A stretch of DNA of 64,000 nt from sequence record PP777464.1; one strand, written 5' to 3'. Each line of letters begins with the position of its first letter. The first letter of the stretch is position 1. The notes beneath the pieces are model-generated. The model saw only the letters and a list, made by a program, of their open reading frames with translations, was not told the origin of the DNA and ran no database searches. The DNA comes from Escherichia phage fEgEco12. Positions 1-64,000 of this stretch are shown here, piece after piece. The position numbers and the translations under genes were made by a program.

Positions 1-26
1 AAACTTGTTTATGATAAGGTTGAATA

Positions 27-242
27 ATGACTACCAATGAAATGATGCAGGTTATTTGGGATAAAGGTTGCGATCTTAAAATCACCAGTACTGATGTTCG
101 TGTATTCAAAACTGAATATATGGAGTACTTGGACCTTGATACTTATAATAATATTGTATCAATTGAACACAAAGGTGCAGTACTGGAAACAATTGACGTA
201 GTACTGAAGAAAGCTACCGACCTATTAGGAGCGGCAGTGTGA
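27..242 (+). CDS. hypothetical protein (71 aa)
   Basis: ATG ORF at head of + strand gene series. Confidence 0.45.
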   Translation: MTTNEMMQVIWDKGCDLKITSTDVRVFKTEYMEYLDLDTYNNIVSIEHKGAVLETIDVVLKKATDLLGAAV

Positions 243-395
243 ATAACAAAGAGTGGGAAGAGTACCGTAAGAAGTGCAGGGAGTTTGATAAAGAACTAAC
301 TGGTACAGTGAATGCAGTAATGTGGGTATCTGTAATTATTGCAGTTCTTGCGTTGGGTGCTATTATTATTAATAAATTATTCTAAGGCGAATATC

Positions 396-596
396 ATGTT
401 TACTTTATATCTCGCAGTAGTTCTCACCAATGGTGAAATCACTCGTACTATTGGTGAAGGTGTATATAAAACACCAGACCAGTGCTACTCTGCTACTCAT
501 TGGCCTCGCGATAGTGGGGATGAAACACGCACTGAATTCAAATGCATGAAAGTAAAAGGTGATTTTGTTAACCTTAAGGTTATCGAGGCGAAATAA
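396..596 (+). CDS. hypothetical small protein, hydrophobic N-terminus
   Basis: in-frame ATG at 396; the track ORF at 339 begins with TTG. Confidence 0.4.
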   Translation: MFTLYLAVVLTNGEITRTIGEGVYKTPDQCYSATHWPRDSGDETRTEFKCMKVKGDFVNLKVIEAK

Positions 597-1111
597 TGGA
601 TATTAATGAGTTGTTGATCTTATTGTTTAATCGTGGAAATGATGTAAGACGTTCTGAATATCAAGACAAAATTCACATTGAAACTGATAAATGTTATGGT
701 AAAACAACTCATGAGATTTTGAAGCCAAATGGCAAACGATATGCCGATGTATGTTTTCATGAACGAAGTGATGGTAGTGAAATAATCAGTACTGAAATTG
801 TGTTTTATGATAGATCCTCGGCAGGTTCGTATGAAATAGAACTTATATATTGTCCTGGTTCAGAAACACACAATAAACGTCAGATATTATATGATGTTTA
901 TTCACCTCCAGGTGTAGCTGAATATTTTGTTATTGATTACAGTACTGAAGAAAGTGTGTTTCAACAGAGCTTGATTCATAACTTCCAGTTGAATGATCCA
1001 AATGTACCAAAGTTGTTCAAACTACTCGATACTATCGATGTTGATTTTGAATTTGTTATGTGCATTAGAACTTCCTTGATCGATGAATTTATGGAACTAC
1101 TTAATATATGA
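596..1111 (+). CDS. hypothetical protein (171 aa)
   Basis: ATG overlaps upstream stop (TAATGG), translational coupling. Confidence 0.5.
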   Translation: MDINELLILLFNRGNDVRRSEYQDKIHIETDKCYGKTTHEILKPNGKRYADVCFHERSDGSEIISTEIVFYDRSSAGSYEIELIYCPGSETHNKRQILYDVYSPPGVAEYFVIDYSTEESVFQQSLIHNFQLNDPNVPKLFKLLDTIDVDFEFVMCIRTSLIDEFMELLNI

Positions 1112-1329
1112 ATCGTTACTACATTGTGTATGAGCATGTATCTGAGTTTAATAATGTACGTGGTTATAAGAAAGAAGTACAGAAGATTGATGTATTTGTT
1201 CGTGCATTAAGTCCAACACATGCACTATTTAAATTGTTTGATGAAGTAACTAAGTACAACACACCAAAAACACAACGCTATATTGAAACAGTACATAGTG
1301 TAATACTCACTGAATATGATGGAGAATGA
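1108..1329 (+). CDS. hypothetical protein (73 aa)
   Basis: ATGA stop/start overlap with upstream gene. Confidence 0.5.
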   Translation: MNRYYIVYEHVSEFNNVRGYKKEVQKIDVFVRALSPTHALFKLFDEVTKYNTPKTQRYIETVHSVILTEYDGE

Positions 1330-1332
1330 CAA

Positions 1333-1551
1333 ATGAATTTATATCTAGTTGAAGGGTCAGTACAAGTATCCAAGCAAGACGGAGAAGGGTATCGTTTTTC
1401 ACATGTAGAATATTTTAAGTACGTAGTAAAGGCCGATGGTCAGTACGACGCAGAAATTCAGGTTGAAGAATCATTCCGTAAGAAGAATGATATTGGTAAA
1501 TTTGAATACCAAGACTTACAATTCACTGTATGGCCTAGCATTAATGACTAA
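1333..1551 (+). CDS. hypothetical protein (72 aa)
   Basis: ATG 4 nt after upstream stop. Confidence 0.5.
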   Translation: MNLYLVEGSVQVSKQDGEGYRFSHVEYFKYVVKADGQYDAEIQVEESFRKKNDIGKFEYQDLQFTVWPSIND

Positions 1552-1552
1552 G

Positions 1553-1759
1553 ATGTGGTGGTGTCATGGTGTCTACAATGTCTATGAATATGGTAGATTC
1601 AAAATGAGCAGTACCTATGCCAGACGTGTTAATGCGAAAACCCAAGTTGATGCTGCTTGTGAGATTGTAGAGTGGTATGCAGAGTTCAATGCAATTGAAT
1701 ATATGTACGAAATAGTTACAATAAATGTTGTACAAATTGACACGTCTTTGATACAATAA
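1553..1759 (+). CDS. hypothetical protein (68 aa)
   Basis: in-frame ATG just after upstream stop; longer track ORF 1436 overlaps the previous gene. Confidence 0.4.
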   Translation: MWWCHGVYNVYEYGRFKMSSTYARRVNAKTQVDAACEIVEWYAEFNAIEYMYEIVTINVVQIDTSLIQ

Positions 1760-1792
1760 CTACATCAAAAAACAACTGCAACTGAGGATACT

Positions 1793-2455
1793 ATGTTAGT
1801 AAATCTTAATTTCATCACTTCTCCTGATTGGGCATTGCGTGGTGTTTCTTTGAACTTTAAAGAAACTAATTTCGACTACATTGGTGATTGTACTTTAGTT
1901 AATGCTACATTTGATCCTCATCATCCTTTTTGGGCTGAAATTCATGATCCTAATGTAAACAATAGTACATCTGTTATGACTATTGTACAGACGAAACATA
2001 CAGGTATCCTCGCAGGTTACAGACCAGGACATGCGATTGAACACTTCACTGATTATGATGTAGTAGATGAGTATCCAATGATCCATGAAGATGGAAGTTT
2101 ATACACGTCAGAAGACTTCCGTGCTATCTTTAATAGTACTGATGACATTCTACCAAGTGGTCGTCCACGCCCTGAGTCTTATCTTATGCACCCGTCTTAT
2201 GGTGTAGCAGATACGCTTGAACAGATTTTGACGAAGTACAAGAACCTTATTGAAGGTCCAGAAGAAATTGTCTTGTGCTATCATCCAGTACTGAAGTCTG
2301 ACCAACCAGAGAGTGGTGGGTGGCGTTGGCATAAGAATGGTGAGTACATCGGTACTAAGCGTAGTAAAGAACGCTTTGAGTACTTGTATGATGAGCCAGA
2401 TGTTGAGGTTGTTTTATGTTATAATTTTCTTAAGGTGAAAAAGAAATGTATCTAG
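1793..2455 (+). CDS. hypothetical protein (220 aa)
   Basis: ATG with GAGGA RBS upstream. Confidence 0.55.
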   Translation: MLVNLNFITSPDWALRGVSLNFKETNFDYIGDCTLVNATFDPHHPFWAEIHDPNVNNSTSVMTIVQTKHTGILAGYRPGHAIEHFTDYDVVDEYPMIHEDGSLYTSEDFRAIFNSTDDILPSGRPRPESYLMHPSYGVADTLEQILTKYKNLIEGPEEIVLCYHPVLKSDQPESGGWRWHKNGEYIGTKRSKERFEYLYDEPDVEVVLCYNFLKVKKKCI

Positions 2456-2688
2456 TATTGAGTTTTGTAGTTGCATTATTGTTTATGTTCTACCCTACAC
2501 TAGTAGCAGTAGCCACTAAACGAAAGCTGGTGGATATCACTACTGTATTCTTGCTAAACGTGGCACTCGTTCTAGTGTCTATTATCATTCCCGTGAGCTT
2601 TACGGTTATTGATATGGCATCTGTATTACTATTCGTCTTCAGTTATCTTATGCTTATTGAAGAAAAACCTGTTGACAAACGTTTGTAG
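2446..2688 (+). CDS. small hydrophobic membrane protein
   Basis: ORF; two predicted hydrophobic helices. Confidence 0.5.
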   Translation: MYLVLSFVVALLFMFYPTLVAVATKRKLVDITTVFLLNVALVLVSIIIPVSFTVIDMASVLLFVFSYLMLIEEKPVDKRL

Positions 2689-2746
2689 TACTGTATAATG
2701 GTTCTTGTAGTCTGAAACTTAACACTTAAACTTGAGGATATAAAAC

Positions 2747-3073
2747 ATGTTATCAGTTCTAATTTCAATTCCTGCTCTAATTCTTTTATGGGTTATGGTT
2801 TTCGAATTCTTCATTAAAGACGAAACCGAGCGTGATGAGTTTCGTGAGTTGTTTATGTTAGACTCACCCATTGCACGAATCTTCTTCGTTGTAGTACTTA
2901 TTTCAGTACTGTCATGGTTAGTAAGTTTTGTATTACCAATTGGACCATTTGTTTCAATTATGAATTTAGTTGAGAACATTGTTGGTATTGTGTGGTTTAC
3001 TAATGCATTGTTTGCTGGTAAAGTTTCCATTTGGTTTGATATCTTGAAAGATAAACTAACTAGTAAGAAGTAA
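2747..3073 (+). CDS. small membrane protein
   Basis: ATG with GAGGA RBS; hydrophobic segments. Confidence 0.5.
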   Translation: MLSVLISIPALILLWVMVFEFFIKDETERDEFRELFMLDSPIARIFFVVVLISVLSWLVSFVLPIGPFVSIMNLVENIVGIVWFTNALFAGKVSIWFDILKDKLTSKK

Positions 3074-3099
3074 CGTTCAAAAAGTCTCTAATAGTATTA

Positions 3100-3134
3100 A
3101 ATACTTCTGTACAAATAATATGTGCAGAAGTATT
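3100..3134 (+). other. intergenic hairpin (10-bp perfect inverted repeat AATACTTCTG/CAGAAGTATT)
   Basis: inverted repeat between stop 3073 and ATG 3152; no T-run. Confidence 0.5.
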
Positions 3135-3151
3135 ACTCGTTAGAGGTTATA

Positions 3152-3517
3152 ATGAAAAAATATATAAGAATGATAATGGTGTTTGTAGTATTCATGCTTT
3201 ATTCAAGGTTCAGTACAGCCGTACCTGCTTACCTTGATTGTATGGGAAACGATGGAACATGGCATGTACTTTCTAATGACCCACAAAATGGAAACAATAT
3301 TGTCGTAGATAATGAGGTTTACCGTTTCAGGGCCGAGAGTTTGATTGGGAATAAAAAGGTATCGACATATAAATCAGATGCTGGTATAATAGCAAATGTA
3401 ATATTGATAGTGGACCCCAAGACAAAGGATGGGGATATTTACATAGTCATTTATCAAGATTCGTCGAACAAACGCGATCAGGATATTGATAAATTGAATA
3501 TTCATTGTGAACTTTAA
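3152..3517 (+). CDS. putative secreted protein (signal-peptide-like N-terminus)
   Basis: ATG with GAGG RBS; N-term MKKYIRMIMVFVVFML. Confidence 0.5.
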   Translation: MKKYIRMIMVFVVFMLYSRFSTAVPAYLDCMGNDGTWHVLSNDPQNGNNIVVDNEVYRFRAESLIGNKKVSTYKSDAGIIANVILIVDPKTKDGDIYIVIYQDSSNKRDQDIDKLNIHCEL

Positions 3518-3527
3518 GGTATAACAA

Positions 3528-3911
3528 ATGATAAACGATGTAATGCTTTATGTATTAATTACTCCGATTCTTATTAACTCAGTAATAACTATTTCAATGG
3601 CATTATTTGGTATAGTAGCAATTGTTTATGCTGTTAGTACTGGGAAGTATACTTTAATTAGTAAGGTTGATTCATGGTTCGCATCTGATAGTGTACCATA
3701 TTCAGCTAGTATGATTACGATTGGTATTCTAATCGTTGCATTTACACTGCACTGTATTGGTTTTATTAATACAAGTATTTTTTCAGTTTTTATTGGTCTA
3801 TCATTATATCCATCACTTTGGTACTTGATTTATGTAATCGATGTTTGGTATAATAACTACAAGCAGTACAAAGTGAAGAAATCCATTTTATCCAAAGGAA
3901 ACAAATCATGA
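3528..3911 (+). CDS. membrane protein (about 4 hydrophobic helices)
   Basis: ORF; strongly hydrophobic. Confidence 0.5.
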   Translation: MINDVMLYVLITPILINSVITISMALFGIVAIVYAVSTGKYTLISKVDSWFASDSVPYSASMITIGILIVAFTLHCIGFINTSIFSVFIGLSLYPSLWYLIYVIDVWYNNYKQYKVKKSILSKGNKS

Positions 3912-4258
3912 AAGTAATTTTGTTTTTTGTTTGTATGATTATATGTGGTATGTCTTATGCAGAACCATTACCTGGACTAGTCTGTACTGAAGGTGATATT
4001 AAACACATTTACCAAGGTGATAGCGATGACCATACTATCGTTTATATCGATGGTGAAGTGTATAATTTTGTTAAAGAACATACTGTAGGTGACATTAGTT
4101 TTACGCAGTACTCGAATGATACTGATCCCAATATGCTTGCATTTCTTCAAGTTGATGTATATGAAGAAAGTAATGGCGAACAGTATGTTAAACTTGTGAT
4201 GATGCGTAAGGCAGCAAAACAGGCAACATTCGGTGGCTTGTGTAAATATGAGGACTAA
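3908..4258 (+). CDS. putative secreted protein
   Basis: ATGA overlap with upstream gene; signal-like N-terminus. Confidence 0.5.
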   Translation: MKVILFFVCMIICGMSYAEPLPGLVCTEGDIKHIYQGDSDDHTIVYIDGEVYNFVKEHTVGDISFTQYSNDTDPNMLAFLQVDVYEESNGEQYVKLVMMRKAAKQATFGGLCKYED

Positions 4259-4454
4259 ACATATGTTGATTTATCAATGTGGTAACATTCGTGTTATGCA
4301 GCATCCCTACTTACAAATCTTTGATGTGCAGCAGTATATGGAAGGTGATGATCCAAGAACCTATGGTCGTAAGTATGATTACTTCACTGTAAAGCAGTGT
4401 CATAACATCAAAGAAGTACGACAATTAGTTCAAGAACTTCAAAATAAAGGTTGA
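4233..4454 (+). CDS. hypothetical protein
   Basis: ORF; start uncertain (alternative ATGs at 4248 and 4263). Confidence 0.4.
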   Translation: MACVNMRTKHMLIYQCGNIRVMQHPYLQIFDVQQYMEGDDPRTYGRKYDYFTVKQCHNIKEVRQLVQELQNKG

Positions 4455-4481
4455 CTTCGGTCAACCTTTTTTGTTATAATT
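4449..4481 (+). terminator. composite terminator-promoter: hairpin AGGTTGACTTCGGTCAACCT + T-run, TTGACT inside stem, TATAAT downstream
   Basis: 8-bp stem hairpin, T6 run, -10 TATAAT 4475-4480. Confidence 0.7.
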
Positions 4482-4509
4482 ATTTCATCAACTACTGGGG
4501 ATTTTAATT

Positions 4510-4950
4510 ATGTACGTATATCGTTTTGAACTTAAATTCAGTTATATTGAACCTAACTTAGATCCAGCAAAAACAGTAGGGCCGTTCGCACGGTACTCTT
4601 CACGATACAGTACTAAAAATGGATTTGACCGTTTGTGCATGACCACGCCTTCGCAATTCCAACCAGAACCAACTGAAGATGGAATCTATTCAATCAAACG
4701 TGGCTGGGCATTTGGCTGTCAGAGTTTGAATGATTTGTTTAAGTTCTTTACTATGGACTTGGGTAAATTACATCGTGCAGGGTTTGCTGTATCAGTATAT
4801 GAAGTTCCTGATAATCATGTTGACATTGGTCGTAGTCAAGTTCAGTACTATTGTGGTAGTGCCAATCTGGTTCGTATCATGTCAGTGAGAGAAGCAAAGG
4901 ATGAGTACCGCCAAAGTAAAAGAGTAATACATGAGGCTGTATATGGATAA
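4510..4950 (+). CDS. hypothetical protein (146 aa)
   Basis: ATG after conserved leader CATCAACTACTGGGG. Confidence 0.55.
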   Translation: MYVYRFELKFSYIEPNLDPAKTVGPFARYSSRYSTKNGFDRLCMTTPSQFQPEPTEDGIYSIKRGWAFGCQSLNDLFKFFTMDLGKLHRAGFAVSVYEVPDNHVDIGRSQVQYYCGSANLVRIMSVREAKDEYRQSKRVIHEAVYG

Positions 4951-5287
4951 GACACAAATAGAATTAAAAAAATTTGTATCGTTTTATCTACCCAATGACC
5001 CACGTTGTACACAATATGATGTTGCATATTACAATGCATTGACTACACAGTTAATGAAGAAATTCAAACAGTGTTTGACTGTATTCAATGATGATGGTAG
5101 ACGTAGATATAGAATCATTCCAATGAATGATGAAAACGATAACTACTTTGACTTTGATGTTGTTTTTCGAGCATACAATGATGATAGAATAAAATTAAAT
5201 TATGAGCAAATAATGCTTGACCTGAGTGTTATCTGTGTTATAATTACTCACATAGCCGAACTTGATGGTTTAAAAGAATGGTATTAA
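4931..5287 (+). CDS. hypothetical protein
   Basis: ORF; alternative ATG at 4943. Confidence 0.45.
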   Translation: MRLYMDKTQIELKKFVSFYLPNDPRCTQYDVAYYNALTTQLMKKFKQCLTVFNDDGRRRYRIIPMNDENDNYFDFDVVFRAYNDDRIKLNYEQIMLDLSVICVIITHIAELDGLKEWY

Positions 5288-5301
5288 CTTAGAGGATAAT
5301 C

Positions 5302-5568
5302 ATGAAGCTTAAATTACAATACAATGGTTTTACTTTGCGTAACGACACTGAGTTTGTCAATCGTTCACCAGGTGCTGAGTTGTTTTTGCGAGAGATGAAC
5401 ATTCCTTTCGTCATCACTACTGTTGGTGACCGTGAAGTGCTACAATACGCAGAGCATCCAGTTATTGATGTTCCGTGGTATTCTGAGCATATGTATATGG
5501 ATATGGCCCGTCGCTACGACTGTAAGTTCGTAGTTGAAGGTGATAAAATTACAGTCCAATTCAAATAA
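5302..5568 (+). CDS. hypothetical protein (88 aa)
   Basis: ATG with GAGGA RBS. Confidence 0.5.
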   Translation: MKLKLQYNGFTLRNDTEFVNRSPGAELFLREMNIPFVITTVGDREVLQYAEHPVIDVPWYSEHMYMDMARRYDCKFVVEGDKITVQFK

Positions 5569-5579
5569 GGTAACTTAAA

Positions 5580-5873
5580 ATGATCAGTACTTCAGTAAAT
5601 GCAAGCATCGTGGCAGACGTAGAAATGGTTAAAGAATGTACAGACGAAACCCTTCGCAACATGTACATCAATGATTTGATTTCAGAGTACGGAAGTCGTG
5701 GTGTTCATGAGTTTGTTCGCCTAAGCGGTGAATTGATGAAGAATCGCATTCGTATGAAGCTTAATGTGCATCCAAAAGCATGGGCGTTTACAATGAAGTA
5801 CGCTGAAGATATTGTTGAGTTGCGTCGCAATGATGTGTATAATCGTTTACACAATGGTACATTAAAGGACTAA
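5580..5873 (+). CDS. hypothetical protein (97 aa)
   Basis: ATG ORF. Confidence 0.5.
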   Translation: MISTSVNASIVADVEMVKECTDETLRNMYINDLISEYGSRGVHEFVRLSGELMKNRIRMKLNVHPKAWAFTMKYAEDIVELRRNDVYNRLHNGTLKD

Positions 5874-5879
5874 ATTATA

Positions 5880-5911
5880 GGAATCCGTAAAAGGATTCCT
5901 GTTCTTGTTTG
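5880..5911 (+). terminator. intrinsic terminator-like hairpin GGAATCC(GTAAAA)GGATTCC + T-rich tail
   Basis: 7-bp stem, followed by TGTTCTTGTTT. Confidence 0.55.
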
Positions 5912-5923
5912 TAAGGTAATAAA

Positions 5924-6148
5924 ATGAAATATCTAGTACTAGTACTGCTATTCTTGAGTACTGTTGTATGTGCTAAACCAAAGTATCATGTAGTGTGTAT
6001 CAACGAGATGGAAGGATATACTGAAACATATAAGAACCATATTGTTGAAGTTGCAGCCCAAGGTTCCTATGGGACCATCATCTTCCTTAAGAACAATGTG
6101 ATTGTTCAGTACAAAAAAGATTCAAATTGTAAAGTGACTAAAAATTGA
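5924..6148 (+). CDS. putative secreted small protein
   Basis: signal-like N-term MKYLVLVLLFLSTVVCA. Confidence 0.5.
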   Translation: MKYLVLVLLFLSTVVCAKPKYHVVCINEMEGYTETYKNHIVEVAAQGSYGTIIFLKNNVIVQYKKDSNCKVTKN

Positions 6149-6163
6149 TCTAGATCATTTTTT
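6146..6163 (+). terminator. palindrome TGATCTAGATCA + T6
   Basis: 12-bp perfect palindrome followed by TTTTTT. Confidence 0.35.
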
Positions 6164-6218
6164 CAGATATTCTCTGTAAATAATAGCAGTACAGAACATT
6201 ATTTTACGGAGGTGTAAT

Positions 6219-6455
6219 ATGGAAACTATAATCATCATATGTGCGTTGTTTGCATTTTTGGTAATGTGGTCACCAACATTCATTGCATATAAAATGAAAA
6301 ATAAAAATGCAGAAGCAATTATGTACGTAAACTTATGTTGCATACTAACTTATGGAATACTTTTATTCTTTACTGAATTTACATTAATCCCAGTAGTAGT
6401 TTGTTCATCAATGTTTATTTGGTTGTTTCTGCTTTATGAATCTATTAAAAAATAA
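6219..6455 (+). CDS. small membrane protein
   Basis: ATG with GGAGG RBS; hydrophobic. Confidence 0.5.
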   Translation: METIIIICALFAFLVMWSPTFIAYKMKNKNAEAIMYVNLCCILTYGILLFFTEFTLIPVVVCSSMFIWLFLLYESIKK

Positions 6456-6463
6456 AAGATATA

Positions 6464-6490
6464 GGGTTGGTAATATGCCATCCCTTTTAC
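6464..6490 (+). terminator. hairpin GGGTTGG..CCATCCC + T-run
   Basis: imperfect 7-bp stem then TTTTAC. Confidence 0.4.
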
Positions 6491-6509
6491 TTTATGTGGG
6501 GTTTAATTA

Positions 6510-7082
6510 ATGAATAGAAAAGGTAAGTTCAAAGTATCAAAGAAGAACAAAAGTTCTAGATTTAGACCTATAACTTTAACTTTTAAGGCTAAAGAAGAAT
6601 TAACTGCACTTAGTAAAAAGATAATTTCATCTAAGATTAAAGTATCATACGTAAATTCGTTAAAATTTCAGAAGGTTAAACCACAAGACAAACTCATTTC
6701 ACTTATATTTGAACGTAATGATTTTGAGATATTAGTAGATGATTATAGAGCCTATAATGCTGGATTCATCCATGTCACTTGTAATACCGAACTAACTGAG
6801 TTGGAACATTTGACATGTATCATAAGTGTAGATAACGGTGTGGTGAAGTACAAATTTTTACATTTTACCAATATCAATAATGGAATGGGTGTACAATCCA
6901 GAACTATAGTACCTACATGTGATGTGACTAATTTAGCAAAGCTCAATGAAGAAGAATATTTTCAAGAAAGCATTGTAACTGAGCATTTAGATGCTATAAT
7001 AGCAACTTACAAAGAATGCATATGGGTTTTGAATGCGATAAAGCCCAAATTGTGTTTAATGAATGTCGTTCGTGATTTATAA
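6510..7082 (+). CDS. hypothetical protein (190 aa), basic N-terminus
   Basis: ATG ORF. Confidence 0.5.
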   Translation: MNRKGKFKVSKKNKSSRFRPITLTFKAKEELTALSKKIISSKIKVSYVNSLKFQKVKPQDKLISLIFERNDFEILVDDYRAYNAGFIHVTCNTELTELEHLTCIISVDNGVVKYKFLHFTNINNGMGVQSRTIVPTCDVTNLAKLNEEEYFQESIVTEHLDAIIATYKECIWVLNAIKPKLCLMNVVRDL

Positions 7083-7095
7083 CTGGAGATGTAGT

Positions 7096-7539
7096 ATGGG
7101 TTGGATTAACGTTAATAGCATTGAGCTAAATGAGCAAGACATATTTGCCTTTGTTAATTTGGTAGAGAACATTGCTATTAAAGGTCGTCTGTTTAGTTCA
7201 TCGGACGGTAAAAAATGGATCTCTCTTATGAACGACAATGGCGAGATTTATGACGTTATGCAACTACCTCATTGGGCTTATAAGAATACATCTGATGATG
7301 TGATGGCTGCTGTTATGCGTGAGTTTGAGAAGCTGCCAGGTGGTGATATTAAGAACATCGTATTCAATGCAGAACGCATGAACTACACACCAGAGCAGCT
7401 TCAACAGTTGGCAATTGCTGCCTATCAAGCTGCCATTAAGAAACCTGAATGTGTGATATTAAAGTACACACCGGACTTGAAGTTAACACTAGAAGATATG
7501 GATTCCTTTATCTTCAGTTCAGAACTTAAACAGTACTGA
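7096..7539 (+). CDS. hypothetical protein (147 aa)
   Basis: ATG with GGAG RBS; track start 7063 overlaps the upstream gene. Confidence 0.5.
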   Translation: MGWINVNSIELNEQDIFAFVNLVENIAIKGRLFSSSDGKKWISLMNDNGEIYDVMQLPHWAYKNTSDDVMAAVMREFEKLPGGDIKNIVFNAERMNYTPEQLQQLAIAAYQAAIKKPECVILKYTPDLKLTLEDMDSFIFSSELKQY

Positions 7540-7577
7540 TTTGACTTTGGGACAACCATTTCTTACGTGATATAATC
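7540..7577 (+). promoter_or_regulatory. candidate promoter with TGATATAAT -10 region
   Basis: TG immediately upstream of ATATAAT at 7568-7576. Confidence 0.3.
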
Positions 7578-7650
7578 TTAAGTGTCTGTAGAAATAAACA
7601 GCACATGAAGTATAAATATTAAAGTAATTTATCTCTTTAAGGAGTATGAA

Positions 7651-8034
7651 ATGGTTGATAAATGGAATAAGAAAGATCCATCGCATGATGTGGATATTTC
7701 TGGAATTGATAATGCACATAAGCATAAGTATCTTGATTCACTAGGTCTACTAAAGCCTGACCAAAGTCTTGCACATGATCGTCCTTCACGTGAAAAAGCT
7801 TTCAGTCTAGAATCACTAGGTCATGAATTGAATCGTGTATTTGAAGATCATCCAATTTATGTACGTGATATCATTGAGAAACTTAAAGTGACTCCTAAAG
7901 AGCACTTCAAGGCAACAGTACACGCAGCATTCCGTGCACTACATGAAGCACTAAAGAAAACTCATAACCTTCGTAAGATTCATGATGATATCGTGAACTC
8001 TATTGAAGGTGAAAAACATAAGTTTAAAAAATAA
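7651..8034 (+). CDS. hypothetical protein with SLGLL motif
   Basis: ATG with AAGGAG RBS. Confidence 0.55.
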   Translation: MVDKWNKKDPSHDVDISGIDNAHKHKYLDSLGLLKPDQSLAHDRPSREKAFSLESLGHELNRVFEDHPIYVRDIIEKLKVTPKEHFKATVHAAFRALHEALKKTHNLRKIHDDIVNSIEGEKHKFKK

Positions 8035-8040
8035 TTAAAA

Positions 8041-8074
8041 GGGGTTGACTTCAGTCAGCCCTTTGTCGTATAAT
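8041..8074 (+). terminator. composite terminator-promoter (GGGGTTGACTTCAGTCAGCCC hairpin, TATAAT 8069-8074)
   Basis: member of repeated hairpin family. Confidence 0.65.
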
Positions 8075-8121
8075 ATTTTCATCAAGTGATACAAAATACA
8101 AACAACGTGAGGTATTAAATT

Positions 8122-8235
8122 ATGCAAGGTACTAAATTCATCATCGCTGCCCTAATCGCTGCTGTTGTAGTGGGTACAGTATGTTATTCAATTGACACCT
8201 ATATCAATACACCTAGTGTTGAACAAACCAAATAA
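8122..8235 (+). CDS. very small membrane protein (37 aa)
   Basis: ATG with GTGAGG RBS; below the track length cutoff. Confidence 0.35.
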   Translation: MQGTKFIIAALIAAVVVGTVCYSIDTYINTPSVEQTK

Positions 8236-8243
8236 GGGATATC

Positions 8244-8507
8244 ATGGCTGAAACATTATCACTATATGCGTTAGTACTGTTATTTGTCGGATTTCTTCCC
8301 GCACTCATTACAGCCATTCGTGTTGTTAAACATGAAGCTGCATTGATTGTATGTAGTATTGGGTCGAACATTCTATTGTATTTCTTTTTGACAAATACTA
8401 TTGTACTGTTTGCTTTCTTTATCATGATTCTGTGGGTACTTGTAATTCTCGGATTCTTCATTTGGTCATTGGTTGATCCTAAGAAAAAAACAGGAGAAGT
8501 GAAATGA
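8244..8507 (+). CDS. small membrane protein
   Basis: ORF; hydrophobic. Confidence 0.5.
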   Translation: MAETLSLYALVLLFVGFLPALITAIRVVKHEAALIVCSIGSNILLYFFLTNTIVLFAFFIMILWVLVILGFFIWSLVDPKKKTGEVK

Positions 8508-8800
8508 AATTAATTATTGTAATGATGATGTGTTTGGCTTTCCCAGTACTGGCTACTCCTAATCTGGACTGCACACTGTTGCGTTCAGATGGTGACACAC
8601 TTGAAATCAACACATATGAACTCTTTGGTCCAAGTGTAGTGGAGAATGAAACCACCTACAATTTCAAAGCTATTGACTTTGAAGGTAATGTTCCAGTACT
8701 AACTACAATGACTATTGACAAAACTACTTTGCTCGGACGAATCACCACACAACGCGGAGAAAGTAAAACATTCACAGCGAAAGCTGACTGTAACTACTAA
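8504..8800 (+). CDS. putative secreted protein
   Basis: ATGA overlap; RBS GGAGAAG; signal-like N-terminus. Confidence 0.55.
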   Translation: MKLIIVMMMCLAFPVLATPNLDCTLLRSDGDTLEINTYELFGPSVVENETTYNFKAIDFEGNVPVLTTMTIDKTTLLGRITTQRGESKTFTAKADCNY

Positions 8801-8821
8801 TGGTATAGTACAGTGAAAATA

Positions 8822-8852
8822 GGGTTGACTTCGGTCAACCTTTTCTTTATAC
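8822..8852 (+). terminator. composite terminator-promoter (GGGTTGACTTCGGTCAACC hairpin)
   Basis: hairpin + T-run, TATACT downstream. Confidence 0.65.
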
Positions 8853-8881
8853 TATAAATATAGTCATAGAGAATAAACAAT

Positions 8882-10393
8882 ATGAAATCTATGGAGAGAA
8901 ATCAAATGCCAGGTCAATTTACTGATAAAAATGGCGGGAACATGGCAGGTCACTCTGATAAATGGAGTGAACGCAATCGTCGTCAAAATAGCTACCAAGC
9001 AGGACAGGGGTCACGTGGTTCACGTAATCAAGGGACAGGTTTAGCTGGTAAGGCAAACGCAGAAGCAGGTGAAGTTAAGAGTACTGAGAACATGACTGAG
9101 CTAGAAAAGCTACGTTATGTTAACTCATTAGGTCTTCTTAACGCAACACAGAAACAACGCCTTGCTGATATGGAACGTGCTGAGAAAGAACAAGCAGTTC
9201 CTAAAGAAGAACCAAAACCAGAAGCTCCTAAAGCAGCTAACCCTGTTAAAGAGTTATCTGATAACTTAGGTAAGATCTTTGCTAACAAACCACAGTTGAT
9301 TCAGGGTATTGTCAAAGCACTACAGGCAGTTCCTAAAGAAGAACTCAAAGGTAAAGCACAAGCTGTACTTGATGCAATGAAAGGTAATAAGAGCACTGAA
9401 CCTACTGAAGTATTCAGTACTATCATGCGTGCACTTGAAGGTACACACAAAGAAGATTCGAAAGAACCTGAACAGGGTGAAGCAAGTCTTGATGGTATTC
9501 TTAAAACTTTTGATAGTATTGGTAAAGCAGACCGTGCTAATGCCCAGCAAGTCAAGAATGTACTGGCTAAACTTGAAAACCGTTTAGAAGGTAAAGACGA
9601 TAAGGTTAAGCTCGTATCAGATGCAGTTAACAGTGCACTTAAATCTTATGTACAAGGTGAGAAAAGTCGCTTCGTAACAGCTATGGATGCTGCATTCAAC
9701 ACTATGAAAAAGTATGAAGCAGAACATGGTGAGAAAGTGACACCTGATGGATATCTACTACGTAAAGATGAAGAAGGTGCAGTTGAACAGAAAGATGTTG
9801 AGCCTGAGCAAGAAGATCTACCTGATACCGTTGATATGGATGGATACATTCATCGTCCTGAGATGGAAGAGTTTGGGTCAGATAAAGAAGGTTTTGAACA
9901 TGCAATGGCAGTATATAAAGCATTAGTTAAAAATCCAGATTATGCTAACCGTTTTGTTGACGAGTTTGATAGTGCATGGAATAACTATAAAGACAAAGGT
10001 TATGACTTCCCTGCTGAAGCTGCATTCTTTGAACTTGGTAAACTATTAGCTAAACATGGAATTGACGTTGGTTCATCTGATTCTGATGGTATGGAAGAAG
10101 AACATCTTGAAATGACTGATAAATCAATTCATGAACTTCAAAAGTTAATGATGTGGATATCCGAGATTGGTAAAAAAGCAGGTGCTGATAGTAAAAGTAT
10201 CAACAAAAATATTAGTTGGATTAAAGATAATGTTGGTAACAATGCTCGTAAACTTCAAAAGGCTTGGGCTGATTTAGTAAATGGTGCAGATGATGTTGAC
10301 ATTGAATCACCAGAAGCATATGAGTATGCACTAACTACACTTGATAACTCATTCAAAGAGTACGACCGTGGTGTTGGAAAGGATAAAAAATAA
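8882..10393 (+). CDS. large acidic/lysine-rich low-complexity protein with SLGLL motif
   Basis: longest ORF; better RBS (GGAGAG) favours ATG 8906. Confidence 0.6.
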   Translation: MKSMERNQMPGQFTDKNGGNMAGHSDKWSERNRRQNSYQAGQGSRGSRNQGTGLAGKANAEAGEVKSTENMTELEKLRYVNSLGLLNATQKQRLADMERAEKEQAVPKEEPKPEAPKAANPVKELSDNLGKIFANKPQLIQGIVKALQAVPKEELKGKAQAVLDAMKGNKSTEPTEVFSTIMRALEGTHKEDSKEPEQGEASLDGILKTFDSIGKADRANAQQVKNVLAKLENRLEGKDDKVKLVSDAVNSALKSYVQGEKSRFVTAMDAAFNTMKKYEAEHGEKVTPDGYLLRKDEEGAVEQKDVEPEQEDLPDTVDMDGYIHRPEMEEFGSDKEGFEHAMAVYKALVKNPDYANRFVDEFDSAWNNYKDKGYDFPAEAAFFELGKLLAKHGIDVGSSDSDGMEEEHLEMTDKSIHELQKLMMWISEIGKKAGADSKSINKNISWIKDNVGNNARKLQKAWADLVNGADDVDIESPEAYEYALTTLDNSFKEYDRGVGKDKK

Positions 10394-10402
10394 ACATTTA
10401 AA

Positions 10403-10428
10403 AGGTTGACTTCGGTCAACCTTTTTTT
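10403..10428 (+). terminator. terminator hairpin AGGTTGACTTCGGTCAACCT + T7
   Basis: same hairpin family. Confidence 0.7.
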
Positions 10429-10464
10429 GTAAATATTGTAGAGGGTTTTATAAGAGGTAATGCA

Positions 10465-10716
10465 ATGTTTAAATATGTTTTATTTTCACTTGTATTGTTT
10501 ACTGATATAGTTTATAGTACTGAATACCAGTGCTCCATTGCTAGACAGGAGTTTAGAAACGGTGAGTTCTATACCAAGTCTTACACTAGAGGATTGGTAC
10601 ATGACAATAATAAAACTATAGGGTTCAATGCATTTGATAACAAAGATCGATATACGTCTGGAATACTATCTGAACGTAAGTCGGATGTAATAGGTATCGA
10701 GCATGAATTCCGGTGA
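10465..10716 (+). CDS. putative secreted small protein
   Basis: signal-like N-terminus. Confidence 0.5.
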   Translation: MFKYVLFSLVLFTDIVYSTEYQCSIARQEFRNGEFYTKSYTRGLVHDNNKTIGFNAFDNKDRYTSGILSERKSDVIGIEHEFR

Positions 10717-11077
10717 CACAGTTGCAATGTGTAATGATATTGAGAGTACTAAGAAAGTATATACTAATGGTGAAACTACCTTTAGATTCCACAATCTTAC
10801 TACTAATGAAAGTTTATACTTCTACAACTGTAAAGAGTTCATTAAACCTGTGGATAACTCATGTGATATGCCGGAGCCAAAAGCTGCTGTATGTGAGGAA
10901 CCACAATCCAAAGCTGACAAAGATTCAAAAGATAAGAAAGACAAAGCTGACAAATCGGATAAAAAAGAAAACAAAAAGAAAGCTAAAGATGATAAAGATA
11001 AAAAGTCCCCTAAGCCAAATCCATTTGAAAAGCCAAAGAATGAAAAGCCAAAACCAGACATGACATGTAAAATATAA
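10703..11077 (+). CDS. hypothetical protein with lysine/aspartate-rich C-terminal tail
   Basis: ORF; KDKKDKADKSDKK low-complexity tail. Confidence 0.5.
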   Translation: MNSGDTVAMCNDIESTKKVYTNGETTFRFHNLTTNESLYFYNCKEFIKPVDNSCDMPEPKAAVCEEPQSKADKDSKDKKDKADKSDKKENKKKAKDDKDKKSPKPNPFEKPKNEKPKPDMTCKI

Positions 11078-11084
11078 AAGAAAA

Positions 11085-11117
11085 GGGTTGACTTCGGTCG
11101 GCCCTTTTTGCTATAAT
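11085..11117 (+). terminator. composite terminator-promoter (GGGTTGACTTCGGTCGGCCC, TATAAT 11112-11117)
   Basis: hairpin family; conserved leader CATTTCATCAACTACTGGAGG follows. Confidence 0.7.
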
Positions 11118-11143
11118 CATTTCATCAACTACTGGAGGCAAAC

Positions 11144-11557
11144 ATGTTAAAAGTTATTTTCCGTTCTATCAGTTCATTACTTCTTATGATTAGTTCAGTT
11201 TGTTATGCAAATGAAGTATCTGATTTATTTGAGAAGAATTACCCAACTGCACAAGAGATGGGTGTTTTAAAATGCAAGCTAACTTCGTACAACATCATCG
11301 GCAGTAAACTTGTACTGGAACATGAACGTAGTACACCAATCCCTCTAGTGGAAGAAGGTAGTACCTTTAGCTTCAAGTACGGGGTGAATGTAACATCTGG
11401 TGTAATGAACAATGTTGATGCAGAGACTGGTTCAACATGGAGTACTAGCGGTAAAGATGTGTTTCATCGTATGCGTGAAAATGGTAAACTGAAGTACGTA
11501 TATGAAAGTTCATTCATGAAACGTGTATTCATTATAAAAAATTGTGTACCAGCATAA
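11144..11557 (+). CDS. putative secreted protein
   Basis: signal-like N-terminus; RBS GGAGG. Confidence 0.55.
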   Translation: MLKVIFRSISSLLLMISSVCYANEVSDLFEKNYPTAQEMGVLKCKLTSYNIIGSKLVLEHERSTPIPLVEEGSTFSFKYGVNVTSGVMNNVDAETGSTWSTSGKDVFHRMRENGKLKYVYESSFMKRVFIIKNCVPA

Positions 11558-11568
11558 GGAACAACATC

Positions 11569-11844
11569 ATGCGTTCATTTGAAAACTTAATCGGTAAACT
11601 TCGCTTACAAGAAATTGAAGCTGATGTGAAGGAATTATCTGAAACTAAGAGTTACATTCATTTAGATGAACTGTTTATTAAGTACGGTGAGATTGGTTTT
11701 AAGTCATTATTTGTGTTTGTCATGAAGGTGCATAGTTTAAAGTACTTTGATTTGAGTTCAAAAGACGGACAACCAAATCTGTATTACATGTATTATCTTA
11801 AGAACATAGACGAAGCTAATACATTATTCTTAGAATATATGTAG
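11569..11844 (+). CDS. hypothetical protein (91 aa)
   Basis: ATG with AAGGAAC RBS; track start 11542 is TTG. Confidence 0.5.
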   Translation: MRSFENLIGKLRLQEIEADVKELSETKSYIHLDELFIKYGEIGFKSLFVFVMKVHSLKYFDLSSKDGQPNLYYMYYLKNIDEANTLFLEYM

Positions 11845-11853
11845 GGGTAAAAA

Positions 11854-12192
11854 ATGGAACAACATTTTGAATTAATTAATAAGGTATCATTTTATGTAGT
11901 ATCGTTAATTTGGGTGTATTACATGTTTTGTTACATTATTGCATTCTTCCGATACACGACCTTGTATCAACGCATATACTACGATGCACCAATTTCATTT
12001 TTGATGTTCAGTGCATGTACGTGGGGGATAATTGAAGCACTGGCATGTGGATATAGTACGGACGAATTAAATCTCGTATCGGTGTTGACATTACTAACAA
12101 TTGCTACTATGATAGCTACAGTTCCGATATTTTTGCTCTTTAAACTGCTTCATCGCATCGATGAGTGGCGTAATAAAATCCCTGAAAAGTAA
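11854..12192 (+). CDS. small 3-helix membrane protein, paralog family
   Basis: hydrophobic; C-terminal R..KIPE-type tail. Confidence 0.55.
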   Translation: MEQHFELINKVSFYVVSLIWVYYMFCYIIAFFRYTTLYQRIYYDAPISFLMFSACTWGIIEALACGYSTDELNLVSVLTLLTIATMIATVPIFLLFKLLHRIDEWRNKIPEK

Positions 12193-12201
12193 GGATTGAT
12201 A

Positions 12202-12543
12202 ATGATTTTTTACACTAATGCGTTTGCTTATGCCGTTGCATCAATCTACATTGTGTACTTCTTATTTGGTGGAGTACTGTACTTCTTTAAGTACAAAACA
12301 TTGTTTAACCGAATGTATCCAAATCATCCAATTGTAGTAGTACTTTTGATTATTTCTGTTGCTCACATCATTGTAGAAACAATAATGGGTATTAGTGCAG
12401 TACATTACAGTCTAGGTACTATTGTGATTATTACTATGATCATCGCATACATTTTAGTAATGGGTTCTGGTTTATTTGGGAATGTAGCAATGAAATTGTA
12501 TAATCGAATTAAAACCTTACGTGATAATCTACCGGAGCGTTGA
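12202..12543 (+). CDS. small 3-helix membrane protein, paralog family
   Basis: ATG with AAGGA RBS; track start 12196 is TTG. Confidence 0.55.
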   Translation: MIFYTNAFAYAVASIYIVYFLFGGVLYFFKYKTLFNRMYPNHPIVVVLLIISVAHIIVETIMGISAVHYSLGTIVIITMIIAYILVMGSGLFGNVAMKLYNRIKTLRDNLPER

Positions 12544-12544
12544 G

Positions 12545-12889
12545 ATGTATAATTTAAATTTAATCTCATATATCATAACAACACTGTTTACTTTCTATAC
12601 CTTTGTTGGTATACTCCTACTGTACTTTAAATTTTATAAACTCTTTGACCGTTTATATCCATCATTGGAACATGAATTCTTATTGGTGATGTACATCTGT
12701 TTAACGTGTATGTCTACATTTTTCACTGTATTTGATGGTATCATCGGTATTAAAGCTGAAGATCCAAATGGTAGTACACTTGTTGCCTTTATCCTGGTAG
12801 GATTCTTCGGTACTTATATCACTTTCATTTCAACATGGTCTGTGGTTGATTATCTCATTAGATTACGAGATAAAATGCCAAATCGATAG
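12545..12889 (+). CDS. small 3-helix membrane protein, paralog family
   Basis: ATG with GGAG RBS; track start 12521 is GTG. Confidence 0.55.
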   Translation: MYNLNLISYIITTLFTFYTFVGILLLYFKFYKLFDRLYPSLEHEFLLVMYICLTCMSTFFTVFDGIIGIKAEDPNGSTLVAFILVGFFGTYITFISTWSVVDYLIRLRDKMPNR

Positions 12890-12898
12890 GGGGTTGCT

Positions 12899-13156
12899 AT
12901 GTTTGCATTGCGTAATAAAAATACAAAAGAGATTCTATGTATCTCAACAGTATGGGATTGTGCAGGAAGTGAAATGATTCTCGAAGAAGGTTCAGGTGAT
13001 TGTGTTTATGTTGTTCAGGATCGTCGCGAACTGGAATCATTACTTGACGAATTTAATGCTGGTGGAAATCCTAAAAGTACTCAATTCCCTGAGATCAGGA
13101 ATCCAGCACCACCAGGCTCTTATGAAATTCTACAACTGTGGGAGATGGATAAGTAA
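12899..13156 (+). CDS. hypothetical protein (85 aa)
   Basis: ATG ORF. Confidence 0.5.
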   Translation: MFALRNKNTKEILCISTVWDCAGSEMILEEGSGDCVYVVQDRRELESLLDEFNAGGNPKSTQFPEIRNPAPPGSYEILQLWEMDK

Positions 13157-13536
13157 TGCGTCAAATGCACAAAGTAACCGAGCTAAACAAGCGTCTGATT
13201 AAACAATCAATGTTTGAGGATAAAGAGTCTTACTATAACTTCAAACGTGCTGTAGAGGCTGCTATCCACATTCAGAAGCTTAAAGATAGTGGATGTATTA
13301 TTCTCGAAAATGGTTCTGACGTTGTTACTGATGACTTCAGTGTAGCGTTTGATGTTTCACCTGATGGTTCGCTATCAATGCCACGCTTAGGGACTGGTGA
13401 CATGACTGTGTGGGTAGGTTTCACTATGGGGAATGTACCAGGTACGGTGTATGTAGATGATGCTGAGTTGAAAGAAAGCTTCAAAAACTTATCGCATCTT
13501 GAACCACAATACGCACATGAAATGAATTTATTTTGA
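13156..13536 (+). CDS. hypothetical protein (126 aa)
   Basis: stop/start overlap. Confidence 0.5.
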   Translation: MRQMHKVTELNKRLIKQSMFEDKESYYNFKRAVEAAIHIQKLKDSGCIILENGSDVVTDDFSVAFDVSPDGSLSMPRLGTGDMTVWVGFTMGNVPGTVYVDDAELKESFKNLSHLEPQYAHEMNLF

Positions 13537-13537
13537 G

Positions 13538-13595
13538 TTGACAAACTCATTCAGTACTGTATAATGTTTATCAAGGGGATGAACTTCTCATCCCC
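13538..13595 (+). promoter_or_regulatory. sigma70-like promoter with leader hairpin
   Basis: TTGACA 13538-13543, TATAAT 13560-13565, hairpin GGGGATGAACTTCTCATCCCC. Confidence 0.6.
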
Positions 13596-13612
13596 ACAAT
13601 CGAGGAATTGTC

Positions 13613-14167
13613 ATGATTACTTTTAAGAAAACTGCTAACCACATCCATGAGATCTACATTAACGGTCACAAAGCTGGCCTTCTTCGTTTACTCGCCCATC
13701 ATCCGAATATTACCGTATCTGATAATGAACCTAAAGATTGGCGTGTATTTTTCTTTGGAAAGTACAGTGATTTTCAAGTATCAAACCTGAAGAACATTCG
13801 TTCAGTATGCACGTTAACTGAAATTAAAGAAAAGTTAACCAAAGCATTGAAAACTAATCCAGATAGTGTTCTTCCACCTGATAACTTTGTAGAGAAAGGA
13901 TATGCCTTAGCTCATTTCAAAGATGGTACTATTCAATCTATCAGTACTGAATATGAATATCAATGGACTGAGTACTTCACTTATGGATCGCGTAATACAT
14001 TGATGGCTTCACGTAGTAAATTGGAAGAAGTACTGACTCGTATGAATGAACGCGAGCGTCAATTTTATGACAAACCAGAAATGTGGAGTTCAACTTACAT
14101 TGACCGTATTGACTATGTTATTATGACTCCAATCTTTGACACTGCTTACTATGATTCTTTGAAATAA
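13613..14167 (+). CDS. hypothetical protein (184 aa)
   Basis: ATG with GAGGAA RBS. Confidence 0.55.
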   Translation: MITFKKTANHIHEIYINGHKAGLLRLLAHHPNITVSDNEPKDWRVFFFGKYSDFQVSNLKNIRSVCTLTEIKEKLTKALKTNPDSVLPPDNFVEKGYALAHFKDGTIQSISTEYEYQWTEYFTYGSRNTLMASRSKLEEVLTRMNERERQFYDKPEMWSSTYIDRIDYVIMTPIFDTAYYDSLK

Positions 14168-14178
14168 GGATAACTTAT

Positions 14179-14355
14179 ATGAAACTACGTACTCGTAATC
14201 GACTGATGGATGCACTGTACCATGAACAGCTTTCACTGAATGAAGTGAAGCGACAGTTAATGTACACATATCTGTTACCCGCTCGCATTGCAAAACAACG
14301 TGCTAAAGAATTGCTGAAAGAAGCAATCGAGTACTGGGAATCTGATTCGTACTAA
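14179..14355 (+). CDS. hypothetical small protein (58 aa)
   Basis: ATG with AAGGA RBS; below track cutoff. Confidence 0.4.
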   Translation: MKLRTRNRLMDALYHEQLSLNEVKRQLMYTYLLPARIAKQRAKELLKEAIEYWESDSY

Positions 14356-14383
14356 TTGTCACGTTAATTAAGTGAGGCGATAA

Positions 14384-14635
14384 ATGAAAATTTTATTAGT
14401 TCTAATACTACTAATTGTTTTACCATTTACGTTAGTATCCCCTGAACTTGCATGGAATGTGTTTGTGTACTTACTATGTACTATTGTAGTAAATGGTATC
14501 TTGTTCTTAGTTCTATTCATAAATGGAATAGGACACGGTGGAGGATGGACCAGTACTGCTGATATTGTACATAAAACCACTATGTCTTTATTTGTAGTGT
14601 GGAATTTATTCTGGACTTGGTTTGTGTTCTTCTAA
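14384..14635 (+). CDS. small membrane protein
   Basis: RBS GTGAGG; hydrophobic. Confidence 0.5.
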   Translation: MKILLVLILLIVLPFTLVSPELAWNVFVYLLCTIVVNGILFLVLFINGIGHGGGWTSTADIVHKTTMSLFVVWNLFWTWFVFF

Positions 14636-14644
14636 TTAAAAAAT

Positions 14645-15016
14645 ATGAATATAGATTTGAAAGGTGCAACACGAACTGTCATACTCATTGGGGAATATGC
14701 TATCAAGATTCCAACCTTTAAAAGTTGGAAGCTATTCTTAACAGGGATGATAGCTAACCTCAATGAACGTTCGTGGATGCAGTACTCCAAGCGTAGTAAT
14801 AGTGGTATCTGCCCTACGTTGTGGTCATCATGTACTGGACTAGTAACTGTACAGAAGCGTTGTAAGCCAGTGCAACATAGGGGTTTATTTTGGGTGGAGT
14901 TGTGTGCTTTAGCATTGGATTCAGAGTTAAGTACTGACTTCTTCTATTCAGATGCGAAGCCAGAAAACTTTGGGTATCTGTGTGGTAAGTTGGTTAAACT
15001 TGATTATGGAGATTAA
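14645..15016 (+). CDS. hypothetical protein (123 aa)
   Basis: ATG ORF. Confidence 0.5.
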   Translation: MNIDLKGATRTVILIGEYAIKIPTFKSWKLFLTGMIANLNERSWMQYSKRSNSGICPTLWSSCTGLVTVQKRCKPVQHRGLFWVELCALALDSELSTDFFYSDAKPENFGYLCGKLVKLDYGD

Positions 15017-15017
15017 T

Positions 15018-15287
15018 ATGTACGCATTGTATAATAAAGAAAAGAAACGATTTGCTAAGGTTGAAATTTCGATTGATACATTTGACATGTTGGAGTACTG
15101 TATTGTAACGGATTTATATGCTAACTTGTATTACGTTCTTGATGACGTATCAGTACTGCAACGATTGCTTGAGAATTCCAAAAGTCAATGCCAGGGCATC
15201 CATGATGGTTCATCTTATGAAACACCTGAGTGTTCCTACGGCTATCTGGACGGGTATGAGATTGTGAAGTTGGGGATTGTTGAATAA
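15018..15287 (+). CDS. hypothetical protein (89 aa)
   Basis: ATG with GGAG RBS; track start 14952 overlaps the upstream gene. Confidence 0.45.
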   Translation: MYALYNKEKKRFAKVEISIDTFDMLEYCIVTDLYANLYYVLDDVSVLQRLLENSKSQCQGIHDGSSYETPECSYGYLDGYEIVKLGIVE

Positions 15288-15299
15288 ATGGATTAAACA

Positions 15300-15713
15300 A
15301 TGAAGAAGTGTATCACGTGTAATATTGAAAAAGACATTAGTGAATTTGGTATAAGAAAAGATACTGGGAAACATAGAAATACATGCAAAGGTTGTAGTAA
15401 TATTACCAGTAAGAAAACCAGAAATAAAAAAACTGATGTCAAAAAACTTGAAGAAATCAAAAGAAAAAATAAAGATTTCATGACCAGAGTTAAATCATTT
15501 TATGGTTGTAGTATTTGCATGATGAAGTATCCAGAATGTTTAGACTTTCACCATCTTGATCCTAATACCAAAGAACATACACCAAGTTCTATGTTCAGTA
15601 AAAGTCGAGAATCTATCAAAGATGAAATTCGAAAGTGTATGATTCTTTGTTCTAATCACCATCGCATGGTACATTCTGGTAGACTATGTTTGATTGAAAG
15701 AAAAAAGGGTTGA
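15300..15713 (+). CDS. HNH-family endonuclease (putative homing endonuclease)
   Basis: paired CxxC motifs and DFHHLDP...N...CSNHHRMVH His-Asn-His signature. Confidence 0.65.
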   Translation: MKKCITCNIEKDISEFGIRKDTGKHRNTCKGCSNITSKKTRNKKTDVKKLEEIKRKNKDFMTRVKSFYGCSICMMKYPECLDFHHLDPNTKEHTPSSMFSKSRESIKDEIRKCMILCSNHHRMVHSGRLCLIERKKG

Positions 15714-15739
15714 CTTCGGTCAGCCCTTTTTGCTATAAT
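15707..15739 (+). terminator. composite terminator-promoter (GGGTTGACTTCGGTCAGCCC, TATAAT 15734-15739)
   Basis: hairpin overlaps the HNH stop codon. Confidence 0.7.
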
Positions 15740-15767
15740 CATTTCATCGAAACGAGAGGATGAATAC

Positions 15768-16283
15768 ATGACACGCATTAACTTAGTACACGTTAAAGAA
15801 CTTGCTGACCAACATCTGATGGCTGAATATCGTGAACTCCCACGTGTGTTTGGTGCTGTACAAAAACATGTTCAAGCACGTAAGCGAGTCCGTGATTTCA
15901 AAATTAACAGTACTTATCTGTTAGGTTCAGGTCATGTAACATTCTTCTACGACAAGTTATTGTACTTACAGAAGCGTCATATTGAAATTGTTAACGAATG
16001 TTTGCGTCGTGGGATGAAGATTCAAAACACTGAAGTAAACGACATTAGCGGCATCCCTGCTGAGTTTTGTAATGACTACGCACCATCGGAGTCAGAGATT
16101 AAAATGTCTCGTGAGCGTTTGATTGAGAAGCTCCAGATGAAGCCTACTTGGTATAAATTTACTGACGTTGAACGCCCAGAGTACGTTAAAGATATGCAGG
16201 ACGTAAGTAGTAATATAGAATCTAGTACTGATATGTTCGACGAAATTGAAGAACAAATCAAAGATGAAATGAATAATTATTAA
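15768..16283 (+). CDS. denV: pyrimidine dimer DNA glycosylase (T4 endonuclease V homolog) with C-terminal acidic extension
   Basis: N-terminal block [30 protein letters not shown]...KRVRDFKI.....[12 protein letters not shown] matches my recollection of T4 endo V. Confidence 0.85.
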
Positions 16284-16289
16284 AGGAAA

Positions 16290-16322
16290 GGGTTGACTTC
16301 GGTCAGCCCTTTTTGCTATAAT
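16290..16322 (+). terminator. composite terminator-promoter (GGGTTGACTTCGGTCAGCCC, TATAAT 16317-16322)
   Basis: hairpin family. Confidence 0.7.
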
Positions 16323-16350
16323 TATTTCATCAACTGATGAGGATAACGAA

Positions 16351-17121
16351 ATGACCAGAGAAGCACGTAGCATTCAAATCCAGAAAAACTTCAACTCCAT
16401 GATGGTTGCTCTTGAGTGTTTGCTCGACGATAGCAGTACTGTAAAAAGTATGGTTGTCAGCGGTGCACCTGGTGTTGGTAAGACTTACACCCTGTCACAA
16501 CGCCTCCAGAAAGCTCATGACGCAGCAGAATGGAACGTAGCCACTATCAGTGGTAAGATGACTACTCTTGCTCTGTATGAAGTTCTGTACAAGAATCGTC
16601 ACAGCACTAATGTATTAGTACTGGATGATATGGACAGCATCTTTGATTCAGAAGACGGTATGAACCTGCTCAAAGCAGTACTGGACAGTGGTAAACGTAC
16701 TGTGTCTTACATGACTAGCTCTAAGTACTTAACTACCAACGGTATCCCTAACAGCTTTGATTTTAACGGTCGTATCGTATTCATTACTAACAAAGATTTA
16801 GCACTGAATGCTAAAGCTAAAACCAAAATGTCTGCTCACTATGCTGCTCTTATGTCTCGCTCTGTGTATGTTGACTTACAGATCCAGACTAAAAGCGATA
16901 TCATGATTCACATTGAAAACGTAATGAACAAGACCAACATCCTGTCAACTAAAGGTGTTAATAGTAATGGTAGCAAAGCAATCCTGAATTGGATGCTGAA
17001 ACATGAAGATGCACTTCGTGCTCCTTCACTGCGTATGCCTCTGTTGATTTCAGCAGTATACAACAACAACCCGTATGATTGGGAAGAGCAGTGCGAAAAC
17101 TTGTTCCTTGAGAAAATTTAA
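16351..17121 (+). CDS. P-loop NTPase (Walker A GAPGVGKT, Walker B VLVLDD)
   Basis: Walker A and B motifs. Confidence 0.65.
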   Translation: MTREARSIQIQKNFNSMMVALECLLDDSSTVKSMVVSGAPGVGKTYTLSQRLQKAHDAAEWNVATISGKMTTLALYEVLYKNRHSTNVLVLDDMDSIFDSEDGMNLLKAVLDSGKRTVSYMTSSKYLTTNGIPNSFDFNGRIVFITNKDLALNAKAKTKMSAHYAALMSRSVYVDLQIQTKSDIMIHIENVMNKTNILSTKGVNSNGSKAILNWMLKHEDALRAPSLRMPLLISAVYNNNPYDWEEQCENLFLEKI

Positions 17122-17130
17122 TTACATGTA

Positions 17131-17160
17131 TTGACAGTACTACCATAGTGTAGTACTATA
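17131..17160 (+). promoter_or_regulatory. candidate promoter TTGACA-17-TACTAT
   Basis: TTGACA 17131-17136. Confidence 0.4.
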
Positions 17161-17188
17161 ACTTAATATTCACCACCGGAGATACGAT

Positions 17189-17527
17189 ATGCTTGAGTTT
17201 TTTAATTCAGATACAATGCTTAGTATTACTTTGATTTATCTATTTGGTTTTTTCTTTTATCATGCACTAGTTGTAGTACTATGGTATTTTAAAAAGAAAA
17301 TCGTTTTCAAACTGTATCCTGATGGAAACATTTCACTACTTCTTTTCACTATTATCCAAGGTATGTTTGCAATTGTTGGTCTTATCGCACACTTAATTTA
17401 TTGTGCTAATCCACAGTTGAACTCAATATCACAATATATTGTATTCCTTGGATTACTAATTTGGGTGCTGATATACTTGTTTAATCTCATTATTAATGGT
17501 AGAGCAAAAATTCGTGGGGACTTCTAA
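17189..17527 (+). CDS. small 3-helix membrane protein, paralog family
   Basis: RBS GGAG; hydrophobic; basic C-terminal tail. Confidence 0.55.
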   Translation: MLEFFNSDTMLSITLIYLFGFFFYHALVVVLWYFKKKIVFKLYPDGNISLLLFTIIQGMFAIVGLIAHLIYCANPQLNSISQYIVFLGLLIWVLIYLFNLIINGRAKIRGDF

Positions 17528-17874
17528 TGTTTGAATCTTATCTTGAGTTTTTAAAGAGTAGTTCTGTTGCACATTCAATTGCAGGGATTATTCTAACAGG
17601 TTATGTAACATTTTGGGTGGTTATGTTTCTAGGATGGTATTTTAAACGACAATTCTATAAGCGTAATGGTGAAGATTTTATGAATTCTGTTATTAATCAA
17701 TCGTTGTTTGCATCAACATTGATAGCATGTATTGTAGCAACACTCACAGGAAAGGTACTGCCAGCATTCTCCGCAGTTTACGGTACATTGGGTATGATAT
17801 GTGTAGTTTTTTACTTGACCATTAAACTTTGTTGTGTTATGATTGACCTTCGAAACAAGATACCGGAGGAATGA
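17527..17874 (+). CDS. small 3-helix membrane protein, paralog family
   Basis: stop/start overlap; tail DLRNKIPEE. Confidence 0.55.
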   Translation: MFESYLEFLKSSSVAHSIAGIILTGYVTFWVVMFLGWYFKRQFYKRNGEDFMNSVINQSLFASTLIACIVATLTGKVLPAFSAVYGTLGMICVVFYLTIKLCCVMIDLRNKIPEE

Positions 17875-18209
17875 TGGAATATTTTTTACACTTACTGCCG
17901 TGGTATATGAAAGTTAGTACTATGTACTATATTCTTAGTGCTGGATTCTACTTTCTGATGTGGTTCTTCAAACGACCAATTTCAGTATTCATCTCTGATA
18001 ACATGCTGCAATTAAAATTACACGCATGGTTTTTTATGGCGATGTTTATGCCTATTATTCACTACTCAATGATTAGTAGAGGTTTACGTTCTAATGGTGA
18101 ACCAATTATATTAGTATTCTATTGGGGTTCAACTATTGCATATGTAAGTTTGTTGTTGATCCCAGCCGTTCATAAATTACGTGCTAAAGTTCCTGATGCG
18201 AGGTACTAA
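17871..18209 (+). CDS. small 3-helix membrane protein, paralog family
   Basis: ATGA overlap. Confidence 0.55.
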   Translation: MMEYFLHLLPWYMKVSTMYYILSAGFYFLMWFFKRPISVFISDNMLQLKLHAWFFMAMFMPIIHYSMISRGLRSNGEPIILVFYWGSTIAYVSLLLIPAVHKLRAKVPDARY

Positions 18210-18523
18210 TGGATATCGTAACATTGATTTACACGCTTTATTCATTCTATTTTATTATGTGTTGGGTTGGATTTTTATTTGTATTGAAGATGTTTGATTA
18301 TGTTGAAAAACAGATAAAAGAATTTTGTATTCCTTTTATTGGGTCAACCATAATTAGTATTACTTGTTTGTATTATTTGGTATGTGATCCACCTGTTAAT
18401 ACAGCAATGATTGACTTCATGTTATTACCAACAACTGTTATTTTTTTATGTAGTCTGATGCCACCGATTAGTCGTGGGCTAACCGAATTTAGACGCAATC
18501 AAAAGCGTAAACGAGGGATGTGA
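18209..18523 (+). CDS. small membrane protein, paralog family
   Basis: stop/start overlap. Confidence 0.5.
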   Translation: MDIVTLIYTLYSFYFIMCWVGFLFVLKMFDYVEKQIKEFCIPFIGSTIISITCLYYLVCDPPVNTAMIDFMLLPTTVIFLCSLMPPISRGLTEFRRNQKRKRGM

Positions 18524-18891
18524 TGGAAATTGCACTTATTATATTAACTGCTATGTTGTTTATTAGTACAATTGTTATTATTGGCAAGTTCTTCTGTGTA
18601 TCCTTCTTGGAAACCGTATACGATGAAATTGCTGATGATTATGAATTACATGCGGGATTTTTTACTACGTATTGGATTAGTTTATTACTACTTATCACTG
18701 TATGGATTTTACATATATTCAAATGGGGTATGGTAGATGGTGATCCAGTACTGGCAATTATCTGTGTAGTGTTTGGTCTACTCGGTGGTGCTGTCCATAA
18801 TCTGATGGTAATTTGGCAAACCGTACAATATGTATTAGTTCCACATTTTCAGAGAATGCACCAAAGCATCAAATACCGCAAACGAGGATAA
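18523..18891 (+). CDS. small membrane protein, paralog family
   Basis: ATG with GAGGG RBS; track start 18520 is GTG. Confidence 0.5.
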   Translation: MEIALIILTAMLFISTIVIIGKFFCVSFLETVYDEIADDYELHAGFFTTYWISLLLLITVWILHIFKWGMVDGDPVLAIICVVFGLLGGAVHNLMVIWQTVQYVLVPHFQRMHQSIKYRKRG

Positions 18892-18892
18892 C

Positions 18893-19255
18893 ATGAATAA
18901 TATTGAATTATCTTTTATTGGTCAATTAATGGTAATGGCGTATACATTTATCTTCTCACTGAATGCATTCGTGTGCATTGGGAAGTACTTCCATAAGCGA
19001 CCATTATCAAATATATATGATGTAATACAAAGGAGATATAGTCCAGCATATACTGTGTTGAGTACAGCATTCAATTTTGGTTTTATTCTAATGCTGGTTG
19101 CATTATTAACATCGAGTTCGAATTTTATAACATTTGGTATTATGGTATGTTCACTAACACTGTGTGTGGTTATTCTCTGTGCATCCGTTGAGTTGCTGGC
19201 ATGGATGTATAATAAGATTTCCGAAATCCATGAGCGTTTAGGTAAGAGGAACTAA
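18893..19255 (+). CDS. small membrane protein, paralog family
   Basis: RBS GAGGA. Confidence 0.5.
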   Translation: MNNIELSFIGQLMVMAYTFIFSLNAFVCIGKYFHKRPLSNIYDVIQRRYSPAYTVLSTAFNFGFILMLVALLTSSSNFITFGIMVCSLTLCVVILCASVELLAWMYNKISEIHERLGKRN

Positions 19256-19256
19256 A

Positions 19257-19628
19257 ATGAGTTATCGTGAAATATTTTCGATCATTACTATTATTGTGTT
19301 TAGTTTAGGTTCTTTGATTTGGTTATTGTATTACTTCTGTGTAACCCCAGTATATAATATGCTAAATTCAGTTCGCTCTGATGTTGGTATTGTTTCTTTT
19401 ATTATCTTCATGACATATTATATGCTAAGTATCACAGGTTTGGTTTTGGTTGTTATCTTTGACCTTGGACCGAATCAAGATGGCATGGAGATGTGGGAAT
19501 TGATAACGATGTTTGCATGTATGATACCTGCATTTGGTGTATGTGCTGGTGTATTTTATGGGTTGTGTAAAGGTGTGAACTACTTAAAAAATATCCACAA
19601 TACTATTCGTAAAAAACGTATGTTATAA
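19257..19628 (+). CDS. small membrane protein, paralog family
   Basis: RBS AAGAGGA. Confidence 0.5.
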   Translation: MSYREIFSIITIIVFSLGSLIWLLYYFCVTPVYNMLNSVRSDVGIVSFIIFMTYYMLSITGLVLVVIFDLGPNQDGMEMWELITMFACMIPAFGVCAGVFYGLCKGVNYLKNIHNTIRKKRML

Positions 19629-19632
19629 TAAA

Positions 19633-19660
19633 AAATCCAGTACTATAATAGTACTGGATT
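19633..19660. terminator. bidirectional terminator hairpin (ATCCAGTACTATAATAGTACTGGAT) between convergent genes
   Basis: perfect inverted repeat flanked by A/T runs between + gene end 19628 and - gene end 19665. Confidence 0.7.
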
Positions 19661-19664
19661 AATT

Positions 19665-20789
19665 TTAATTATCTAAGCCACCAATTACACTGAACTGTGT
19701 GGTAACGTCTGAACTATTATCTATGTAAGTTCTTCTACCAACATAATATAGTTGTCCTTTTGCTTGAATAAAAGTTACGGTCCCTGTATTGAATGTTATA
19801 ATATCATTGTATGTAATGTCAGGTGGTAGTGCTGCTGATAACGCAGTAACTTTACTTAATGCAGCACTAGTACTACCATTTATACCAGCAGCAATACTAC
19901 CAGTACCATAGAACTTATTATCTTTACCAATGAATACGTTGGCTGATGCTTGTGTAGCTGATGTTATTGCCTTACCAATTTGGAATGCGGTTCCTATGGT
20001 GTATGGTGTGCTCCTGGCTGCGTCTATGCTTTGTGTATATCCATCCCCTAGCTGACCATTAACTTTGTCACCACATGAGTATAGAGTACCATTGAGGCTG
20101 TATATGATCCCACGGTTAGAGAAGCTAACAGCTTCTGCATTAGTCCATACTGGTGCGGTGTATGAGTTTACACGACTAGCGGTAGTTCCTAGACCTAGTA
20201 TACCATATGTGTTATCACCACATCCAAACCATTGTCCAGAACTGTTTTGATAGAACACTGAACGTTCTGTTGATTCCATGCGTACAGCATCCACAGCACC
20301 ACTTTTAACGAACGAAGTTGATGAGGATGTAGTACCAGTACCCAATGCACCATAAGTGTTTGTACCAATCGCATAGATTGATCCTAGTGGTGTCATAACA
20401 CGTATGCAGTTATATCCCAATTGAACTTTACATTCAAATAGGTTGTCCCATATTTCAGGAACAGCAGAAAATAAATTTGTAATTTCGAACCATGATGTTG
20501 TCGAATCAGTTAATCCAATACTGCTTTTGTTTCCTAAAATGAAAACAGTTTTGTCCTTCTTAATTATCCATGATGATAGGAAACCTATCTCACAGCTATG
20601 AACATTTGATTCTATTTGGGTAATATAATACTTAACTGTGTTATCACCCATGAATGCCGCAGCACCGGATGCAAAAAGGTTTCCAGTTTGTTTATTTAAA
20701 ATGTAGTTATTGTTTCCATATACACTAACATCATAAGAACTTTCTTGTTTTTCGTTCCCATAATCAAATAACAATACGAAAGGTAACAT
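19665..20789 (-). CDS. RCC1-like repeat protein, array member 1 (leader MLPFVLLFDYGN)
   Basis: repeated G.N..GQLGDG-type motifs; shared N-terminal leader. Confidence 0.75.
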   Translation of the reverse strand: MLPFVLLFDYGNEKQESSYDVSVYGNNNYILNKQTGNLFASGAAAFMGDNTVKYYITQIESNVHSCEIGFLSSWIIKKDKTVFILGNKSSIGLTDSTTSWFEITNLFSAVPEIWDNLFECKVQLGYNCIRVMTPLGSIYAIGTNTYGALGTGTTSSSTSFVKSGAVDAVRMESTERSVFYQNSSGQWFGCGDNTYGILGLGTTASRVNSYTAPVWTNAEAVSFSNRGIIYSLNGTLYSCGDKVNGQLGDGYTQSIDAARSTPYTIGTAFQIGKAITSATQASANVFIGKDNKFYGTGSIAAGINGSTSAALSKVTALSAALPPDITYNDIITFNTGTVTFIQAKGQLYYVGRRTYIDNSSDVTTQFSVIGGLDN

Positions 20790-20866
20790 GATAAAATCTC
20801 CTTGTGTTATACTTTATTTAATCATTTTATAATGTACAATTTTACAGCGATTTAATTGAGGTACTC
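20790..20866. promoter_or_regulatory. divergent promoter region (array member 1 and + gene 20867)
   Basis: AT-rich; TATAAT-like boxes on both strands. Confidence 0.4.
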
Positions 20867-21517
20867 ATGAATAAAAGAAGTAAGTTCTATCAAGAATATT
20901 TCACTAAACAGAAACGATTCACAAAAAAATACTTTACATCATCCCACCGACCAGTTGCAAGTTACAAACGTCCTAATACTAACTATCTTACTGGTGGCAA
21001 GTTTAGTGCAAAGTTCGAATTACTTATGCGTGAAAAGAATATCAAGATGCATTACGCAGAGACGAGAAAAAACTCATCAATTATTTGTTCTGATTTTCTT
21101 GAGTACGGTTGTTTAACTTATAAATTCAACGATGTATATTTGTATATTGATGTTGATTGTAACAGTACTCGTATGTTTGAGATTTCAATTCACCCAAATC
21201 ACAACCGTTATATAAACATTAACTTGGTTGATAAAGTACTGATTGGTATATCTAGTACTGATGGTGGTGGATTTGAATTTATTGCTTCAAAATATGATGA
21301 GGACTTTGTACTGTTCCCAGTACTTGATGATGTGAAAGATATTCTCAATTCATTAAAAGGAAGTCAATACAAATTATCTGAAGAACAGCTATTTCAGTAC
21401 TCACTTATTCATGATGATATCGAGATATACTTAGAGTGTGCGAGAATATTGGAGTATCTTTATAATGAACTAACAACAACTGGTAAAGTGACAGCATTCA
21501 CATTATATAATATGTAA
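20867..21517 (+). CDS. hypothetical protein (216 aa) embedded in the array on the opposite strand
   Basis: ATG with GAGG RBS. Confidence 0.55.
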   Translation: MNKRSKFYQEYFTKQKRFTKKYFTSSHRPVASYKRPNTNYLTGGKFSAKFELLMREKNIKMHYAETRKNSSIICSDFLEYGCLTYKFNDVYLYIDVDCNSTRMFEISIHPNHNRYININLVDKVLIGISSTDGGGFEFIASKYDEDFVLFPVLDDVKDILNSLKGSQYKLSEEQLFQYSLIHDDIEIYLECARILEYLYNELTTTGKVTAFTLYNM

Positions 21518-21549
21518 AAGAAAAGCCAGTACATAGTACTGGCATTATA
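21518..21549. terminator. bidirectional terminator hairpin GCCAGTACATAGTACTGGC
   Basis: inverted repeat between convergent genes. Confidence 0.6.
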
Positions 21550-22686
21550 TTAAACTGGTGGAGAATTATATGGCTCAAATTTATAAGTTGTCGTAGCAGT
21601 ACCAGCAATGGCGTTGTTAGCTAGTATGTACATAGTCCTGTAGTCGATTACCACTACAGTAATACTACCACCAAAAGCATAGTCTGTTATGTTATTAGTG
21701 TTGAATGGTAAATTAGATGAACTGGTCCATGTATTAGCTGTTGTGCTATTTGTACCATTGGAATAACCTACACTAGATGCACCAGTTGTCCATAAGTTTC
21801 CATCATTGAACAAGGAGACATGGTTAGTTGTATATGATTTATTAGGTATAGAACTATCAATTGGTGTATTCCAAACTTTAGTAACCCATGTTGTAACTGC
21901 TGTATTATTAGTAACGCCATTACCTAATGAACCATTTATTGGTATACCTCTTATATAAGAAGTGTTAGTACTAGGGTCAACATATCCAAATGTATATGTA
22001 TCAAATGCAAATTGAAAACAATCAGAACTCGGTAATGTGTACAGTAATGTATATGAAGACGTGTTTATTGATGAATTTGTACCGTTCACGCCTTGGTATA
22101 AAATACCACTAGCCAATATTTGATTATTATTTTTTGTTATAGTGTTCATTGATGGATATGTTTTCACATCACGCACATCATTAGTCACATATGTTTGTGT
22201 TGATAATGCAACGTTACTACCATTACCTATAACCCCTGTATTTGCACCACTCCCATAAAGTGAACCATCATTCAAAAGAACCATTGTAACATTACCATTT
22301 CCCGTAATTGTTTTAATATTACTAACATCCACCGCAGCAAATACAGTTGATGTTAAATCAGTGAAACGTGTATAATGTGATGTTGTGCCATTGATTGGTG
22401 TCGCAAAACCAGAATACAAAATTCTATTTTCTTTGGTAATAAGGAATGTGCCAGTAACACCATTTGAATGGATATCAACAATATTATCGCCCATTAATAC
22501 CCAATCACTTACGAATGTTGTTGTACCAGTACCCAACCCATATGTCGTATTGTATCCACGTCCATACACTCTACCATCACTGAGTAATGTTACCACACAT
22601 TGACCACCACCACCAAGGATAACTTTTTGGATAGTACTCTTTACTTTTATATTCCCGTACTTAACCATTCTTGCAAAAGGTAACAT
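21550..22686 (-). CDS. RCC1-like repeat protein, array member 2 (leader MLPFARMVKYGN)
   Basis: GYNTTYGLGTGTTT-type motifs; only RBS upstream, co-transcribed with member 3. Confidence 0.75.
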   Translation of the reverse strand: MLPFARMVKYGNIKVKSTIQKVILGGGGQCVVTLLSDGRVYGRGYNTTYGLGTGTTTFVSDWVLMGDNIVDIHSNGVTGTFLITKENRILYSGFATPINGTTSHYTRFTDLTSTVFAAVDVSNIKTITGNGNVTMVLLNDGSLYGSGANTGVIGNGSNVALSTQTYVTNDVRDVKTYPSMNTITKNNNQILASGILYQGVNGTNSSINTSSYTLLYTLPSSDCFQFAFDTYTFGYVDPSTNTSYIRGIPINGSLGNGVTNNTAVTTWVTKVWNTPIDSSIPNKSYTTNHVSLFNDGNLWTTGASSVGYSNGTNSTTANTWTSSSNLPFNTNNITDYAFGGSITVVVIDYRTMYILANNAIAGTATTTYKFEPYNSPPV

Positions 22687-22700
22687 TCTTTTTCTCCTTG

Positions 22701-23849
22701 TTATATTGATGGCATATCCAACACATATGAGTTGCTAGTGATTGATGAATATGTAGAATTTAAACCTGTACTATAAACATAATCACCTGCCCATAAGAAT
22801 GTTCTATCCAATGTTGTATGTATTTCAATATCATCATATGATGATAATGATATTTGTGCCAGTGTATATGTAGTAGCATCAATGTTTGAACCAATACCCA
22901 AAGTACCATTGTATTGTGATTGGGAGTTTTGACCAGTTGCATATATACCAGATTTGGTTATTAAATGCTGATTGTACATTGACGTACCTTTAAACAATTT
23001 AATTAAATTAGAGTTGGGTGTTGTTATTTGTGCAGGAGCAAGTATTGTTGTTGTAGTGCCACCATCACCCAATTGACCATATCGTTGGTAACCACCAGCG
23101 TATACCTGTTTAACTCCAGCAGTAGTTTCTATAATAAAGAATGAACCATAGCCAGTAGTATTAAAGTCTATTATTTTATTTGTACTCAAACCAACATTAT
23201 ATCTAGTAAATGTTGTTGCATTTGCTGAACCACCAGCATTCCCACCGACCATTTGACCACTATAATAAAATGCACCAGTACTGTCAGTATAAGCCATACA
23301 GTTTTCACTACCATATATTTTCACTGGTGTACTGGGGAAACTAGAGGTTATATTCACACATGTATTATATTTTGCAGTAGTTCCAGTAATTTCACCATTG
23401 TTGTTTTGACCAATGACCCAAACTGTGTCATCTGAACGTATAGCCATTGAGCTATAAAACGAGGATACAAATTGTTTAATAAAGGAACCAGGGAGAGAAG
23501 TAAGCATACTATTGATTTGTGCACTCACATTGGTCCATGTATTCACAACTGAATTGACACCTGCTGCTGCACCGGAACCAGAACTCCACCATGATTCATC
23601 ATTCTTTTTAATCAATGTACCGTTAGCAGAGCAATAAACATCAGCAACTGAACTATTAACTAATATCCATTCCCTCGCTGCTGTTGTATTACCAGTACCT
23701 AGCTGTCCTGCTGCATTACTACCCTTAGCATATAAATCGCCATTCTGCGTTAAAAGCATAGTATGTTGGTATCCAGTTGACAATTTCTTTATTTTTGGTA
23801 ATGCTGGTGCTTCATTTCCATAATCAAACATTCTAACAAAAGGTAACAT
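22701..23849 (-). CDS. RCC1-like repeat protein, array member 3 (leader MLPFVRMFDYGN)
   Basis: GSNAAGQLGTGNTT, YQRYGQLGDGGTTT motifs. Confidence 0.75.
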   Translation of the reverse strand: MLPFVRMFDYGNEAPALPKIKKLSTGYQHTMLLTQNGDLYAKGSNAAGQLGTGNTTAAREWILVNSSVADVYCSANGTLIKKNDESWWSSGSGAAAGVNSVVNTWTNVSAQINSMLTSLPGSFIKQFVSSFYSSMAIRSDDTVWVIGQNNNGEITGTTAKYNTCVNITSSFPSTPVKIYGSENCMAYTDSTGAFYYSGQMVGGNAGGSANATTFTRYNVGLSTNKIIDFNTTGYGSFFIIETTAGVKQVYAGGYQRYGQLGDGGTTTTILAPAQITTPNSNLIKLFKGTSMYNQHLITKSGIYATGQNSQSQYNGTLGIGSNIDATTYTLAQISLSSYDDIEIHTTLDRTFLWAGDYVYSTGLNSTYSSITSNSYVLDMPSI

Positions 23850-23926
23850 AATTCCCTCCTTTATTCATTATACTATATTTAATCAAAAAGAAAAGCCAGC
23901 ACTCTGTACTGGCATAGTATTAAGGT
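23850..23926 (-). promoter_or_regulatory. array cassette: terminator hairpin + TATAAT + AAGGAGG RBS
   Basis: conserved about 75-bp cassette. Confidence 0.6.
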
Positions 23927-25057
23927 TTAAATATTTTTATAATTAATTTCTACATAGTTACGTTGTGTTCCAGTATATCCTGGAACATTACCTATATTTC
24001 CATTACCTGCACCAAACAGACGTTCTCCGACTGCAAAATATGTCCCATAGAAACAACCATCAAACACAGGAACATCATTATAATTTGATATGTAATTATC
24101 CATAGAATCCATTCTAGTGTATACTGTCAGAGCTACATTCGTACCCATACCATATGCACCATACGGGTTAGTACCAGCAACATAATACCCAGTGGGTGTA
24201 CATATTACTGGTGAATTTGCCCCTGATCTCGTGTGGATAAATCTAAATGTACCTTCAGGTACTGGTGCTTCTTTACTGAATAATGTTGTAGCTACTACTG
24301 GGTAATCAATACCATAACTATTACCACTCAACCACGTTTTACCATCACTATCTTTGAATAATGAACAGGATTGTGTGCATCCGAACAGATTCAAATTGGT
24401 TACATTTGGAAATTTACTAATTTGTGTATATACCAGAACTGTGGTTGCGGCAGCACTACCAAGTTGTCCACGACCATTATCACCCGCACTGTACATGTAC
24501 CCATCGGTCTTTAATATTATACTAGCGTTTCCTAAAATATCAAAATCAACAACATCCGTTTGTGTTAATGTAGCTATAGGATAACGAAAATTCACTGCCT
24601 CACCAGTACCAAATTGACAATTGGTGTTTGCCCCACATCCATATAAGTTGCCGTTTTGCATTAATATAAACAAACCTGTTGTCATTTTAATTTTCTTAAT
24701 ATTAAGAATATCTATATCTTGGAATATGTGTGTTACATTTACAAATGTGGTTGAGTTAACAGCACTTGAACCATAATAAGAACCGTTCCCGCTGCCAAAG
24801 AATTCATCGCCTTTTCTGTACATTGCACATAGACTACCACCCCATACATCATCAACCCCAGTGTCAATTTGAATAACAGAAGTAACACTAGTTGTTGTAC
24901 CAGTGCCAAGTTCACCACCTGAATTGTATCCAAAACCATACAAATCCCCACTTTCTGTTAGCACCAAAACACTGTTATTGGTTGTGCATGAAATCTTTTT
25001 GATATTATTAGATGGTCTTTTATTTCCGTACTTAACCATTCTTGCAAAAGGTAACAT
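23927..25057 (-). CDS. RCC1-like repeat protein, array member 4 (MLPFARMVKYGN)
   Basis: GYNSGGELGTGTTT, GDNGRGQLG motifs. Confidence 0.75.
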   Translation of the reverse strand: MLPFARMVKYGNKRPSNNIKKISCTTNNSVLVLTESGDLYGFGYNSGGELGTGTTTSVTSVIQIDTGVDDVWGGSLCAMYRKGDEFFGSGNGSYYGSSAVNSTTFVNVTHIFQDIDILNIKKIKMTTGLFILMQNGNLYGCGANTNCQFGTGEAVNFRYPIATLTQTDVVDFDILGNASIILKTDGYMYSAGDNGRGQLGSAAATTVLVYTQISKFPNVTNLNLFGCTQSCSLFKDSDGKTWLSGNSYGIDYPVVATTLFSKEAPVPEGTFRFIHTRSGANSPVICTPTGYYVAGTNPYGAYGMGTNVALTVYTRMDSMDNYISNYNDVPVFDGCFYGTYFAVGERLFGAGNGNIGNVPGYTGTQRNYVEINYKNI

Positions 25058-25136
25058 ATTTCCCTCCTTTATTCATTATACTATATTTAATACAAAAAGA
25101 AATGCCAGTATCAAGTACTGGCATAGTTTTATAGTA
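25058..25136 (-). promoter_or_regulatory. array cassette: terminator hairpin GCCAGTA(CTTGA)TACTGGC + promoter + RBS
   Basis: conserved cassette. Confidence 0.6.
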
Positions 25137-26246
25137 TCATTTCGGCATTGTAATTGCAGACCATGAGTTCGTGGTAATAGGACCTGGCACATACAAAAAA
25201 GAACCACAAGCATAAATTTGATTATTACCATCAAATACTATACTAAAATGTGCACATGTGTATAATGCTGATTTTTCTGGGTTGTAATTATCTAAAGTTA
25301 GTGTATTGGTGAATCTACTCAAACCACCACCAGAACCATTTCTACCAAATTCACCAGTACTATATATCTTTCCTTCGGTTGTTGCGTACATATTAACATA
25401 TGAAGTTGCACTTGATTTTGATATTTTATGTATCTTACTATCAATAGTAGTGGAGTTAAATGCAAATGGATATACTTGTGTGTTCGTTGTAATACCGTTA
25501 CCAAGTTGACCAACATACTGCCAACCTGCGTTGTATATATTGCTGGCTGAATAAGCAAGAGTACCAGTACTGTTACCACCAAACAGTTTAACACTGGTTA
25601 ACCTGCTTACTAGTGTAGTATACTGTCCTGGACTTACGCCAAGTGAACCATACCCACTACTCCCACAACCGAGAAGTTCACCATTTGATGTTAATATTAA
25701 TGTGTTATTCTGTGTACCCAATATATCAAGGACTGTATTAGCTCCGGTATTAATAACTGAAACAAAAGTACTCTGAGCCGTGGAATACCCAGCACCGAGT
25801 GAATAGTTACCATTCATGCCTCTACCATAAACAATCGAACCACTAGCATCAACGTAGTGCATTGTATCTACACCAATTGATATCATTTTAATATTAGATA
25901 TATGTGGAAATGAAGAAGTAACATTCAAACCACCCAACTGAATCGTAGTATTTCCTGTGCCTAATTGTGTGGTAACTCCATGCATTATGAATTCTTCACC
26001 CTTGAGATAAAGAATATTGTACGCCCCAGCCCATGCATCAGTAACACCTTCTGAAATTAATATCCAAGTATTTCTTGTTGCTGTATTTTCAACGTTTAAC
26101 TGAAAATAAGTATTAACCCCACAACCATAAAGTGAGCCATCGCCATAGAGGACGTACAAATTATCAAGACCGCACAGTACTTTCTTTATCTTTGGATCTT
26201 CAGGTGCAATATTCCCGTAATCAAACATTCTAACAAAAGGTAACAT
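25137..26246 (-). CDS. RCC1-like repeat protein, array member 5 (MLPFVRMFDYGN)
   Basis: start set at the MLPF Met; track ORF extends through the cassette. Confidence 0.75.
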   Translation of the reverse strand: MLPFVRMFDYGNIAPEDPKIKKVLCGLDNLYVLYGDGSLYGCGVNTYFQLNVENTATRNTWILISEGVTDAWAGAYNILYLKGEEFIMHGVTTQLGTGNTTIQLGGLNVTSSFPHISNIKMISIGVDTMHYVDASGSIVYGRGMNGNYSLGAGYSTAQSTFVSVINTGANTVLDILGTQNNTLILTSNGELLGCGSSGYGSLGVSPGQYTTLVSRLTSVKLFGGNSTGTLAYSASNIYNAGWQYVGQLGNGITTNTQVYPFAFNSTTIDSKIHKISKSSATSYVNMYATTEGKIYSTGEFGRNGSGGGLSRFTNTLTLDNYNPEKSALYTCAHFSIVFDGNNQIYACGSFLYVPGPITTNSWSAITMPK

Positions 26247-26318
26247 ATTTCCTCCTTTATTCATTATACTATATTTAATACAAAAAGAAAAGCCAGTACT
26301 CAAGTACTGGCCTATATT
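26247..26318 (-). promoter_or_regulatory. array cassette (terminator hairpin + promoter + RBS)
   Basis: conserved cassette. Confidence 0.6.
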
Positions 26319-27056
26319 TTAGACTGAATTGTTAGGATAATATCTCCCACGTCCCCATATTATTCGCACAGCACCACCACCAGCAGCAGTATAAGAAGAA
26401 TTATCCCATATACTACCACCACCACCATACCTCTTACCAGCACCACCACTACCAGCACCACCATTATATGAACCACCGTAGCTACCACCAATACCATTAG
26501 CACCTTGAACAATGATACCAGTACCACCACCCGTACCAATGAACGAGGTACTATAGAATGTACCACCCCCACCGCCGCCGCCAGCACCATTTTCACCAGT
26601 GATTGCATCTCCGTTACCACCTTTACCAGTGTAGCCACCAGCACCACCACCAATGACTGCACCACCACTTACACCAGTGTTGCCACCATTACCACCACCA
26701 TCATTAATAGCGTTAGCAGCTTTTCCACCTAGTCCACCAACCGTATATGCACCAGTGAAGCTAACACATAGTTTTTCAGTTCCACGGTATAAACCGTTTT
26801 CAACTGCTGTAGTAGTGTTGGAATGTGTAAGAGAAACACTTAAGTACTCACCACCAGAAACTGGAATATTATTACGCCACGATAAGCCGCCACCAGCACC
26901 ACGTTGACCACCCGGTGAAATAACACATACTGATATTTCGGTAACGCCAGCAGGAACTGTAAATTGTGTTGTTCCTATTGCCGTGATTAATTGTTCACCA
27001 TGTGGCTTATATTCAATTTTATTCCCGTACTTAACCATTCTTGCAAAAGGTAACAT
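26319..27056 (-). CDS. glycine-rich protein carrying the array leader (MLPFARMVKYGN)
   Basis: same leader and cassette, body replaced by poly-Gly low-complexity sequence. Confidence 0.7.
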   Translation of the reverse strand: MLPFARMVKYGNKIEYKPHGEQLITAIGTTQFTVPAGVTEISVCVISPGGQRGAGGGLSWRNNIPVSGGEYLSVSLTHSNTTTAVENGLYRGTEKLCVSFTGAYTVGGLGGKAANAINDGGGNGGNTGVSGGAVIGGGAGGYTGKGGNGDAITGENGAGGGGGGGTFYSTSFIGTGGGTGIIVQGANGIGGSYGGSYNGGAGSGGAGKRYGGGGSIWDNSSYTAAGGGAVRIIWGRGRYYPNNSV

Positions 27057-27128
27057 AATTCCCTCCTTTATTCATTATACTATATTTAATACAAATAATA
27101 ATGCCAGTATCAAGTACTGGCATTATTA
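27057..27128 (-). promoter_or_regulatory. array cassette
   Basis: conserved cassette. Confidence 0.6.
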
Positions 27129-28319
27129 TTACAATTGTCTAGGTGTATCCAGAACATATCTATTTGTTTTAGGACCACCATCATCATAAGTTCCGGTTGA
27201 ATATATATTTTTCATATCAGCAGTCAGGAAAGTACGCAACGAACCGCGATATATTTTTATTTTATCATACATAGAATATGTTATTTCTGACGGCAATGGA
27301 CATGCAGTAAATTTACCAATGGTAGCATCATAACCAACACCCAATGTGCCAGCATAACTACTCGCATTTAAACCAGTTGCATATACACCTGTACTCGTAA
27401 CTAGTATACTAGATTGTGCTGGGTATCCAGTATGGATTGAATAATAAGTACCGGGTGGTAATGTAGCACTATTATTTCCTAAAACTCCATTAACAGTGCT
27501 AGATGTAGTTTTATTTCCCCATGCTCCATTATTAGCTAATCCACCAACTAGAAACTGACGTGCTCCTGTATTTGGATTCTCCACTAAAGCACTGACAGCA
27601 CCAAATGAACAAACAGTATATTGTAATGTTTTTGTATATGTGGTACTTGGCTTATACAAAGTATATTCATTAAATGGTGTCCATGTGGTACTAGTACTTA
27701 TGCCAGATGTACTACCACCAATATATAAATTATTTTGTGTATCATAAAACATTACACAGCTATTTGTTGACTGTATTCGTGCAATATCAACATTAGGCGT
27801 GACAGCTTTTACAAATGAACCATCTGATATTTGATAAGTAGTTCCTGTACCATCTGCGAATTGTCTAGCACTATTCCACCCTGTACTCCATATTGTATTA
27901 TTATCCATTAAGAAAGTAAACCACGTAGTACCTGCATACATCTGTTTAATTGAAGTACTTGAACTTTGTGTGTACAAATTTTCAATATATTGGTTATAAC
28001 TTAAAAATGATGTAGTACTAGTTTCTAAACCAATATGACTACCATATCCACAATAAAAATAATTTAAGTCCTTATCTTGAACTAACAAAGTTCCTTGTGT
28101 CATCCAGCAATCTTTGACATTTTCTCTAATTAATGTCCACGACCTTACTGCATTATTATTTCCTCTACCAAACTTCCCATAACTATTACTACCTCGTGCG
28201 TATAGTTGACCGTCGGTATAAAGTACAACAACCTCAGTATCAGTTGGTATTATTTTCTTAATTTGAAGAGGTTCAGGTGTGATATTCCCATAATCAAACA
28301 TTCTAACAAAAGGTAACAT
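27129..28319 (-). CDS. RCC1-like repeat protein, array member 7
   Basis: GSNSYGKFGRGNNNAVRSW motif; leader. Confidence 0.75.
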   Translation of the reverse strand: MLPFVRMFDYGNITPEPLQIKKIIPTDTEVVVLYTDGQLYARGSNSYGKFGRGNNNAVRSWTLIRENVKDCWMTQGTLLVQDKDLNYFYCGYGSHIGLETSTTSFLSYNQYIENLYTQSSSTSIKQMYAGTTWFTFLMDNNTIWSTGWNSARQFADGTGTTYQISDGSFVKAVTPNVDIARIQSTNSCVMFYDTQNNLYIGGSTSGISTSTTWTPFNEYTLYKPSTTYTKTLQYTVCSFGAVSALVENPNTGARQFLVGGLANNGAWGNKTTSSTVNGVLGNNSATLPPGTYYSIHTGYPAQSSILVTSTGVYATGLNASSYAGTLGVGYDATIGKFTACPLPSEITYSMYDKIKIYRGSLRTFLTADMKNIYSTGTYDDGGPKTNRYVLDTPRQL

Positions 28320-28390
28320 AATTCCCTCCTTTATTCATTATACTATATTTAATCAAAAAAGAAAAGCCAGTATCAAGTACTGGCGTAATG
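28320..28390 (-). promoter_or_regulatory. array cassette
   Basis: conserved cassette. Confidence 0.6.
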
Positions 28391-29533
28391 TCAATAAGTA
28401 TCCCAAGGTAATGGTGTCTTCCTAAATCCATACCTGGTTGTGCTCGCACCATCACCAGCAATGTATCTACCTATACCACATTGGTATAACTCTGTACTAC
28501 TACATATAGCACCACCAATAGTACCACTACTCCACTGAATTATATTAGAATATGTTATTGGTAAATCACTACATTTAGTATATATTCCAACAGTAGCACC
28601 ACCACTAATACCACCAAACATACTTCGGTTAGCACCAGTGTAATATATACCATCTGGACTCATAAATGCAGAGGTGTAAGTTGTACTGCAATCCACTGGA
28701 CTTCTTATTGTATTAAGATCGCCTGGGTATGTCCTGACACCAAAGGTGTATACATTACCATCAGTTGTAATACCATTACCTAACTGCCCACTGTTTTGTC
28801 CACCACATGTAAGCAACAATGCAGAACCAGAAACAATTGCAGTAGCATTATACGAAGTACCCATTGCAATAGAAGCACCAGACAATAGTTTTGGAGTAAC
28901 AATAGCTGTTGTATTACCCTGGCCTAATTCACCATTGATATTTCGTCCCCATGCGTATATAGAAGTCGTGTCCAATCGACATAGTACTGAACCATAACTA
29001 AACGTATATCGCATGTCAATTACCGCATTAGGCAAATTAACCTTAGTTGCAACACTAATAACACCACCAGTAACACCACTGTTTGCGTTCATGTTACGAC
29101 CATATGCATATAAAGAACCATCTGAAGTTTTAATATGCATCATACCATCTGTACAATATAATGCATCTATACTCTCCACCGCAACCGGACCCATACTGGT
29201 AGTTATATCGGTCCACCCAAGAGAGGTAGTACTAGAAATTAAGTTATTTCCGGCGTATAGTATTCTATTATTATTAGTAACTACAACTGTATATCTGGTA
29301 GTAACACCAATTAATCGAACATCAGTATATATCTTAGACCACGCACCTAATGAATTGGTGTTTGCATCCAAAAAGCCCAACTGCCCATCTGTATTGTATC
29401 CAATACCCCATACATCACCTGCACTGTCCAATAACACTTCATGTGAAAATCCAATCTTAAAATCTTTTATTGTAGGAACTACCGGAACTGGTGCAATATT
29501 CCCGTACTTAACCATTCTAGCAAAAGGTAACAT
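28391..29533 (-). CDS. RCC1-like repeat protein, array member 8
   Basis: GYNTDGQLG, GQNSGQLGNG, GRNINGELGQG motifs. Confidence 0.75.
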   Translation of the reverse strand: MLPFARMVKYGNIAPVPVVPTIKDFKIGFSHEVLLDSAGDVWGIGYNTDGQLGFLDANTNSLGAWSKIYTDVRLIGVTTRYTVVVTNNNRILYAGNNLISSTTSLGWTDITTSMGPVAVESIDALYCTDGMMHIKTSDGSLYAYGRNMNANSGVTGGVISVATKVNLPNAVIDMRYTFSYGSVLCRLDTTSIYAWGRNINGELGQGNTTAIVTPKLLSGASIAMGTSYNATAIVSGSALLLTCGGQNSGQLGNGITTDGNVYTFGVRTYPGDLNTIRSPVDCSTTYTSAFMSPDGIYYTGANRSMFGGISGGATVGIYTKCSDLPITYSNIIQWSSGTIGGAICSSTELYQCGIGRYIAGDGASTTRYGFRKTPLPWDTY

Positions 29534-29607
29534 AATTCCCTCCTTTATTCATTATACTATATTTAATACAAATAAGAATGCCAGTACTCTGTACTGGCAT
29601 TTTAATT
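29534..29607 (-). promoter_or_regulatory. array cassette
   Basis: conserved cassette. Confidence 0.6.
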
Positions 29608-30762
29608 TTAACTCGGTGTAACTATTTTTTTAAATAATCCTGTATTTCCGGCATTTTCTTCTTCATACGGAATTGTACCCATACCAGCAGTTCTACTACC
29701 ATTCCCTGAACCATATAATTCACCGTTTTTTAACATGAATGTTATCATATAACCATGTGTCATTTTATCATATGGAACTGGTTCAGTTATATTAGTACAT
29801 GCACGCCATGTTTTAATAACATTAGAGTTCGTTATTCCATCTCCAGAAGCGTTTCCACGCCCAGCGAAATACCATATACCACCTGCTCTAACGTGTGCTT
29901 CATAATTAGAACCACCTATGTAATCAATCGCAGTACTAGGAATACTAGAAGCTGGTATCTTTGTGATTGTTCTAAGACTGTTAATAGTGCCATCAGTGCC
30001 ATCACCCAACTGTCCATCTATTTGTGAACCGAATACATATAGCCCATCACTCTTTAATACGTAATTAGCACTATATGCATTTTCTGAATTTATCTGTAAT
30101 ACTCCAGTAGTAACAGTAGTCAATGTGGTAGTTGTACTAGTCGTACCAGTCGAACCAATACTAGATTTATTCCCACTGTACTTTAATGTCCCATCATTGT
30201 ATAATACAAATGAAGCATTATTCGCGGTTACACCAATATCTTTAACATCAACTTCAGGTGTCAATGTCAGTACTGATACTCTTTGTCCAACAGCCCCAGT
30301 AAAAACTTCACCGTTGTTATTGTCACCCATCTTATATAATTTATTATCTATTGTTAATAATAATGTAACGCCGTTTCCTATAACTATTTTACTATATGTG
30401 TCATTCACATTATTAAAAATACCAAGTATTTCTGTCCATACACGATAAGTAGTATTAACACCACGATAGATTTGAGTACCAGTACTCCACCATGTGCCAT
30501 CATTTTTACGTACTAATATTCCTTGTGTATCACCAGTAGTCCAAAATTCCTTTACATCAGTTAAACATAAAACCCACTCTTCAACTATAGTAGGAGAACT
30601 ACTACCAGTACCTAATTGATAGTAAAAATTATGCCCTCTGCCATATAATCTTCCGTCTTCTAATAAAATAAACACATTATTCTGTAAAACTTTTACCATC
30701 TTTATACCAACTGGCACAGGTGCTTCATTCCCATAATCAAACATTCTAACAAAAGGTAACAT
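29608..30762 (-). CDS. RCC1-like repeat protein, array member 9
   Basis: GHNFYYQLGTG, GSQIDGQLGDG motifs. Confidence 0.75.
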   Translation of the reverse strand: MLPFVRMFDYGNEAPVPVGIKMVKVLQNNVFILLEDGRLYGRGHNFYYQLGTGSSSPTIVEEWVLCLTDVKEFWTTGDTQGILVRKNDGTWWSTGTQIYRGVNTTYRVWTEILGIFNNVNDTYSKIVIGNGVTLLLTIDNKLYKMGDNNNGEVFTGAVGQRVSVLTLTPEVDVKDIGVTANNASFVLYNDGTLKYSGNKSSIGSTGTTSTTTTLTTVTTGVLQINSENAYSANYVLKSDGLYVFGSQIDGQLGDGTDGTINSLRTITKIPASSIPSTAIDYIGGSNYEAHVRAGGIWYFAGRGNASGDGITNSNVIKTWRACTNITEPVPYDKMTHGYMITFMLKNGELYGSGNGSRTAGMGTIPYEEENAGNTGLFKKIVTPS

Positions 30763-30832
30763 ATTTCCCTCCTTTATTCATTATACTATATTTAATCAAA
30801 AAGAATGCCAGTACTTGAGTACTGGCATTATG
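30763..30832 (-). promoter_or_regulatory. array cassette
   Basis: conserved cassette. Confidence 0.6.
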
Positions 30833-31942
30833 TTATTTTGGTAAATCAATTTTAGCAAAGACTGCAACATCTGCACTTGCACCTGGAATGGCGTAATACG
30901 ATCCAGTACTATATACATTCCCGTCTTTGGTTAATAATGATGTTAATCCGTCACTAAAAGCAACATCACTAATCTCACTAACTTCTACAGGTAATTGTAA
31001 ATTAGCAGCACTATAGATAGCACCCGTTTGAGAATTGTTTAATCCCAAACCACGGTTTCCCCCAATACCTTTCTGATATGCACTAGTTAATATAATTTGC
31101 GTAGCCGTGCTTGTTGCCTCTGAATTTGTCATAAACAAAGGTGAATTATTAGGTAAAGTACTTACAGGAACTGCTTTGAATGTAGTTGAATCTGAACTAA
31201 GAAAGTTTGGAGTTGTACCACATGTGAAATATGATGTACCATTATAGTAATTGAGTGTATGTCCACCAATAGCTGCATCTATTACACCAGAACTACGCAG
31301 TCCCCAAATGTTAACTTGTGTTCTGTTCCCTGTGCCATGTAATCCACGGTCATTCCACCCTGAACTATATAACTTATTATCTATGCTAATATACATACTA
31401 TCATTAGGAGTAGACATAACTTTACGCACATTAGAAGCACATAGTGTTAATGTATATATTGATGAAGAACCAATCCCCAATACACCACGGTATCCATTAG
31501 CCCCAGCACCATAGAGTACTGAACTTGAACTGAGTACAAATATTACACCACCATTGCATACAATATTAGCAATTTGATTCACAGGAATTGTATTTGTAAA
31601 CCACTCCGTTCTATCAACTAATGTAGTACTGTAAGAAGTTGTTGTTGATGATGTGAACCAATATGTTTCACCTGATGTCCATATCGTATTGTCATTTTTA
31701 ATAATAACAAGTGTTCGTCCTCCAGTGAAAAAATTAGAAACATCTGCACTTACTAATGTCCAAGAAGATACCGTGTTTTTATTACCATTTCCAGATTCAC
31801 CACCTTGATTTCTGCCTATGTAATATAATTCATGTGAATCAGTCAATACGAATTGACCTTGTGTAGAAGCACCAACTTTTATTATATTTTTAGGACCAGG
31901 TGTAATATTCCCATAATCAAATAGTCTTACAAAAGGTAACAT
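30833..31942 (-). CDS. RCC1-like repeat protein, array member 10
   Basis: start at MLPF Met; 8-nt gap with GGAGGAAT RBS, co-transcribed with member 11. Confidence 0.75.
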   Translation of the reverse strand: MLPFVRLFDYGNITPGPKNIIKVGASTQGQFVLTDSHELYYIGRNQGGESGNGNKNTVSSWTLVSADVSNFFTGGRTLVIIKNDNTIWTSGETYWFTSSTTTSYSTTLVDRTEWFTNTIPVNQIANIVCNGGVIFVLSSSSVLYGAGANGYRGVLGIGSSSIYTLTLCASNVRKVMSTPNDSMYISIDNKLYSSGWNDRGLHGTGNRTQVNIWGLRSSGVIDAAIGGHTLNYYNGTSYFTCGTTPNFLSSDSTTFKAVPVSTLPNNSPLFMTNSEATSTATQIILTSAYQKGIGGNRGLGLNNSQTGAIYSAANLQLPVEVSEISDVAFSDGLTSLLTKDGNVYSTGSYYAIPGASADVAVFAKIDLPK

Positions 31943-31950
31943 AATTCCTC

Positions 31951-33144
31951 CTATTGTTGCCATAACTGCGTTGGCATTAATGTTAATGTTTTAATTAAGT
32001 AAGTACCATCCGGTAATTTACTACCTGAACCGTTAAAGCCCCCACATGCATATAATTTATAATCTTTAGTTATAATTATTGTTCTGGACCAGTCTTTGGA
32101 TGCCATAAGAACATTGTCATATCCACCCTGTATCGCACTTAAAGAAAACGCCCCCCACGAAGTAATTATTGTTGTATTTCCCGTCCCTTCTTGACCATAT
32201 GTATTGATGCCTGCACTCCTGACATATGATGGGTATTGAGCCATAGGTGCACCAATTGTTGAGTTACCCATATTACTAGGACACAGGAAACCATCACTAA
32301 TATTCACTATAACCTGTGAATTCTGAACTGTAGTTAATTGGTTTGTAGTTGAAGTAGTACCATTCCCAGCTTGTCCAGAATTGTTTCTACCACTCCAGTA
32401 CACCCTACCGGCAGTAAACCACCAGGTAACATCATAAGTAGTACTTATATAATCGACGTTGGTTCGTATTAATTTATTAGTAAAAACGTATGAGCTAGTC
32501 CCACCACCACTTTCACCAAAGTTATCCTTACCACAAAACCATGCTTCTTTATTTGTTTTGAGATAGTGCGTACCCTGTAATGAACACGCCAATTGAGAAA
32601 CTTCACCCATACCAGTAACAACTGTTAGTACTGGAATGGGATTTTGGTTACCTGTTCCACATTCGGCATTTGCATTTTTACCACAAACAACGACTCTTCC
32701 ATCGTGTAGTAATATTCTAGTACTTTCACCTATATGTACACTCTTGATTAAATTAGCGTGTATATTTATTTTGTTAAATGCGGCAGTAACATCAGTCCAT
32801 GTTCTAAAATAACCATTAACTGGAGTTGCATCTCCATAATCGGGGAATGCTACTGTATTCCCTGTGAAATATATTCTATTATCCAAGTCAATCATCAATG
32901 ATCCATGAACGCCTAACCAAAAGGCTGCACAGTGCGTTGCCAGTACTGTAAAAGTTGAAACTGCCGATTGATTCCCTAGACCTAATTGGCTCAAGTTATT
33001 ACCACCATAACCGTATAGTGTATTCGTGGGCTTATGTAGATACATAGCATTAGTATAATGTTGCTGTAAAACATCAGTGAACTCAACTGGTTCAGGAATA
33101 GGCAGTTTATTCCCGTACTTAACCATTCTTGCAAAAGGTAACAT
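31951..33144 (-). CDS. RCC1-like repeat protein, array member 11
   Basis: GGNNLSQLGLG, GRNNSGQAGNG motifs; start at MLPF Met (alternative 33159). Confidence 0.7.
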   Translation of the reverse strand: MLPFARMVKYGNKLPIPEPVEFTDVLQQHYTNAMYLHKPTNTLYGYGGNNLSQLGLGNQSAVSTFTVLATHCAAFWLGVHGSLMIDLDNRIYFTGNTVAFPDYGDATPVNGYFRTWTDVTAAFNKINIHANLIKSVHIGESTRILLHDGRVVVCGKNANAECGTGNQNPIPVLTVVTGMGEVSQLACSLQGTHYLKTNKEAWFCGKDNFGESGGGTSSYVFTNKLIRTNVDYISTTYDVTWWFTAGRVYWSGRNNSGQAGNGTTSTTNQLTTVQNSQVIVNISDGFLCPSNMGNSTIGAPMAQYPSYVRSAGINTYGQEGTGNTTIITSWGAFSLSAIQGGYDNVLMASKDWSRTIIITKDYKLYACGGFNGSGSKLPDGTYLIKTLTLMPTQLWQQ

Positions 33145-33159
33145 AACTAAAATCTCCAT

Positions 33160-33219
33160 ATAATAATTATAATGTATTTACAAAAAAATACCAGTACGTA
33201 TTTCAGTACTGGTATAATG
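33160..33219 (-). promoter_or_regulatory. variant array cassette (hairpin ACCAGTAC..GTACTGGT, TATAAT, GGAG)
   Basis: diverged cassette. Confidence 0.5.
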
Positions 33220-34401
33220 TTATGGTAAAATAATAGCTTGTAACGAACTCATACCCAATGTTGGAACACTCGCCTGTGGTGCTGGTGCATTCACTTTTGG
33301 TGATGAAACCGCATATGTCATTCCTGAACCCAAATCTGGATCAAAAACTACAGCACAATAATTCCCACTATATATAAGTCCATTCTTGTATCCTTGTGCA
33401 CTTTGAATGCATTTCGTGAACGTCCCAATATCTGTAGTGGCATTTATTAAGTTCCTCCCACGATAACCGCAGGTGTATATGAAATTATCATCGCCTATGT
33501 ACATACTAGAATCCCCAGCAGAACTACATAGATACGACATATAAGCACGCATGTTTTTAGGAGCAACTGACAATGTACCAGCATAGAATTTATTATTCGA
33601 ACCCGAAATATCACCATCACCCAAAGCACCAAAACTCCCCCAACCAGTACCATAATATCTCTTATCACTCAAGAATATAATACAGTTGTTATTACACATC
33701 TTGACTTGATATATCAATGAAGGATCAACCCCAGGGAATGATTCAGTGTATGTTAGAACAGCCAGATCAGTACTAGCATTACATTGATGATATGTATTAG
33801 TACCAGAGGACAATATTGTACCATCAACTAATAGAATCCTCGAAGTGCCAGTACCAGCAGTACAAGCAACTGCACTTCCTGCACTTCCGGTGTATATTTG
33901 TCTGAAAGTAAAGAAACCAACAGTCTTACTCCCTTGTCCACTCCAACCAGTATTATCAACACCACACGCCCATACTGAACCATCTTCCATGATCATCATT
34001 ACACCATAACGTTCTATTGAAATATAAACAATCTTTTTAGTATCAACTGCACTAAATCTAGAAGTTATATCCGTCCAAACCTTTACACTTACCGCCGTCG
34101 CACTGGAAGTAGGATCTTCACCTGCTATCATTATCCTACCATTGTTAGTCAGATACATTGTCTGACTATAACCAGTACTACAAAACTTAACACTATCAGT
34201 CTCTGGAACTTTTAACCACTCGTTGTAACGTGTTACGTTAGTGTTATTACCTAACTGATAATAGTTATTCATCCCAGATACATATAACACACCATCCTTT
34301 ATTAAACTATAAGTCGCACTATAGTCACTACAGGTATAACGTGTACCCACAGGTGGCTCAACGACGTTCCCATAATCAAACATTCTAACAAAAGGTAACA
34401 T
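33220..34401 (-). CDS. RCC1-like repeat protein, array member 12
   Basis: GMNNYYQLGNNTN motif; leader. Confidence 0.75.
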   Translation of the reverse strand: MLPFVRMFDYGNVVEPPVGTRYTCSDYSATYSLIKDGVLYVSGMNNYYQLGNNTNVTRYNEWLKVPETDSVKFCSTGYSQTMYLTNNGRIMIAGEDPTSSATAVSVKVWTDITSRFSAVDTKKIVYISIERYGVMMIMEDGSVWACGVDNTGWSGQGSKTVGFFTFRQIYTGSAGSAVACTAGTGTSRILLVDGTILSSGTNTYHQCNASTDLAVLTYTESFPGVDPSLIYQVKMCNNNCIIFLSDKRYYGTGWGSFGALGDGDISGSNNKFYAGTLSVAPKNMRAYMSYLCSSAGDSSMYIGDDNFIYTCGYRGRNLINATTDIGTFTKCIQSAQGYKNGLIYSGNYCAVVFDPDLGSGMTYAVSSPKVNAPAPQASVPTLGMSSLQAIILP

Positions 34402-34474
34402 AATAAAATCTCCGTAATTAAATTATATAGTATTTACAAAAAATACCAGTACATATTTCAGTACTGACCTATTA
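34402..34474 (-). promoter_or_regulatory. variant array cassette
   Basis: hairpin + TATAAT + GGAG. Confidence 0.5.
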
Positions 34475-35596
34475 TTAAAAGGGCAACGGTAACTCAGTAA
34501 AAGTACTTACGTCCGGTAAACCATACATTGAATTAGCATCACCACAGTAATACCACTTCGTAGAATCATGTACCACCGATAAACGCTGTGCACATAACAC
34601 TTCCTGTATGTCATTAAACACCATCGGGACTAACTCATATGTATCCGCAAATGAAGATACACCACCACTCGCATGAAAAGTATTCGTCCCAGCATAAAAT
34701 AACTGATTAGTGTTCTTACCCACAGCAAATGTCATCAATATCCCATCATTCTCCCATAAAGAAGAAAACTTATCAACACTACCAGAAAGCTCTGTGTAAG
34801 TACTCGTAATGGCACTCGCAGCCGCCGCATTACCCATCTGTTTATTCAAGTTCTGTCCAGCAATAAAATATCTCGTTCGTGCACTAGAATCAGTATATAA
34901 TAACCCAGTGTTCGTAGTCATCATACCAATGTCCTTAATCGTCATACCAGTCTGTGAATAACTTAGATACGAAGTTAAATTAACATTATTACCCAACGAA
35001 CCGTTATCACTCATGCCACAACGATGTAATATACCACTTGTATCAACGTAGATTGTACTAACTAAACTCGTATACAACTCTTGTACATTATTCGCAATAA
35101 ACACAGCAGTCGCCTTATTACTAACCCCACCAAATGATAGGTTATTATCAAATCCCTTAGCGTATAATTGATTATTAGTAGTCAATAATCCAATCGTGAA
35201 ATAAGACATTTTCATATCCCTTACTGTACTCAAATCTACTGCCCCAAATTGGTGCGTAACATCTGTCCATGTGAAAATCTGTGCACTACCAACACCACCC
35301 GTTTCAAACCATTTGTCACCACAGTACAATATGCGATTACCCTTAGTAAAGATAACTGTTACCAATCCACTACCACACGCAAACTTTACATCACTTCTAA
35401 CCTTCGTCCAATCAAGTACATAGGTAGTGGTGTTATTACCTATACCTAACTTGCCATAACGGTTATAACCACGCACCCACAAATCACCACTCTTAGTAAT
35501 TAATAGTAATGCGTCTCCTGTACTTATTATTCGAAATCCCGAACTAGGATCAGGTACTTCATTTCCATAATCAAACATTCTAACAAAAGGTAACAT
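34475..35596 (-). CDS. RCC1-like repeat protein, array member 13
   Basis: GYNRYGKLGIGNNTT motif. Confidence 0.75.
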   Translation of the reverse strand: MLPFVRMFDYGNEVPDPSSGFRIISTGDALLLITKSGDLWVRGYNRYGKLGIGNNTTTYVLDWTKVRSDVKFACGSGLVTVIFTKGNRILYCGDKWFETGGVGSAQIFTWTDVTHQFGAVDLSTVRDMKMSYFTIGLLTTNNQLYAKGFDNNLSFGGVSNKATAVFIANNVQELYTSLVSTIYVDTSGILHRCGMSDNGSLGNNVNLTSYLSYSQTGMTIKDIGMMTTNTGLLYTDSSARTRYFIAGQNLNKQMGNAAAASAITSTYTELSGSVDKFSSLWENDGILMTFAVGKNTNQLFYAGTNTFHASGGVSSFADTYELVPMVFNDIQEVLCAQRLSVVHDSTKWYYCGDANSMYGLPDVSTFTELPLPF

Positions 35597-35668
35597 ATTT
35601 CCCTCCTTTATTCATTATAATATATTTAATACAAAAAAGAAAAGCCAGTACAGAGTACTGGCATAGTA
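35597..35668 (-). promoter_or_regulatory. array cassette
   Basis: conserved cassette. Confidence 0.6.
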
Positions 35669-36778
35669 TTACTTGGGTAATGGAATTGTAGTCCATCTAT
35701 TAGCGGCAACGCCCCCTGGTACATATGTAGGACTACCACTTACAGCAATAGTTTCATTACCATCATACACAACACTGAAGTTTGTGCACGTATACAACGA
35801 GGCGGTATCTGGATTGTAATTTATAAGTGTTAATGTATTGGTGAACAAATTCAATGCAGTAGTTGACCCGTTTTTACCAAACGAACCTGTCGTATATATC
35901 TTTCCTTCTGTTGTTGAGTACATGTTAACATATGACCCAGATGATGATTTGGCAATTTTATCTATCTTGCTATCTATCGTTTTAGAGTTAAATTGAAATG
36001 GATATACCTGTACGTTAGTATCTAAACCATTTCCTAGTTCCCCATTTAACTGCCACCCTGAGTGGTACATTCCCGAATTTGTATATGCAAGCGTACTATA
36101 CCCATTACCACCCATTATTTTAGTGCCAGATAATTTTAAACCAAACGATGTCCACTTACCAGTTTCATTTCCTATAGAACCATAAGCACTTGTCCCACAT
36201 GCTCGAAGCTCACCATTCGATGTTAGAAGCACTGTATTATTAACGTTACCAAATATATCAATAACCTGATTAGTTCCATTATTCAGTACTGAAGTGAAAG
36301 TACTCTGTGAGTAAGTACTACCTGAACCAACAGAACCATTTGTGTTCATACCTCTTCCATATACAGTTGTACCATCAGCACTAACATAGTGCATTGAATC
36401 AAAACCAATGGATATCATTTTAATATTAGAGATATCTGGGAATGAAGAAGTTACATCTACTCCACCTAATGGAATTGTAGTATTTCCTAAACCTAATGAG
36501 ACATTAGTTCCGTGCATTATAAATTTATCTTCTTTCAAATATAAAATATTGTATCCACCAGCCCATGCATTACTAACACCATTGGTAATTAGTACCCAAT
36601 TATTTTGTGTAGCAGTTCCATCAATATTTAACTGTTGATAGTTATTGATTCCACAACCATATAGCGAACCATCACCATATAGTACATATAAATTATCATA
36701 TCCTGCTATAACTTTCTTTATTTTTTTCGGTACTGGTGCAATATTCCCGTACTTAACCATTCTTACAAAAGGTAACAT
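35669..36778 (-). CDS. RCC1-like repeat protein, array member 14 (close paralog of member 5)
   Basis: start at MLPF Met. Confidence 0.75.
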   Translation of the reverse strand: MLPFVRMVKYGNIAPVPKKIKKVIAGYDNLYVLYGDGSLYGCGINNYQQLNIDGTATQNNWVLITNGVSNAWAGGYNILYLKEDKFIMHGTNVSLGLGNTTIPLGGVDVTSSFPDISNIKMISIGFDSMHYVSADGTTVYGRGMNTNGSVGSGSTYSQSTFTSVLNNGTNQVIDIFGNVNNTVLLTSNGELRACGTSAYGSIGNETGKWTSFGLKLSGTKIMGGNGYSTLAYTNSGMYHSGWQLNGELGNGLDTNVQVYPFQFNSKTIDSKIDKIAKSSSGSYVNMYSTTEGKIYTTGSFGKNGSTTALNLFTNTLTLINYNPDTASLYTCTNFSVVYDGNETIAVSGSPTYVPGGVAANRWTTIPLPK

Positions 36779-36850
36779 ATTTCCTCCTTTATTCATTATA
36801 CTATATTTAATACAAAAAGAAAAGCCAGTATCAAGTACTGGCATATTAAA
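36779..36850 (-). promoter_or_regulatory. array cassette
   Basis: conserved cassette. Confidence 0.6.
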
Positions 36851-37999
36851 TCACTGCCAAAATGACATATCAACTTCTGTGAAATTAAGCACGCTCTGCG
36901 TAGAAAGACCACCCATTGCTACCATCGCAATTCCACAATAATATAACTTCCCTTTGTCATTGAGTAACAATGTCCCAGATGGTGTTGTTACTAAATTGCA
37001 CGAAGTATTAAAAGAAGTATATGAAGGAGTATAGTAGTACTGATTAATGGTATTACCTACACCTAATTTTCCATACCCATTTTCTCCAGATGCGTAAAGT
37101 ACTTCATCACCTTTAGCAATATGTGATGCCATGTTACTAACACACGTGTATACAGCTCTAACTCCTGTACTCAATAATGTAGGAGTCTTGTATTGGATAT
37201 CAGTACTAGTAGATGTCCCACCTGTACCAAATTCATTACCGTATTGTGCACCGTATTGTTTACCACAAGCGTACAAATTATTATCCGATTTGATAAAAAA
37301 TGTACTCTGATAACTTACATTAAAATCTATAACATCCGAAGAAATCATCGTCACCCCAGTAATAGAAGTTTGATTACCCGTGCCCAACTGGTAGTAATAG
37401 TTAAAACCACAACCCCATAAAGTATTATCTTCTCGCAAATAAATGTTACCAACTGCCTTTTTAACCGAAGTTATAGTATCTACTCTTTTGAATGTGTTAA
37501 AAGAATTAATGTTTGTGCCATCACCAAATGATGATATGTTCGATATATTGTTAGTTCCACAACAATACAATGTACCATCGTTTGTTATCAAATTCACCTT
37601 CATATCATAAAAACTACTCATGTATTTTATATCAGAAACATTAATACCACTTGATGTTATCCACGTAGTACAGTCCGTCCACAAAGTTTTTCTATCAGTT
37701 ACACCAGTGAATGCCTTCGTGTTACCAGTGATAAAAACTTTTCCAGTACCTTTCTCTTCATACAATTGACAATCACTACTGTTATCTTCCAATAGAACTC
37801 GTTTAACATTCTCCGCACAAAGAATAAATTTACTCGATGCTACACCTGTACCAGTACCCCAATTCGTCGCAGAAGATGCATACAACTTGTCAGTATAAGT
37901 ATCATGAAGATACATAGAATCACTGGAATATATTTTATAACGACCAGAGTTGGTAGGAGCTTCATTCCCATAATCAAACATTCTAACAAAAGGTAACAT
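36851..37999 (-). CDS. RCC1-like repeat protein, array member 15
   Basis: GFNYYYQLGTGNQ, GENGYGKLGVGNT motifs; start at MLPF Met. Confidence 0.75.
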   Translation of the reverse strand: MLPFVRMFDYGNEAPTNSGRYKIYSSDSMYLHDTYTDKLYASSATNWGTGTGVASSKFILCAENVKRVLLEDNSSDCQLYEEKGTGKVFITGNTKAFTGVTDRKTLWTDCTTWITSSGINVSDIKYMSSFYDMKVNLITNDGTLYCCGTNNISNISSFGDGTNINSFNTFKRVDTITSVKKAVGNIYLREDNTLWGCGFNYYYQLGTGNQTSITGVTMISSDVIDFNVSYQSTFFIKSDNNLYACGKQYGAQYGNEFGTGGTSTSTDIQYKTPTLLSTGVRAVYTCVSNMASHIAKGDEVLYASGENGYGKLGVGNTINQYYYTPSYTSFNTSCNLVTTPSGTLLLNDKGKLYYCGIAMVAMGGLSTQSVLNFTEVDMSFWQ

Positions 38000-38047
38000 A
38001 TTTCCTCCTTTATTCATTATATCATATTTACCCCAAAAAGAAAACCC
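38000..38047 (-). promoter_or_regulatory. promoter/RBS cassette of array member 15
   Basis: same cassette sequence. Confidence 0.5.
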
Positions 38048-38094
38048 TTGACAACCTTTCAGTACTGGTGTACTATAGAAGGAATATAAGGAGA
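38048..38094 (+). promoter_or_regulatory. promoter of tiny-protein array (TTGACA-17-TACTAT, RBS AAGGAG)
   Basis: TTGACA 38048-38053, TACTAT 38071-38076. Confidence 0.6.
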
Positions 38095-38101
38095 ACTGTA
38101 C

Positions 38102-38329
38102 ATGACAACTACACTTAAGTACTACATTAATACTCTAACTGAACTAGAGTACGCGAAGTTTCTCGCGGATAGTTCGTGGCTAATTGAGCTAAAAACACAT
38201 AACAGTACTGGATGTAACCTTATGCTGAACAATGCACTTGATACCCTTGTAGTGAGTATTTTACACAGCAACATCTGCGGGAATAGCAATAAACAATTAT
38301 CAAAAATCTTAGTACTGGTAGCTCTATGA
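38102..38329 (+). CDS. tiny-protein family member (75 aa)
   Basis: first gene after promoter. Confidence 0.5.
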   Translation: MTTTLKYYINTLTELEYAKFLADSSWLIELKTHNSTGCNLMLNNALDTLVVSILHSNICGNSNKQLSKILVLVAL

Positions 38330-38538
38330 ACACTATGAACATTGAACAGTACTACATCGATGCACTACCAACAAAAGGTCTACGAGAAAGCCTACTGTAT
38401 ACACAAAATAATTATATAAACTTCAAACATTGTCCTAAACTCTTGAACTCGTACAGGAATAATAAAATAAGAAATGCTGTACAAGGGGTAGAAAGTATGC
38501 AATACTATTACATCCTAACCCTTTTAATCGAGCACTAA
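38326..38538 (+). CDS. tiny-protein family member (70 aa)
   Basis: ATGA overlap. Confidence 0.5.
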   Translation: MNTMNIEQYYIDALPTKGLRESLLYTQNNYINFKHCPKLLNSYRNNKIRNAVQGVESMQYYYILTLLIEH

Positions 38539-38539
38539 T

Positions 38540-38725
38540 ATGTATAAAGAATTCTACTGTAGTAAGCTGCACAAACAATACAGAGATTCATTTCCCAATG
38601 AACCTATGGATATGAATAGTCCCTTTTATAAATTTGACTTCAGACTGGAGACACGTTATGCAATAGAACATCAATTTCCTGAAACTAAGTACTTATCTAT
38701 CATGAACCTCATCTTTAAGTTCTAA
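38540..38725 (+). CDS. tiny-protein family member (61 aa, MYKEFY..)
   Basis: tandem paralog. Confidence 0.5.
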   Translation: MYKEFYCSKLHKQYRDSFPNEPMDMNSPFYKFDFRLETRYAIEHQFPETKYLSIMNLIFKF

Positions 38726-38736
38726 AAGAGTACTAT

Positions 38737-38949
38737 ATGAAAACTATGAACATACACCAGTACTACTTAGATATTCTCCCTAAAGATGTACAGTTCATCC
38801 TTAAACAAGAATACAGTACTTTAAAAAACCTTAAAAGAACCGCACCGAATGTATTAATCCTGCACCAAGAAAATGTAGTTGATAATATTCTACAAGGTGT
38901 ACCAGGGACCGAGTACTTTAACATAATAAGGCTAATTACATTACCATGA
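38737..38949 (+). CDS. tiny-protein family member (70 aa)
   Basis: tandem paralog. Confidence 0.5.
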   Translation: MKTMNIHQYYLDILPKDVQFILKQEYSTLKNLKRTAPNVLILHQENVVDNILQGVPGTEYFNIIRLITLP

Positions 38950-39131
38950 ATCATATATTATACTATTACCTAAATCTATCCGACAGGGACAAGTACACCC
39001 ACAACTCCAATGTATGGTACTACAAACGCGGTAGTATAAGAGACAAACAACATTACTTCTGTATTGCTATAAAAGAAGCACTAACAACTAAGTACACGTA
39101 CAGAGCAGTACTGAAACTTATTGATATGTAA
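38946..39131 (+). CDS. tiny-protein family member (61 aa, ..YRAVLKLIDM)
   Basis: tandem paralog. Confidence 0.5.
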   Translation: MNHILYYYLNLSDRDKYTHNSNVWYYKRGSIRDKQHYFCIAIKEALTTKYTYRAVLKLIDM

Positions 39132-39141
39132 AGAGAATACT

Positions 39142-39324
39142 ATGAGCATTGAATTGTACTTAAGTAAATTACAGCCTGGCGATAGATTCATCTACAATAA
39201 GTTCGAATTCAACTACAAGAACGGGAGCAACAAATATCGTCGAGGATACCTATATACAAGCACAAGAGATGCACAAAACGAAAAGTACACATACAGAGAA
39301 GTACTTAAACTAATCTCTATTTGA
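39142..39324 (+). CDS. tiny-protein family member (60 aa, ..YREVLKLISI)
   Basis: ATG start; track start 39121 is TTG. Confidence 0.5.
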   Translation: MSIELYLSKLQPGDRFIYNKFEFNYKNGSNKYRRGYLYTSTRDAQNEKYTYREVLKLISI

Positions 39325-39332
39325 GGTAATAT

Positions 39333-39518
39333 ATGAATACATTTGAGTACTATACAAATAAACTATCTATGCCTGAAAGATCTCATCTCTATGTGTGGAG
39401 AAATGCGTATAAAAGCGGCAATAAACTTATACAAAGAAATTCCCTTACAGTGTGTACAAATTTAATTAAAGCAGAGTACCGCACATATATTGAAGTACTC
39501 AAACTGATAGCAATATAA
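39333..39518 (+). CDS. tiny-protein family member (61 aa)
   Basis: tandem paralog. Confidence 0.5.
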   Translation: MNTFEYYTNKLSMPERSHLYVWRNAYKSGNKLIQRNSLTVCTNLIKAEYRTYIEVLKLIAI

Positions 39519-39526
39519 GGTACTCT

Positions 39527-39706
39527 ATGCAAGAATTCTATATCTATAACCTCCAGCACAAAGATAGATACAACTATAATAAATTCCAAAGGTACTACAC
39601 AGTCGGGAACAAAAGAGATAAAAAACGATACCTACTATCATGTACAGTAGAAGCACAAAACGAAAAGTACACGTACAGAGAAGTACTTAAACTAATCTTA
39701 ATCTAA
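39527..39706 (+). CDS. tiny-protein family member (59 aa, ..YREVLKLILI)
   Basis: below track cutoff; ATG ORF with family C-terminus. Confidence 0.45.
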   Translation: MQEFYIYNLQHKDRYNYNKFQRYYTVGNKRDKKRYLLSCTVEAQNEKYTYREVLKLILI

Positions 39707-39713
39707 GGTAGAC

Positions 39714-39902
39714 ATGAACACTTTTGAGTACTACTTCAATAAACTAAACCACATAGAACAAAGTATGCACAACTCATTTATTCAGCACCATCAATCATCT
39801 GCACATGGAATTAAAAATATATCGATTGAGATTATCACTACCCGTGTACTGTCATCTGAACGTTATATGTATATTGATGTACTGAAACTCATCTCTATGT
39901 AA
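39714..39902 (+). CDS. tiny-protein family member (62 aa)
   Basis: tandem paralog. Confidence 0.5.
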   Translation: MNTFEYYFNKLNHIEQSMHNSFIQHHQSSAHGIKNISIEIITTRVLSSERYMYIDVLKLISM

Positions 39903-39910
39903 GGAATAAT

Positions 39911-40090
39911 ATGCAAGAATACTATATAGAACACATAAGCATTAAAGACCGTTTCATGTACGACACCTTCGTGAAGTACTACAACCTGGCAACTAATAGT
40001 ACTAAAAATATTAATCTCAATAGCTGCATTCATCACGCACTAACAAAAGATAATCCCTTCAGGGAAATCCTCGCTCTCGCATCTGTATAA
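39911..40090 (+). CDS. tiny-protein family member (59 aa, MQEYYI..)
   Basis: below track cutoff. Confidence 0.4.
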   Translation: MQEYYIEHISIKDRFMYDTFVKYYNLATNSTKNINLNSCIHHALTKDNPFREILALASV

Positions 40091-40100
40091 AGGAAACCAA

Positions 40101-40760
40101 ATGAAACTTAATGCACACAGCAAACAATACCTTAAGCACTTTAAATACCTCAACAGTATTCAAGCAGAATCTTTTACACCAGCATATACTTACGACCCGT
40201 GTGTACTAAAGAAACGAAATAAAAAGAAAAAATCCAGAAATGTTCTCGTATCTAAGAACCTCAAATCGTACTTGAAGAAAAATAATATAGCTCTTGCTTT
40301 TATTAATATCTATAATACTGATTTAAAAGTATTGAGTACTAATACCAGCACAAAAGCACTAAAGAATGCATCTATCTATATACACATGGATAATATCCCG
40401 TGCACTATAATTCTATCTTTCGGGAATGTATACTTCTTCGGGAATTGTAATAGCACCCATGATATCAGTACTGCACAATTCCAAATCGGCGATATGTACT
40501 GCATGGGTTCAGAAAAAATACACGATAACATGCACTTCTTCCAAAAGCAACGTACTAACGAAACTGATACAGTACTGCAATTCCTCAAAGAACTAGAACA
40601 CAAAGAATTATCCGAGGAAGAAGAATTCATGTACAGTACTGTAATCGATAATCCAGGACTCTATAAAAACGCGTACAAACTAACAAAACATGTACAGGAA
40701 CTTATCAGTACTGATAAGAAATTTCATCACCTCATTACGTATATTTCAAACTATGTATAA
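40101..40760 (+). CDS. hypothetical protein (219 aa) inside the tiny-protein array
   Basis: ATG with AGGAAA RBS. Confidence 0.55.
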   Translation: MKLNAHSKQYLKHFKYLNSIQAESFTPAYTYDPCVLKKRNKKKKSRNVLVSKNLKSYLKKNNIALAFINIYNTDLKVLSTNTSTKALKNASIYIHMDNIPCTIILSFGNVYFFGNCNSTHDISTAQFQIGDMYCMGSEKIHDNMHFFQKQRTNETDTVLQFLKELEHKELSEEEEFMYSTVIDNPGLYKNAYKLTKHVQELISTDKKFHHLITYISNYV

Positions 40761-40926
40761 AGAATTCTACCTCTCGTACCTTAATTCCGATATAGTAACA
40801 TCCAATACATTCAGTACTAAAATTATCTATAATGAAGTAATGAAAGAATGTATTAAAGGTGCTATTAACCCTAAAGATACGTATGACTTGTACTATGCAG
40901 TACTAACCCTTGTTTTCACGAAATAA
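40753..40926 (+). CDS. tiny-protein family member (57 aa, MYKEFYLSYL..)
   Basis: in-frame ATG; track start 40690 overlaps upstream gene. Confidence 0.45.
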   Translation: MYKEFYLSYLNSDIVTSNTFSTKIIYNEVMKECIKGAINPKDTYDLYYAVLTLVFTK

Positions 40927-40934
40927 CACATAAT

Positions 40935-41126
40935 ATGAATAACCACAAAGAATACTACATAGAGAAACTCCCAATGTATCTCCAACACCTTCTACCAACA
41001 GAACCATTGGGTATAGAAAAAAACTACGAAAAAGACTACTTCATTCAGTGCACTAAATCCTCGATATATATTGAAGACTATAATCGAGTACTGTATCACA
41101 TCCTTTTACTAATATATAGGTACTAA
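40935..41126 (+). CDS. tiny-protein family member (63 aa, MNNHKEYY..LLIYRY)
   Basis: tandem paralog. Confidence 0.5.
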   Translation: MNNHKEYYIEKLPMYLQHLLPTEPLGIEKNYEKDYFIQCTKSSIYIEDYNRVLYHILLLIYRY

Positions 41127-41127
41127 T

Positions 41128-41310
41128 ATGCACAAAGAATACTACACACAATTTCTCCCCAGTATATTTGAACACTACGCCAGATATAAAGTCCCCCTGG
41201 ATAACGATTTGGCAGTACTGGGATTCAATAATTGCATAGAACGCAGTATAGAAAATAGTAGTAGCTATGACCAATTATATAACACTATCCTACTTATATT
41301 CAGGTACTAA
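41128..41310 (+). CDS. tiny-protein family member (60 aa)
   Basis: tandem paralog. Confidence 0.5.
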   Translation: MHKEYYTQFLPSIFEHYARYKVPLDNDLAVLGFNNCIERSIENSSSYDQLYNTILLIFRY

Positions 41311-41311
41311 T

Positions 41312-41500
41312 ATGCATAAAGAATACTACACAAAATATTTCCCAATGTACCTCAGTACTAATCTATTAGATAAACCTCGCGGTATCAATGCACAAAACGA
41401 TAAAGTGTACTTTACTATGTGCACTAAAGCATGTATACTAGATTTTGATAGCTATCATCGAGTACTGTATCATACCCTGTACCTAGCTTTCGTGTACTAA
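41312..41500 (+). CDS. tiny-protein family member (62 aa, MHKEYYTKYF..)
   Basis: in-frame ATG after upstream stop. Confidence 0.5.
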   Translation: MHKEYYTKYFPMYLSTNLLDKPRGINAQNDKVYFTMCTKACILDFDSYHRVLYHTLYLAFVY

Positions 41501-41510
41501 AGAGGCCAAT

Positions 41511-41717
41511 ATGAACGAACAGAAAGAATTTTACACCAAACACCTCAGTGCATCAGAACAAATGTTTCTAAGGAGTGTATCACCTTTACGTTTAGATACA
41601 CCACACGCCAGAGATTGCTTTAATAATTGTATACGTATTACTCTAGAAGCTTTAGAAAACAATAACAAAAATATTCAGTACTCAGGCGTAATGGGACTAA
41701 TATTTTTCTATGAATAA
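41511..41717 (+). CDS. tiny-protein family member (68 aa, MNEQKEFYTKHLS..)
   Basis: near-duplicate of 42094. Confidence 0.5.
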   Translation: MNEQKEFYTKHLSASEQMFLRSVSPLRLDTPHARDCFNNCIRITLEALENNNKNIQYSGVMGLIFFYE

Positions 41718-41901
41718 TTACAAAGAATTCTACTTAAGCCATCTCGATCTAAACTCCCAAATGCTTATACCACTAAACCCAATAGATATCAAGGATAAGA
41801 AAAATACCAAACAATTCCACTACCACACACTATGTGCTATCAACCCAGATTATAATACATATAAACTGTACTACATTCTCGCCCTAATATATAGGTACTG
41901 A
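41710..41901 (+). CDS. tiny-protein family member (63 aa)
   Basis: tandem paralog. Confidence 0.5.
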   Translation: MNNYKEFYLSHLDLNSQMLIPLNPIDIKDKKNTKQFHYHTLCAINPDYNTYKLYYILALIYRY

Positions 41902-41902
41902 T

Positions 41903-42088
41903 ATGCATAGAGAATACTATATACAATTTGTTAAAGGGAACTACAAACACGCCGTCCCCGTAAACCCCTTAAATTCTAATGACCCAAGTACTATATTCTT
42001 GTTCCATGACGCAATACGTACAGTACTCAATACTAAAGATGAACAGGTGCAGTACGTATTCTTACTATTACTTATATACAGACACTAA
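41903..42088 (+). CDS. tiny-protein family member (61 aa)
   Basis: tandem paralog. Confidence 0.5.
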   Translation: MHREYYIQFVKGNYKHAVPVNPLNSNDPSTIFLFHDAIRTVLNTKDEQVQYVFLLLLIYRH

Positions 42089-42093
42089 CTAAT

Positions 42094-42303
42094 ATGAATA
42101 AAGAACATAAAGAATTCTATTCCAAACACCTCAGCCCCACAGAACAAATGTTTCTAAGGACTACAGCACCTTTAAGTACTGATACTTATTTCGGCAGAGT
42201 ATGCTACAATAATTGTATTCAAATGACTTTAAACGCAAACGACAATAATAACAGTACTAATATGTACTCCGGCATCATAGGTATACTATTTCTATATGAA
42301 TAA
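42094..42303 (+). CDS. tiny-protein family member (69 aa)
   Basis: near-duplicate of 41511. Confidence 0.5.
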   Translation: MNKEHKEFYSKHLSPTEQMFLRTTAPLSTDTYFGRVCYNNCIQMTLNANDNNNSTNMYSGIIGILFLYE

Positions 42304-42487
42304 AGAACATAAAGAGTACTATATAAGTAAACTCAAAGAGAATGAACAAGCATGGGTTAACAATTTAATCCCCCTGGCAATGACTCAATACGAATTTAAT
42401 ATGTGTACAAAGATTGTTTTAACTACTAATGATATCTCTAATACGTACTACTTCCTATTAAGAGTACTATATGGTACTTTGAAATAA
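42296..42487 (+). CDS. tiny-protein family member (63 aa)
   Basis: tandem paralog. Confidence 0.5.
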   Translation: MNKEHKEYYISKLKENEQAWVNNLIPLAMTQYEFNMCTKIVLTTNDISNTYYFLLRVLYGTLK

Positions 42488-42498
42488 TAAGGTATACT

Positions 42499-42705
42499 AT
42501 GCAGAACATAAAAAACTATAAAGAGTACTATATAAGTAAACTACCACCGACTGACCAAGCATGGATTAGATCTATAATAGTACTGGCATTTAATAGATAT
42601 GCATTTAACAGATGTACCGAGATTGCTATAGACCCTTATAATATTAAAGAGAATGTACAGCATAATCAGTACTACTATATGTTAATGCTTATATATAGGA
42701 AGTAA
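42499..42705 (+). CDS. tiny-protein family member (68 aa)
   Basis: last array member. Confidence 0.5.
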   Translation: MQNIKNYKEYYISKLPPTDQAWIRSIIVLAFNRYAFNRCTEIAIDPYNIKENVQHNQYYYMLMLIYRK

Positions 42706-43372
42706 TTCAACATATAGACAGGGGAAGCTCCGCAGGGAAAGCATTGGACAGGCTTTAACAATTAGAAGAATTGTTAAAATTCAGCCTGGACAAATGCGAT
42801 CACTAGGATTCTCCCCAGGCTAAACCCCGTAATCATATGTAGTCATAAGTAATCATATATAAACATTTATATGAGCACCGTAGAATCACAGAATGATTAT
42901 ATATGATTCAGTACTGATTATTATAGACAAGATTACTCAAGAATGCTAGGGAAGGATTCAGTACTGCCCTAAAAGTATTCAGTACTGAAGGTGGCGATAT
43001 CCCACTAAGTAGGCAGAGGAAGTCTGCCGTACTTTGTAGTTTCCAAGCTCCTTTTCCATTTTGCAAATTACATCAAATGTAATCAAAAGTAATCACGCAA
43101 TGATTAGTACTGAATTATTACTTTCACCTTAATTACAATTACCCTTTTACCCTTCGGGGTAAAATTCCATTACCCCTTGAGGCTCCAGCAAAAAGTTGGT
43201 TAGTACTCCATCCTAAATCTCGATCCTAAAAATTTTGGAGTACCTATGAAATAAAAGTTGGATCTTCGAAAGTTGAAATTTACGTTGGGACGTTTATGAT
43301 TTGTGGGATATAATGATGTTTGTAATCGGGTAGTTCTCAAGAATATCAGTACTGAAAGATGAAAGAAAGTTA

Positions 43373-43400
43373 TTGACTTTATGATTCAGTACTGTATAAT
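43373..43400 (+). promoter_or_regulatory. orphan sigma70-like promoter (TTGACT-16-TATAAT) with no ORF downstream
   Basis: TTGACT 43373-43378, TATAAT 43395-43400. Confidence 0.45.
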
Positions 43401-43584
43401 GTTCTACATAGGGTGATGAGTTGCTGCGAACAATTCATTTACTCTACCTCCTGTCGTGAGACAGTACAGAAAAGATAGTTCCTCCTGTGGTGGTACATCT
43501 TTTTGAACCTCATATGAAAATCGTAATAACAGTACTGATATTAACAGAATGGTGTCAGTACTGATTTTAATCTAAAGCATTATG

Positions 43585-43604
43585 CCACCAGCTTGTGCTG
43601 GTGG
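43585..43604 (+). other. hairpin CCACCAGC(TTGT)GCTGGTGG containing a Chi octamer
   Basis: perfect 8-bp inverted repeat; GCTGGTGG at 43597-43604. Confidence 0.5.
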
Positions 43605-43740
43605 ATTCCCTCTAACAGTATTCAGTACTACATGATGGTCTTCATCCTCCTAGGGTAACATAGTGAGGGCTATGATGGCAGTACTGAATACTCCCTTTCA
43701 AAAGATAGATCTATGGTATAGTACTGACGGATTTTGGGTG

Positions 43741-43920
43741 TAGTTACCCTGGATGGATTTTGGGCGTAGATATGTCTAGCCCTCCAGAAGTCTGGAAGTA
43801 AAGATGGCTATCCATCTAGACGGCTAAACGGCTAGATTTCTGGATGGCTGGATGGCTGGATGGCTAGACGTTTGGACGGCTAAACGGCTAGATGGTTACA
43901 CGTCTGGAAGTATAGACGGC
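43741..43920. repeat. iteron-like repeat cluster (3x tandem TGGATGGC; 2x 19-bp GACGGCTAAACGGCTAGAT; 2x GTCTGGAAGTA) followed by AT-rich stretch
   Basis: direct repeats read from sequence; no ORF. Confidence 0.6.
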
Positions 43921-44551
43921 TAAATCAAAATTTTATTTTGTTTTTTCCAATAGTTCCCCTACCGCGTGGGGATAGTTTCCCCGCAGTATCTGGTGTTAGA
44001 TTTTTCTGAATCTGGAATCATTATCTTATAAACTGGGGGCAATGTCAACGGCCTGGACGGATATTTTTAAAAATTTTTTCAGTACTGAATTTTGGGCGTA
44101 ACTATGCACCCGGTGGGCTTGAGTCTTTCTCGACTTGATGGAACTATTATACAGTACTGAAAAAATAAAGCAATACCCTGGAAGCAAAAAAGTTTTAATT
44201 AATTTGCTTGCTATCCTGGGCCGGACTATGGTACTATATTTCAGTACTGAGAAAGTGCGTTTACCTGCTAGGGTGCGGGAGTGTATCCTTTTTTTATATC
44301 TTGAATTTTGGACGGATCTTCCCACCCCCTGGGGTATCCGCTTTCTCGCGTCTATGTAGTAATTATACGCTTTTTCAGGATCAAGTCAATACCTAAAAAC
44401 AAAATAATTGAAAATAATTTAACGCGTTTAAACGGCCTGTAAAGCCCTGGAATGATTGGAATGGTGCAAATGTATAGCTTATGTGTATTAATGCGTTAGA
44501 ATGCGTCTGAGGACGTTTTACGGGGTATAGGGATGATTTAGTGGATTGATT

Positions 44552-44638
44552 CAGTACTGAATAATAGTACTCCTATATAGAAAGATAGTTCCCCTGGATG
44601 ATTGCAGTACTGAATAATAGTACTCCTATATAGAAAGA
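44552..44638. repeat. 34-bp direct repeat CAGTACTGAATAATAGTACTCCTATATAGAAAGA x2 (period 53)
   Basis: copies at 44552-44585 and 44605-44638. Confidence 0.65.
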
Positions 44639-44666
44639 AAACTATTTTAAAAGTATTTGTAGAAAG

Positions 44667-44729
44667 TACTTGCACCGTACTGATAAAAGCGTATAATGTT
44701 TTACATCGAGAGCGGGAACACTTCCCGCT
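44667..44729 (+). promoter_or_regulatory. promoter + leader stem-loop module
   Basis: TTGCAC 44670-44675, TATAAT 44692-44697, hairpin AGCGGGAACACTTCCCGCT. Confidence 0.65.
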
Positions 44730-44752
44730 ACACATTAAGAGAGATTAAAACG

Positions 44753-45115
44753 ATGGCGACTCAAATCAATAAAATCATGCTTAACCTGGTAAACTTCCGC
44801 GATGAGATGAAAGGTCTTCCGGCTGAAACTGTAAAAATTCACATTGCAGCTTATCGGGAACTTATTGCAATGTTGCCGCTTAAGCGTGAACAATACGCCG
44901 CTACTTTGATGCTGGATTCAATGATCCATATAATGATCTCAAATGATTTGACGATGGTTTATCAGTATATGGGCGAAAATTTCGCGGTGTGTAGTAAGCC
45001 AGTACCAGGGATGGCAACAACTGAGGAATTGCACGGCTTAAACTTAAAACAAGATGCATGGGATAATATGCCTCGTTTCCTGGTATGGGCTGACAGTGGC
45101 AAAATTTACAAATAA
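44753..45115 (+). CDS. hypothetical protein (120 aa)
   Basis: ATG downstream of the module; track ORF N-terminus is promoter read-through. Confidence 0.55.
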   Translation: MATQINKIMLNLVNFRDEMKGLPAETVKIHIAAYRELIAMLPLKREQYAATLMLDSMIHIMISNDLTMVYQYMGENFAVCSKPVPGMATTEELHGLNLKQDAWDNMPRFLVWADSGKIYK

Positions 45116-45125
45116 GTTTAATAAA

Positions 45126-45188
45126 GTACTTGCAAACTATGTTTAATGGCGTATAATGTTTTACATCAGGTGGGGAATAGTTCCCCCC
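45126..45188 (+). promoter_or_regulatory. promoter + leader stem-loop module
   Basis: TTGCAA 45130-45135, TATAAT 45152-45157, hairpin GGGGAATAGTTCCCC. Confidence 0.65.
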
Positions 45189-45208
45189 TATATAAGAGGA
45201 TTAAAAAA

Positions 45209-45448
45209 ATGGCTAAATCAAAAATGTTCTTAGGTCACAAAAACAAAACTCATTGGAATGTAAGCCTGTGGATTAATAACGATGAGGGATTGTATCGGTT
45301 GGCCCTGGACTTTATTGCCGCCAATACTAATCGCAATGATGCGGCCCGTCATATGATGTTATTTTTAGAACAGACTGGACAAGATAAAACACCGGACGGA
45401 TTCAAATATAGCACTACTGCGATCCGTGCGGCGATGGTTGGAATGTAA
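45209..45448 (+). CDS. hypothetical protein (79 aa)
   Basis: ATG after leader hairpin and AGAGGA RBS. Confidence 0.5.
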   Translation: MAKSKMFLGHKNKTHWNVSLWINNDEGLYRLALDFIAANTNRNDAARHMMLFLEQTGQDKTPDGFKYSTTAIRAAMVGM

Positions 45449-45534
45449 TAGAATTTATTTAAAGTACTATCATTTTTTTGCGATAGTACTTTATAATAGT
45501 GTTTTATTCATACACCAACGATAAGGGCAACAGC

Positions 45535-45801
45535 ATGAATATTAAGTATTTTGCGACGCGTGAACAAGCTCGGATCGCCGCACGCCAGGACGGGGCAACG
45601 TTTAAAGATATGGGCGTACAATCGGAACGTGGTAAACGTTGGGCCATTGTAAAGCGTAGTACCGCCAGATCATTACAGTACTGGTTAGCGGCCTTAAAAA
45701 GTCCCGATAGTGTATCGCGTCGAGTGGTAGAAATAAAGCTCGACCGAAAGGGCAACCGCGTGACCGTGTACCGTACTAAAAAGATTGCAGTACTTGAATA
45801 A
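45535..45801 (+). CDS. hypothetical protein (88 aa), KYFATREQARIAAR family
   Basis: paralog of 57853-58248. Confidence 0.5.
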   Translation: MNIKYFATREQARIAARQDGATFKDMGVQSERGKRWAIVKRSTARSLQYWLAALKSPDSVSRRVVEIKLDRKGNRVTVYRTKKIAVLE

Positions 45802-45804
45802 AAA

Positions 45805-45868
45805 GTACTTGCAAACTATGTTTAAAGGCGTATAATGTTTTACATCGAGAGCGGGAACTCTTCCCGCC
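45805..45868 (+). promoter_or_regulatory. promoter + leader stem-loop module
   Basis: TTGCAA 45809-45814, TATAAT 45831-45836, hairpin GCGGGAACTCTTCCCGC. Confidence 0.65.
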
Positions 45869-45882
45869 TATAACCTGGAGTA

Positions 45883-46119
45883 ATGAAAATGACTAATATG
45901 TATATGACTGAAGTTAAAACCGTAAAAGATACTACCACGAATAAAACTACTTACTTACAGCGGATCTGTGGTGTATGGCAACGTATCAGCAAATCAAAGT
46001 ACTTTAAATTAACATCATATGCAAACCGTTCGGATTCATTCAGTACTGAAATAAAAGGTAATAAAGTACACCAATACGGCACTTATTATTATTATAGCCT
46101 GGACGCGATTGCAGTATAA
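45883..46119 (+). CDS. hypothetical protein (78 aa)
   Basis: ATG after GGAG RBS. Confidence 0.5.
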   Translation: MKMTNMYMTEVKTVKDTTTNKTTYLQRICGVWQRISKSKYFKLTSYANRSDSFSTEIKGNKVHQYGTYYYYSLDAIAV

Positions 46120-46149
46120 GCAGTTTACAAATCTTTACAATTGCCGGTA

Positions 46150-46178
46150 TTGACTTATTTTGTCAGTACTGGCATAAT
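46150..46178 (+). promoter_or_regulatory. orphan promoter TTGACT-17-CATAAT (rightward)
   Basis: TTGACT 46150-46155, CATAAT 46173-46178; no ORF downstream. Confidence 0.5.
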
Positions 46179-46293
46179 GTATTCATTGGCAGATAAGCCG
46201 TAGCCCATAGGGTGCGGGAGTGTATCTATAGAAAAAGTAGTTTATTACAGTTACAATTGTGCACCCGGTGGGTTAGCTGTTGTCATGGGGTAT
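46179..46293. ncRNA. candidate small RNA locus between convergent promoters
   Basis: contains TAGCCCATAGGGTGC (46201-46215) and its near reverse complement (46260-46276); no ORF. Confidence 0.3.
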
Positions 46294-46322
46294 ATTATGC
46301 CAGTACTTGATAATGCTGTCAA
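46294..46322 (-). promoter_or_regulatory. orphan promoter on minus strand (TTGACA-17-CATAAT), convergent with 46150
   Basis: reverse complement of 46294-46322 gives TTGACA and CATAAT boxes. Confidence 0.5.
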
Positions 46323-46364
46323 TACTTTTTTTTACTATTCAGTACTGAAAACTATTTTTAAAAA

Positions 46365-46396
46365 GTACTTGCAAACTATGTTTAAAGGCGTATAAT
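46365..46396 (+). promoter_or_regulatory. promoter (TTGCAA-16-TATAAT) upstream of a structured non-coding element
   Basis: TTGCAA 46369-46374, TATAAT 46391-46396. Confidence 0.6.
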
Positions 46397-46397
46397 G

Positions 46398-46486
46398 TTT
46401 TACATCAGGACGGGGAACGAAATAAGTAACTTCCCGTTAAGTAGCCCAGGAGTAAGGCACACGAAAAACTCCCCTGATAAAATAGT
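46398..46486 (+). ncRNA. candidate small RNA / structured leader (copy 1 of duplicated element)
   Basis: about 85 nt between two promoters, no ORF; near-identical copy at 56652-56738. Confidence 0.35.
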
Positions 46487-46514
46487 TTGACAAATGTTTT
46501 TAAAAGCGTATAAT
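46487..46514 (+). promoter_or_regulatory. promoter TTGACA-16-TATAAT for gene 46547
   Basis: TTGACA 46487-46492, TATAAT 46509-46514. Confidence 0.6.
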
Positions 46515-46546
46515 ACTTACATCAACTACTGAATGAGGGTTACAAA

Positions 46547-47158
46547 ATGAAAACTATCACTACTACTACTTTCGTTATGGATTTTTCTGAATTGAACGCA
46601 GAACAAAAAACGTCAGCTATCGAACTGGTTCGGGAACGTGAAAAAAACTCAAACGACAATTATTTTTCTGAAAGTGAAATTGAATACTATAAAGAAACAG
46701 TACTACCGGAATATGGCATTAATGACGCTGAAATACAATTCAGTGGCTTTTGGTCCCAGGGTGACGGTGCATCAATCAGTACTGACCACGTTGACGCAGT
46801 GAAGTTTTTACGCAAGGTAAGAGCATTAACTAAGTATCGCTCAATCCGTCACTTGCTGAATGAAGATGATTTGGCGATGAGTGTAAAGCGTTCGCACTCC
46901 CACTACTCGCATGAGAATACTGTAAGCGGGTACATTGAATCGGCTTACACTGATTTAACCGCAAAACAAGAAACGTTAGTTAATGAGCTTGAGGAACTAC
47001 TCACTGAAACTATTCGTGAATTATCCCGCAAGTTGTACCGTGATTTAGAGAATGCATATGAGGATCAATTCACTACTGAAAACATTACGGCACTGATTGA
47101 GGGTAACGAGTATCAATTCAATGTTATTGATGGCGTAGTGGAATCAATCGAATATTAA
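46547..47158 (+). CDS. hypothetical acidic protein (203 aa)
   Basis: ATG with GAGGG RBS. Confidence 0.6.
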   Translation: MKTITTTTFVMDFSELNAEQKTSAIELVREREKNSNDNYFSESEIEYYKETVLPEYGINDAEIQFSGFWSQGDGASISTDHVDAVKFLRKVRALTKYRSIRHLLNEDDLAMSVKRSHSHYSHENTVSGYIESAYTDLTAKQETLVNELEELLTETIRELSRKLYRDLENAYEDQFTTENITALIEGNEYQFNVIDGVVESIEY

Positions 47159-47166
47159 TTTAAAAA

Positions 47167-47230
47167 GTACTTGCAAACTAAGTTTAAAAGCGTATAATAC
47201 TTTATATCGAGAGCGGGAATAGTTCCCGCT
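47167..47230 (+). promoter_or_regulatory. promoter + leader stem-loop module
   Basis: TTGCAA 47171-47176, TATAAT 47193-47198, hairpin AGCGGGAATAGTTCCCGCT. Confidence 0.65.
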
Positions 47231-47250
47231 ACTAATGAGGAATACTACAA

Positions 47251-47415
47251 ATGAATACTTTTACCTTCGCTCAATTGAACGCCCTGGATGTATTGTCTGA
47301 TGCTTTGCGGGATGCAACTGAAAGCGGTTTATTTGACAATGTTGACATTCACCCTGATGTAATTAATAATTTTTGTGATGCTATCGCAGAAGTACTGGAA
47401 GATCTAAAAAAATAA
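47251..47415 (+). CDS. hypothetical small acidic protein (54 aa)
   Basis: ATG after module with GAGGAA RBS; below track cutoff. Confidence 0.45.
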   Translation: MNTFTFAQLNALDVLSDALRDATESGLFDNVDIHPDVINNFCDAIAEVLEDLKK

Positions 47416-47421
47416 TAGAAA

Positions 47422-47485
47422 GTACTTGCAATTAGTTTTCAGTACTGTATAATGGTTTACATCAAAGGGAGAAATGGTTCTCCCT
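47422..47485 (+). promoter_or_regulatory. promoter + leader stem-loop module
   Basis: TTGCAA 47426-47431, TATAAT 47448-47453, hairpin GGGAGAAATGGTTCTCCC. Confidence 0.65.
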
Positions 47486-47503
47486 GGTAATGAGGAAAAT
47501 ACA

Positions 47504-47725
47504 ATGGCTAATATCACTACTCTTTCCCAACTGGAAGCACTGGTTAAATCTATGCGGGAACATGCTGACAAAATCGGCGTACAAGATCCAGCCGTTTGCT
47601 TCTGCGACGAATTGAATGATGATACCCTGGTAATAGCAGAAGTCCAGGACGTTTCTAACTATTCCTCGCGTTACACTGGCGGCGTAGCAAATAAAGGTGA
47701 CTTCTGTTTATACCTTACAAAATAA
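47504..47725 (+). CDS. hypothetical protein (73 aa)
   Basis: ATG after GAGGAAA RBS. Confidence 0.5.
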   Translation: MANITTLSQLEALVKSMREHADKIGVQDPAVCFCDELNDDTLVIAEVQDVSNYSSRYTGGVANKGDFCLYLTK

Positions 47726-47728
47726 CAA

Positions 47729-47760
47729 CGCGGGGAGATAATAACTCCCCGTTACTTTTT
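47729..47760 (+). terminator. intrinsic terminator hairpin CGGGGAG..CTCCCCG + T-run
   Basis: 7-bp stem then TTACTTTTT. Confidence 0.6.
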
Positions 47761-47839
47761 CAGTACTGAATCATTTAATAGACGGATCTCGGCACCCGGT
47801 GGGTTAGTGACAGTTTCGTCTTGATGTAATAATTATGCC

Positions 47840-47876
47840 AGTACTGGATGCACTTGTCAACAACTATTTTTTCAAA
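47840..47876 (-). promoter_or_regulatory. orphan minus-strand promoter (TTGACA-17-CATAAT) reading into the 3' end of gene 47504
   Basis: reverse complement gives TTGACAAGTGCATCCAGTACTGGCATAAT; leader carries the TAACCCACCGGGTGC motif. Confidence 0.45.
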
Positions 47877-47890
47877 TACTTTTTATTAAA

Positions 47891-47950
47891 ATACTTGCAA
47901 TTAGTTTTTAAACGCGTATAATGTTTTGCATAGGGGGAGCGGTTCCCCTG
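47891..47950 (+). promoter_or_regulatory. promoter + leader stem-loop module
   Basis: TTGCAA 47895-47900, TATAAT 47917-47922, hairpin GGGGAGCGGTTCCCC. Confidence 0.65.
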
Positions 47951-47969
47951 GTAACTAAGGAATAAGAAA

Positions 47970-48206
47970 ATGCTTGAACAAATCAAATCAACGTCTGCGA
48001 ATGTAACGGGAACGGTAGTACACTTTACTAGTGATGAATCGCGGGGTGTACCCTATTGTGCTGTACATGTAAACACTGAGGGTAACTACTGGTTTACGGT
48101 TTACGGATCATATTCATTTGGACGGCCTGGGCATCAAAAAATTCTGGATAAAGTACAACCAACGGGTAAAAATATCACGGCTGAAATGTTTTATAAAAAA
48201 TCATAA
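47970..48206 (+). CDS. hypothetical protein (78 aa)
   Basis: ATG after AAGGAA RBS. Confidence 0.55.
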   Translation: MLEQIKSTSANVTGTVVHFTSDESRGVPYCAVHVNTEGNYWFTVYGSYSFGRPGHQKILDKVQPTGKNITAEMFYKKS

Positions 48207-48271
48207 AGTACTTGATAATAGTTTTTAGTACTGTATAATATTTTACATCGCAAGGGGGAGCGGTTCCCCCT
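48207..48271 (+). promoter_or_regulatory. promoter + leader stem-loop module
   Basis: CTTGAT -35, TATAAT 48234-48239, hairpin GGGGGAGCGGTTCCCCC. Confidence 0.6.
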
Positions 48272-48290
48272 GGTAACTAAGGATAATCAA

Positions 48291-48590
48291 ATGAAAATTG
48301 CAATCATCGCCCTGGCTTTATCTGTTTCCTCTTTCGCTGTTAATGCGTCATTAGATGTAAGTAGTGAAAAATTCATTCAGTGCACTGTTGCAATGACCGA
48401 TGAAAGAACTGGCGAGATTGTATTAAAGGATTTAGAGATCCAGCCGGAAGCATTTAAAAACGGCCCGTTCCATGAAGAAGACGAAAACGGTAGCACAACA
48501 ATTTATTATGATGCCAGTACTAAACGCGGTTCGGTCACTGTTATGGATACCGAGAAAGTAACTCATACCGGCGTTATTAATTGCCGTTGA
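48291..48590 (+). CDS. putative secreted protein (99 aa)
   Basis: signal-like N-term MKIAIIALALSVSSFAVNA. Confidence 0.55.
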   Translation: MKIAIIALALSVSSFAVNASLDVSSEKFIQCTVAMTDERTGEIVLKDLEIQPEAFKNGPFHEEDENGSTTIYYDASTKRGSVTVMDTEKVTHTGVINCR

Positions 48591-48611
48591 TAGATACTAC
48601 GGGGTAACATC

Positions 48612-48842
48612 ATGACTAAGCGAATTGTTTTACTTAACGAAAGCAGTACTACACAACTACTTAACGCCGTGCATTATGATATTGAAACGAGCGTTAATCT
48701 TATCAGTACTGTAGTTCTGTTGGACACTGGAAAGGTAGCCAATGATAAAGCGATTGCAGGTATACTAACGGATCTTGTGCCTGGTAGCAGTGCACCAATA
48801 ACGTTAAATGGTAAAGTGTTTAATATTTTACTCACTGATTAA
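48612..48842 (+). CDS. hypothetical protein (76 aa)
   Basis: ATG ORF. Confidence 0.5.
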   Translation: MTKRIVLLNESSTTQLLNAVHYDIETSVNLISTVVLLDTGKVANDKAIAGILTDLVPGSSAPITLNGKVFNILLTD

Positions 48843-48847
48843 GTACA

Positions 48848-48870
48848 TAGCCCACCTGGTGGGCTTTTTT
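48848..48870 (+). terminator. intrinsic terminator AGCCCACC/TGGTGGGCT + T6
   Basis: hairpin + TTTTTTG. Confidence 0.7.
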
Positions 48871-48924
48871 GTTTTTGTAGTATCGTAGTACTGAGATACT
48901 TTGAAAATAGTTTTAAAAAAGTAG

Positions 48925-48952
48925 TTGACATTACCACAGAAAAGCGTAGAAT
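48925..48952 (+). promoter_or_regulatory. promoter TTGACA-16-TAGAAT with long structured leader
   Basis: TTGACA 48925-48930; about 120-nt leader resembling the 46398 element. Confidence 0.5.
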
Positions 48953-49075
48953 GTATTACATCAAGACGGGGAGCACTAAGTAGACCGCCAGTAAGTCGAA
49001 CGAAAAACTGGACACGTCGAGAAAACTTTGATACACTAATAAACGTAAACTAAACTTTAATTGAGGATTTATAAA

Positions 49076-49558
49076 ATGGCTAATGTAAAATCATTCATCA
49101 AAGCACTGGTAGCAAATGAAACTAACGTCGCGGCTGAGATCCTGGCTGAACTGGATAACGATACCATGAAAGCGGTACGCAATAATTTTAACATCGCGTA
49201 CAGTACTGCGAAAGAACTACAAGCAAATAAAGCGGCAGAAATTGAAGCGGCAAAGGCGGCCCGTGAAGCAGAACTACAAGCAACAATCGAAAGTATTCAG
49301 GCGGCAGTAGTTGGATTGGATCTGGAAGTAGTTACAGAGATGGCACAAAAAGCCCTGGCGGTTAAGTATGGGGAAGACAAGCCAGAAGTAAAAGCCAAAA
49401 AATGGATTCAGGAACGCGTAGCGGTAGTACTGGACAACGGGGAAGAATATCTGATTCCGGTGCGTGGTAACTGTATTGCGGTAGTACTGGACGCGATTAA
49501 CTCCAGTGGTATGACTCGCGAGGAATGGATCGAAGCTCATCGCAAAGTTGAAGCATAA
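49076..49558 (+). CDS. hypothetical alanine-rich protein (160 aa)
   Basis: ATG after GAGGA RBS; track start 49061 is TTG. Confidence 0.55.
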   Translation: MANVKSFIKALVANETNVAAEILAELDNDTMKAVRNNFNIAYSTAKELQANKAAEIEAAKAAREAELQATIESIQAAVVGLDLEVVTEMAQKALAVKYGEDKPEVKAKKWIQERVAVVLDNGEEYLIPVRGNCIAVVLDAINSSGMTREEWIEAHRKVEA

Positions 49559-49578
49559 CAATTAAAGTACTGAATCAC

Positions 49579-49607
49579 TAGCCCACCTTAAACAGTGGGC
49601 TTTTTTG
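49579..49607 (+). terminator. intrinsic terminator GCCCAC..GTGGGC + T6
   Basis: hairpin + TTTTTTG. Confidence 0.7.
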
Positions 49608-49623
49608 TGTCTATAGTATTCCA

Positions 49624-49720
49624 GGCCACCAGCACCGCCTAGAAACGATTCTAACGCATTAAACTGATTATCTGATGCATCGCCCTAGCTGGTGGCGTTA
49701 AGGTCGTTAGAATGCGATTG
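49624..49720. repeat. interleaved inverted repeats (CCACCAGC/GCTGGTGG and TTCTAACGC/CGTTAGAATGCG)
   Basis: X-Y-X'-Y' arrangement; contains Chi octamer at 49688-49695. Confidence 0.4.
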
Positions 49721-49756
49721 AGAGCGTTTAAAGTATTTTGCAAAAAGTAATAAAAA

Positions 49757-49790
49757 GTACTTGCACGATTAAGAGATTAGCGTATAATTA
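49757..49790 (+). promoter_or_regulatory. promoter TTGCAC-16-TATAAT
   Basis: TTGCAC 49761-49766, TATAAT 49783-49788. Confidence 0.6.
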
Positions 49791-49833
49791 ATTACATCAA
49801 GGCGAGACACCTTAACTAACTGAGGATATAAAG

Positions 49834-49986
49834 ATGAATACTTATGAACTGGATTGTTTTACTTTACAAGTAATGTCAGTATGCAGTAAGAAAGATTGGT
49901 CATCAAAGGAATTTAAAGCAGTTATCGCGTGTGCAAAACACGGCAAGACTATCAATGAAACGGCATCAATCATTGATAAACTTTAA
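49834..49986 (+). CDS. hypothetical small protein (50 aa)
   Basis: ATG after GAGGA RBS; paralog of 53710-53853; below track cutoff. Confidence 0.45.
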   Translation: MNTYELDCFTLQVMSVCSKKDWSSKEFKAVIACAKHGKTINETASIIDKL

Positions 49987-49994
49987 AAAATAGT

Positions 49995-50023
49995 TTGACA
50001 ATAGTTTTAAGTACTGGCATAAT
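49995..50023 (+). promoter_or_regulatory. promoter TTGACA-17-CATAAT
   Basis: TTGACA 49995-50000, CATAAT 50018-50023. Confidence 0.6.
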
Positions 50024-50056
50024 ACATACATCAACTACTGAATAGGAATTAAAAAA

Positions 50057-50284
50057 ATGGCTATTATCATTACTCGCGTATCTGGTACTACTGGCAACGA
50101 ACAAGTAGTTGCAGTCATTACCAACAAGGAAGGTGCGGAATTGCAAAATGCAATGAATACCTGGGCCGTTAATGAGTTCGGTCAGTGGGCAAGTGTAGCA
50201 TACATTGAAACCTATCAAGTGCCGTCGATTAGTTTAACTGATTTGGGCGTTGAGCGTATCCTTTGCCTGGATGAATTAAATTAA
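50057..50284 (+). CDS. hypothetical protein (75 aa)
   Basis: ATG with AGGAA RBS. Confidence 0.55.
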   Translation: MAIIITRVSGTTGNEQVVAVITNKEGAELQNAMNTWAVNEFGQWASVAYIETYQVPSISLTDLGVERILCLDELN

Positions 50285-50288
50285 AAAA

Positions 50289-50352
50289 GTACTTGCAAAG
50301 TAAATCGAATAAAGTATAATACATTACATCAAGGGGAGAAATGATTCTCCCC
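50289..50352 (+). promoter_or_regulatory. promoter + leader stem-loop module
   Basis: TTGCAA 50293-50298, TATAAT 50315-50320, hairpin GGGGAGAAATGATTCTCCCC. Confidence 0.65.
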
Positions 50353-50369
50353 ACTACAAGGAAACTAAT

Positions 50370-50513
50370 ATGAAAACTTGTCAATGTGGTCAGAAATCTA
50401 TTACGGGTTTAAAGCGGGGCGTTGCTCTTTGCCAGTACCATTATAATTTACAAGTATGGGGTAAAGAATGGGCCGACCAGGTGGAAGCAGCAAAGAAAGC
50501 AAAAAGTAAGTAA
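50370..50513 (+). CDS. small cysteine-containing protein (47 aa; CxC..C..H)
   Basis: ATG after AAGGAAA RBS; below track cutoff. Confidence 0.45.
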   Translation: MKTCQCGQKSITGLKRGVALCQYHYNLQVWGKEWADQVEAAKKAKSK

Positions 50514-50525
50514 AAATATTATCAC

Positions 50526-50561
50526 AGTACTATTGACATAGTTTGATAGTACTGGCATAAT
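50526..50561 (+). promoter_or_regulatory. palindrome-embedded promoter (AGTACTAT-N12-ATAGTACT spanning -35 TTGACA; -10 CATAAT)
   Basis: TTGACA 50533-50538, CATAAT 50556-50561. Confidence 0.6.
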
Positions 50562-50602
50562 AGATTTTATCAAGACAACATATTAATTTAAGGAATACAA
50601 AA

Positions 50603-50926
50603 ATGGCTAAAACTATCATTAACACCGTTTCCCTGGCTGCAATCCGTGCAATCAATGTTGACGGTAAACGTTGGACTGATTCATATGGCAATACTTATCA
50701 TTCTTGTCATGTAAGCGTCGAACTGGATAACGGTTTGAATGATCTGGCGGTTGAATCATTTACTTATGGCTATGAAGATGCATATCAACAAACGGCGTTA
50801 GATCTATTAAAGGAATCAGTAGACGGGCTTAATACTGATGAAACCTCCCTTACTCGTTTGTGCAATGATCTTAATATCCCGTTGCATTGTACTGTACAGA
50901 ATGTTAAACGCAAAAAAGATCTTTAA
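50603..50926 (+). CDS. hypothetical protein (107 aa), RWTDSYGNTYHSC family
   Basis: paralog of 57434-57757. Confidence 0.55.
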   Translation: MAKTIINTVSLAAIRAINVDGKRWTDSYGNTYHSCHVSVELDNGLNDLAVESFTYGYEDAYQQTALDLLKESVDGLNTDETSLTRLCNDLNIPLHCTVQNVKRKKDL

Positions 50927-50940
50927 TTAGCTTTACTTTA

Positions 50941-50972
50941 TGCAGATACTTTGATATAGTGTCTGCATAGGG
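50941..50972 (+). other. intergenic hairpin TATGCAGATACT..AGTGTCTGCATA
   Basis: 11-bp inverted repeat with one mismatch. Confidence 0.45.
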
Positions 50973-51006
50973 GAAAGAAATTAAATTAACTTAAGAGGAA
51001 CGTATA

Positions 51007-51276
51007 ATGAAAAATATCAGTACTTTAATCGACGCAGGTACACATGTTCGGCGGTCTATGGTTGCAACCAGTACTACAAAACAAGTAGCGAGCGGTTATC
51101 TTGTATTTGTGCACGATGGTAAACTACTGGAACGTTCAATCAATTTTGATGTTAAAAACAATTGCCGTTTTATTATCTTTAAGCGTGAGCAATATAAAAT
51201 TGATTTACCAGCAAAGCCCATTAGTGGGGCGTACAACGTGCAATCATTGTTTGAACGTCAACCATACACCTATTAA
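51007..51276 (+). CDS. hypothetical protein (89 aa)
   Basis: ATG with GAGGAA RBS. Confidence 0.55.
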   Translation: MKNISTLIDAGTHVRRSMVATSTTKQVASGYLVFVHDGKLLERSINFDVKNNCRFIIFKREQYKIDLPAKPISGAYNVQSLFERQPYTY

Positions 51277-51327
51277 TCAAAACATCGTTAGCGGTCGATT
51301 CAGGCCGCTTATATTGGGGATTATACC

Positions 51328-51600
51328 ATGAACGTTAATCAAGTACTGAATGAAGTTGAAAGCATCATTAAACCAATGAAACGCATTGATGCTATGTTAA
51401 CACCGGAAGAATGCCGCCTATATGAGCGTTATAGCGTCGAACAAGTCCAGGCGATGGCTATGGCTACCCCAGCCGTTAAACCGCCTGAGAATGCGTTACA
51501 GGACGTTACAGGGGATTATATCATTAATCCAGTACTAGGGAAGATGGCTGCAATCACCGAAGATCAACAAGACTACTTAAGCCAGTACTTAAAAGGTTAA
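51328..51600 (+). CDS. hypothetical protein (90 aa)
   Basis: ATG ORF. Confidence 0.5.
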   Translation: MNVNQVLNEVESIIKPMKRIDAMLTPEECRLYERYSVEQVQAMAMATPAVKPPENALQDVTGDYIINPVLGKMAAITEDQQDYLSQYLKG

Positions 51601-51605
51601 TTAAT

Positions 51606-51815
51606 ATGCTTACTGTACAGGATAAGATCGACATCTTAAAGGTTAATATGTATGTGATTGATGCAGTACCTGGTAAAGTATTTGCATACGATGACACCAC
51701 TGTAAGCGATTTCTACTATAGCCAGGACGTGGGGGATCTTTCTGTACAGTCGGTTATTGAAAACGTAGTTAATGTAGCGTATGAGCATTTACTTTCAAAT
51801 AGTACTTGCAATTAG
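51606..51815 (+). CDS. hypothetical protein (69 aa)
   Basis: ATG 5 nt after upstream stop. Confidence 0.45.
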   Translation: MLTVQDKIDILKVNMYVIDAVPGKVFAYDDTTVSDFYYSQDVGDLSVQSVIENVVNVAYEHLLSNSTCN

Positions 51816-51866
51816 TTTTTAAACGCGTATAATGTTTTACATGAAGGGGAGAAATGATTCTCCCCA
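51802..51866 (+). promoter_or_regulatory. promoter + leader stem-loop module
   Basis: TTGCAA 51806-51811, TATAAT 51828-51833, hairpin GGGGAGAAATGATTCTCCCC. Confidence 0.65.
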
Positions 51867-51884
51867 CTAATTAAGGAATATGAA

Positions 51885-52031
51885 ATGAAAGCATCAAAAA
51901 AGAGTAATACTAAGAAAGCACGTTCACCTTTCGCTGGGGTATTCCCTTTACGTTTCGTTGATGAAGTAGTTTCCTACCCGCCGGGCCTTACTCCTGAGAT
52001 GGTAGAAAGTTTGCGTAAATCTAAAAAATAG
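51885..52031 (+). CDS. hypothetical small basic protein (48 aa)
   Basis: ATG after AAGGAA RBS; below track cutoff. Confidence 0.45.
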   Translation: MKASKKSNTKKARSPFAGVFPLRFVDEVVSYPPGLTPEMVESLRKSKK

Positions 52032-52094
52032 TACTTGCAATTAGTTTTTAGTACTGTATAATGTTTTACATGAAGGGGAGAAATGATTCTCCCC
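52031..52094 (+). promoter_or_regulatory. promoter + leader stem-loop module
   Basis: TTGCAA 52035-52040, TATAAT 52057-52062, hairpin GGGGAGAAATGATTCTCCCC. Confidence 0.65.
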
Positions 52095-52112
52095 AATAAC
52101 AGGAGAATCAAA

Positions 52113-52265
52113 ATGAAACAATACAACGCTCGGTTTGATGTTACTATCGGTAACGGCAAAGGTCAATTCTCTTTCAGTACTCGCAAAAGTTATACAGAAA
52201 ACTTCCTGCGTAATTGTGCACTGACCGCCGCACAAATTAAACATTACTTTCAGGCTAAAAAATGA
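52113..52265 (+). CDS. hypothetical small protein (50 aa)
   Basis: ATG after AGGAGAA RBS. Confidence 0.5.
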   Translation: MKQYNARFDVTIGNGKGQFSFSTRKSYTENFLRNCALTAAQIKHYFQAKK

Positions 52266-52351
52266 AATCATTAGCTTATTACAGTTCGGCCCTGGTCGGT
52301 GCATTGATCGCGGCGTTGTTAGTAACCTATCTATTCTTTATGGTGATTTAA
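52262..52351 (+). CDS. tiny hydrophobic peptide (29 aa)
   Basis: ATGA overlap; single predicted TM helix; speculative. Confidence 0.25.
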   Translation: MKSLAYYSSALVGALIAALLVTYLFFMVI

Positions 52352-52495
52352 ATGAATCCAACAGGTTTAAACTATAAAAGTTGTTCGGCGTTTACGAAAG
52401 CAAATAAAGCGAATGCACGTAAAGCGAAAGTACAGGAATACATCAAGCAAGGCATGACGCGAAAGGCGGCGATTCTAAAAGCTAAAAATAAATGA
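52352..52495 (+). CDS. small basic protein (47 aa)
   Basis: TAAATG overlap; speculative. Confidence 0.3.
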   Translation: MNPTGLNYKSCSAFTKANKANARKAKVQEYIKQGMTRKAAILKAKNK

Positions 52496-52501
52496 AAAAA
52501 G

Positions 52502-52533
52502 TGGTTGACTCCGGTCAGCCATTTTGCTATTAT
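52502..52533 (+). terminator. composite terminator-promoter (TGGTTGACTCCGGTCAGCCA; -10 TATTAT)
   Basis: right-arm variant of the left-arm hairpin family. Confidence 0.6.
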
Positions 52534-52622
52534 ATATTCATTGAGAGATAGCTCACTAGCCCACAGGGTGCATAAGTGTATCTATTATATAAGTATTGAG
52601 TACTGAAAACTATTTTTAAAAA
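52534..52622 (+). ncRNA. candidate short transcript carrying TAGCCCACAGGGTGCATAAGTGTATC motif
   Basis: between composite element and next promoter; no ORF. Confidence 0.3.
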
Positions 52623-52687
52623 GTACTTGCAAACTATCTCAATAAGCGTATAATGTTTTACATCGAAAGGGGAAACGGTTTCCCCTG
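52623..52687 (+). promoter_or_regulatory. promoter + leader stem-loop module
   Basis: TTGCAA 52627-52632, TATAAT 52649-52654, hairpin GGGGAAACGGTTTCCCC. Confidence 0.65.
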
Positions 52688-52705
52688 GTAATAAGGAAAC
52701 AAATC

Positions 52706-53047
52706 ATGACTATCTCAATTGCTCAATCTAACTTTGAAAATGAAATCATCGCCCAGGCACTGCGTTTAAATGATGGTCGGGCCGAAATTAATTACGGTTT
52801 CAATTCAGGCGGTTGTGAAAAATATCAGTACTTTGTAACGGCTGATGGCGGTGTCCTGGGTATCAATACAGTTATTGTAAACATACAGAAAATTAATTTC
52901 AATGATCCAGACGATAGCCAGTTTTACATCACTGGCGTAGACGTGAACTATGAGGATGACTCACTAACTGATGATCACACTGGCGAGCGGTTAGAAAGTG
53001 CATACGGTGAAGATGATTATCAGTCCGGTCCAGAAGATTTCGAATAA
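52706..53047 (+). CDS. hypothetical acidic protein (113 aa)
   Basis: ATG after AAGGAAA RBS. Confidence 0.55.
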   Translation: MTISIAQSNFENEIIAQALRLNDGRAEINYGFNSGGCEKYQYFVTADGGVLGINTVIVNIQKINFNDPDDSQFYITGVDVNYEDDSLTDDHTGERLESAYGEDDYQSGPEDFE

Positions 53048-53057
53048 TATAAAAAAA

Positions 53058-53121
53058 TAGTTTGACAATAGATTATAGTACTGTATAATAGTTTACATCA
53101 AGGGGAGAAAAACTTCTCCCC
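53058..53121 (+). promoter_or_regulatory. promoter + leader stem-loop module
   Basis: TTGACA 53062-53067, TATAAT 53084-53089, hairpin GGGGAGAAAAACTTCTCCCC. Confidence 0.65.
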
Positions 53122-53143
53122 ACTAACAGAGAGAAAAAACAAA

Positions 53144-53356
53144 ATGGCTAATATCTGCACTGTACTGAAAAATGCAAAACAAGTTTTATTTTCTGATCAC
53201 GATCATTTAAACAAGGATATTACTGGCGTTCGGAATATCAAAGATGTAAAAAGTGTTATGGGTATCTATTGCAATATGAAACGTGTTGGAACGTTCGGCG
53301 ACAAAGTACTATACCAGGCAGGGGATTACAATTTTACACTGACTATCATTAACTAA
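53144..53356 (+). CDS. hypothetical protein (70 aa)
   Basis: ATG after GAGAGA RBS. Confidence 0.5.
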   Translation: MANICTVLKNAKQVLFSDHDHLNKDITGVRNIKDVKSVMGIYCNMKRVGTFGDKVLYQAGDYNFTLTIIN

Positions 53357-53368
53357 AAATATTATCAC

Positions 53369-53404
53369 AGTACTATTGACATAGTTTGATAGTACTGACA
53401 TAAT
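53369..53404 (+). promoter_or_regulatory. palindrome-embedded promoter (near-duplicate of 50526-50561)
   Basis: TTGACA 53376-53381, CATAAT 53399-53404. Confidence 0.6.
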
Positions 53405-53439
53405 AACTTTTATCAACTACACTACTAAGGAATTAAAAA

Positions 53440-53619
53440 ATGGCTATCATCGCAAAAACTGAAATCGTTGGTCTGGATTCTATCATCATGACGTTTGAAG
53501 ATCAAAAAGGTATGTATGTAGTTTCATATGGTGATTATGTTCGGGAGTATGAAACGGTAGACGAAGCCTTTGAAAGTTATATTCGCCAGGTGAATAAAGC
53601 ATACGACGACTACCGCTAA
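53440..53619 (+). CDS. hypothetical small acidic protein (59 aa)
   Basis: ATG after AAGGAA RBS; below track cutoff. Confidence 0.45.
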   Translation: MAIIAKTEIVGLDSIIMTFEDQKGMYVVSYGDYVREYETVDEAFESYIRQVNKAYDDYR

Positions 53620-53630
53620 AATATATTACC

Positions 53631-53665
53631 AGTACTATTGACATAGATTGATAGTACTGTATAAT
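53631..53665 (+). promoter_or_regulatory. palindrome-embedded promoter variant
   Basis: TTGACA 53638-53643, TATAAT 53660-53665. Confidence 0.6.
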
Positions 53666-53709
53666 AAGTTTTATAAACAGTAGTTAACTTAACCTAAGAG
53701 AGAAATAAA

Positions 53710-53853
53710 ATGATCGCACTGGATTCATTCATCGACGCAGTACTGGCAAAAACTGGCGAGGATCTGACCGCAGAACAATACGCGATGATCGAGCAATGTC
53801 AGCAAAACGGTAAATCGGTGAAAGATACTGTTAAGATTATCCGCAAGATGTAA
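53710..53853 (+). CDS. hypothetical small protein (47 aa)
   Basis: ATG after AGAGAGAAA RBS; paralog of 49834-49986. Confidence 0.45.
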   Translation: MIALDSFIDAVLAKTGEDLTAEQYAMIEQCQQNGKSVKDTVKIIRKM

Positions 53854-53859
53854 TATTAT

Positions 53860-53890
53860 AGCCCACTGGTTAACGCTGGTGGGCTTTAAT
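53860..53890 (+). terminator. hairpin GCCCAC..GTGGGC containing a Chi octamer
   Basis: inverted repeat after stop; weak T-run; GCTGGTGG 53875-53882. Confidence 0.45.
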
Positions 53891-53958
53891 CATTTACCCT
53901 ATACAATGCCAGTACTAAACCGTTTATCTCGTTAGAATGCGTTACAGGACGTTTGACA

Positions 53959-54156
53959 ATGATTAGCATGAAATCAGTACAAAAACAAATAGAAACATTA
54001 TCAAAAATTAAACGTAAACAGTACTCGTTAGAATATACAATCAATGGTAACTATCATCTAATGAAAGAGAATAATTTCATTGTCATTGATGAATCATTGC
54101 AAGTTATTAGTATAGTACTGAAAGCATTAATCAATGACAGAAAAAAATTAAAATAA
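53959..54156 (+). CDS. hypothetical protein (65 aa), uncertain
   Basis: AT-rich ORF without a clear RBS; track start is TTG. Confidence 0.3.
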   Translation: MISMKSVQKQIETLSKIKRKQYSLEYTINGNYHLMKENNFIVIDESLQVISIVLKALINDRKKLK

Positions 54157-54160
54157 TCTA

Positions 54161-54189
54161 TTGACAATATCCTCCAGTACTGGCATAAT
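54161..54189 (+). promoter_or_regulatory. orphan promoter TTGACA-17-CATAAT
   Basis: TTGACA 54161-54166, CATAAT 54184-54189; leader carries AACCCATAGGGTGCAC. Confidence 0.5.
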
Positions 54190-54250
54190 ACTTACATCAA
54201 GACGAGAACGTCACTAACCCATAGGGTGCACAAATGTAACTATATAATAT
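54190..54250 (+). ncRNA. candidate short transcript with ACCCATAGGGTGC motif
   Basis: no ORF downstream. Confidence 0.3.
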
Positions 54251-54251
54251 C

Positions 54252-54324
54252 GATCAATAAATGATCAAAAAAGTACTGGATCAATTTAGCATAAGGCGTA
54301 TAATTCTGATCAATTCTTGATCAA
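54252..54324 (+). promoter_or_regulatory. cluster of five GATCAA repeats around a promoter (TATAAT 54299-54304)
   Basis: GATCAA at 54252, 54263, 54279, 54308, 54319; two pairs spaced 11 bp. Confidence 0.5.
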
Positions 54325-54485
54325 AGGCAATATACGCAGTTGAATTTATATAGACAGTACAAAGGCGTTACTATTCGTGGTAATGCTGGTGGATATGTAG
54401 TATCATATGGTTTGAATAAGATAAACACTAGTAGTATTATTGTAGCATTACAGTACTATAGTATTTTTATAATGAGGTTAAAATA

Positions 54486-54743
54486 ATGGCAGTAGGATAC
54501 GCGAAAGACGGGGCCGAACAAGACGAGATTCATGCAGTGATTCAGGCCGCCGTTAACCACGCTAGAAAGCAAATTAACGCACAAAGAGAATCACTTGTAC
54601 ATTGCCTCGACTGCGGCGATAAAATCCCTGAGAATCGACGCCAGGCCGTTATAGGGTGCATGTATTGTATTACTTGCCAGGAGGATCATGATAGTACTTT
54701 TAAAAGAGATCCGCGTAATTGTTGGCATAGATCTATGAGATAA
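54486..54743 (+). CDS. TraR/DksA-family C4 zinc-finger protein
   Basis: CLDCGDKIPENRR...CMYCITCQ C-x2-C-x17-C-x2-C motif. Confidence 0.7.
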   Translation: MAVGYAKDGAEQDEIHAVIQAAVNHARKQINAQRESLVHCLDCGDKIPENRRQAVIGCMYCITCQEDHDSTFKRDPRNCWHRSMR

Positions 54744-54748
54744 AAAGT

Positions 54749-54776
54749 ATTGACAGTACTGAAAGATAGTGTATAA
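54749..54776 (+). promoter_or_regulatory. promoter TTGACA-16-TATAAT
   Basis: TTGACA 54749-54754, TATAAT 54771-54776. Confidence 0.6.
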
Positions 54777-54806
54777 TGTTTTATATCTTAACTGAGGATA
54801 GTAATC

Positions 54807-55163
54807 ATGGGAATACAACATATCACGCGTACTACTGACAATGGCGAGATCACTGGCTATCAAGTACAGGGCAAAGTAGCACAATTGCAGTACTGGTTTG
54901 TTAAACGTGGAATCATTGCACCGGATCTTGATTATGACCGTGTAGCGTTTATTGATTCTCTTTATGTTGATCCTGATAGTCGGGGCAATGGTGAAGGTAA
55001 CGAATTAATGAATGCCTTTATTGATGCCGCCGATGATTCAGATTGTATCATCTTAGAATGCGATACGGGAGAAGATAACGCCTTTAATCTTAAAGAATGG
55101 TACGAAGGTTTCGGATTCGAGGTATTGATAGATAGTGAATATCCTATCATGATTTTATCATAG
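54807..55163 (+). CDS. GNAT-like N-acetyltransferase (small)
   Basis: VDPDSRGNGEGNELMNAF resembles GNAT motif A; C-terminal Y..GF. Confidence 0.5.
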   Translation: MGIQHITRTTDNGEITGYQVQGKVAQLQYWFVKRGIIAPDLDYDRVAFIDSLYVDPDSRGNGEGNELMNAFIDAADDSDCIILECDTGEDNAFNLKEWYEGFGFEVLIDSEYPIMILS

Positions 55164-55166
55164 TAC

Positions 55167-55223
55167 TTGCATTTAGTTTTCAGTACTGTTATAGTACTTG
55201 CATCAAGGGGAAACATCTTCCCC
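55167..55223 (+). promoter_or_regulatory. promoter + leader stem-loop module
   Basis: TTGCAT, TATAGT, hairpin GGGGAAACATCTTCCCC. Confidence 0.6.
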
Positions 55224-55241
55224 TACTAAGAGGAAATAAAA

Positions 55242-55430
55242 ATGGAAAACTTATCAAGTATTTTAGTACAAGATGATTTCGGTAATCCTGGAAGTGCTAT
55301 CATTGTTCGGGGCAATAAAGCAACGTTTGTTATTGCTGGTGGACCCGTACAGCGTAGCATTAAAAATAATGCTGTTACCATTAATAATGTACGCTATCGC
55401 TTAGATAAAGAATTAATTCATAAACTGTAA
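55242..55430 (+). CDS. hypothetical protein (62 aa)
   Basis: ATG after AGAGGAAA RBS. Confidence 0.5.
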   Translation: MENLSSILVQDDFGNPGSAIIVRGNKATFVIAGGPVQRSIKNNAVTINNVRYRLDKELIHKL

Positions 55431-55457
55431 TATTAATTTAATAGAGGATAACAATAA

Positions 55458-55781
55458 ATGTACATTCATACTACTGTCACAAAGGAAGTCCGTTGCCAGT
55501 TCGAAAGTATTCCGGGCGTATGTTTCATCACTGGTACGTTTTCCCCTGGTGATCGTGATAATCCAGTACTGTTACAGTTACGCCATCCATTATGGGATAA
55601 AGCATTTGATCTGCCGTTGAATGAATTCGCAACCACTGCTGATAAGTACATTAAAAATATTCGCGAGAATGATTGCCTATTCATTAATGCTTTTAGTGAT
55701 GCCGCGTTAAGTGAGATCCATGCTGTATTGGTTGCAATCATGGAATCAATGGAGAAAACTATATTCAAACAAGGTGAATAA
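55458..55781 (+). CDS. hypothetical protein (107 aa)
   Basis: ATG after GAGGA RBS. Confidence 0.55.
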   Translation: MYIHTTVTKEVRCQFESIPGVCFITGTFSPGDRDNPVLLQLRHPLWDKAFDLPLNEFATTADKYIKNIRENDCLFINAFSDAALSEIHAVLVAIMESMEKTIFKQGE

Positions 55782-55786
55782 AAACT

Positions 55787-55846
55787 ATTGACAATGCAAT
55801 CCAGTACTGTATAATAGTTTACATGAAGGGGAGAAATGATTCTCCC
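55787..55846 (+). promoter_or_regulatory. promoter + leader stem-loop module
   Basis: TTGACA 55787-55792, TATAAT 55808-55813, hairpin GGGGAGAAATGATTCTCCCC. Confidence 0.65.
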
Positions 55847-55864
55847 CACTAAGAGGAAAGAAAA

Positions 55865-56077
55865 ATGCAAGGTCAACTAATCGTTCGTAAATGGTCTGAT
55901 ACTAACGAAAAACCGTGGGATGTACAATACATCGCCCCAAATGGTGAATCCAGATATCAACCAGGTGTAACGCATAGTACTGAGCAATTCGCCGCCGCTC
56001 ATCGCGAACGTCTGTTACAATCAATGCAGCAAGGTTCCGGTGAAAAATTCATTCAGGATCATTGGCTGAAAGATTAA
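55865..56077 (+). CDS. hypothetical protein (70 aa)
   Basis: ATG after AGAGGAAAG RBS. Confidence 0.55.
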   Translation: MQGQLIVRKWSDTNEKPWDVQYIAPNGESRYQPGVTHSTEQFAAAHRERLLQSMQQGSGEKFIQDHWLKD

Positions 56078-56085
56078 AAAAGTAC

Positions 56086-56143
56086 TTGCACAGTACTGAA
56101 TAAAGTGTATAATGTTTTATATCGGAAGGGGAATAGTTCCCCT
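56086..56143 (+). promoter_or_regulatory. promoter + leader stem-loop module
   Basis: TTGCAC 56086-56091, TATAAT 56108-56113, hairpin AGGGGAATAGTTCCCCT. Confidence 0.65.
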
Positions 56144-56164
56144 CCTAACAAAGAGGAAAGTATA

Positions 56165-56338
56165 ATGGTCCAGGTAGAATTAACAGTACTGAAAGATCTG
56201 TTTTATCGGATTGGTACTACTGGCGAATATCCGAAGGGTGATAATGCAAAACTTTACGTATCACTCGACTTATGGCAACGCGAACAATTAGCAACGGCCT
56301 GGCGTAAAGGCAAAGCAGATCGAGAGGTGAAAGCATGA
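56165..56338 (+). CDS. hypothetical small protein (57 aa)
   Basis: ATG after AGAGGAAAG RBS. Confidence 0.5.
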   Translation: MVQVELTVLKDLFYRIGTTGEYPKGDNAKLYVSLDLWQREQLATAWRKGKADREVKA

Positions 56339-56484
56339 AAGAATTCTTATTTGAAGTAGTGTTTCAAGGTGTCGGTAATAACCAACTGATTCGATCAAGT
56401 GGTTATAATGTTAACCAGGCATGGAATAACATTAAACAAATGTACCCGAACGCTATCACATATCGCAACCCGAAAGAAGTTTAA
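56335..56484 (+). CDS. hypothetical small protein (49 aa)
   Basis: ATGA overlap; below track cutoff. Confidence 0.4.
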   Translation: MKEFLFEVVFQGVGNNQLIRSSGYNVNQAWNNIKQMYPNAITYRNPKEV

Positions 56485-56498
56485 AAATATTTGAAAAA

Positions 56499-56532
56499 GG
56501 GATTGACTCCGGTCAGTCCCTTTGCTATTATA
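56499..56532 (+). terminator. composite terminator-promoter (GGGATTGACTCCGGTCAGTCCC; -10 TATTAT)
   Basis: hairpin + TTTGC; TTGACT inside stem. Confidence 0.65.
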
Positions 56533-56622
56533 TACGCATAGAAACAAATTAGCCCACAGGGTGCATAAATGTATCTATTGTTTGCTGGTGGCTAGTACTG
56601 AAAACTATTTTTAAAAAAGTAC
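56533..56622 (+). ncRNA. candidate short transcript with TAGCCCACAGGGTGCATAAATGTATC motif and Chi octamer
   Basis: no ORF; GCTGGTGG 56584-56591. Confidence 0.3.
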
Positions 56623-56650
56623 TTGCATTGTACTTAGAATCAAGTATAAT
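56623..56650 (+). promoter_or_regulatory. promoter TTGCAT-16-TATAAT
   Basis: TTGCAT 56623-56628, TATAAT 56645-56650. Confidence 0.6.
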
Positions 56651-56651
56651 G

Positions 56652-56738
56652 TTTTACATCAGGACGGGGAACGAAATAAGTAACCCCGTTAAGTAGTCCA
56701 GGAGTAAGACATACGAAAAACTCCCCTGATAAAATAGT
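56652..56738 (+). ncRNA. candidate small RNA / structured leader (copy 2 of duplicated element)
   Basis: near-identical to 46398-46486; no ORF. Confidence 0.35.
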
Positions 56739-56766
56739 TTGACAATAGAAAGTAAACGAGTATAAT
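56739..56766 (+). promoter_or_regulatory. promoter TTGACA-16-TATAAT
   Basis: TTGACA 56739-56744, TATAAT 56761-56766. Confidence 0.6.
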
Positions 56767-56799
56767 ACTTACATCAACCACTGATAAGGAAACATTAAA

Positions 56800-57075
56800 A
56801 TGCGGACTTTACTTACAGCTAACGAAATCGAGCAAGTACTGACTACTAATCTGGAACAATGGAAACGTGAAGCAGATATCCAGGCGGTTCAATGCCTTAA
56901 CGATAAGTTAACGCCAGATGACTTAAGCACGATTGTTGATCCACAATTTTATGAAGATATTCACGACACGTCTTTAAGCGTCGAGGATGTACTTGATAAG
57001 CACTACATTGATACTGATTTACATGTTTACGGTCGTAAAAACTTTATCACTATTCACGACATTTACAATACTTAA
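56800..57075 (+). CDS. hypothetical protein (91 aa)
   Basis: ATG after AAGGAAA RBS. Confidence 0.55.
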   Translation: MRTLLTANEIEQVLTTNLEQWKREADIQAVQCLNDKLTPDDLSTIVDPQFYEDIHDTSLSVEDVLDKHYIDTDLHVYGRKNFITIHDIYNT

Positions 57076-57078
57076 GTA

Positions 57079-57140
57079 TTGACAAAGTATCTTAGTACTG
57101 TATAATAGTTTACATCAAGTGAGGGGAAACGGTTCCCCTC
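57079..57140 (+). promoter_or_regulatory. promoter + leader stem-loop module
   Basis: TTGACA 57079-57084, TATAAT 57101-57106, hairpin GAGGGGAAACGGTTCCCCTC. Confidence 0.65.
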
Positions 57141-57163
57141 CTAACAAAGAGAGAGAAATAAAA

Positions 57164-57346
57164 ATGGCTAAGTGCACTATCTGTAATAAAGAAATAGTAT
57201 TAGTTCCAAGTGCCCGTGAACGTGCCGCTCGGTTCGGTGGCAAAGCGTCAGACTATACAAAAATGTTTACTGCCCATACAGCTTGCCAGGTAGCAAAACG
57301 TTCACAAGAAAGCGTAGAATTAATGCGTAAACTTTCCAAAAAATAA
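57164..57346 (+). CDS. small protein with CxxC (60 aa)
   Basis: ATG after AGAGAGAGAAA RBS. Confidence 0.5.
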   Translation: MAKCTICNKEIVLVPSARERAARFGGKASDYTKMFTAHTACQVAKRSQESVELMRKLSKK

Positions 57347-57349
57347 GTA

Positions 57350-57411
57350 TTGACAAAGTATCTTAGTACTGTATAATAGTTTACATCAAGCGAGGGGAAT
57401 AGTTCCCCTCC
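57350..57411 (+). promoter_or_regulatory. promoter + leader stem-loop module (duplicate of 57079-57140)
   Basis: TTGACA 57350-57355, TATAAT 57372-57377, hairpin GAGGGGAATAGTTCCCCTC. Confidence 0.65.
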
Positions 57412-57433
57412 TAACAAAGAGAGAGAAATAAAA

Positions 57434-57757
57434 ATGGCTATGATCCTTGCCCAGAAAGTAGAATTGAAAATTGTAACCTCCTTTGACATTAACGTTAATC
57501 GGTGGACTGATTCACACGGCAATACTTACCACTCTTGCTACGTGTCTGCGTTAATTGGCGACCGCTGGGAAGACCTGGGACACGAAACCTTTACATACGG
57601 TTACGGTACACAAGGCGAATACACGGGCTTGGAGATCATTAAAGAAACCGTTATAGGTTTCAACCCGAAAGAAAAAGTTATTCATCGCATCGAGGAAGAG
57701 ATCAACAAAGAAATAACAGTTCGCTACCACGATGTAAAACGTAAGAAAGACATGTAA
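57434..57757 (+). CDS. hypothetical protein (107 aa), paralog of 50603-50926
   Basis: shared NRWTDSHGNTYHSC block. Confidence 0.55.
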   Translation: MAMILAQKVELKIVTSFDINVNRWTDSHGNTYHSCYVSALIGDRWEDLGHETFTYGYGTQGEYTGLEIIKETVIGFNPKEKVIHRIEEEINKEITVRYHDVKRKKDM

Positions 57758-57788
57758 TAGAATCCATTTAAAGTACTATTTGACATTG

Positions 57789-57817
57789 CCCAGATAGTAC
57801 TTTATAATAGACTCTAA
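57789..57817 (+). promoter_or_regulatory. promoter TTGACA-17-TATAAT
   Basis: TTGACA 57789-57794, TATAAT 57812-57817. Confidence 0.6.
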
Positions 57818-57852
57818 CTTGTAGTACTAACTCAACTAATAGGATGTATACC

Positions 57853-58248
57853 ATGATTACTAAATTCTACGCTACCCGTGAAGCTGCCCGTATTGTTGCA
57901 CGCGAGGAAGGAGCAGCATTTAAAGACATGGGCAAAGATGCAACGAAAGGACAACGCTGGGCCGTACAGTTCAAAGAAATCTCTGATATTGTGAATTCAC
58001 CTGAGCCAGTACTGACAGCAGCAGAACTAAAACGAGCGGATATGCTGGCGGCAATACTTGACGCACAAGATGAGTTTATCGCTGATTCTGATATCAAAGT
58101 ACAGGTAAACCACACCGCATGGACTCACGCGGATCACCTGGCAAACCTTAAGCGTCCAAGTGAACTGATTCGCAACCAGAAAGAGATCCGACATGATCGT
58201 AAGGGTAATCGTGTAACAGTATACAGTAAACGCCGCCAGGTTATCTAA
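57853..58248 (+). CDS. hypothetical protein (131 aa), paralog of 45535-45801
   Basis: shared KFYATREAARI...RKGNRVTVY blocks. Confidence 0.55.
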   Translation: MITKFYATREAARIVAREEGAAFKDMGKDATKGQRWAVQFKEISDIVNSPEPVLTAAELKRADMLAAILDAQDEFIADSDIKVQVNHTAWTHADHLANLKRPSELIRNQKEIRHDRKGNRVTVYSKRRQVI

Positions 58249-58270
58249 TAACTTGCAGTACTAACAACAC

Positions 58271-58295
58271 GGCGGGATCAGTTCCCGCCTTTTTT
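58271..58295 (+). terminator. intrinsic terminator GGCGGGATCAGTTCCCGCC + T6
   Basis: hairpin + TTTTTT. Confidence 0.7.
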
Positions 58296-58309
58296 ATAGG
58301 ACAAACAAA

Positions 58310-58564
58310 ATGATTAAGGTTCAACTATATAAAGATAACATCTTACGGGTACACTATAAAGCACCTCAGAGAATCATCACAAAGGCCGTACAGCTTGCTA
58401 ATGAGTTTATTAATGGTAACCTATTACCTAGGAAGTTAAGCAACGGGAAACTGCGTGTAATCGACGTGGACACTAACAACAGGATAGTAATCGAGAACAC
58501 AGGAAAGATAAACCTTTATGAGCATCAACAATACAATAAGAAAATAAAACTAATATCACGTTGA
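58310..58564 (+). CDS. hypothetical protein (84 aa)
   Basis: ATG ORF. Confidence 0.5.
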   Translation: MIKVQLYKDNILRVHYKAPQRIITKAVQLANEFINGNLLPRKLSNGKLRVIDVDTNNRIVIENTGKINLYEHQQYNKKIKLISR

Positions 58565-58589
58565 CAGTACTCAATTGTTTTAGTACTAT
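58561..58589 (+). promoter_or_regulatory. promoter TTGACA-17-TACTAT
   Basis: TTGACA 58561-58566; duplicated at 58837. Confidence 0.55.
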
Positions 58590-58617
58590 GTACACATACC
58601 AACACGGGAGAAACAAA

Positions 58618-58836
58618 ATGAAATTATCTAAAATCGAAAAGAAAACTATTGATGAAGCAGTTAAGCACGGTTATACCTTTCGTAATGATTCACATTTTAC
58701 CAATTTTCAACAAGGGTATCGTACTATTAAAAAACTAATTGACAAAGGTTTATTAGTTGAAGTCAATAACGGTAACGGTATCGAGTATCAACCAACACAG
58801 GACGCATTTTATTTTAAGAAATATAATATTATCTAA
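58618..58836 (+). CDS. hypothetical protein (72 aa)
   Basis: ATG after GGGAGAAA RBS; track ORF begins at TTG within the promoter. Confidence 0.5.
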   Translation: MKLSKIEKKTIDEAVKHGYTFRNDSHFTNFQQGYRTIKKLIDKGLLVEVNNGNGIEYQPTQDAFYFKKYNII

Positions 58837-58865
58837 TTGACAGTACTCAAATGTTTTAGTACTAT
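58837..58865 (+). promoter_or_regulatory. promoter TTGACA-17-TACTAT (duplicate of 58561)
   Basis: TTGACA 58837-58842. Confidence 0.55.
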
Positions 58866-58893
58866 ATGTACATACCAACACGGGGGAAACAAA

Positions 58894-59136
58894 ATGATTA
58901 CTTTAGAAAAACGTATCAAAGAAACTACATCGCTGGTGGAACTGTTAACAGTACTCAAATGTAAAACAACACCATTCAGCACGCCGGACTTTATTAATAT
59001 GGTTGATGTTAATGGTCGCTATCGTATCACGGTCGAACAAGGAGCGGCGAAAGTATTCAGTACTAAAAACACGAAGGAAGTGATCCACGCCGTTAATGTT
59101 AAAAAAGTAGTTGCCATTGATAGTAAAGTACTGTAA
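58894..59136 (+). CDS. hypothetical protein (80 aa)
   Basis: ATG after GGGGGAAA RBS. Confidence 0.5.
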   Translation: MITLEKRIKETTSLVELLTVLKCKTTPFSTPDFINMVDVNGRYRITVEQGAAKVFSTKNTKEVIHAVNVKKVVAIDSKVL

Positions 59137-59167
59137 TATAGTTTCATTAACTCAAGGAGAACATGCA

Positions 59168-59752
59168 ATGCGTAATTATACTAAATTCATCCGTACACTG
59201 TCAGAAATGGAAACCAACAAAGAGATCCTTTCAGCTTGTCGGTTAGCTGGCCTGGAGATCATCGGTGCTGGTTCTTCCCGTATAGTTTTCGCTTTAAATG
59301 ATCGGTTAGTGATTAAGGTCGCGAATTGTGATGCGGGTGTAGAACAAAATGAAACTGAATGTAAGGTATGGAATTTTTTAGACTATGACCGCCCTCAATT
59401 GAAACAGTACTTTGCAAAGGTGCATATGCATTTATGCGATCCTGATAATATGTTTATCGTTATGGATCGGTTGAGTACTGCAAGCAAAGGCAGTGTGAAG
59501 CACGTAAACGCGTGCAATGAATTAAAGTACAATATTAAACGTAATGCAATCGAACGCCAGCACCGCTTTGCTGATGCACTACAACACGTTGATGATACAT
59601 TATCAACACTAACGATAAGAGATATCAGAAAACAGAATATCGGCCAGGATCGTAATGGACTTATTAAAGTACTTGATTACGGTTTAACCAGCAATATCTG
59701 GAATCAGTACTATAAAAAGCGTGATGTGGCAGCAAGTAAGGTAACACGATAA
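59168..59752 (+). CDS. protein-kinase-like protein (ePK-fold motifs)
   Basis: GAGSSRIV glycine loop, VIKV lysine, IRDIRKQN catalytic-loop-like, DYG (DFG-like). Confidence 0.55.
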   Translation: MRNYTKFIRTLSEMETNKEILSACRLAGLEIIGAGSSRIVFALNDRLVIKVANCDAGVEQNETECKVWNFLDYDRPQLKQYFAKVHMHLCDPDNMFIVMDRLSTASKGSVKHVNACNELKYNIKRNAIERQHRFADALQHVDDTLSTLTIRDIRKQNIGQDRNGLIKVLDYGLTSNIWNQYYKKRDVAASKVTR

Positions 59753-59767
59753 AAAAAGATTAAAAAA

Positions 59768-59800
59768 GGGATTGACTCCGGTCAGTCCCTTTGCTATTAT
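59768..59800 (+). terminator. composite terminator-promoter (GGGATTGACTCCGGTCAGTCCC; -10 TATTAT)
   Basis: same element as 56499 and 62520. Confidence 0.65.
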
Positions 59801-59893
59801 ATATCCATTGAGAGATAACTCACTGACCCATAGGGTGCGGAAGTGTATCTATTATATAAGTATTCAGTACTGAAAACTATTTTTAAAAAAGTA
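59801..59893 (+). ncRNA. candidate short transcript with ACCCATAGGGTGCGGAAGTGTATC motif
   Basis: no ORF before next promoter. Confidence 0.3.
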
Positions 59894-59954
59894 CTTGCAT
59901 TGTACTTAGAATCAAGTATAATGTTTTATATCGAGAGGGGGAATGGTTCTCCCT
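59894..59954 (+). promoter_or_regulatory. promoter + leader stem-loop module
   Basis: TTGCAT 59894-59899, TATAAT 59917-59922, hairpin GGGGGAATGGTTCTCCC. Confidence 0.65.
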
Positions 59955-59973
59955 GGCAATAAGGAATAAAATC

Positions 59974-60195
59974 ATGACTACAATGACTTGCATTTACGCT
60001 TCTAATCTTCTGAATGATGCGGCCTTTAATGTTGATTCAGAATATCAATGTTATCGGGATGAAAATAAAAAAGTTTTTGTAGTTGATAATAATGGTTTCC
60101 ATATTGAATTACAATCCGGCTTCACTGGTGTTGATGGTAAATCAGTATGGGGCGTACAGGATGATAAAGGCACATATCATTTTAAACGTAATTAA
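59974..60195 (+). CDS. hypothetical protein (73 aa)
   Basis: ATG after AAGGAATAAA RBS. Confidence 0.55.
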   Translation: MTTMTCIYASNLLNDAAFNVDSEYQCYRDENKKVFVVDNNGFHIELQSGFTGVDGKSVWGVQDDKGTYHFKRN

Positions 60196-60198
60196 GTA

Positions 60199-60257
60199 TT
60201 GACAAAGTATATCAGTACTGTATAATAGTTTACATCAAGGGGAGAATAGTTCTCCCC
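60199..60257 (+). promoter_or_regulatory. promoter + leader stem-loop module
   Basis: TTGACA 60199-60204, TATAAT 60221-60226, hairpin GGGGAGAATAGTTCTCCCC. Confidence 0.65.
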
Positions 60258-60278
60258 GATACTAAAAGGAATAAAATC

Positions 60279-60683
60279 ATGACTACTACTAATCAAGCTC
60301 GGTCCATCGCCAACGATAAAAATCATGCTGCAATGGTCGCTGGTTACATTGAAGCTATGCAATTCAGTACTGTACACAATGAGAACGGCGATTACCTGGA
60401 AGATTATGAGTTATCTGATGAAGCACGTCAAGCGGCGGTGATTGCATGTTCTCGCTTCATTGAGAAACACGGTAATGATCTGGAAGTAGTTCGCGGTATG
60501 TTTATTGATTACGGTTATGAGCAAGCTGGTCATGATCTGTTCCTTACCCGCGAAGGTCACGGAACTGGTTTTTGGGATCGTGGTTTAGGTCACTATGGCG
60601 ATGTATTCACGAAGTACTGCGAAGAAATCAACGTTTGCGATCCCTATGTAGGCGATGATAATCTAATCTATATGGGCGAATAA
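60279..60683 (+). CDS. hypothetical protein (134 aa)
   Basis: ATG after AAAGGAA RBS. Confidence 0.55.
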   Translation: MTTTNQARSIANDKNHAAMVAGYIEAMQFSTVHNENGDYLEDYELSDEARQAAVIACSRFIEKHGNDLEVVRGMFIDYGYEQAGHDLFLTREGHGTGFWDRGLGHYGDVFTKYCEEINVCDPYVGDDNLIYMGE

Positions 60684-60689
60684 AAGTAT

Positions 60690-60748
60690 TTGACAAAGTA
60701 TATCAGTACTGTATAATAGTTTACATCAAGGGGAGAACTATTCTCCCC
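60690..60748 (+). promoter_or_regulatory. promoter + leader stem-loop module
   Basis: TTGACA 60690-60695, TATAAT 60712-60717, hairpin GGGGAGAACTATTCTCCCC. Confidence 0.65.
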
Positions 60749-60772
60749 ACACCAATAAAAGGAAACAAAATT

Positions 60773-61045
60773 ATGTCCAGCTACTCCGCTACTATGATCA
60801 TTAAAGATATGAACGGTAATCCTACTTCTGCTGGTGGATCATTTGGAAATATTAACTTAGATGGGCGGTTATCCATGCAATCAGCCATCGATACAGCGAA
60901 AGAAGTTTTTAAGAATGAATGTACTGTTAGTAAGCTGGATTATATGGGATTCGCTATCGAGAAAACTACTCGTTTTGTGAACTACAAAAATCCACTGATG
61001 ATTGATACTAACCTGAAAGCTAACGAAGTGGGGTACTTATTATGA
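60773..61045 (+). CDS. hypothetical protein (90 aa)
   Basis: ATG after AAAGGAAA RBS. Confidence 0.55.
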   Translation: MSSYSATMIIKDMNGNPTSAGGSFGNINLDGRLSMQSAIDTAKEVFKNECTVSKLDYMGFAIEKTTRFVNYKNPLMIDTNLKANEVGYLL

Positions 61046-61233
61046 CAGTAGAAGAAGTTAAAAAAGTACTGGCAGTACTACGATATCATAATCATTGCAA
61101 GGTGAAGAATGATCCTGATTATCTTGATTCATCCCTGGAGGAAGACACCTTGAACGCTATAAGCCATATGCAGACATTAGCAAAGCGTATGACTGAAAAG
61201 AACATGCCGGACTATATCGGAAATAAAATTTAA
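61042..61233 (+). CDS. hypothetical protein (63 aa)
   Basis: ATGA overlap. Confidence 0.5.
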   Translation: MTVEEVKKVLAVLRYHNHCKVKNDPDYLDSSLEEDTLNAISHMQTLAKRMTEKNMPDYIGNKI

Positions 61234-61239
61234 AAAGTA

Positions 61240-61302
61240 CTTGCATTGTAGTTAGATTAACGTATAATGTTTTATATCGAGAGGGGGAAATGGTTTCCCC
61301 TC
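61240..61302 (+). promoter_or_regulatory. promoter + leader stem-loop module
   Basis: TTGCAT 61240-61245, TATAAT 61263-61268, hairpin GAGGGGGAAATGGTTTCCCCTC. Confidence 0.65.
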
Positions 61303-61320
61303 AAGTCCAGGAGATACACC

Positions 61321-61584
61321 ATGAACACTATCGAAATCACTATCAATGCACACGTATACGACAACGTAGTACTGCAAACTACTATGACCGCCAATGATAC
61401 CAGTACTTTGCGGAATACTGTTATTAGTGCCGTATGTGCCGCTATCGGTGATGTCGCCCTGGAAAATGCAAAACACGTAAACGATGGTTTCACTATGTGC
61501 AAACGTGATAACGCAAAACATATCATCGTGGAAGGTTACGGCGGTGTAGAATTTAATGTTTATATGAAAAAAGTACTTGCATAA
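61321..61584 (+). CDS. hypothetical protein (87 aa)
   Basis: ATG after CAGGAGA RBS. Confidence 0.55.
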   Translation: MNTIEITINAHVYDNVVLQTTMTANDTSTLRNTVISAVCAAIGDVALENAKHVNDGFTMCKRDNAKHIIVEGYGGVEFNVYMKKVLA

Positions 61585-61632
61585 TAACTAAAACAAAGTA
61601 TAATGTTTTGCATAGGGGGAGATATCCTCCCC
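61577..61632 (+). promoter_or_regulatory. promoter + leader stem-loop module
   Basis: TTGCAT 61577-61582, TATAAT 61599-61604, hairpin GGGGGAGATATCCTCCCCC. Confidence 0.65.
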
Positions 61633-61651
61633 CACTAAAAGGAGTAATAAA

Positions 61652-61876
61652 ATGGCTAACTTTGATGAACTGATGCGGGAAGTAGCTAACCTGGCAGAAG
61701 AGAAGAAATCATTCGATTCTATCTATAACACCGCTCACCGTGATTCAGTACTGGCATGTAACCAGGATCAAAAAGATGAACTAATCGCCACCTATCATGA
61801 AGCATGGAAGTACTACCGACAATGGGAGAAAGAAGAAAGTGAGTCTACCATTGACGGCCTCAATAATCTAATCTAA
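61652..61876 (+). CDS. hypothetical protein (74 aa)
   Basis: ATG after AAGGAG RBS. Confidence 0.55.
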   Translation: MANFDELMREVANLAEEKKSFDSIYNTAHRDSVLACNQDQKDELIATYHEAWKYYRQWEKEESESTIDGLNNLI

Positions 61877-61888
61877 AAGTTTTATTTC

Positions 61889-61924
61889 AGTACTATTGAC
61901 ATAGCTTGATAGTACTGATGTAAT
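61889..61924 (+). promoter_or_regulatory. palindrome-embedded promoter (AGTACTATTGACATAGCTTGATAGTACT)
   Basis: TTGACA 61896-61901; weak -10. Confidence 0.5.
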
Positions 61925-61952
61925 AACTTTACTAACTACAAGGGGAAACATA

Positions 61953-62210
61953 ATGGATCAGTTCACACAATATCGGGTAAATCCACAAGCTATGGCCTAC
62001 GTAGAAGACCATAAAACGTTACCAGTACTGCAACCAGTTAAAGGCCATATCTATCGTGCAATGTCGTGGTGTACGGCCCAGGATGGCTATAAAACCGTAG
62101 CCGTGGGTATGTATTGCGGTGATGGTGAATGGTTTGATCCAAATAATCCGGTAGCCATTGACAGTACTGAAAAAATGAAATGGGCCGACTACATCGAAGA
62201 TATTTCATAA
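61953..62210 (+). CDS. hypothetical protein (85 aa)
   Basis: ATG after AAGGGGAAA RBS. Confidence 0.55.
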   Translation: MDQFTQYRVNPQAMAYVEDHKTLPVLQPVKGHIYRAMSWCTAQDGYKTVAVGMYCGDGEWFDPNNPVAIDSTEKMKWADYIEDIS

Positions 62211-62217
62211 AAACTAT

Positions 62218-62279
62218 TTGACAGTACTAACCAATAATGTATAATGTTTTACATAGAGCGGGGGAATAGTTCTCCCGCC
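62218..62279 (+). promoter_or_regulatory. promoter + leader stem-loop module
   Basis: TTGACA 62218-62223, TATAAT 62240-62245, hairpin GCGGGGGAATAGTTCTCCCGC. Confidence 0.65.
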
Positions 62280-62300
62280 AATAGTTTGGAGTAAAACATT

Positions 62301-62501
62301 ATGTCTATCGCTATCGCCCTGGTTGAAGTACTGAAAGAAGCTAAAGCCAACCAGATCGACGTAAAGATCCAGGAACTACAAAACGGCTTAATCGGCTGTA
62401 CTTGTACCGCTGGTGGAGCGGCAGACTATCGAGAACACGAATCACTCGAATCACTGGTTCGGTATCTTACCATGATCGTTGATGATTGGAGAATCATCTA
62501 A
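62301..62501 (+). CDS. hypothetical protein (66 aa)
   Basis: ATG after TGGAG RBS. Confidence 0.55.
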   Translation: MSIAIALVEVLKEAKANQIDVKIQELQNGLIGCTCTAGGAADYREHESLESLVRYLTMIVDDWRII

Positions 62502-62519
62502 CAAAAAAGAATAAAAAAA

Positions 62520-62552
62520 GGGATTGACTCCGGTCAGTCCCTTTGCTATTAT
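62520..62552 (+). terminator. composite terminator-promoter (GGGATTGACTCCGGTCAGTCCC; -10 TATTAT)
   Basis: third identical right-arm copy. Confidence 0.65.
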
Positions 62553-62660
62553 ATACGCATAGACAAAAACTAGCCCACAGGGTGCATAGGTGTATCCAAA
62601 ATATATAGTTAATAACGGTGAGTAACTATCTGCTGGTGGAACTAAAACTATTAATAAAAA
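62553..62660 (+). ncRNA. candidate short transcript with CTAGCCCACAGGGTGCATAGGTGTATC motif and Chi octamer
   Basis: no ORF; GCTGGTGG 62632-62639. Confidence 0.3.
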
Positions 62661-62664
62661 AGTA

Positions 62665-62692
62665 TTGACAAAGTATATCAGTACTGCAATAA
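62665..62692 (+). promoter_or_regulatory. promoter TTGACA with weak -10 (CAATAAT)
   Basis: TTGACA 62665-62670. Confidence 0.45.
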
Positions 62693-62746
62693 TGTATCTC
62701 GTAGGGCGGCAATGGTGCGACGGCCCACAAAGTTAGGAGATTCACC

Positions 62747-63079
62747 ATGAGTACTTCAATCGCTATCGTTAAAGCTTTCATCCGTACTAATGTTTCCTCT
62801 GTATTCATCGACGGCCTCGACCGTAACGTAGAATACTCAATCATTATCGCACAAACGGCAAACGGTTCTCGGTACATCCTGAATGATAGTGAAGCAAATC
62901 ACTACTACTTCACTAAAGCCACTGGCTTTAAACGCATCGATGCTGATGTAGTATACGCTAAGATGAATAAGCTGGTAGATAAGATTAACGCTAAAGGTAC
63001 TATAGATTTACAGTACTGGACCGAAACCGATCCAGAGTATGGATCTCACCGCTACCTGAATCCAGGTATCAAAATGTAA
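62747..63079 (+). CDS. hypothetical protein (110 aa)
   Basis: ATG after TAGGAGA RBS. Confidence 0.55.
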   Translation: MSTSIAIVKAFIRTNVSSVFIDGLDRNVEYSIIIAQTANGSRYILNDSEANHYYFTKATGFKRIDADVVYAKMNKLVDKINAKGTIDLQYWTETDPEYGSHRYLNPGIKM

Positions 63080-63086
63080 AAAGTAC

Positions 63087-63148
63087 TTGCATAGTACTTA
63101 GATTCATGTATAATGTTTTACATAGAGAGGGGGAAATGGTTCTCCCTC
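63087..63148 (+). promoter_or_regulatory. promoter + leader stem-loop module
   Basis: TTGCAT 63087-63092, TATAAT 63109-63114, hairpin GAGGGGGAAATGGTTCTCCCTC. Confidence 0.65.
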
Positions 63149-63168
63149 CTAAATTAAGGAGTTTTATC

Positions 63169-63570
63169 ATGACCTTCTCAATCACTTCCTTCGCTGACGT
63201 TTTAGTACTGGCCCGGACTTTTGGTAAAGATGCACTGGAGTACGCTGTAAGTAATGGCACTATCCAACCGGAACAGTGCCGCATCATTGGAAACTGCAAA
63301 CGTTGGGCGGTTTCCAATACTATTGCACTGGAAAACTTCCACGATGGCAACAATGAATATTCTGTTGATGTAGTATTCGAAGCCGTTGATCTCGGCGGTA
63401 TCTATAATACTAACCTGAATGATGTGCGTATCGTTCGCACTGGGTTCGGTGCTTATGATGTATCTATTCGTGAAGCTATGAACACCGGATACATTAGCAA
63501 GGACTTACTTGCTCACATCATGCAGCTGTGTACGGAACGTAACGAAGCACGCACTATCTTAGGACTGTAA
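63169..63570 (+). CDS. hypothetical protein (133 aa)
   Basis: ATG after TAAGGAG RBS; track N-terminus is promoter read-through. Confidence 0.55.
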   Translation: MTFSITSFADVLVLARTFGKDALEYAVSNGTIQPEQCRIIGNCKRWAVSNTIALENFHDGNNEYSVDVVFEAVDLGGIYNTNLNDVRIVRTGFGAYDVSIREAMNTGYISKDLLAHIMQLCTERNEARTILGL

Positions 63571-63584
63571 GCGTTACACATCAC

Positions 63585-63604
63585 CAAACATCATAGGCCG
63601 CCTT
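63585..63604 (+). other. hairpin AGGCCGC(CTTGTA)GCGGCCT
   Basis: 7-bp inverted repeat; no T-run. Confidence 0.35.
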
Positions 63605-63638
63605 GTAGCGGCCTTAACTATATCAGGAGTACATACAC

Positions 63639-63848
63639 ATGATCTATACAGTATACAACGTTCTAGGCACTATTGCAGGCGTACATGATAACGTCGATGG
63701 TGCTATGCGTACAGTACTGCAACAGGTTCCACTAAAGCCTAAGACCATTAAGCAGATGACAGCACGACTAACCAGGGCGACGGCTGGCGTGGAAGTATGG
63801 CAGGACTATGGGGATACACAGATAATCGTAAGCGTAACGAAGGATTAA
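63639..63848 (+). CDS. hypothetical protein (69 aa)
   Basis: ATG after CAGGAG RBS. Confidence 0.55.
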   Translation: MIYTVYNVLGTIAGVHDNVDGAMRTVLQQVPLKPKTIKQMTARLTRATAGVEVWQDYGDTQIIVSVTKD

Positions 63849-64000
63849 TGCGTAAAAGGATTTAGTACTGAATCATAAAAAAGTCAAGGCATTTTTAAAC
63901 TTCAGCGTTAAAAAAATGCATAGGTAATCCCTTGACTTTTATGAATAAAAAGGGATTGGACTATGGCAAAATGCGTAGGGGGCTAAAGGGCGGGTAACCT

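Follow-up and report, generated by a model that had tools for sequence, protein, structure and literature searches.

Gene content and organisation of the locus

The stretch of DNA analysed (64,000 nucleotides, hereafter the window) comes from fEgEco12, an Asteriusvirus coliphage (121Q-like, ~350 kb), and contains ten ORFs in two clusters, A1–A3 and B1–B7, all on the + strand and encoding proteins of 104–123 aa. These ten ORFs had been claimed in a preliminary description, and their coordinates, strand and lengths were all recovered; with the ATG starts used by the annotator and the homologs, A2 encodes 113 aa and A3 114 aa. The genes and their associated elements are as follows:

11088..11117, + strand: sigma70-type promoter, TTGACT-18-TATAAT with extended -10 TG (11/12 match)
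11854..12192, + strand: A1, 112 aa, 3-TM, type I (FFRY ... WRNKIPEK), phrog_19285
12202..12543, + strand: A2, 113 aa from ATG 12202, type I (YFFKY ... LRDNLPER)
12545..12889, + strand: A3, 114 aa from ATG 12545, type I (YFKF ... LRDKMPNR)
16351..17121, + strand: NrdC.10-like AAA/P-loop ATPase, conserved gene upstream of cluster B
17131..17159, + strand: sigma70-type promoter, TTGACA-17-TACTAT, in the 67-nt spacer before B1
17189..17527, + strand: B1, 112 aa, type I variant (WYFKK ... GRAKIRGDF)
17527..17874, + strand: B2, 115 aa, type I (WYFKR ... LRNKIPEE)
17871..18209, + strand: B3, 112 aa, type I (WFFKR ... LRAKVPDARY)
18209..18523, + strand: B4, 104 aa, most divergent member (FLFVLK ... 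FRRNQKRKRGM)
18523..18891, + strand: B5, 122 aa from ATG 18523, type II (KFFCV ... MHQSIKYRKRG)
18893..19255, + strand: B6, 120 aa, type II (KYFHK ... IHERLGKRN)
19257..19628, + strand: B7, 123 aa, type II (YYFCV ... IHNTIRKKRML)
19634..19660: bidirectional terminator-like hairpin with a 12-bp stem, closing cluster B and the convergent RCC1-like gene

Alternative starts are possible for A2 (TTG at 12196) and B5 (GTG 18520), and the longest ORF of A3 begins at GTG 12521. All ten ORFs are real genes, which are under purifying selection when compared with their orthologs (dN/dS 0.1–0.5). The promoter at 11088..11117 heads an operon (11144–13536) that holds cluster A, and the neighbours of the two clusters include denV, HNH, NrdC.10-like ATPase and RCC1-like genes. 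Translational coupling, previously proposed for both clusters, is evident for cluster B, whose neighbouring genes are separated by -1, -4, -1, -4, +1 and +1 nt, whereas the genes of cluster A are tightly packed (gaps of 9 and 1 nt) and do not overlap. The presence of sigma70-type promoters at both clusters is in line with the early-type operons suggested before, and on the basis of promoter prediction both clusters are probably expressed early.

Predicted topology and sequence signatures

Kyte-Doolittle analysis detected three hydrophobic segments in each of the ten proteins, in agreement with the three helices described earlier, with TM1 and TM2 of B3 being weakly hydrophobic (1.35–1.42). Counts of K+R were 7.1 for predicted cytoplasmic versus 0.9 for predicted periplasmic segments, a bias present in 124 of 124 members, and the family is predicted to adopt a 3-TM, N-out/C-in topology in which the N-terminus is periplasmic and the basic C-terminal helix lies in the cytoplasm. 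The basic tail, likewise noted before, was confirmed by the net charge of the 20 C-terminal residues (0 to +6), and the AF2 models of B2 (pLDDT 75.7) and B5 (pLDDT 75.2) share one helical layout. A single Phe, located where TM1 ends on the cytoplasmic side, is conserved in 100% of 132 superfamily sequences (see below).

Two subtypes could be distinguished, type I with WFFK and an RxKxP tail, and type II with FFCV and an HxxIxxK/R tail; both motifs were absent from 458 other ORFs. The R..K(I/V)PE-like ending reported in the preliminary description holds for part of the family: the strict form R-x-[KN]-[IVLM]-P is found in five of the ten proteins (A1, A2, A3, B2 and B3), B1 carries the variant RAKIRGDF, and B4–B7 end in a terminal Lys/Arg cluster, which in B5–B7 is preceded by a His-containing motif. 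B4 has neither tail motif, yet retains the TM1 Phe and a basic tail. Could the C-terminal motif be a mere by-product of the overlapping Shine-Dalgarno sequence? For the RxKxP core this was rejected, since its distance from the C-terminus varies (1–7 residues), so that its position is not tied to where the next gene starts, and since it is also present in genes that are last in their cluster; the final two to three residues may have such an origin. Sequence variation is concentrated in TM2-loop2-TM3 (28–38% identity, compared with about 50% in the N-terminal half).

The ten proteins belong to one superfamily

Profile-profile comparison and iterative HMM searches bore out the earlier claim of paralogy well beyond chance and indicate that all ten proteins form a single, previously unrecognised superfamily that is confined to the Rak2-like jumbo phage clade. 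Along the chain of subfamilies hhalign probabilities were 93–98% (A3–B1 93%, B2–B3 95%), compared with at most 6.6% for reversed-profile controls, and the type II pairs scored 72–90% (B5–B6) and 78–87% (B5–B7). An iterative HMM search with reversed decoys collected 132 sequences, including all ten proteins, no decoy and no off-cluster ORF, with B2 forming the hub of the similarity network. Some features would suit the view that these are unrelated hydrophobic ORFs of equal size, or not genes at all, which resemble each other by composition and chance: many of the ten give weak E-values when compared directly in pairs, none of the subfamily profiles taken singly is linked directly and significantly to B4, which was recruited in late iterations only, and the P-E and R-G codons at the gene ends also serve as the Shine-Dalgarno sequence of the next gene. 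This explanation is extremely improbable and was effectively refuted by the controls, the motif conservation and the dN/dS values below 0.5, given that the reversed sequences yielded no HMM match even at E<=10, that other small TM ORFs of the window and of related loci were not recruited, and that the Phe and RxKxP signatures behave as described above. The T4 proteins nrdC.7, nrdC.9 and rI were considered as relatives and found to be unrelated.

Scans of all ten proteins against Pfam, NCBIfam and PADLOC gave nothing above threshold. At E<=1 none matched a Pfam holin family or Imm_superinfect (PF14373), the PADLOC defence profiles gave one match to a generic 2TM effector (E=0.084), searches with anti-defence and Sie-type HMMs gave no match, and fold comparison gave no informative match. 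Nine of the ten matched PHROGs (19285, 19454, 19046, 27396, 33258, 26405 and 27618), all of "unknown function", and B6 matched none. While these PHROGs are listed as separate unannotated families, here they are joined, such that at least seven PHROGs and additional unannotated ORFs merge into one superfamily, for which clear signatures, a topology prediction, a conserved position in the genome and testable hypotheses are available. Its members measure about 100–130 aa and combine three predicted TM helices with the TM1 Phe and the basic C-terminal helix. The genes for small early membrane proteins belong to the most poorly understood in phages, and the genomes of jumbo phages contain hundreds of genes of unknown function; our literature search found no paper discussing the genes described here. 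An exhaustive search of 1.84 billion proteins returned 22 representatives, all members that could be placed coming from Rak2-like jumbo phages or from contigs of jumbo-phage size, and in an IMG/VR scan 121Q itself was the sole match. The family occurs exclusively in phages that infect Enterobacterales.

Expression signals and comparison with holins

The late motif TATAAATA occurs in the window only at 7611 and 8853, where it precedes two genes whose phAPEC6 orthologs (gp037c and gp035c) are virion proteins, and the scan of the window found none at either cluster. Comparison with the virion proteome of phAPEC6 revealed no ortholog of any cluster gene. In 121Q, the SAR endolysin predicted for the clade (gp532) is encoded far from gp207–232 (PMC5259590). 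The sigma70-type promoters, the lack of TATAAATA, the distant SAR endolysin and the lack of a virion ortholog in phAPEC6 argue against a holin or structural role.

Class I holins such as lambda S105 have about 105–120 aa, three TM helices, an N-out/C-in orientation and a highly charged, basic cytoplasmic C-terminus, and the predicted size, TM count, topology and C-terminal charge of the family are similar. Holins, antiholins or lysis-timing proteins serving the SAR-type endolysin would also be in keeping with reports that no holin was identified for RaK2-type phages (PMC3622015) and with the need of such a predicted endolysin for a membrane-depolarising partner (PMC5259590). However, we disfavour this role and consider it very unlikely: promoter prediction gave early-type promoters only, the late motif being found before late virion genes of the same window, the clusters are not linked to the endolysin or a lysis cassette, and neither sequence or HMM similarity to class I holins nor a match to a holin Pfam or PHROG family was detected. 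Moreover, a class I holin is one gene with a dual start, whereas the family comprises 5–12 diverged paralogs, and ten copies present from the onset of infection are hard to reconcile with a lethal, timed function.

Genomic address and retention of the paralogs

In the lineages examined, arrays of 5–12 copies were always located downstream of an NrdC.10-like ATPase gene (cluster B, RaK2, an Eneladusvirus phage and the loci L010, L011 and L012), an order shared by Asteriusvirus, Alcyoneusvirus, Eneladusvirus and two uncultivated contigs. The earlier remark that ten paralogs are unusual thus needs qualifying, as related phages carry 5–12 copies of the same family; about 10% of the genes of RaK2-type phages were reported to be paralogous (PMC3622015). 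Orthologs of B2, B1, B3, B4, B5 and B7 are kept in RaK2 in nearly the same order, L011 preserves the order "type I first, then type II", and B4, which is present in nine Klebsiella phages, is intact in about 40 of 42 genomes. Sequence comparison thus indicates that each paralog has been retained collinearly across genera, between Asteriusvirus and Alcyoneusvirus. The split B4 of 121Q results from a single extra T in a T-run and, with B4 intact in about 40 of 42 genomes, was rejected as a sign that members are dispensable.

Such collinear retention would fit non-redundant subunits at least as well as interchangeable specificity variants. The main competing explanation, which the preliminary description had not considered, is that the paralogs come together in a single hetero-oligomeric complex of the inner membrane, be it a channel, a scaffold or an anchoring platform, which this jumbo-phage clade would require in its own cycle and which might work with the NrdC.10-like ATPase. 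The conserved order of ATPase and array, purifying selection, and the overlapping stop and start codons of cluster B, which favour co-translation in a fixed ratio, also speak for a complex, and if it exists, it would represent a clade-defining membrane machine of Rak2-like jumbo phages. We regard it as possible but somewhat unlikely, as copy number shifts (121Q and ph0011 each carry a duplicated B1, JNE01 carries a duplicated B4, and cluster A varies from one to four genes across genomes), the alleles of B2 and B4 assort independently among genomes, and cluster A forms a second array in a separate operon, 4 kb away and not adjoining the ATPase. Two findings weaken the case for the ATPase as a co-evolving partner: its allelic variation does not follow that of cluster B (96% identity to A4, where the B genes show 29–65%; 60% to WPEC3, where the B genes show 92–100%), and NrdC.10 also occurs in PA5oct-like and T4-like phages, which lack such an array.

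Allelic divergence and possible functions

When the window was compared with JNE01 or A4, the intervening genes were 94–100% identical, while identities were 27–42% for A1–A3 and 29–65% for B1–B7; the clusters are thus located in hypervariable segments beside a near-identical block. One function that such divergence bears on is host takeover, with each protein binding a host inner-membrane protein (a transporter, a protease such as FtsH, a divisome or a respiratory component) early in infection and inhibiting or redirecting it, thereby reshaping physiology for a very large phage. The early sigma70-type promoters and early-gene setting, a T7-gp0.7-like kinase gene that immediately precedes cluster A in 121Q and phAPEC6, and the restriction to phages of Enterobacterales are consistent with this, and the conserved cytoplasmic motifs (invariant Phe and RxKxP) would suit a conserved host partner. 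Yet host targets are conserved, so that the strong divergence between allele types (27–65% identity) is not expected, and no family match points to a target; we judge host takeover unlikely.

Exclusion- or immunity-type roles are plausible in that they fit early expression and the hypervariable setting. Our preferred, though tentative, explanation is that the paralogs are specificity variants for membrane-level exclusion or immunity against rival phages or host defences. We infer the localisation, timing and whole functional mechanism as follows. The family would have expanded by tandem duplication into an array behind the NrdC.10-like ATPase gene, and its products would enter the inner membrane of the host shortly after infection, acting there as a set of specificity variants in a membrane-level conflict. 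The membrane-targeting threat to be neutralised would differ from paralog to paralog, candidates being the machinery with which a superinfecting phage delivers its DNA or forms channels and a pore-forming abortive-infection effector of the host. Binding would occur helix-to-helix inside the bilayer via the variable TM2-loop-TM3 hairpin, and the invariant Phe and the basic residues of the cytoplasmic face may form a common anchoring or partner-binding surface.

Conflict-type evolution is suggested by the divergence of the clusters beside near-identical genes, the variable copy number (5–12), the independent assortment of B2 and B4 and the focus of variation on TM2-loop2-TM3. Against it stand the lack of HMM matches to Imm, Sie-type, holin, defence or anti-defence families and of an informative fold match, the fact that flanking non-membrane genes (11144, 12899, 19665 and 20867) also vary, and dS values between allele types that are saturated, so that ancient exchange of cassettes, and not rapid adaptation, may account for the divergence. 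Furthermore, the low identity of TM2 and TM3 may merely reflect weak sequence constraint on TM helices. If exclusion or counter-defence were the function, the array would be a new compact source of specificity-diverse membrane inhibitors, and the relatives Sharanji and slurp01, which infect E. coli K-12, put both this and the complex within experimental reach.

Immunity proteins against E1-type pore-forming colicins are three-TM inner-membrane proteins of about 100–115 aa with specificity residing in their TM helices, and the orphan immunity genes of bacterial toxin loci form tandem arrays of diverged paralogs. The family resembles these in size, 3-TM architecture and tandem paralogs, and by analogy its highly variable TM2-TM3 hairpin could carry specificity; it differs in being phage-encoded without an adjacent toxin, and the Pfam scan found no sequence similarity. 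A more specific and rather improbable version of the exclusion model is a phage-borne "poly-immunity" locus, in which each 3-TM paralog would bind a different pore- or channel-forming attacker within the bilayer, be it a membrane-disrupting abortive-infection effector of the host or the inner-membrane DNA-entry channel of a rival phage. If true, one early operon would provide broad protection of the host membrane throughout the long infection cycle of a jumbo phage, and the paralogs would define a new class of anti-defence or exclusion proteins that are embedded in the membrane and whose organisation resembles that of bacterial orphan-immunity arrays.

T4 Imm (PF14373) and other superinfection-exclusion proteins are, as predicted for the family, small early inner-membrane proteins of a large lytic myovirus, and the site of DNA entry would be a plausible place of action. 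Imm, with about 83 aa, differs from the family in size and TM count and is a single conserved gene, whereas the family forms a hypervariable paralog array that, as stated above, does not match the PF14373 profile. A different small ORF of the window (6219–6455) showed a sub-threshold match to PF14373 (E=0.014).

Two clusters of small membrane-protein genes

The ten open reading frames (ORFs) named in the preliminary description were all found on the + strand, three (A1–A3, cluster A) at 11854–12889 and seven (B1–B7, cluster B) at 17189–19628; for A2 and A3, the ATG codons backed by annotators and homologs place the starts at 12202 (113 aa) and 12545 (114 aa). The ten genes are real, each with a dN/dS value of 0.1–0.5 relative to its orthologs (Nei-Gojobori). 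Region 11500–20000 shares 98.9% identity with the Escherichia phage EC.P1 and approximately 90% with 121Q, PBECO4 and phAPEC6, all of which are jumbo myoviruses of the genus Asteriusvirus with genomes of about 350 kb each. Every GenBank record examined annotates all cluster A and B genes as 'hypothetical protein'. The phAPEC6 record (L014) has unannotated gaps at 4742–5108 and 13992–14343, where the B6 and A1 orthologs are expected, and in the 121Q record (L003) an additional T within a T-run splits the B4 annotation (10485–10800) into two ORFs, gp228 and gp229. Translational coupling, proposed for both clusters, holds for cluster B (gaps of -1, -4, -1, -4, +1 and +1 nt), while the cluster A genes are separated by 9 and 1 nt. 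The features around the clusters are as follows:

11088–11117, strong sigma70-type promoter (11/12 match, extended -10) preceding the operon that holds cluster A
16351–17121, P-loop ATPase (256 aa), homolog of T4 NrdC.10, directly 5' of cluster B
17131–17159, strong sigma70-type promoter preceding B1
19634–19660, bidirectional terminator (12-bp stem) at the end of cluster B

The ten proteins form one superfamily

Direct pairwise phmmer comparison was convincing for A1-A2-A3, B1-B2 and B5-B6/B7 only, and homology was therefore examined with profiles. For this, one profile per subfamily was built from the positional orthologs of the phages WPEC3, ph0011, 121Q, A4, JNE01 and SD-1_S14 together with database matches, and hhalign was run all against all. 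The resulting probabilities formed a connected chain across the subfamilies: A1-A2-A3 (97–98%), A3-B1 (93%), B2-A1 (66–75%) and B2-A3 (53–83%) for cluster A and its links to cluster B, and B2-B3 (95%), B5-B6 (72–90%), B5-B7 (78–87%), B2-B6 (29–55%) and B3-B5 (at most 49%) within cluster B. Control profiles of reversed sequences, in which composition and hydrophobic pattern are unchanged, reached a maximum of 6.6%. An iterative HMM search seeded with B2 converged at 132 sequences, including all ten window proteins (B4 joined at round 7), and recruited no decoy even at E ≤ 10. All ORFs taken in by this search sit at cluster A or B positions, and none of six further small membrane ORFs of the window was recruited. 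The proposed paralogy is thus borne out by both profile alignment and iterative search.

Searches of Pfam, NCBIfam and PADLOC gave no family match for the ten proteins. Seven separate PHROGs of unknown function take in nine of them, B6 having no PHROG match. Searched by word index, 5.8 billion clusters yielded 28 matches with a ten-protein profile and 17 with a type II profile (see below); hmmsearch, run exhaustively over 1.84 billion representatives, yielded 22, all of 89–119 aa, aligned end to end and with both type I motifs kept. All placeable matches came from Asteriusvirus, Alcyoneusvirus or similar jumbo-phage-sized contigs. It is known in general that phages encode small early membrane proteins and that jumbo phages contain families of paralogs; about 10% paralogous genes were reported for phage RaK2 (PMC3622015). 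Pfam has no entry for the superfamily, its signatures, its conserved location behind nrdC.10 or its organisation as an array, and none of these was found in the literature searched, including the RaK2, CBB, phAPEC6 and Sharanji genome papers and a 2026 jumbo phage review.

Sequence signatures and predicted topology

In agreement with the three-helix architecture put forward earlier, each of the ten proteins has three hydrophobic segments (TM1–TM3), the first two being weak in B3. The predicted topology, which follows from a Lys/Arg rule true of every member, is N-out/C-in: on average, loop 1 and the C-tail, which are predicted to be cytoplasmic, together carry 7.1 Lys/Arg residues versus 0.9 for the N-tail plus loop 2, and this cytoplasmic excess was seen in 124 of 124 members. 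AlphaFold2 models of B2 and B5 (pLDDT 75.7 and 75.2) have a common layout of TM1, a short cytoplasmic helix, TM2, and a TM3 continuing into a long C-terminal helix.

Of the R..K(I/V)PE-like ending described earlier as frequent in these proteins, the strict form R-x-[KN]-[IVLM]-P occurs in A1, A2, A3, B2 and B3 and is absent from B1, which ends in RAKIRGDF, and from B4–B7, whose tails terminate in a cluster of Lys/Arg residues, with a His-containing motif ahead of it in B5–B7. Two subtypes can be told apart, type I (A1–A3 and B1–B3) with WFFK plus LRxKIPxR and type II (B5–B7) with FF[CH]V plus HxxIxx[KR]; B4 is an outlier to both but keeps the Phe and the basic tail. TM1 carries at its cytoplasmic end a Phe (F39 of B2) that is invariant (132/132 family sequences), and [WY][YF]F[KR] and RxKxP were found in none of the 458 non-family ORFs of the search pool. 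In most members the last codons (CCGGAG, CGAGGA, AGAGGA or similar) also serve the following gene as its Shine-Dalgarno sequence, so that the extreme C-terminal residues are under a dual coding constraint and the E, R and G residues at the very C-terminus may be shaped at the nucleotide level. That the RxKxP core is a motif of the protein itself follows from its position 1–7 residues from the C-terminus and its presence in last-in-cluster genes. The dual-use stretches are 12529–12536, 17861–17870, 18194–18206, 18508–18519, 18879–18888 and 19243–19252, with CCGGAGGA 5' of B3 and CGAGGA 5' of B6 as examples.

Early-type promoters and the late motif

The T4-type late motif TATAAATA, the proposed late promoter of the 121Q/RaK2-type clade (PMC5259590), shows a strong depletion in the window, with 2 sites versus 13.6 expected. 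Its two sites, 7611–7618 and 8853–8860, lie just 5' of ORF 7651–8034, with 95% identity to the phAPEC6 virion protein gp037c, and of ORF 8882–10393, the counterpart of gp035c by position and by the WPEC3 annotation 'virion structural protein'; gp035c was detected in phAPEC6 virions (PMC7247149). This placement 5' of virion genes fits TATAAATA as a late promoter signal. The motif is absent from clusters A and B. Their phAPEC6 counterparts, gp012c–gp017c and gp028c–gp029c, are not among the 62 virion proteins identified by mass spectrometry (PMC7247149), which is weak negative evidence, given that small hydrophobic proteins easily escape detection; a virion role for the cluster proteins is not supported. 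The architecture by itself makes a lysis role as holins attractive, and no holin is known for the RaK2-type clade (PMC3622015), but the promoters are of the early type, the clusters have no late motif and are not linked to the SAR endolysin (PMC5259590), and this, together with the copy number, makes such a role very improbable.

Array organisation, variability and possible roles

The ATPase-then-array order is also found in RaK2, where the array holds B2 (two copies), B1, B3, B4, B5 and B7 orthologs in collinear arrangement and one extra member, in an Eneladusvirus phage, where the ATPase is followed by five or six proteins that have three TM segments and a KRGK-type tail, and in contigs L010 and L012. 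In a further contig, L011, an unbroken run of twelve genes of family size comes after the ATPase, and the subfamily profiles identify among them seven type I and then four type II members. T4-like and PA5oct-like phages have NrdC.10 and no such array. The number of family members per genome ranges from about 5 to about 12: B1 is duplicated in 121Q and ph0011 and B4 in JNE01, and cluster A comprises four genes in JNE01 and one in A4.

When the window is set against JNE01 or A4, protein identity is 94–100% for the genes between 13613 and 16283, whereas A1–A3 show 27–42% and B1–B7 29–65%, with saturated dS; this places the clusters in hypervariable segments abutting a near-identical block. Among the flanking non-membrane genes, those at 11144, 12899, 19665 and 20867 are variable as well. 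Genomes rank differently by B2 identity and by B4 identity, implying recombination inside the array. Within the genus, the ATPase occurs as two alleles with a deep divergence between them (window versus 121Q and A4, 96%; versus WPEC3, ph0011 and JNE01, approximately 60%) that do not follow the cluster B alleles, and because they assort independently of the adjoining membrane-protein alleles, a recombination breakpoint is placed in the 67-nt promoter spacer. Despite this variability every paralog is stably kept, with B4 intact in about 40 of 42 genomes. Divergent orthologs retain about 50% identity in the N-tail, TM1 and loop 1 versus 28–38% in TM2, loop 2 and TM3.

The predicted early expression, the hypervariable setting, the changes in copy number and the variable TM2–TM3 hairpin lead us to favour, tentatively, a role as specificity variants in the inner membrane directed against rival phages or membrane-acting host defences. 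A hetero-oligomeric membrane complex with the proteins as its subunits, a possible though rather unlikely arrangement, is favoured by the translational coupling and by the way in which each paralog is kept, and kept in order, from genus to genus. That the proteins are host-takeover modulators acting on host membrane proteins appears doubtful. Specificity variants and a membrane complex are the two candidate readings that remain.

Other features of the region

Cluster B is directly followed by RCC1-repeat ('regulator of chromosome condensation') paralogs, which form a convergent array on the - strand from 19665 to approximately 26000, the coordinates past 20789 being extrapolated from the WPEC3 annotation. 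Its phAPEC6 orthologs, gp003–gp010, are virion-associated by mass spectrometry (PMC7247149), and the first gene (19665–20789) shows only 24–30% identity between allele types. An HNH endonuclease gene (15300–15713) lies between ORF 14952–15287 and denV; as it is present in the window and WPEC3 and absent from the same site in 121Q, it is probably a mobile homing-endonuclease insertion. In ORF 10703–11077, just 5' of the promoter of the cluster A operon, the long C-terminal half is of low complexity and rich in Lys and Asp (KDKKDKADKSDKKENKKKAKDDKDKK...). The small multi-TM ORFs 2747–3073, 3528–3911 and 14384–14635 fall outside the superfamily (phrog_31401, phrog_31707, unknown function), and ORF 14384–14635 is 96–100% conserved across the genus, unlike the hypervariable clusters. 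Three small 3-TM ORFs (78–87 aa), 2446–2688, 6219–6455 and 8244–8507, have a common P-x-[LF]-[IV]-A...K motif; the first two are weakly related (E ~2e-4 in a 6-sequence set), ORF 6219–6455 has a sub-threshold match to Imm_superinfect (PF14373, E = 0.014), and all three may be distant Imm-like proteins.

Follow-up and report, generated by a model that had tools for sequence, protein, structure and literature searches.

Why would a phage carry fifteen consecutive genes that open with the same dozen residues and then continue into highly diverged bodies? The question is raised by Escherichia phage fEgEco12 (sequence record PP777464.1), of which we analysed a stretch of 64,000 nucleotides (the window). 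The window belongs to an Asteriusvirus, a 121Q/phAPEC6-like jumbo coliphage, with vB_Ec-M-J as its nearest relative.

The original prediction of fifteen minus-strand genes with a near-invariant leader was borne out by the ORF list, a six-frame regular-expression scan and shuffled sequences. Fifteen consecutive minus-strand genes between 19665 and 37999 each open with MLPF[VA]R[ML][FV][DK]YGN, and the motif LPFxx[LMIV]xxYG matches exactly 15 times across the six frames of the whole 64 kb, always on the minus strand and within the array, with no match outside 19665–37999 (the mean expected from mononucleotide shuffles was 0.02). The leader comes in two subtypes, MLPFVRMFDYGN (nine copies, counting the variants VLLFD and VRLFD) and MLPFARMVKYGN (six copies, counting one V..VK hybrid). 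Each start codon is the ATG of MLPF, at the higher coordinate of the corresponding line below, and AAGGAGG lies ahead of every one. Longer ORFs with an MNKGGNMLPF... start were rejected, the extension being read-through of the Shine-Dalgarno site. The array comprises 14 RCC1-like seven-bladed propellers and one Gly_rich_2-type protein (g06); the predicted length of about 370–400 residues holds for the former and fails for the latter, as follows:

19665–20789, minus strand: g01, RCC1-like propeller, 374 aa; leader MLPFVLLFDYGN; Pfam RCC1 50 bits, RLD E 2e-22; 99% identity to vB_Ec-M-J 571
21550–22686, minus strand: g02, RCC1-like propeller, 378 aa; leader MLPFARMVKYGN; RLD E 1e-8, RCC1_2 match under the curated cut-off; MJ572 97% identity
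22701–23849, minus strand: g03, RCC1-like propeller, 382 aa; leader MLPFVRMFDYGN; Pfam match; modelled with AlphaFold
23927–25057, minus strand: g04, RCC1-like propeller, 376 aa; leader MLPFARMVKYGN; RLD E 2e-33; cassette swapped out in vB_Ec-M-J
25137–26246, minus strand: g05, RCC1-like propeller, 369 aa; leader MLPFVRMFDYGN; Pfam match; 63% identity to g14
26319–27056, minus strand: g06, Gly-rich protein (Gly_rich_2 family relatives), not a propeller, 245 aa; leader MLPFARMVKYGN; PHROG phrog_4474
27129–28319, minus strand: g07, RCC1-like propeller, 396 aa; leader MLPFVRMFDYGN; Pfam match; MJ576 92% identity
28391–29533, minus strand: g08, RCC1-like propeller, 380 aa; leader MLPFARMVKYGN; Pfam match
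29608–30762, minus strand: g09, RCC1-like propeller, 384 aa; leader MLPFVRMFDYGN; Pfam match; MJ578 93% identity
30833–31942, minus strand: g10, RCC1-like propeller, 369 aa; leader MLPFVRLFDYGN; Pfam match; MJ579 83% identity
31951–33144, minus strand: g11, RCC1-like propeller, 397 aa; leader MLPFARMVKYGN; Pfam match; cassette swapped out in vB_Ec-M-J
33220–34401, minus strand: g12, RCC1-like propeller, 393 aa; leader MLPFVRMFDYGN; Pfam match; MJ581 96% identity
34475–35596, minus strand: g13, RCC1-like propeller, 373 aa; leader MLPFVRMFDYGN; RLD E 4e-15, repeat models under their cut-offs; MJ582 99.5% identity
35669–36778, minus strand: g14, RCC1-like propeller, 369 aa; hybrid leader MLPFVRMVKYGN; Pfam match; cassette swapped out in vB_Ec-M-J
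36851–37999, minus strand: g15, RCC1-like propeller, 382 aa; leader MLPFVRMFDYGN; Pfam match; MJ584 92% identity; first gene of the array

Profile searches confirmed the RCC1 repeats expected in the 14 long genes: the RCC1-like domain (RLD) model of Pfam matches every one (E 1e-8 to 2e-33), and 11 of the 14 pass the curated cut-off for RCC1 or RCC1_2. The AlphaFold model of g03 (pLDDT 88.7) is likewise the anticipated beta-propeller, with seven blades, and is matched by Foldseek to UVR8, RPGR, the HERC2 RLD and RCC1 (TM 0.77, E 1e-25). The g06 protein itself has no Pfam match; some of its homologs carry PF21722, and its model (pLDDT 92.6) best matches phage fibre and tail tip structures, with the Pam3 phage fibre as the top entry in the PDB. 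Bacterial RCC1 homologs bear signal peptides or surface-protein domains, and the predicted body folds are consistent with exposed binding modules. The bodies had been called highly diverged, and their pairwise identity is indeed 21–31% (median 26%); that description needs correcting for a sole exception, the g05/g14 pair at 63%, and the values of dN/dS against orthologs (0.04–0.22) indicate that the array genes are under purifying selection.

Conservation of the leader codons at the nucleotide level was also confirmed, and the conserved tract proved to be longer than the leader. Median pairwise nucleotide identity is 81% over codons 2–13 (36 nt) against 33% over the next 36 nt, conservation ending abruptly past codon 12; some 75 nt upstream of the leader (a hairpin, a T-run, TTAAATATAGTATAAT and the Shine-Dalgarno site) are similarly conserved. 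Synonymous positions of the leader in this window are near-invariant inside each subtype, so within Asteriusvirus part of its invariance could be due to gene conversion rather than to selection on the peptide. The leader is also found in other genera, as MLPFSRIIQYGN in GAP32, MLPFPRLxEYAN in CBB, MFPIPIISKYGN in Xanthomonas phage XaC1 and MLPFPIISNT or ..KYGN in Serratia BF and Yersinia Yen9-04. The leader genes of Eneladusvirus, Mimasvirus and XaC1 abut, with no DNA cassette between them, and their leaders preserve the peptide but differ in their choice of synonymous codons (CCA/CCT/CCG, ATA/ATC/ATT, AGT/AGC). Compared across genera, the leader is apparently selected as a peptide.

That peptide heads four unrelated folds across the Rak2-like phages: RCC1, Kelch (E 1e-26 to 4e-32), ConA/LamG-like (Laminin_G_3/ConA-like, E 2e-12) and Gly-rich. 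Cellular RCC1 homologs, including propellers of equal length, are without it. In both modelled bodies the leader is predicted to be a low-confidence extension outside the fold: positions 1–10 of g03 (whose query lacked Met1) have a mean pLDDT of 53, with strands from position 19, and residues 1–10 of g06 have a pLDDT of 49, with the fold starting at residue 20.

The conserved block before the genes runs in the order terminator hairpin, T4-late-like TAAATA box, Shine-Dalgarno site and leader; a representative cassette is:

29534–29607, minus strand: hairpin GCCAGTAC..GTACTGGC and T-run (29601–29577), TTAAATATAGTATAAT box (first base 29565), AAGGAGG

The window contains 12 copies of the TTAAATATAGTATAAT box, all of them preceding array genes (at 38030, the first base of the promoter-like box of g15, and at 36809, 35628, 34436, 33180, 30794, 29565, 28351, 27088, 26277, 25089 and 23881). 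Two genes, g02 (14 nt downstream of g03) and g10 (8 nt downstream of g11), have no cassette of their own. Terminator-like sites are enriched (25 observed versus 7.2 ± 3.5 expected), sigma-70-like sites show no enrichment, and most array genes would form separate transcription units. The cassette box (TTAAATA/GTAAATA) matches both the [AT]TAAATA motif ahead of phAPEC6 structural genes and the ATAAATA late motif described for CBB and GAP32, a similarity that suggests late expression of the array.

Related genomes showed the variation in cassettes that might be looked for at such a locus. The closest relative covers 96% of the flank and just 29% of the array; in vB_Ec-M-J, 10 of the 15 cassettes are orthologous and five are replaced. 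The g05 orthologs of phAPEC6 and 121Q bear the other leader subtype, and the crossover point lies, in this one case, inside the leader codons. By these comparisons the array is hypervariable between relatives, and close relatives differ through whole-cassette swaps.

We mapped published virion mass-spectrometry lists of relatives onto the leader genes (the proteomes are those of the relatives, not of fEgEco12). Eight of the 10 leader proteins of CBB were detected, versus 55 of 554 ORFs overall (Fisher p 2e-7), as were eight of 13 in phAPEC6, versus 62 of 551 (p 1e-5), from a list that includes evident non-structural proteins (a RecA-like protein, thymidylate synthase and topoisomerase). GAP32 gp001, which has the leader, is reported as structural in the literature, and JP4_577, JP4_581 and JP4_582 were detected in virions; JP4_582, listed in the JP4 virion LC-MS/MS table, is a near-identical ortholog of g08, whose phAPEC6 ortholog gp005 is virion-detected too. 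The Asteriusvirus detections are weak, with 1–5 peptides in phAPEC6 and one peptide each for JP4_577 and JP4_581. Leader residues 7–20 are represented among the peptides from CBB virions (R.LFEYANVIIPPNYK.V, R.LLQYGNK.K and K.YANVIVEYATK.F), so at least that part is retained in mature virions; residues 1–6 form a tryptic peptide too short for mass spectrometry, and trimming at the extreme N-terminus is possible. Leader presence thus correlates with virion incorporation in relatives, and from this correlation we infer a causal role of the leader.

We favour, with somewhat better than even confidence and by analogy with the docking peptides of secondary receptor-binding proteins, a mechanism in which interchangeable ligand-binding heads are mounted on the virion by a docking peptide that the mature protein keeps. 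The array would then be a bank of late-expressed accessory virion proteins, each made of two parts: the 12-residue N-terminal MLPFxRMxxYGN, which would remain part of the mature protein and dock it to an acceptor site shared by all of them, and a globular head for binding a sugar or protein ligand (in fEgEco12 an RCC1-type propeller in 14 cases and a Gly-rich domain in one; in relatives, additionally Kelch propellers and ConA/LamG-like lectin folds). With a constant tag on varied heads, many binding specificities could be presented through a single acceptor, probably aimed at host-surface ligands, and the block of hairpin, TAAATA box, Shine-Dalgarno site and leader codons would act as portable homology through which whole heads are swapped between co-infecting relatives. 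Because the leader marks virion proteins in the published proteomes of relatives, it is probably a universal plug for interchangeable host-binding heads; the tag itself may mediate incorporation, and the proteins would sit externally and serve as adhesins. Among the functions first suggested for a constant tag on diversified bodies, a signal for virion incorporation or attachment is therefore the one favoured by the CBB and phAPEC6 detections, the four folds and the position of the leader outside the AlphaFold folds, the link between tag and incorporation being correlative.

The leader has also been considered as a capsid-targeting sequence (CTS) like that of T4, which would bind to the scaffolding core; the proteins would then belong to the inner body or be ejected along with the DNA, serving as effectors of host takeover or anti-defence. 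The head genes of these phages are indeed of T4 type, a gp21-like prohead protease and a scaffold among them; 121Q and phAPEC6 possess an inner body, the T4 CTS is likewise a stretch of ∼10 N-terminal residues common to very diverse proteins, and the peptide counts are low. We nevertheless regard capsid-internal cargo as unlikely: in T4 the CTS is a propeptide that is cut off behind L/I-X-E, and just one of the 15 genes has this motif in its first 30 residues, whereas leader residues 7–20 are present in mature CBB virions. Moreover, propellers, lectin folds and a fibre-like Gly-rich domain are typical of exposed binding modules, a folded 40-kDa seven-bladed propeller would exceed the ∼30 Å portal channel cited for T4, and the chromatin role of RCC1 is eukaryote-specific, belonging to one family member and not to the fold in general. 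A capsid-internal location is near the ‘DNA condensation / inner body’ proposal of the phAPEC6 authors.

The unbroken conservation from hairpin to codon 12, the near-invariant synonymous sites of each subtype, the single crossover inside the leader and the resemblance of the cassettes to PeSL elements known for shuffling would all suit a functionless peptide whose 12 codons are conserved as DNA (a translation-initiation region, or a gene-conversion tract from the promoter cassette). We judge this improbable, given that Eneladusvirus, Mimasvirus and XaC1 keep the peptide with variable codons and no cassette, that it is conserved over hosts from Escherichia to Xanthomonas, and that its presence tracks virion incorporation. 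Some propellers are closed by N-terminal strands, which would favour an intrinsic structural element such as a propeller-closing strand, and the genomes of these phages include genes for assembly factors, GroES-like ones among them, for which the leader might be a recognition tag in folding, assembly or modification (by a phage chaperone, for example) rather than in docking. This too is improbable, as the same peptide stands on four unrelated folds, AlphaFold integrates it into neither modelled fold and cellular RCC1 propellers of equal length do without it; a pure chaperone tag would be compatible with virion enrichment but would not explain it alone. An export signal on non-virion host-interaction proteins, also proposed at first, has the N-terminal position of the peptide in its favour and nothing more; with 12 non-helical residues and no hydrophobic helix, a promoter box of the late type, and leader proteins recovered from purified virions in four phages, it is very improbable.

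How far does the preferred docking mechanism depart from known systems? Earlier papers already describe multi-copy RCC1-like genes in tandem in 121Q, PBECO4 and phAPEC6 and report their products from virions, so the array itself is not new (PMC5259590, PMC7247149). These ‘DNA condensation protein’ genes of Rak2-like jumbo phages (121Q_234-248, PBECO4, phAPEC6 gp001-010 and gp549-551, GAP32 gp001) represent the same gene family and locus as the fEgEco12 array; the two papers do not mention the shared leader, the non-RCC1 members, cassette structure or cassette swapping, and the condensation or inner body idea is not supported by the present analysis. A literature search turned up no account of the common leader, its occurrence on other folds or the cassette structure, and the leader seems undescribed; the original view that this is not a described phage system stands for those aspects, and falls for the tandem genes and their virion detection.

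The closest likeness in function would be to the conserved N-terminal docking peptides of 7–29 residues that are necessary for virion incorporation of secondary receptor-binding proteins and can bring a foreign enzymatic domain into the virion, as in K1-5/K1E/SP6 (7–11 aa), KP32 gp38 (29 aa), KP34 and the branched systems of G7C and CBA120 (PMC6872550, PMC13352976). There too, host-recognition proteins that can be exchanged and are otherwise unrelated share a short conserved N-terminal peptide, specific to the lineage and required for incorporation, ahead of a freely swappable body; this likeness suggests the corresponding function in the array. The leader sequence, however, is unrelated, the acceptor is putative (a T4gp10-like branching domain or other), and the bodies are globular propeller, lectin or Gly-rich modules of 25–45 kDa, present at 10–15 per genome in tandem, whereas docking-peptide systems have one to four trimeric spikes or depolymerases.

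The T4 CTS of the internal proteins IPI-III resembles the leader in that ∼10 N-terminal residues are common to highly diverse proteins of a hypervariable locus in a T4-related myovirus, and in that the tag determines, or for the leader would determine, packaging into the particle (PMC9026906, PMC3012670). In T4 the prohead protease removes the tag behind L/I-X-E and the cargo is internal to the head, whereas 14 of the 15 array genes are without the motif, the leader is retained in CBB virions and the body folds suggest surface exposure. Finally, the PeSL (promoter-early stem-loop) cassettes of T4-like phages also place a repeated stem-loop terminator and promoter between genes of a hyperplastic region, and there too the repeats bound indels and replacements between close relatives (PMC2839356, PMC4122927). 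PeSL promoters are of the early sigma-70 type, whereas the array element resembles the late TAAATA type; and, unlike in PeSL, the conserved block of the array extends over the Shine-Dalgarno site and 12 codons, so that the putative recombination module would also encode a protein tag.

The ORF listing of the window contains 15 consecutive minus-strand genes at 19665–37999 (g01 to g15, numbered by rising coordinate, with g15 first in the direction of transcription). The original prediction that all of them begin with a near-invariant 12-residue leader, MLPF[VA]R[ML][FV][DK]YGN, was borne out by a six-frame pattern search of the 64 kb: LPFxx[LMIV]xxYG matched exactly 15 times, each time at the start of an array gene and nowhere else, against 0.02 matches expected by chance from shuffled sequence. 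The true start of each gene is the ATG of MLPF, with AAGGAGG just 5′ of it, and the longer ORFs correspond to read-through of this Shine-Dalgarno site. The predicted protein length of approximately 370–400 aa does not apply to g06, which is listed here together with the neighboring features:

26319–27056 (−): g06, the fifteenth array gene, Gly-rich, 245 aa
20867–21517 (+): gene that breaks the array between g01 and g02; 216 aa, phrog_34359, leaderless, no Pfam match
38102–42705 (+): approximately 18 tandem genes for small proteins of 60–70 aa, adjoining the array on its upstream side; grouped into four families of paralogs with 6, 5, 5 and 2 members, e.g. with a C-terminal ..YTYREVLKLI motif
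18209–19628 (+): four consecutive genes for multi-pass membrane-like proteins of 104–123 aa with basic C-termini (..RKKRG or similar); similar in size and composition, yet not clustered by BLAST at E 1e-4
11854–12889 (+): three paralogous ORFs in tandem, approximately 112 aa each

Pairwise identity among the leaders is 50–100% (median 75%), and among the bodies (the protein parts that follow the leader) 21–31% (median 26%), with the single exception of one pair at 63%. Comparison of orthologous cassettes with the closest relative gave dN/dS values of 0.04–0.22, indicating that the array genes are functional and under purifying selection; gene-wide positive selection was not seen between these genes and their orthologs. 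The leaders fall into two subtypes, MLPFVRMFDYGN in nine genes (variants included) and MLPFARMVKYGN in six (one hybrid among them). The subtypes covary at codons 5, 8 and 9 (V..FD versus A..VK), with a reversal of charge at residue 9, and roughly alternate along the array. One body can bear either subtype, depending on the phage, and the leaders of the related jumbo phages phAPEC6 and 121Q are nearly all of the VK type; the subtypes may address two acceptor sites or may be neutral.

Profile searches agreed with the predicted RCC1-type character of the bodies. The Pfam RLD model matched all 14 long genes (E 1e-8 to 2e-33), 11 of which also passed a curated RCC1 or RCC1_2 cut-off, while g02, g10 and g13 gave repeat-model matches below threshold only. 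The one propeller paralog that was modelled with AlphaFold, g03 (from a query without Met1, so that its numbering is shifted by one), formed the anticipated propeller, with seven blades (pLDDT 88.7, pTM 0.88), and was matched by Foldseek to UVR8, RPGR, the HERC2 RLD and RCC1 at TM 0.63–0.78 and E values down to 1e-25. The model of g06 (pLDDT 92.6) had as its nearest structures a cyanophage fibre, the ALK glycine-rich domain and a mycobacteriophage tail tip, all with poor global superposition; Pfam Gly_rich_2 is present in some g06 homologs. In both models the leader lies outside the fold, within a stretch of about 18 N-terminal residues of low confidence. The possibility that the leader serves as a propeller-closing strand was rejected, because it is unstructured in AlphaFold, also precedes non-propeller folds and is missing from cellular RCC1 proteins. 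The ‘DNA condensation’ annotation was taken over from the eukaryotic protein after which the family was named; the array sequence gives no support for the chromatin binding or Ran-GEF activity that forms its basis.

A near-identical block precedes 12 of the 15 genes, comprising a hairpin (GCCAGTACT-loop-AGTACTGGC) with a T-run, a box (TTAAATATAGTATAAT), AAGGAGG and the leader itself. Two genes, g02 and g10, start 14 and 8 nt after the upstream gene, respectively, and the g01 box is a degenerate copy. Terminator-like sites in the window number 25, versus 7.2 ± 3.5 expected, and are mostly one conserved hairpin. Sigma-70-like sites are not enriched (85 versus 95) and the scan does not single out the cassette; an early sigma-70 promoter at this position was rejected on the basis of that neutral scan. 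The TAAATA core of the box is found 25–55 nt upstream of phAPEC6 head, baseplate and other mass-spectrometry-verified genes, and agrees with the late motif, ATAAATA, that has been described for CBB and GAP32 (PMC5259590), from which we infer that the array is probably expressed late. At several sites the hairpin core, CCAGTACT..AGTACTGG, has terminator scores on either strand, and it also occurs at the array borders beside plus-strand genes, so that it may represent a general bidirectional terminator of fEgEco12. Its sites are:

19634–19660: hairpin core
21525–21543: hairpin core
26290–26313: hairpin core
29575–29603: hairpin core
30804–30829: hairpin core

The window stems from a Rak2-like jumbo coliphage, namely an Asteriusvirus in the group of 121Q, PBECO4 and phAPEC6, and its closest relative is vB_Ec-M-J. 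That phage covers 96% of a 24-kb flank at 96% identity, yet only 29% of the array. Ten of the 15 cassettes are orthologous between the two (83–99.5% amino-acid identity) and five are replaced (g04–g06, g11 and g14); vB_Ec-M-J carries two extra leader genes, one of them encoding a Kelch protein. Beginning at leader codon 10, the g05 gene is approximately 98% identical to its orthologs in phAPEC6 and 121Q; it switches subtype at leader codons 5, 8 and 9, and bears no relation to them upstream of the Shine-Dalgarno sequence, which together point to a crossover inside the leader.

In phAPEC6, the proteins found by mass spectrometry begin with MLPF[AG]RM[VILM][KN]YGN (N-termini checked), and forms of the leader are found in further phages:

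GAP32: MLPFSRIIQYGN
CBB: MLPFPRLxEYAN
Serratia BF and Yersinia fHe-Yen9-04: MLPFPIISNT.. or ..KYGN
Xanthomonas XaC1: MFPIPIISKYGN

Across the clade the leader precedes four unrelated folds (RCC1, Kelch, ConA/LamG-like and Gly-rich), including the following proteins:

Kelch propellers: vB_Ec-M-J 585; CBB_550, 552 and 554 (E 1e-12 to 4e-32)
ConA/LamG-like: CBB_548 and 551 (E 2e-12)
ConA/LamG-like: the phrog_6011 ‘virion structural protein’ family, GAP32 gp002 included

In a large protein database, the leader is limited to phage-type proteins among the 120 top-ranking RCC1 homologs, and an IMG/VR scan with the back-translated leader pattern matched two contigs, one of them CBB, and no new lineages. 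The phAPEC6 gene gp004 (VVQSLVVV...; 7716–8018 of the stretch examined) is a wrong-frame call over a Gly-rich leader gene that truly starts at 7325, and this spurious ORF recurs in the window at 26360–26668 (−). Two more phAPEC6 leader genes, starting at 2434 and 6063 of that stretch, are without annotation, and about 2.4 kb of the phAPEC6 record (gp550 and gp551) is present at both ends.

Published particle proteomes indicate that the leader-bearing proteins are very probably virion-associated. We mapped ten leader genes of CBB (CBB_247, 536, 537, 548, 549, 550, 551, 552, 553 and 554) onto its ESI-MS/MS table; eight of their products were detected in purified particles, by as many as 8 peptides and at coverages reaching 51%, versus 55 of 554 ORFs overall (Fisher p 2e-7). 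For phAPEC6 virions the corresponding figures are 8 of 13 unique leader genes versus 62 of 551 overall (p ~1e-5), and LC-MS/MS of JP4 virions includes weak detections of three leader proteins (a single peptide for each of two rows that were read). The link between leader and incorporation is thus a correlation across the proteomes of relatives, in which whole-virion mass spectrometry does not distinguish the inside from the outside of the capsid. Three CBB virion peptides (R.LFEYANVIIPPNYK.V, R.LLQYGNK.K and K.YANVIVEYATK.F) span leader residues 7–20, and the mature particle therefore retains the leader at least over these residues.

We lean modestly toward a mechanism in which the leader stays on the protein as a peptide for docking or virion incorporation and would attach exchangeable ligand-binding heads to a common, putative acceptor on the particle. 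The main rival, a T4-type capsid-targeting sequence, shares with the leader a length of about 10 N-terminal residues and its occurrence on diverse packaged proteins, but is a propeptide that prohead protease removes after L/I-X-E. Within the first 30 residues, [LI]xE occurs in one array protein (g11) and is absent from the other 14, and the retention of leader residues 7–20 in CBB virions is contrary to such cleavage; we therefore disfavor this explanation, although the proteins may still lie inside the capsid. The original prediction of an incorporation or attachment tag on diversified bodies is accordingly supported in part, by virion enrichment and leader retention, and its capsid-targeting variant of the T4 type is disfavored.

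Leader conservation could also be imagined as a pure DNA-level effect, which may indeed add to the extreme invariance seen within Asteriusvirus. That explanation fails for the distant genera, where leader genes abut without a promoter cassette and the peptide is kept despite synonymous variation of its codons, which argues for selection on the peptide.

In Vequintavirinae these body types carry a second, different N-terminal tag, as in Cronobacter phage EspYZU08 (MW882934, 126500–136500; tagged genes at 1174–1824, 4853–6016 and 7866–8603 of that stretch). Most of these genes lack annotation in the record; the products, with one from PBES02, start as follows:

LamG-like: MQELLLIG in EspYZU08; MNEMLMLG in PBES02 ADU18_0096 (4956–5606 of its stretch)
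RCC1-like: MFEMLLGG in EspYZU08 (Pfam RLD E 4e-13)
Gly-rich: MLEILTIG in EspYZU08

Many metagenomic Gly-rich homologs likewise start with M[LI]E[LM][LM]. An ‘MLEMM’ tag in a 266-kb contig occurs on two tandem Gly-rich paralogs and on no other fold, making EspYZU08 the better case. Judged from sequence, this distribution suggests that tags are lineage-specific and bodies shared. When RCC1, LamG-like and Gly-rich bodies were searched against a phage collection by tblastn, the Alcyoneusviruses RaK2 and K64-1 were absent among the matches listed; the Klebsiella matches listed were fENko-Kae01 and vB_KaeM_KaOmega, and the Gly-rich search had one Klebsiella record outside the matches listed. Alcyoneusviruses carry 10–11 branched depolymerase receptor-binding proteins, and the two multi-head recognition strategies are possibly in complementary distribution.

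A broader and more doubtful proposal, which we offer tentatively, is that large myoviruses have lineage-specific ‘virion address tags’ of 8–12 N-terminal residues, with MLPFxRMxxYGN used by Rak2-like jumbo phages and M-x-E-[LMI]-L-x-x-G by Vequintavirinae, among others. Such tags would load shared small monomeric modules of the lectin or propeller kind (RCC1, Kelch, LamG or Gly-rich) onto a multivalent acceptor, for which the hair-like fibres that 121Q, phAPEC6 and CBB bear are a possible candidate, and so create a re-assortable, multi-specific glycan-binding coat. If true, the module pool would be horizontally shared, the recognition layer would be separate from tail fibres and spikes, and the 12-residue leader would offer a handle for display of arbitrary proteins on jumbo phages.

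The array itself is not new, contrary to the original prediction: 13 RCC1-like genes in tandem were reported in 121Q and six in PBECO4 (PMC5259590) and 11 RCC1-like genes in phAPEC6 (PMC7247149), with virion detection of GAP32 gp001 (PMC5259590) and of eight phAPEC6 RCC1-like proteins, whose authors speculated on DNA condensation or an inner body (PMC7247149). The common N-terminus is not mentioned in the papers searched, queries of the literature on the motif and on structural placement of the array proteins returned nothing relevant, and the Iyer/Aravind overview of jumbo phages does not mention RCC1 or propellers. The leader as an address tag, its use on four folds, its correlation with virion incorporation and the way it serves as a site of recombination thus appear to be undescribed.

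If the leader is a sufficient docking signal, it would account for the 10–15 divergent propeller or lectin genes per phage of this clade, which are misleadingly annotated as ‘DNA condensation’ or ‘chromosome condensation regulator’, and would amount to another layer of host-surface recognition that is rapidly re-assorted. It would also provide phage engineers with a very short tag by which foreign proteins could be loaded onto a ~350-kb phage particle, extend the docking principle from the trimeric tailspikes of small podoviruses to monomeric modules of giant myoviruses, and indicate that Vequintavirinae have a second tag family in parallel. Should the docking interpretation be wrong, the array would remain as an already known set of paralogs whose 5′ expression and recombination cassette is conserved.

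At the DNA level the cassette resembles the T4-type PeSL (PMC4122927), in that a stem-loop terminator and a promoter are repeated between genes and the block bounds indels and replacements between close relatives. It differs from PeSL, which contains an early sigma-70 promoter, in that the array box looks late and the block runs into the coding region. For the leader, the closest validated precedent is provided by secondary receptor-binding proteins with conserved N-terminal docking peptides of 7–29 residues, deletion of which abolishes incorporation and fusion of which to a foreign domain confers it (PMC6872550, PMC13352976). Both systems place a short conserved N-terminus on otherwise unrelated proteins of one phage. 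Those receptor-binding proteins are trimeric and often enzymatic fibres or tailspikes, whereas the array bodies are single-domain propellers, lectin-like folds and Gly-rich proteins. Because the bodies are neither fibres nor spikes, we describe the array as working like the docking-peptide systems rather than as a member of them.
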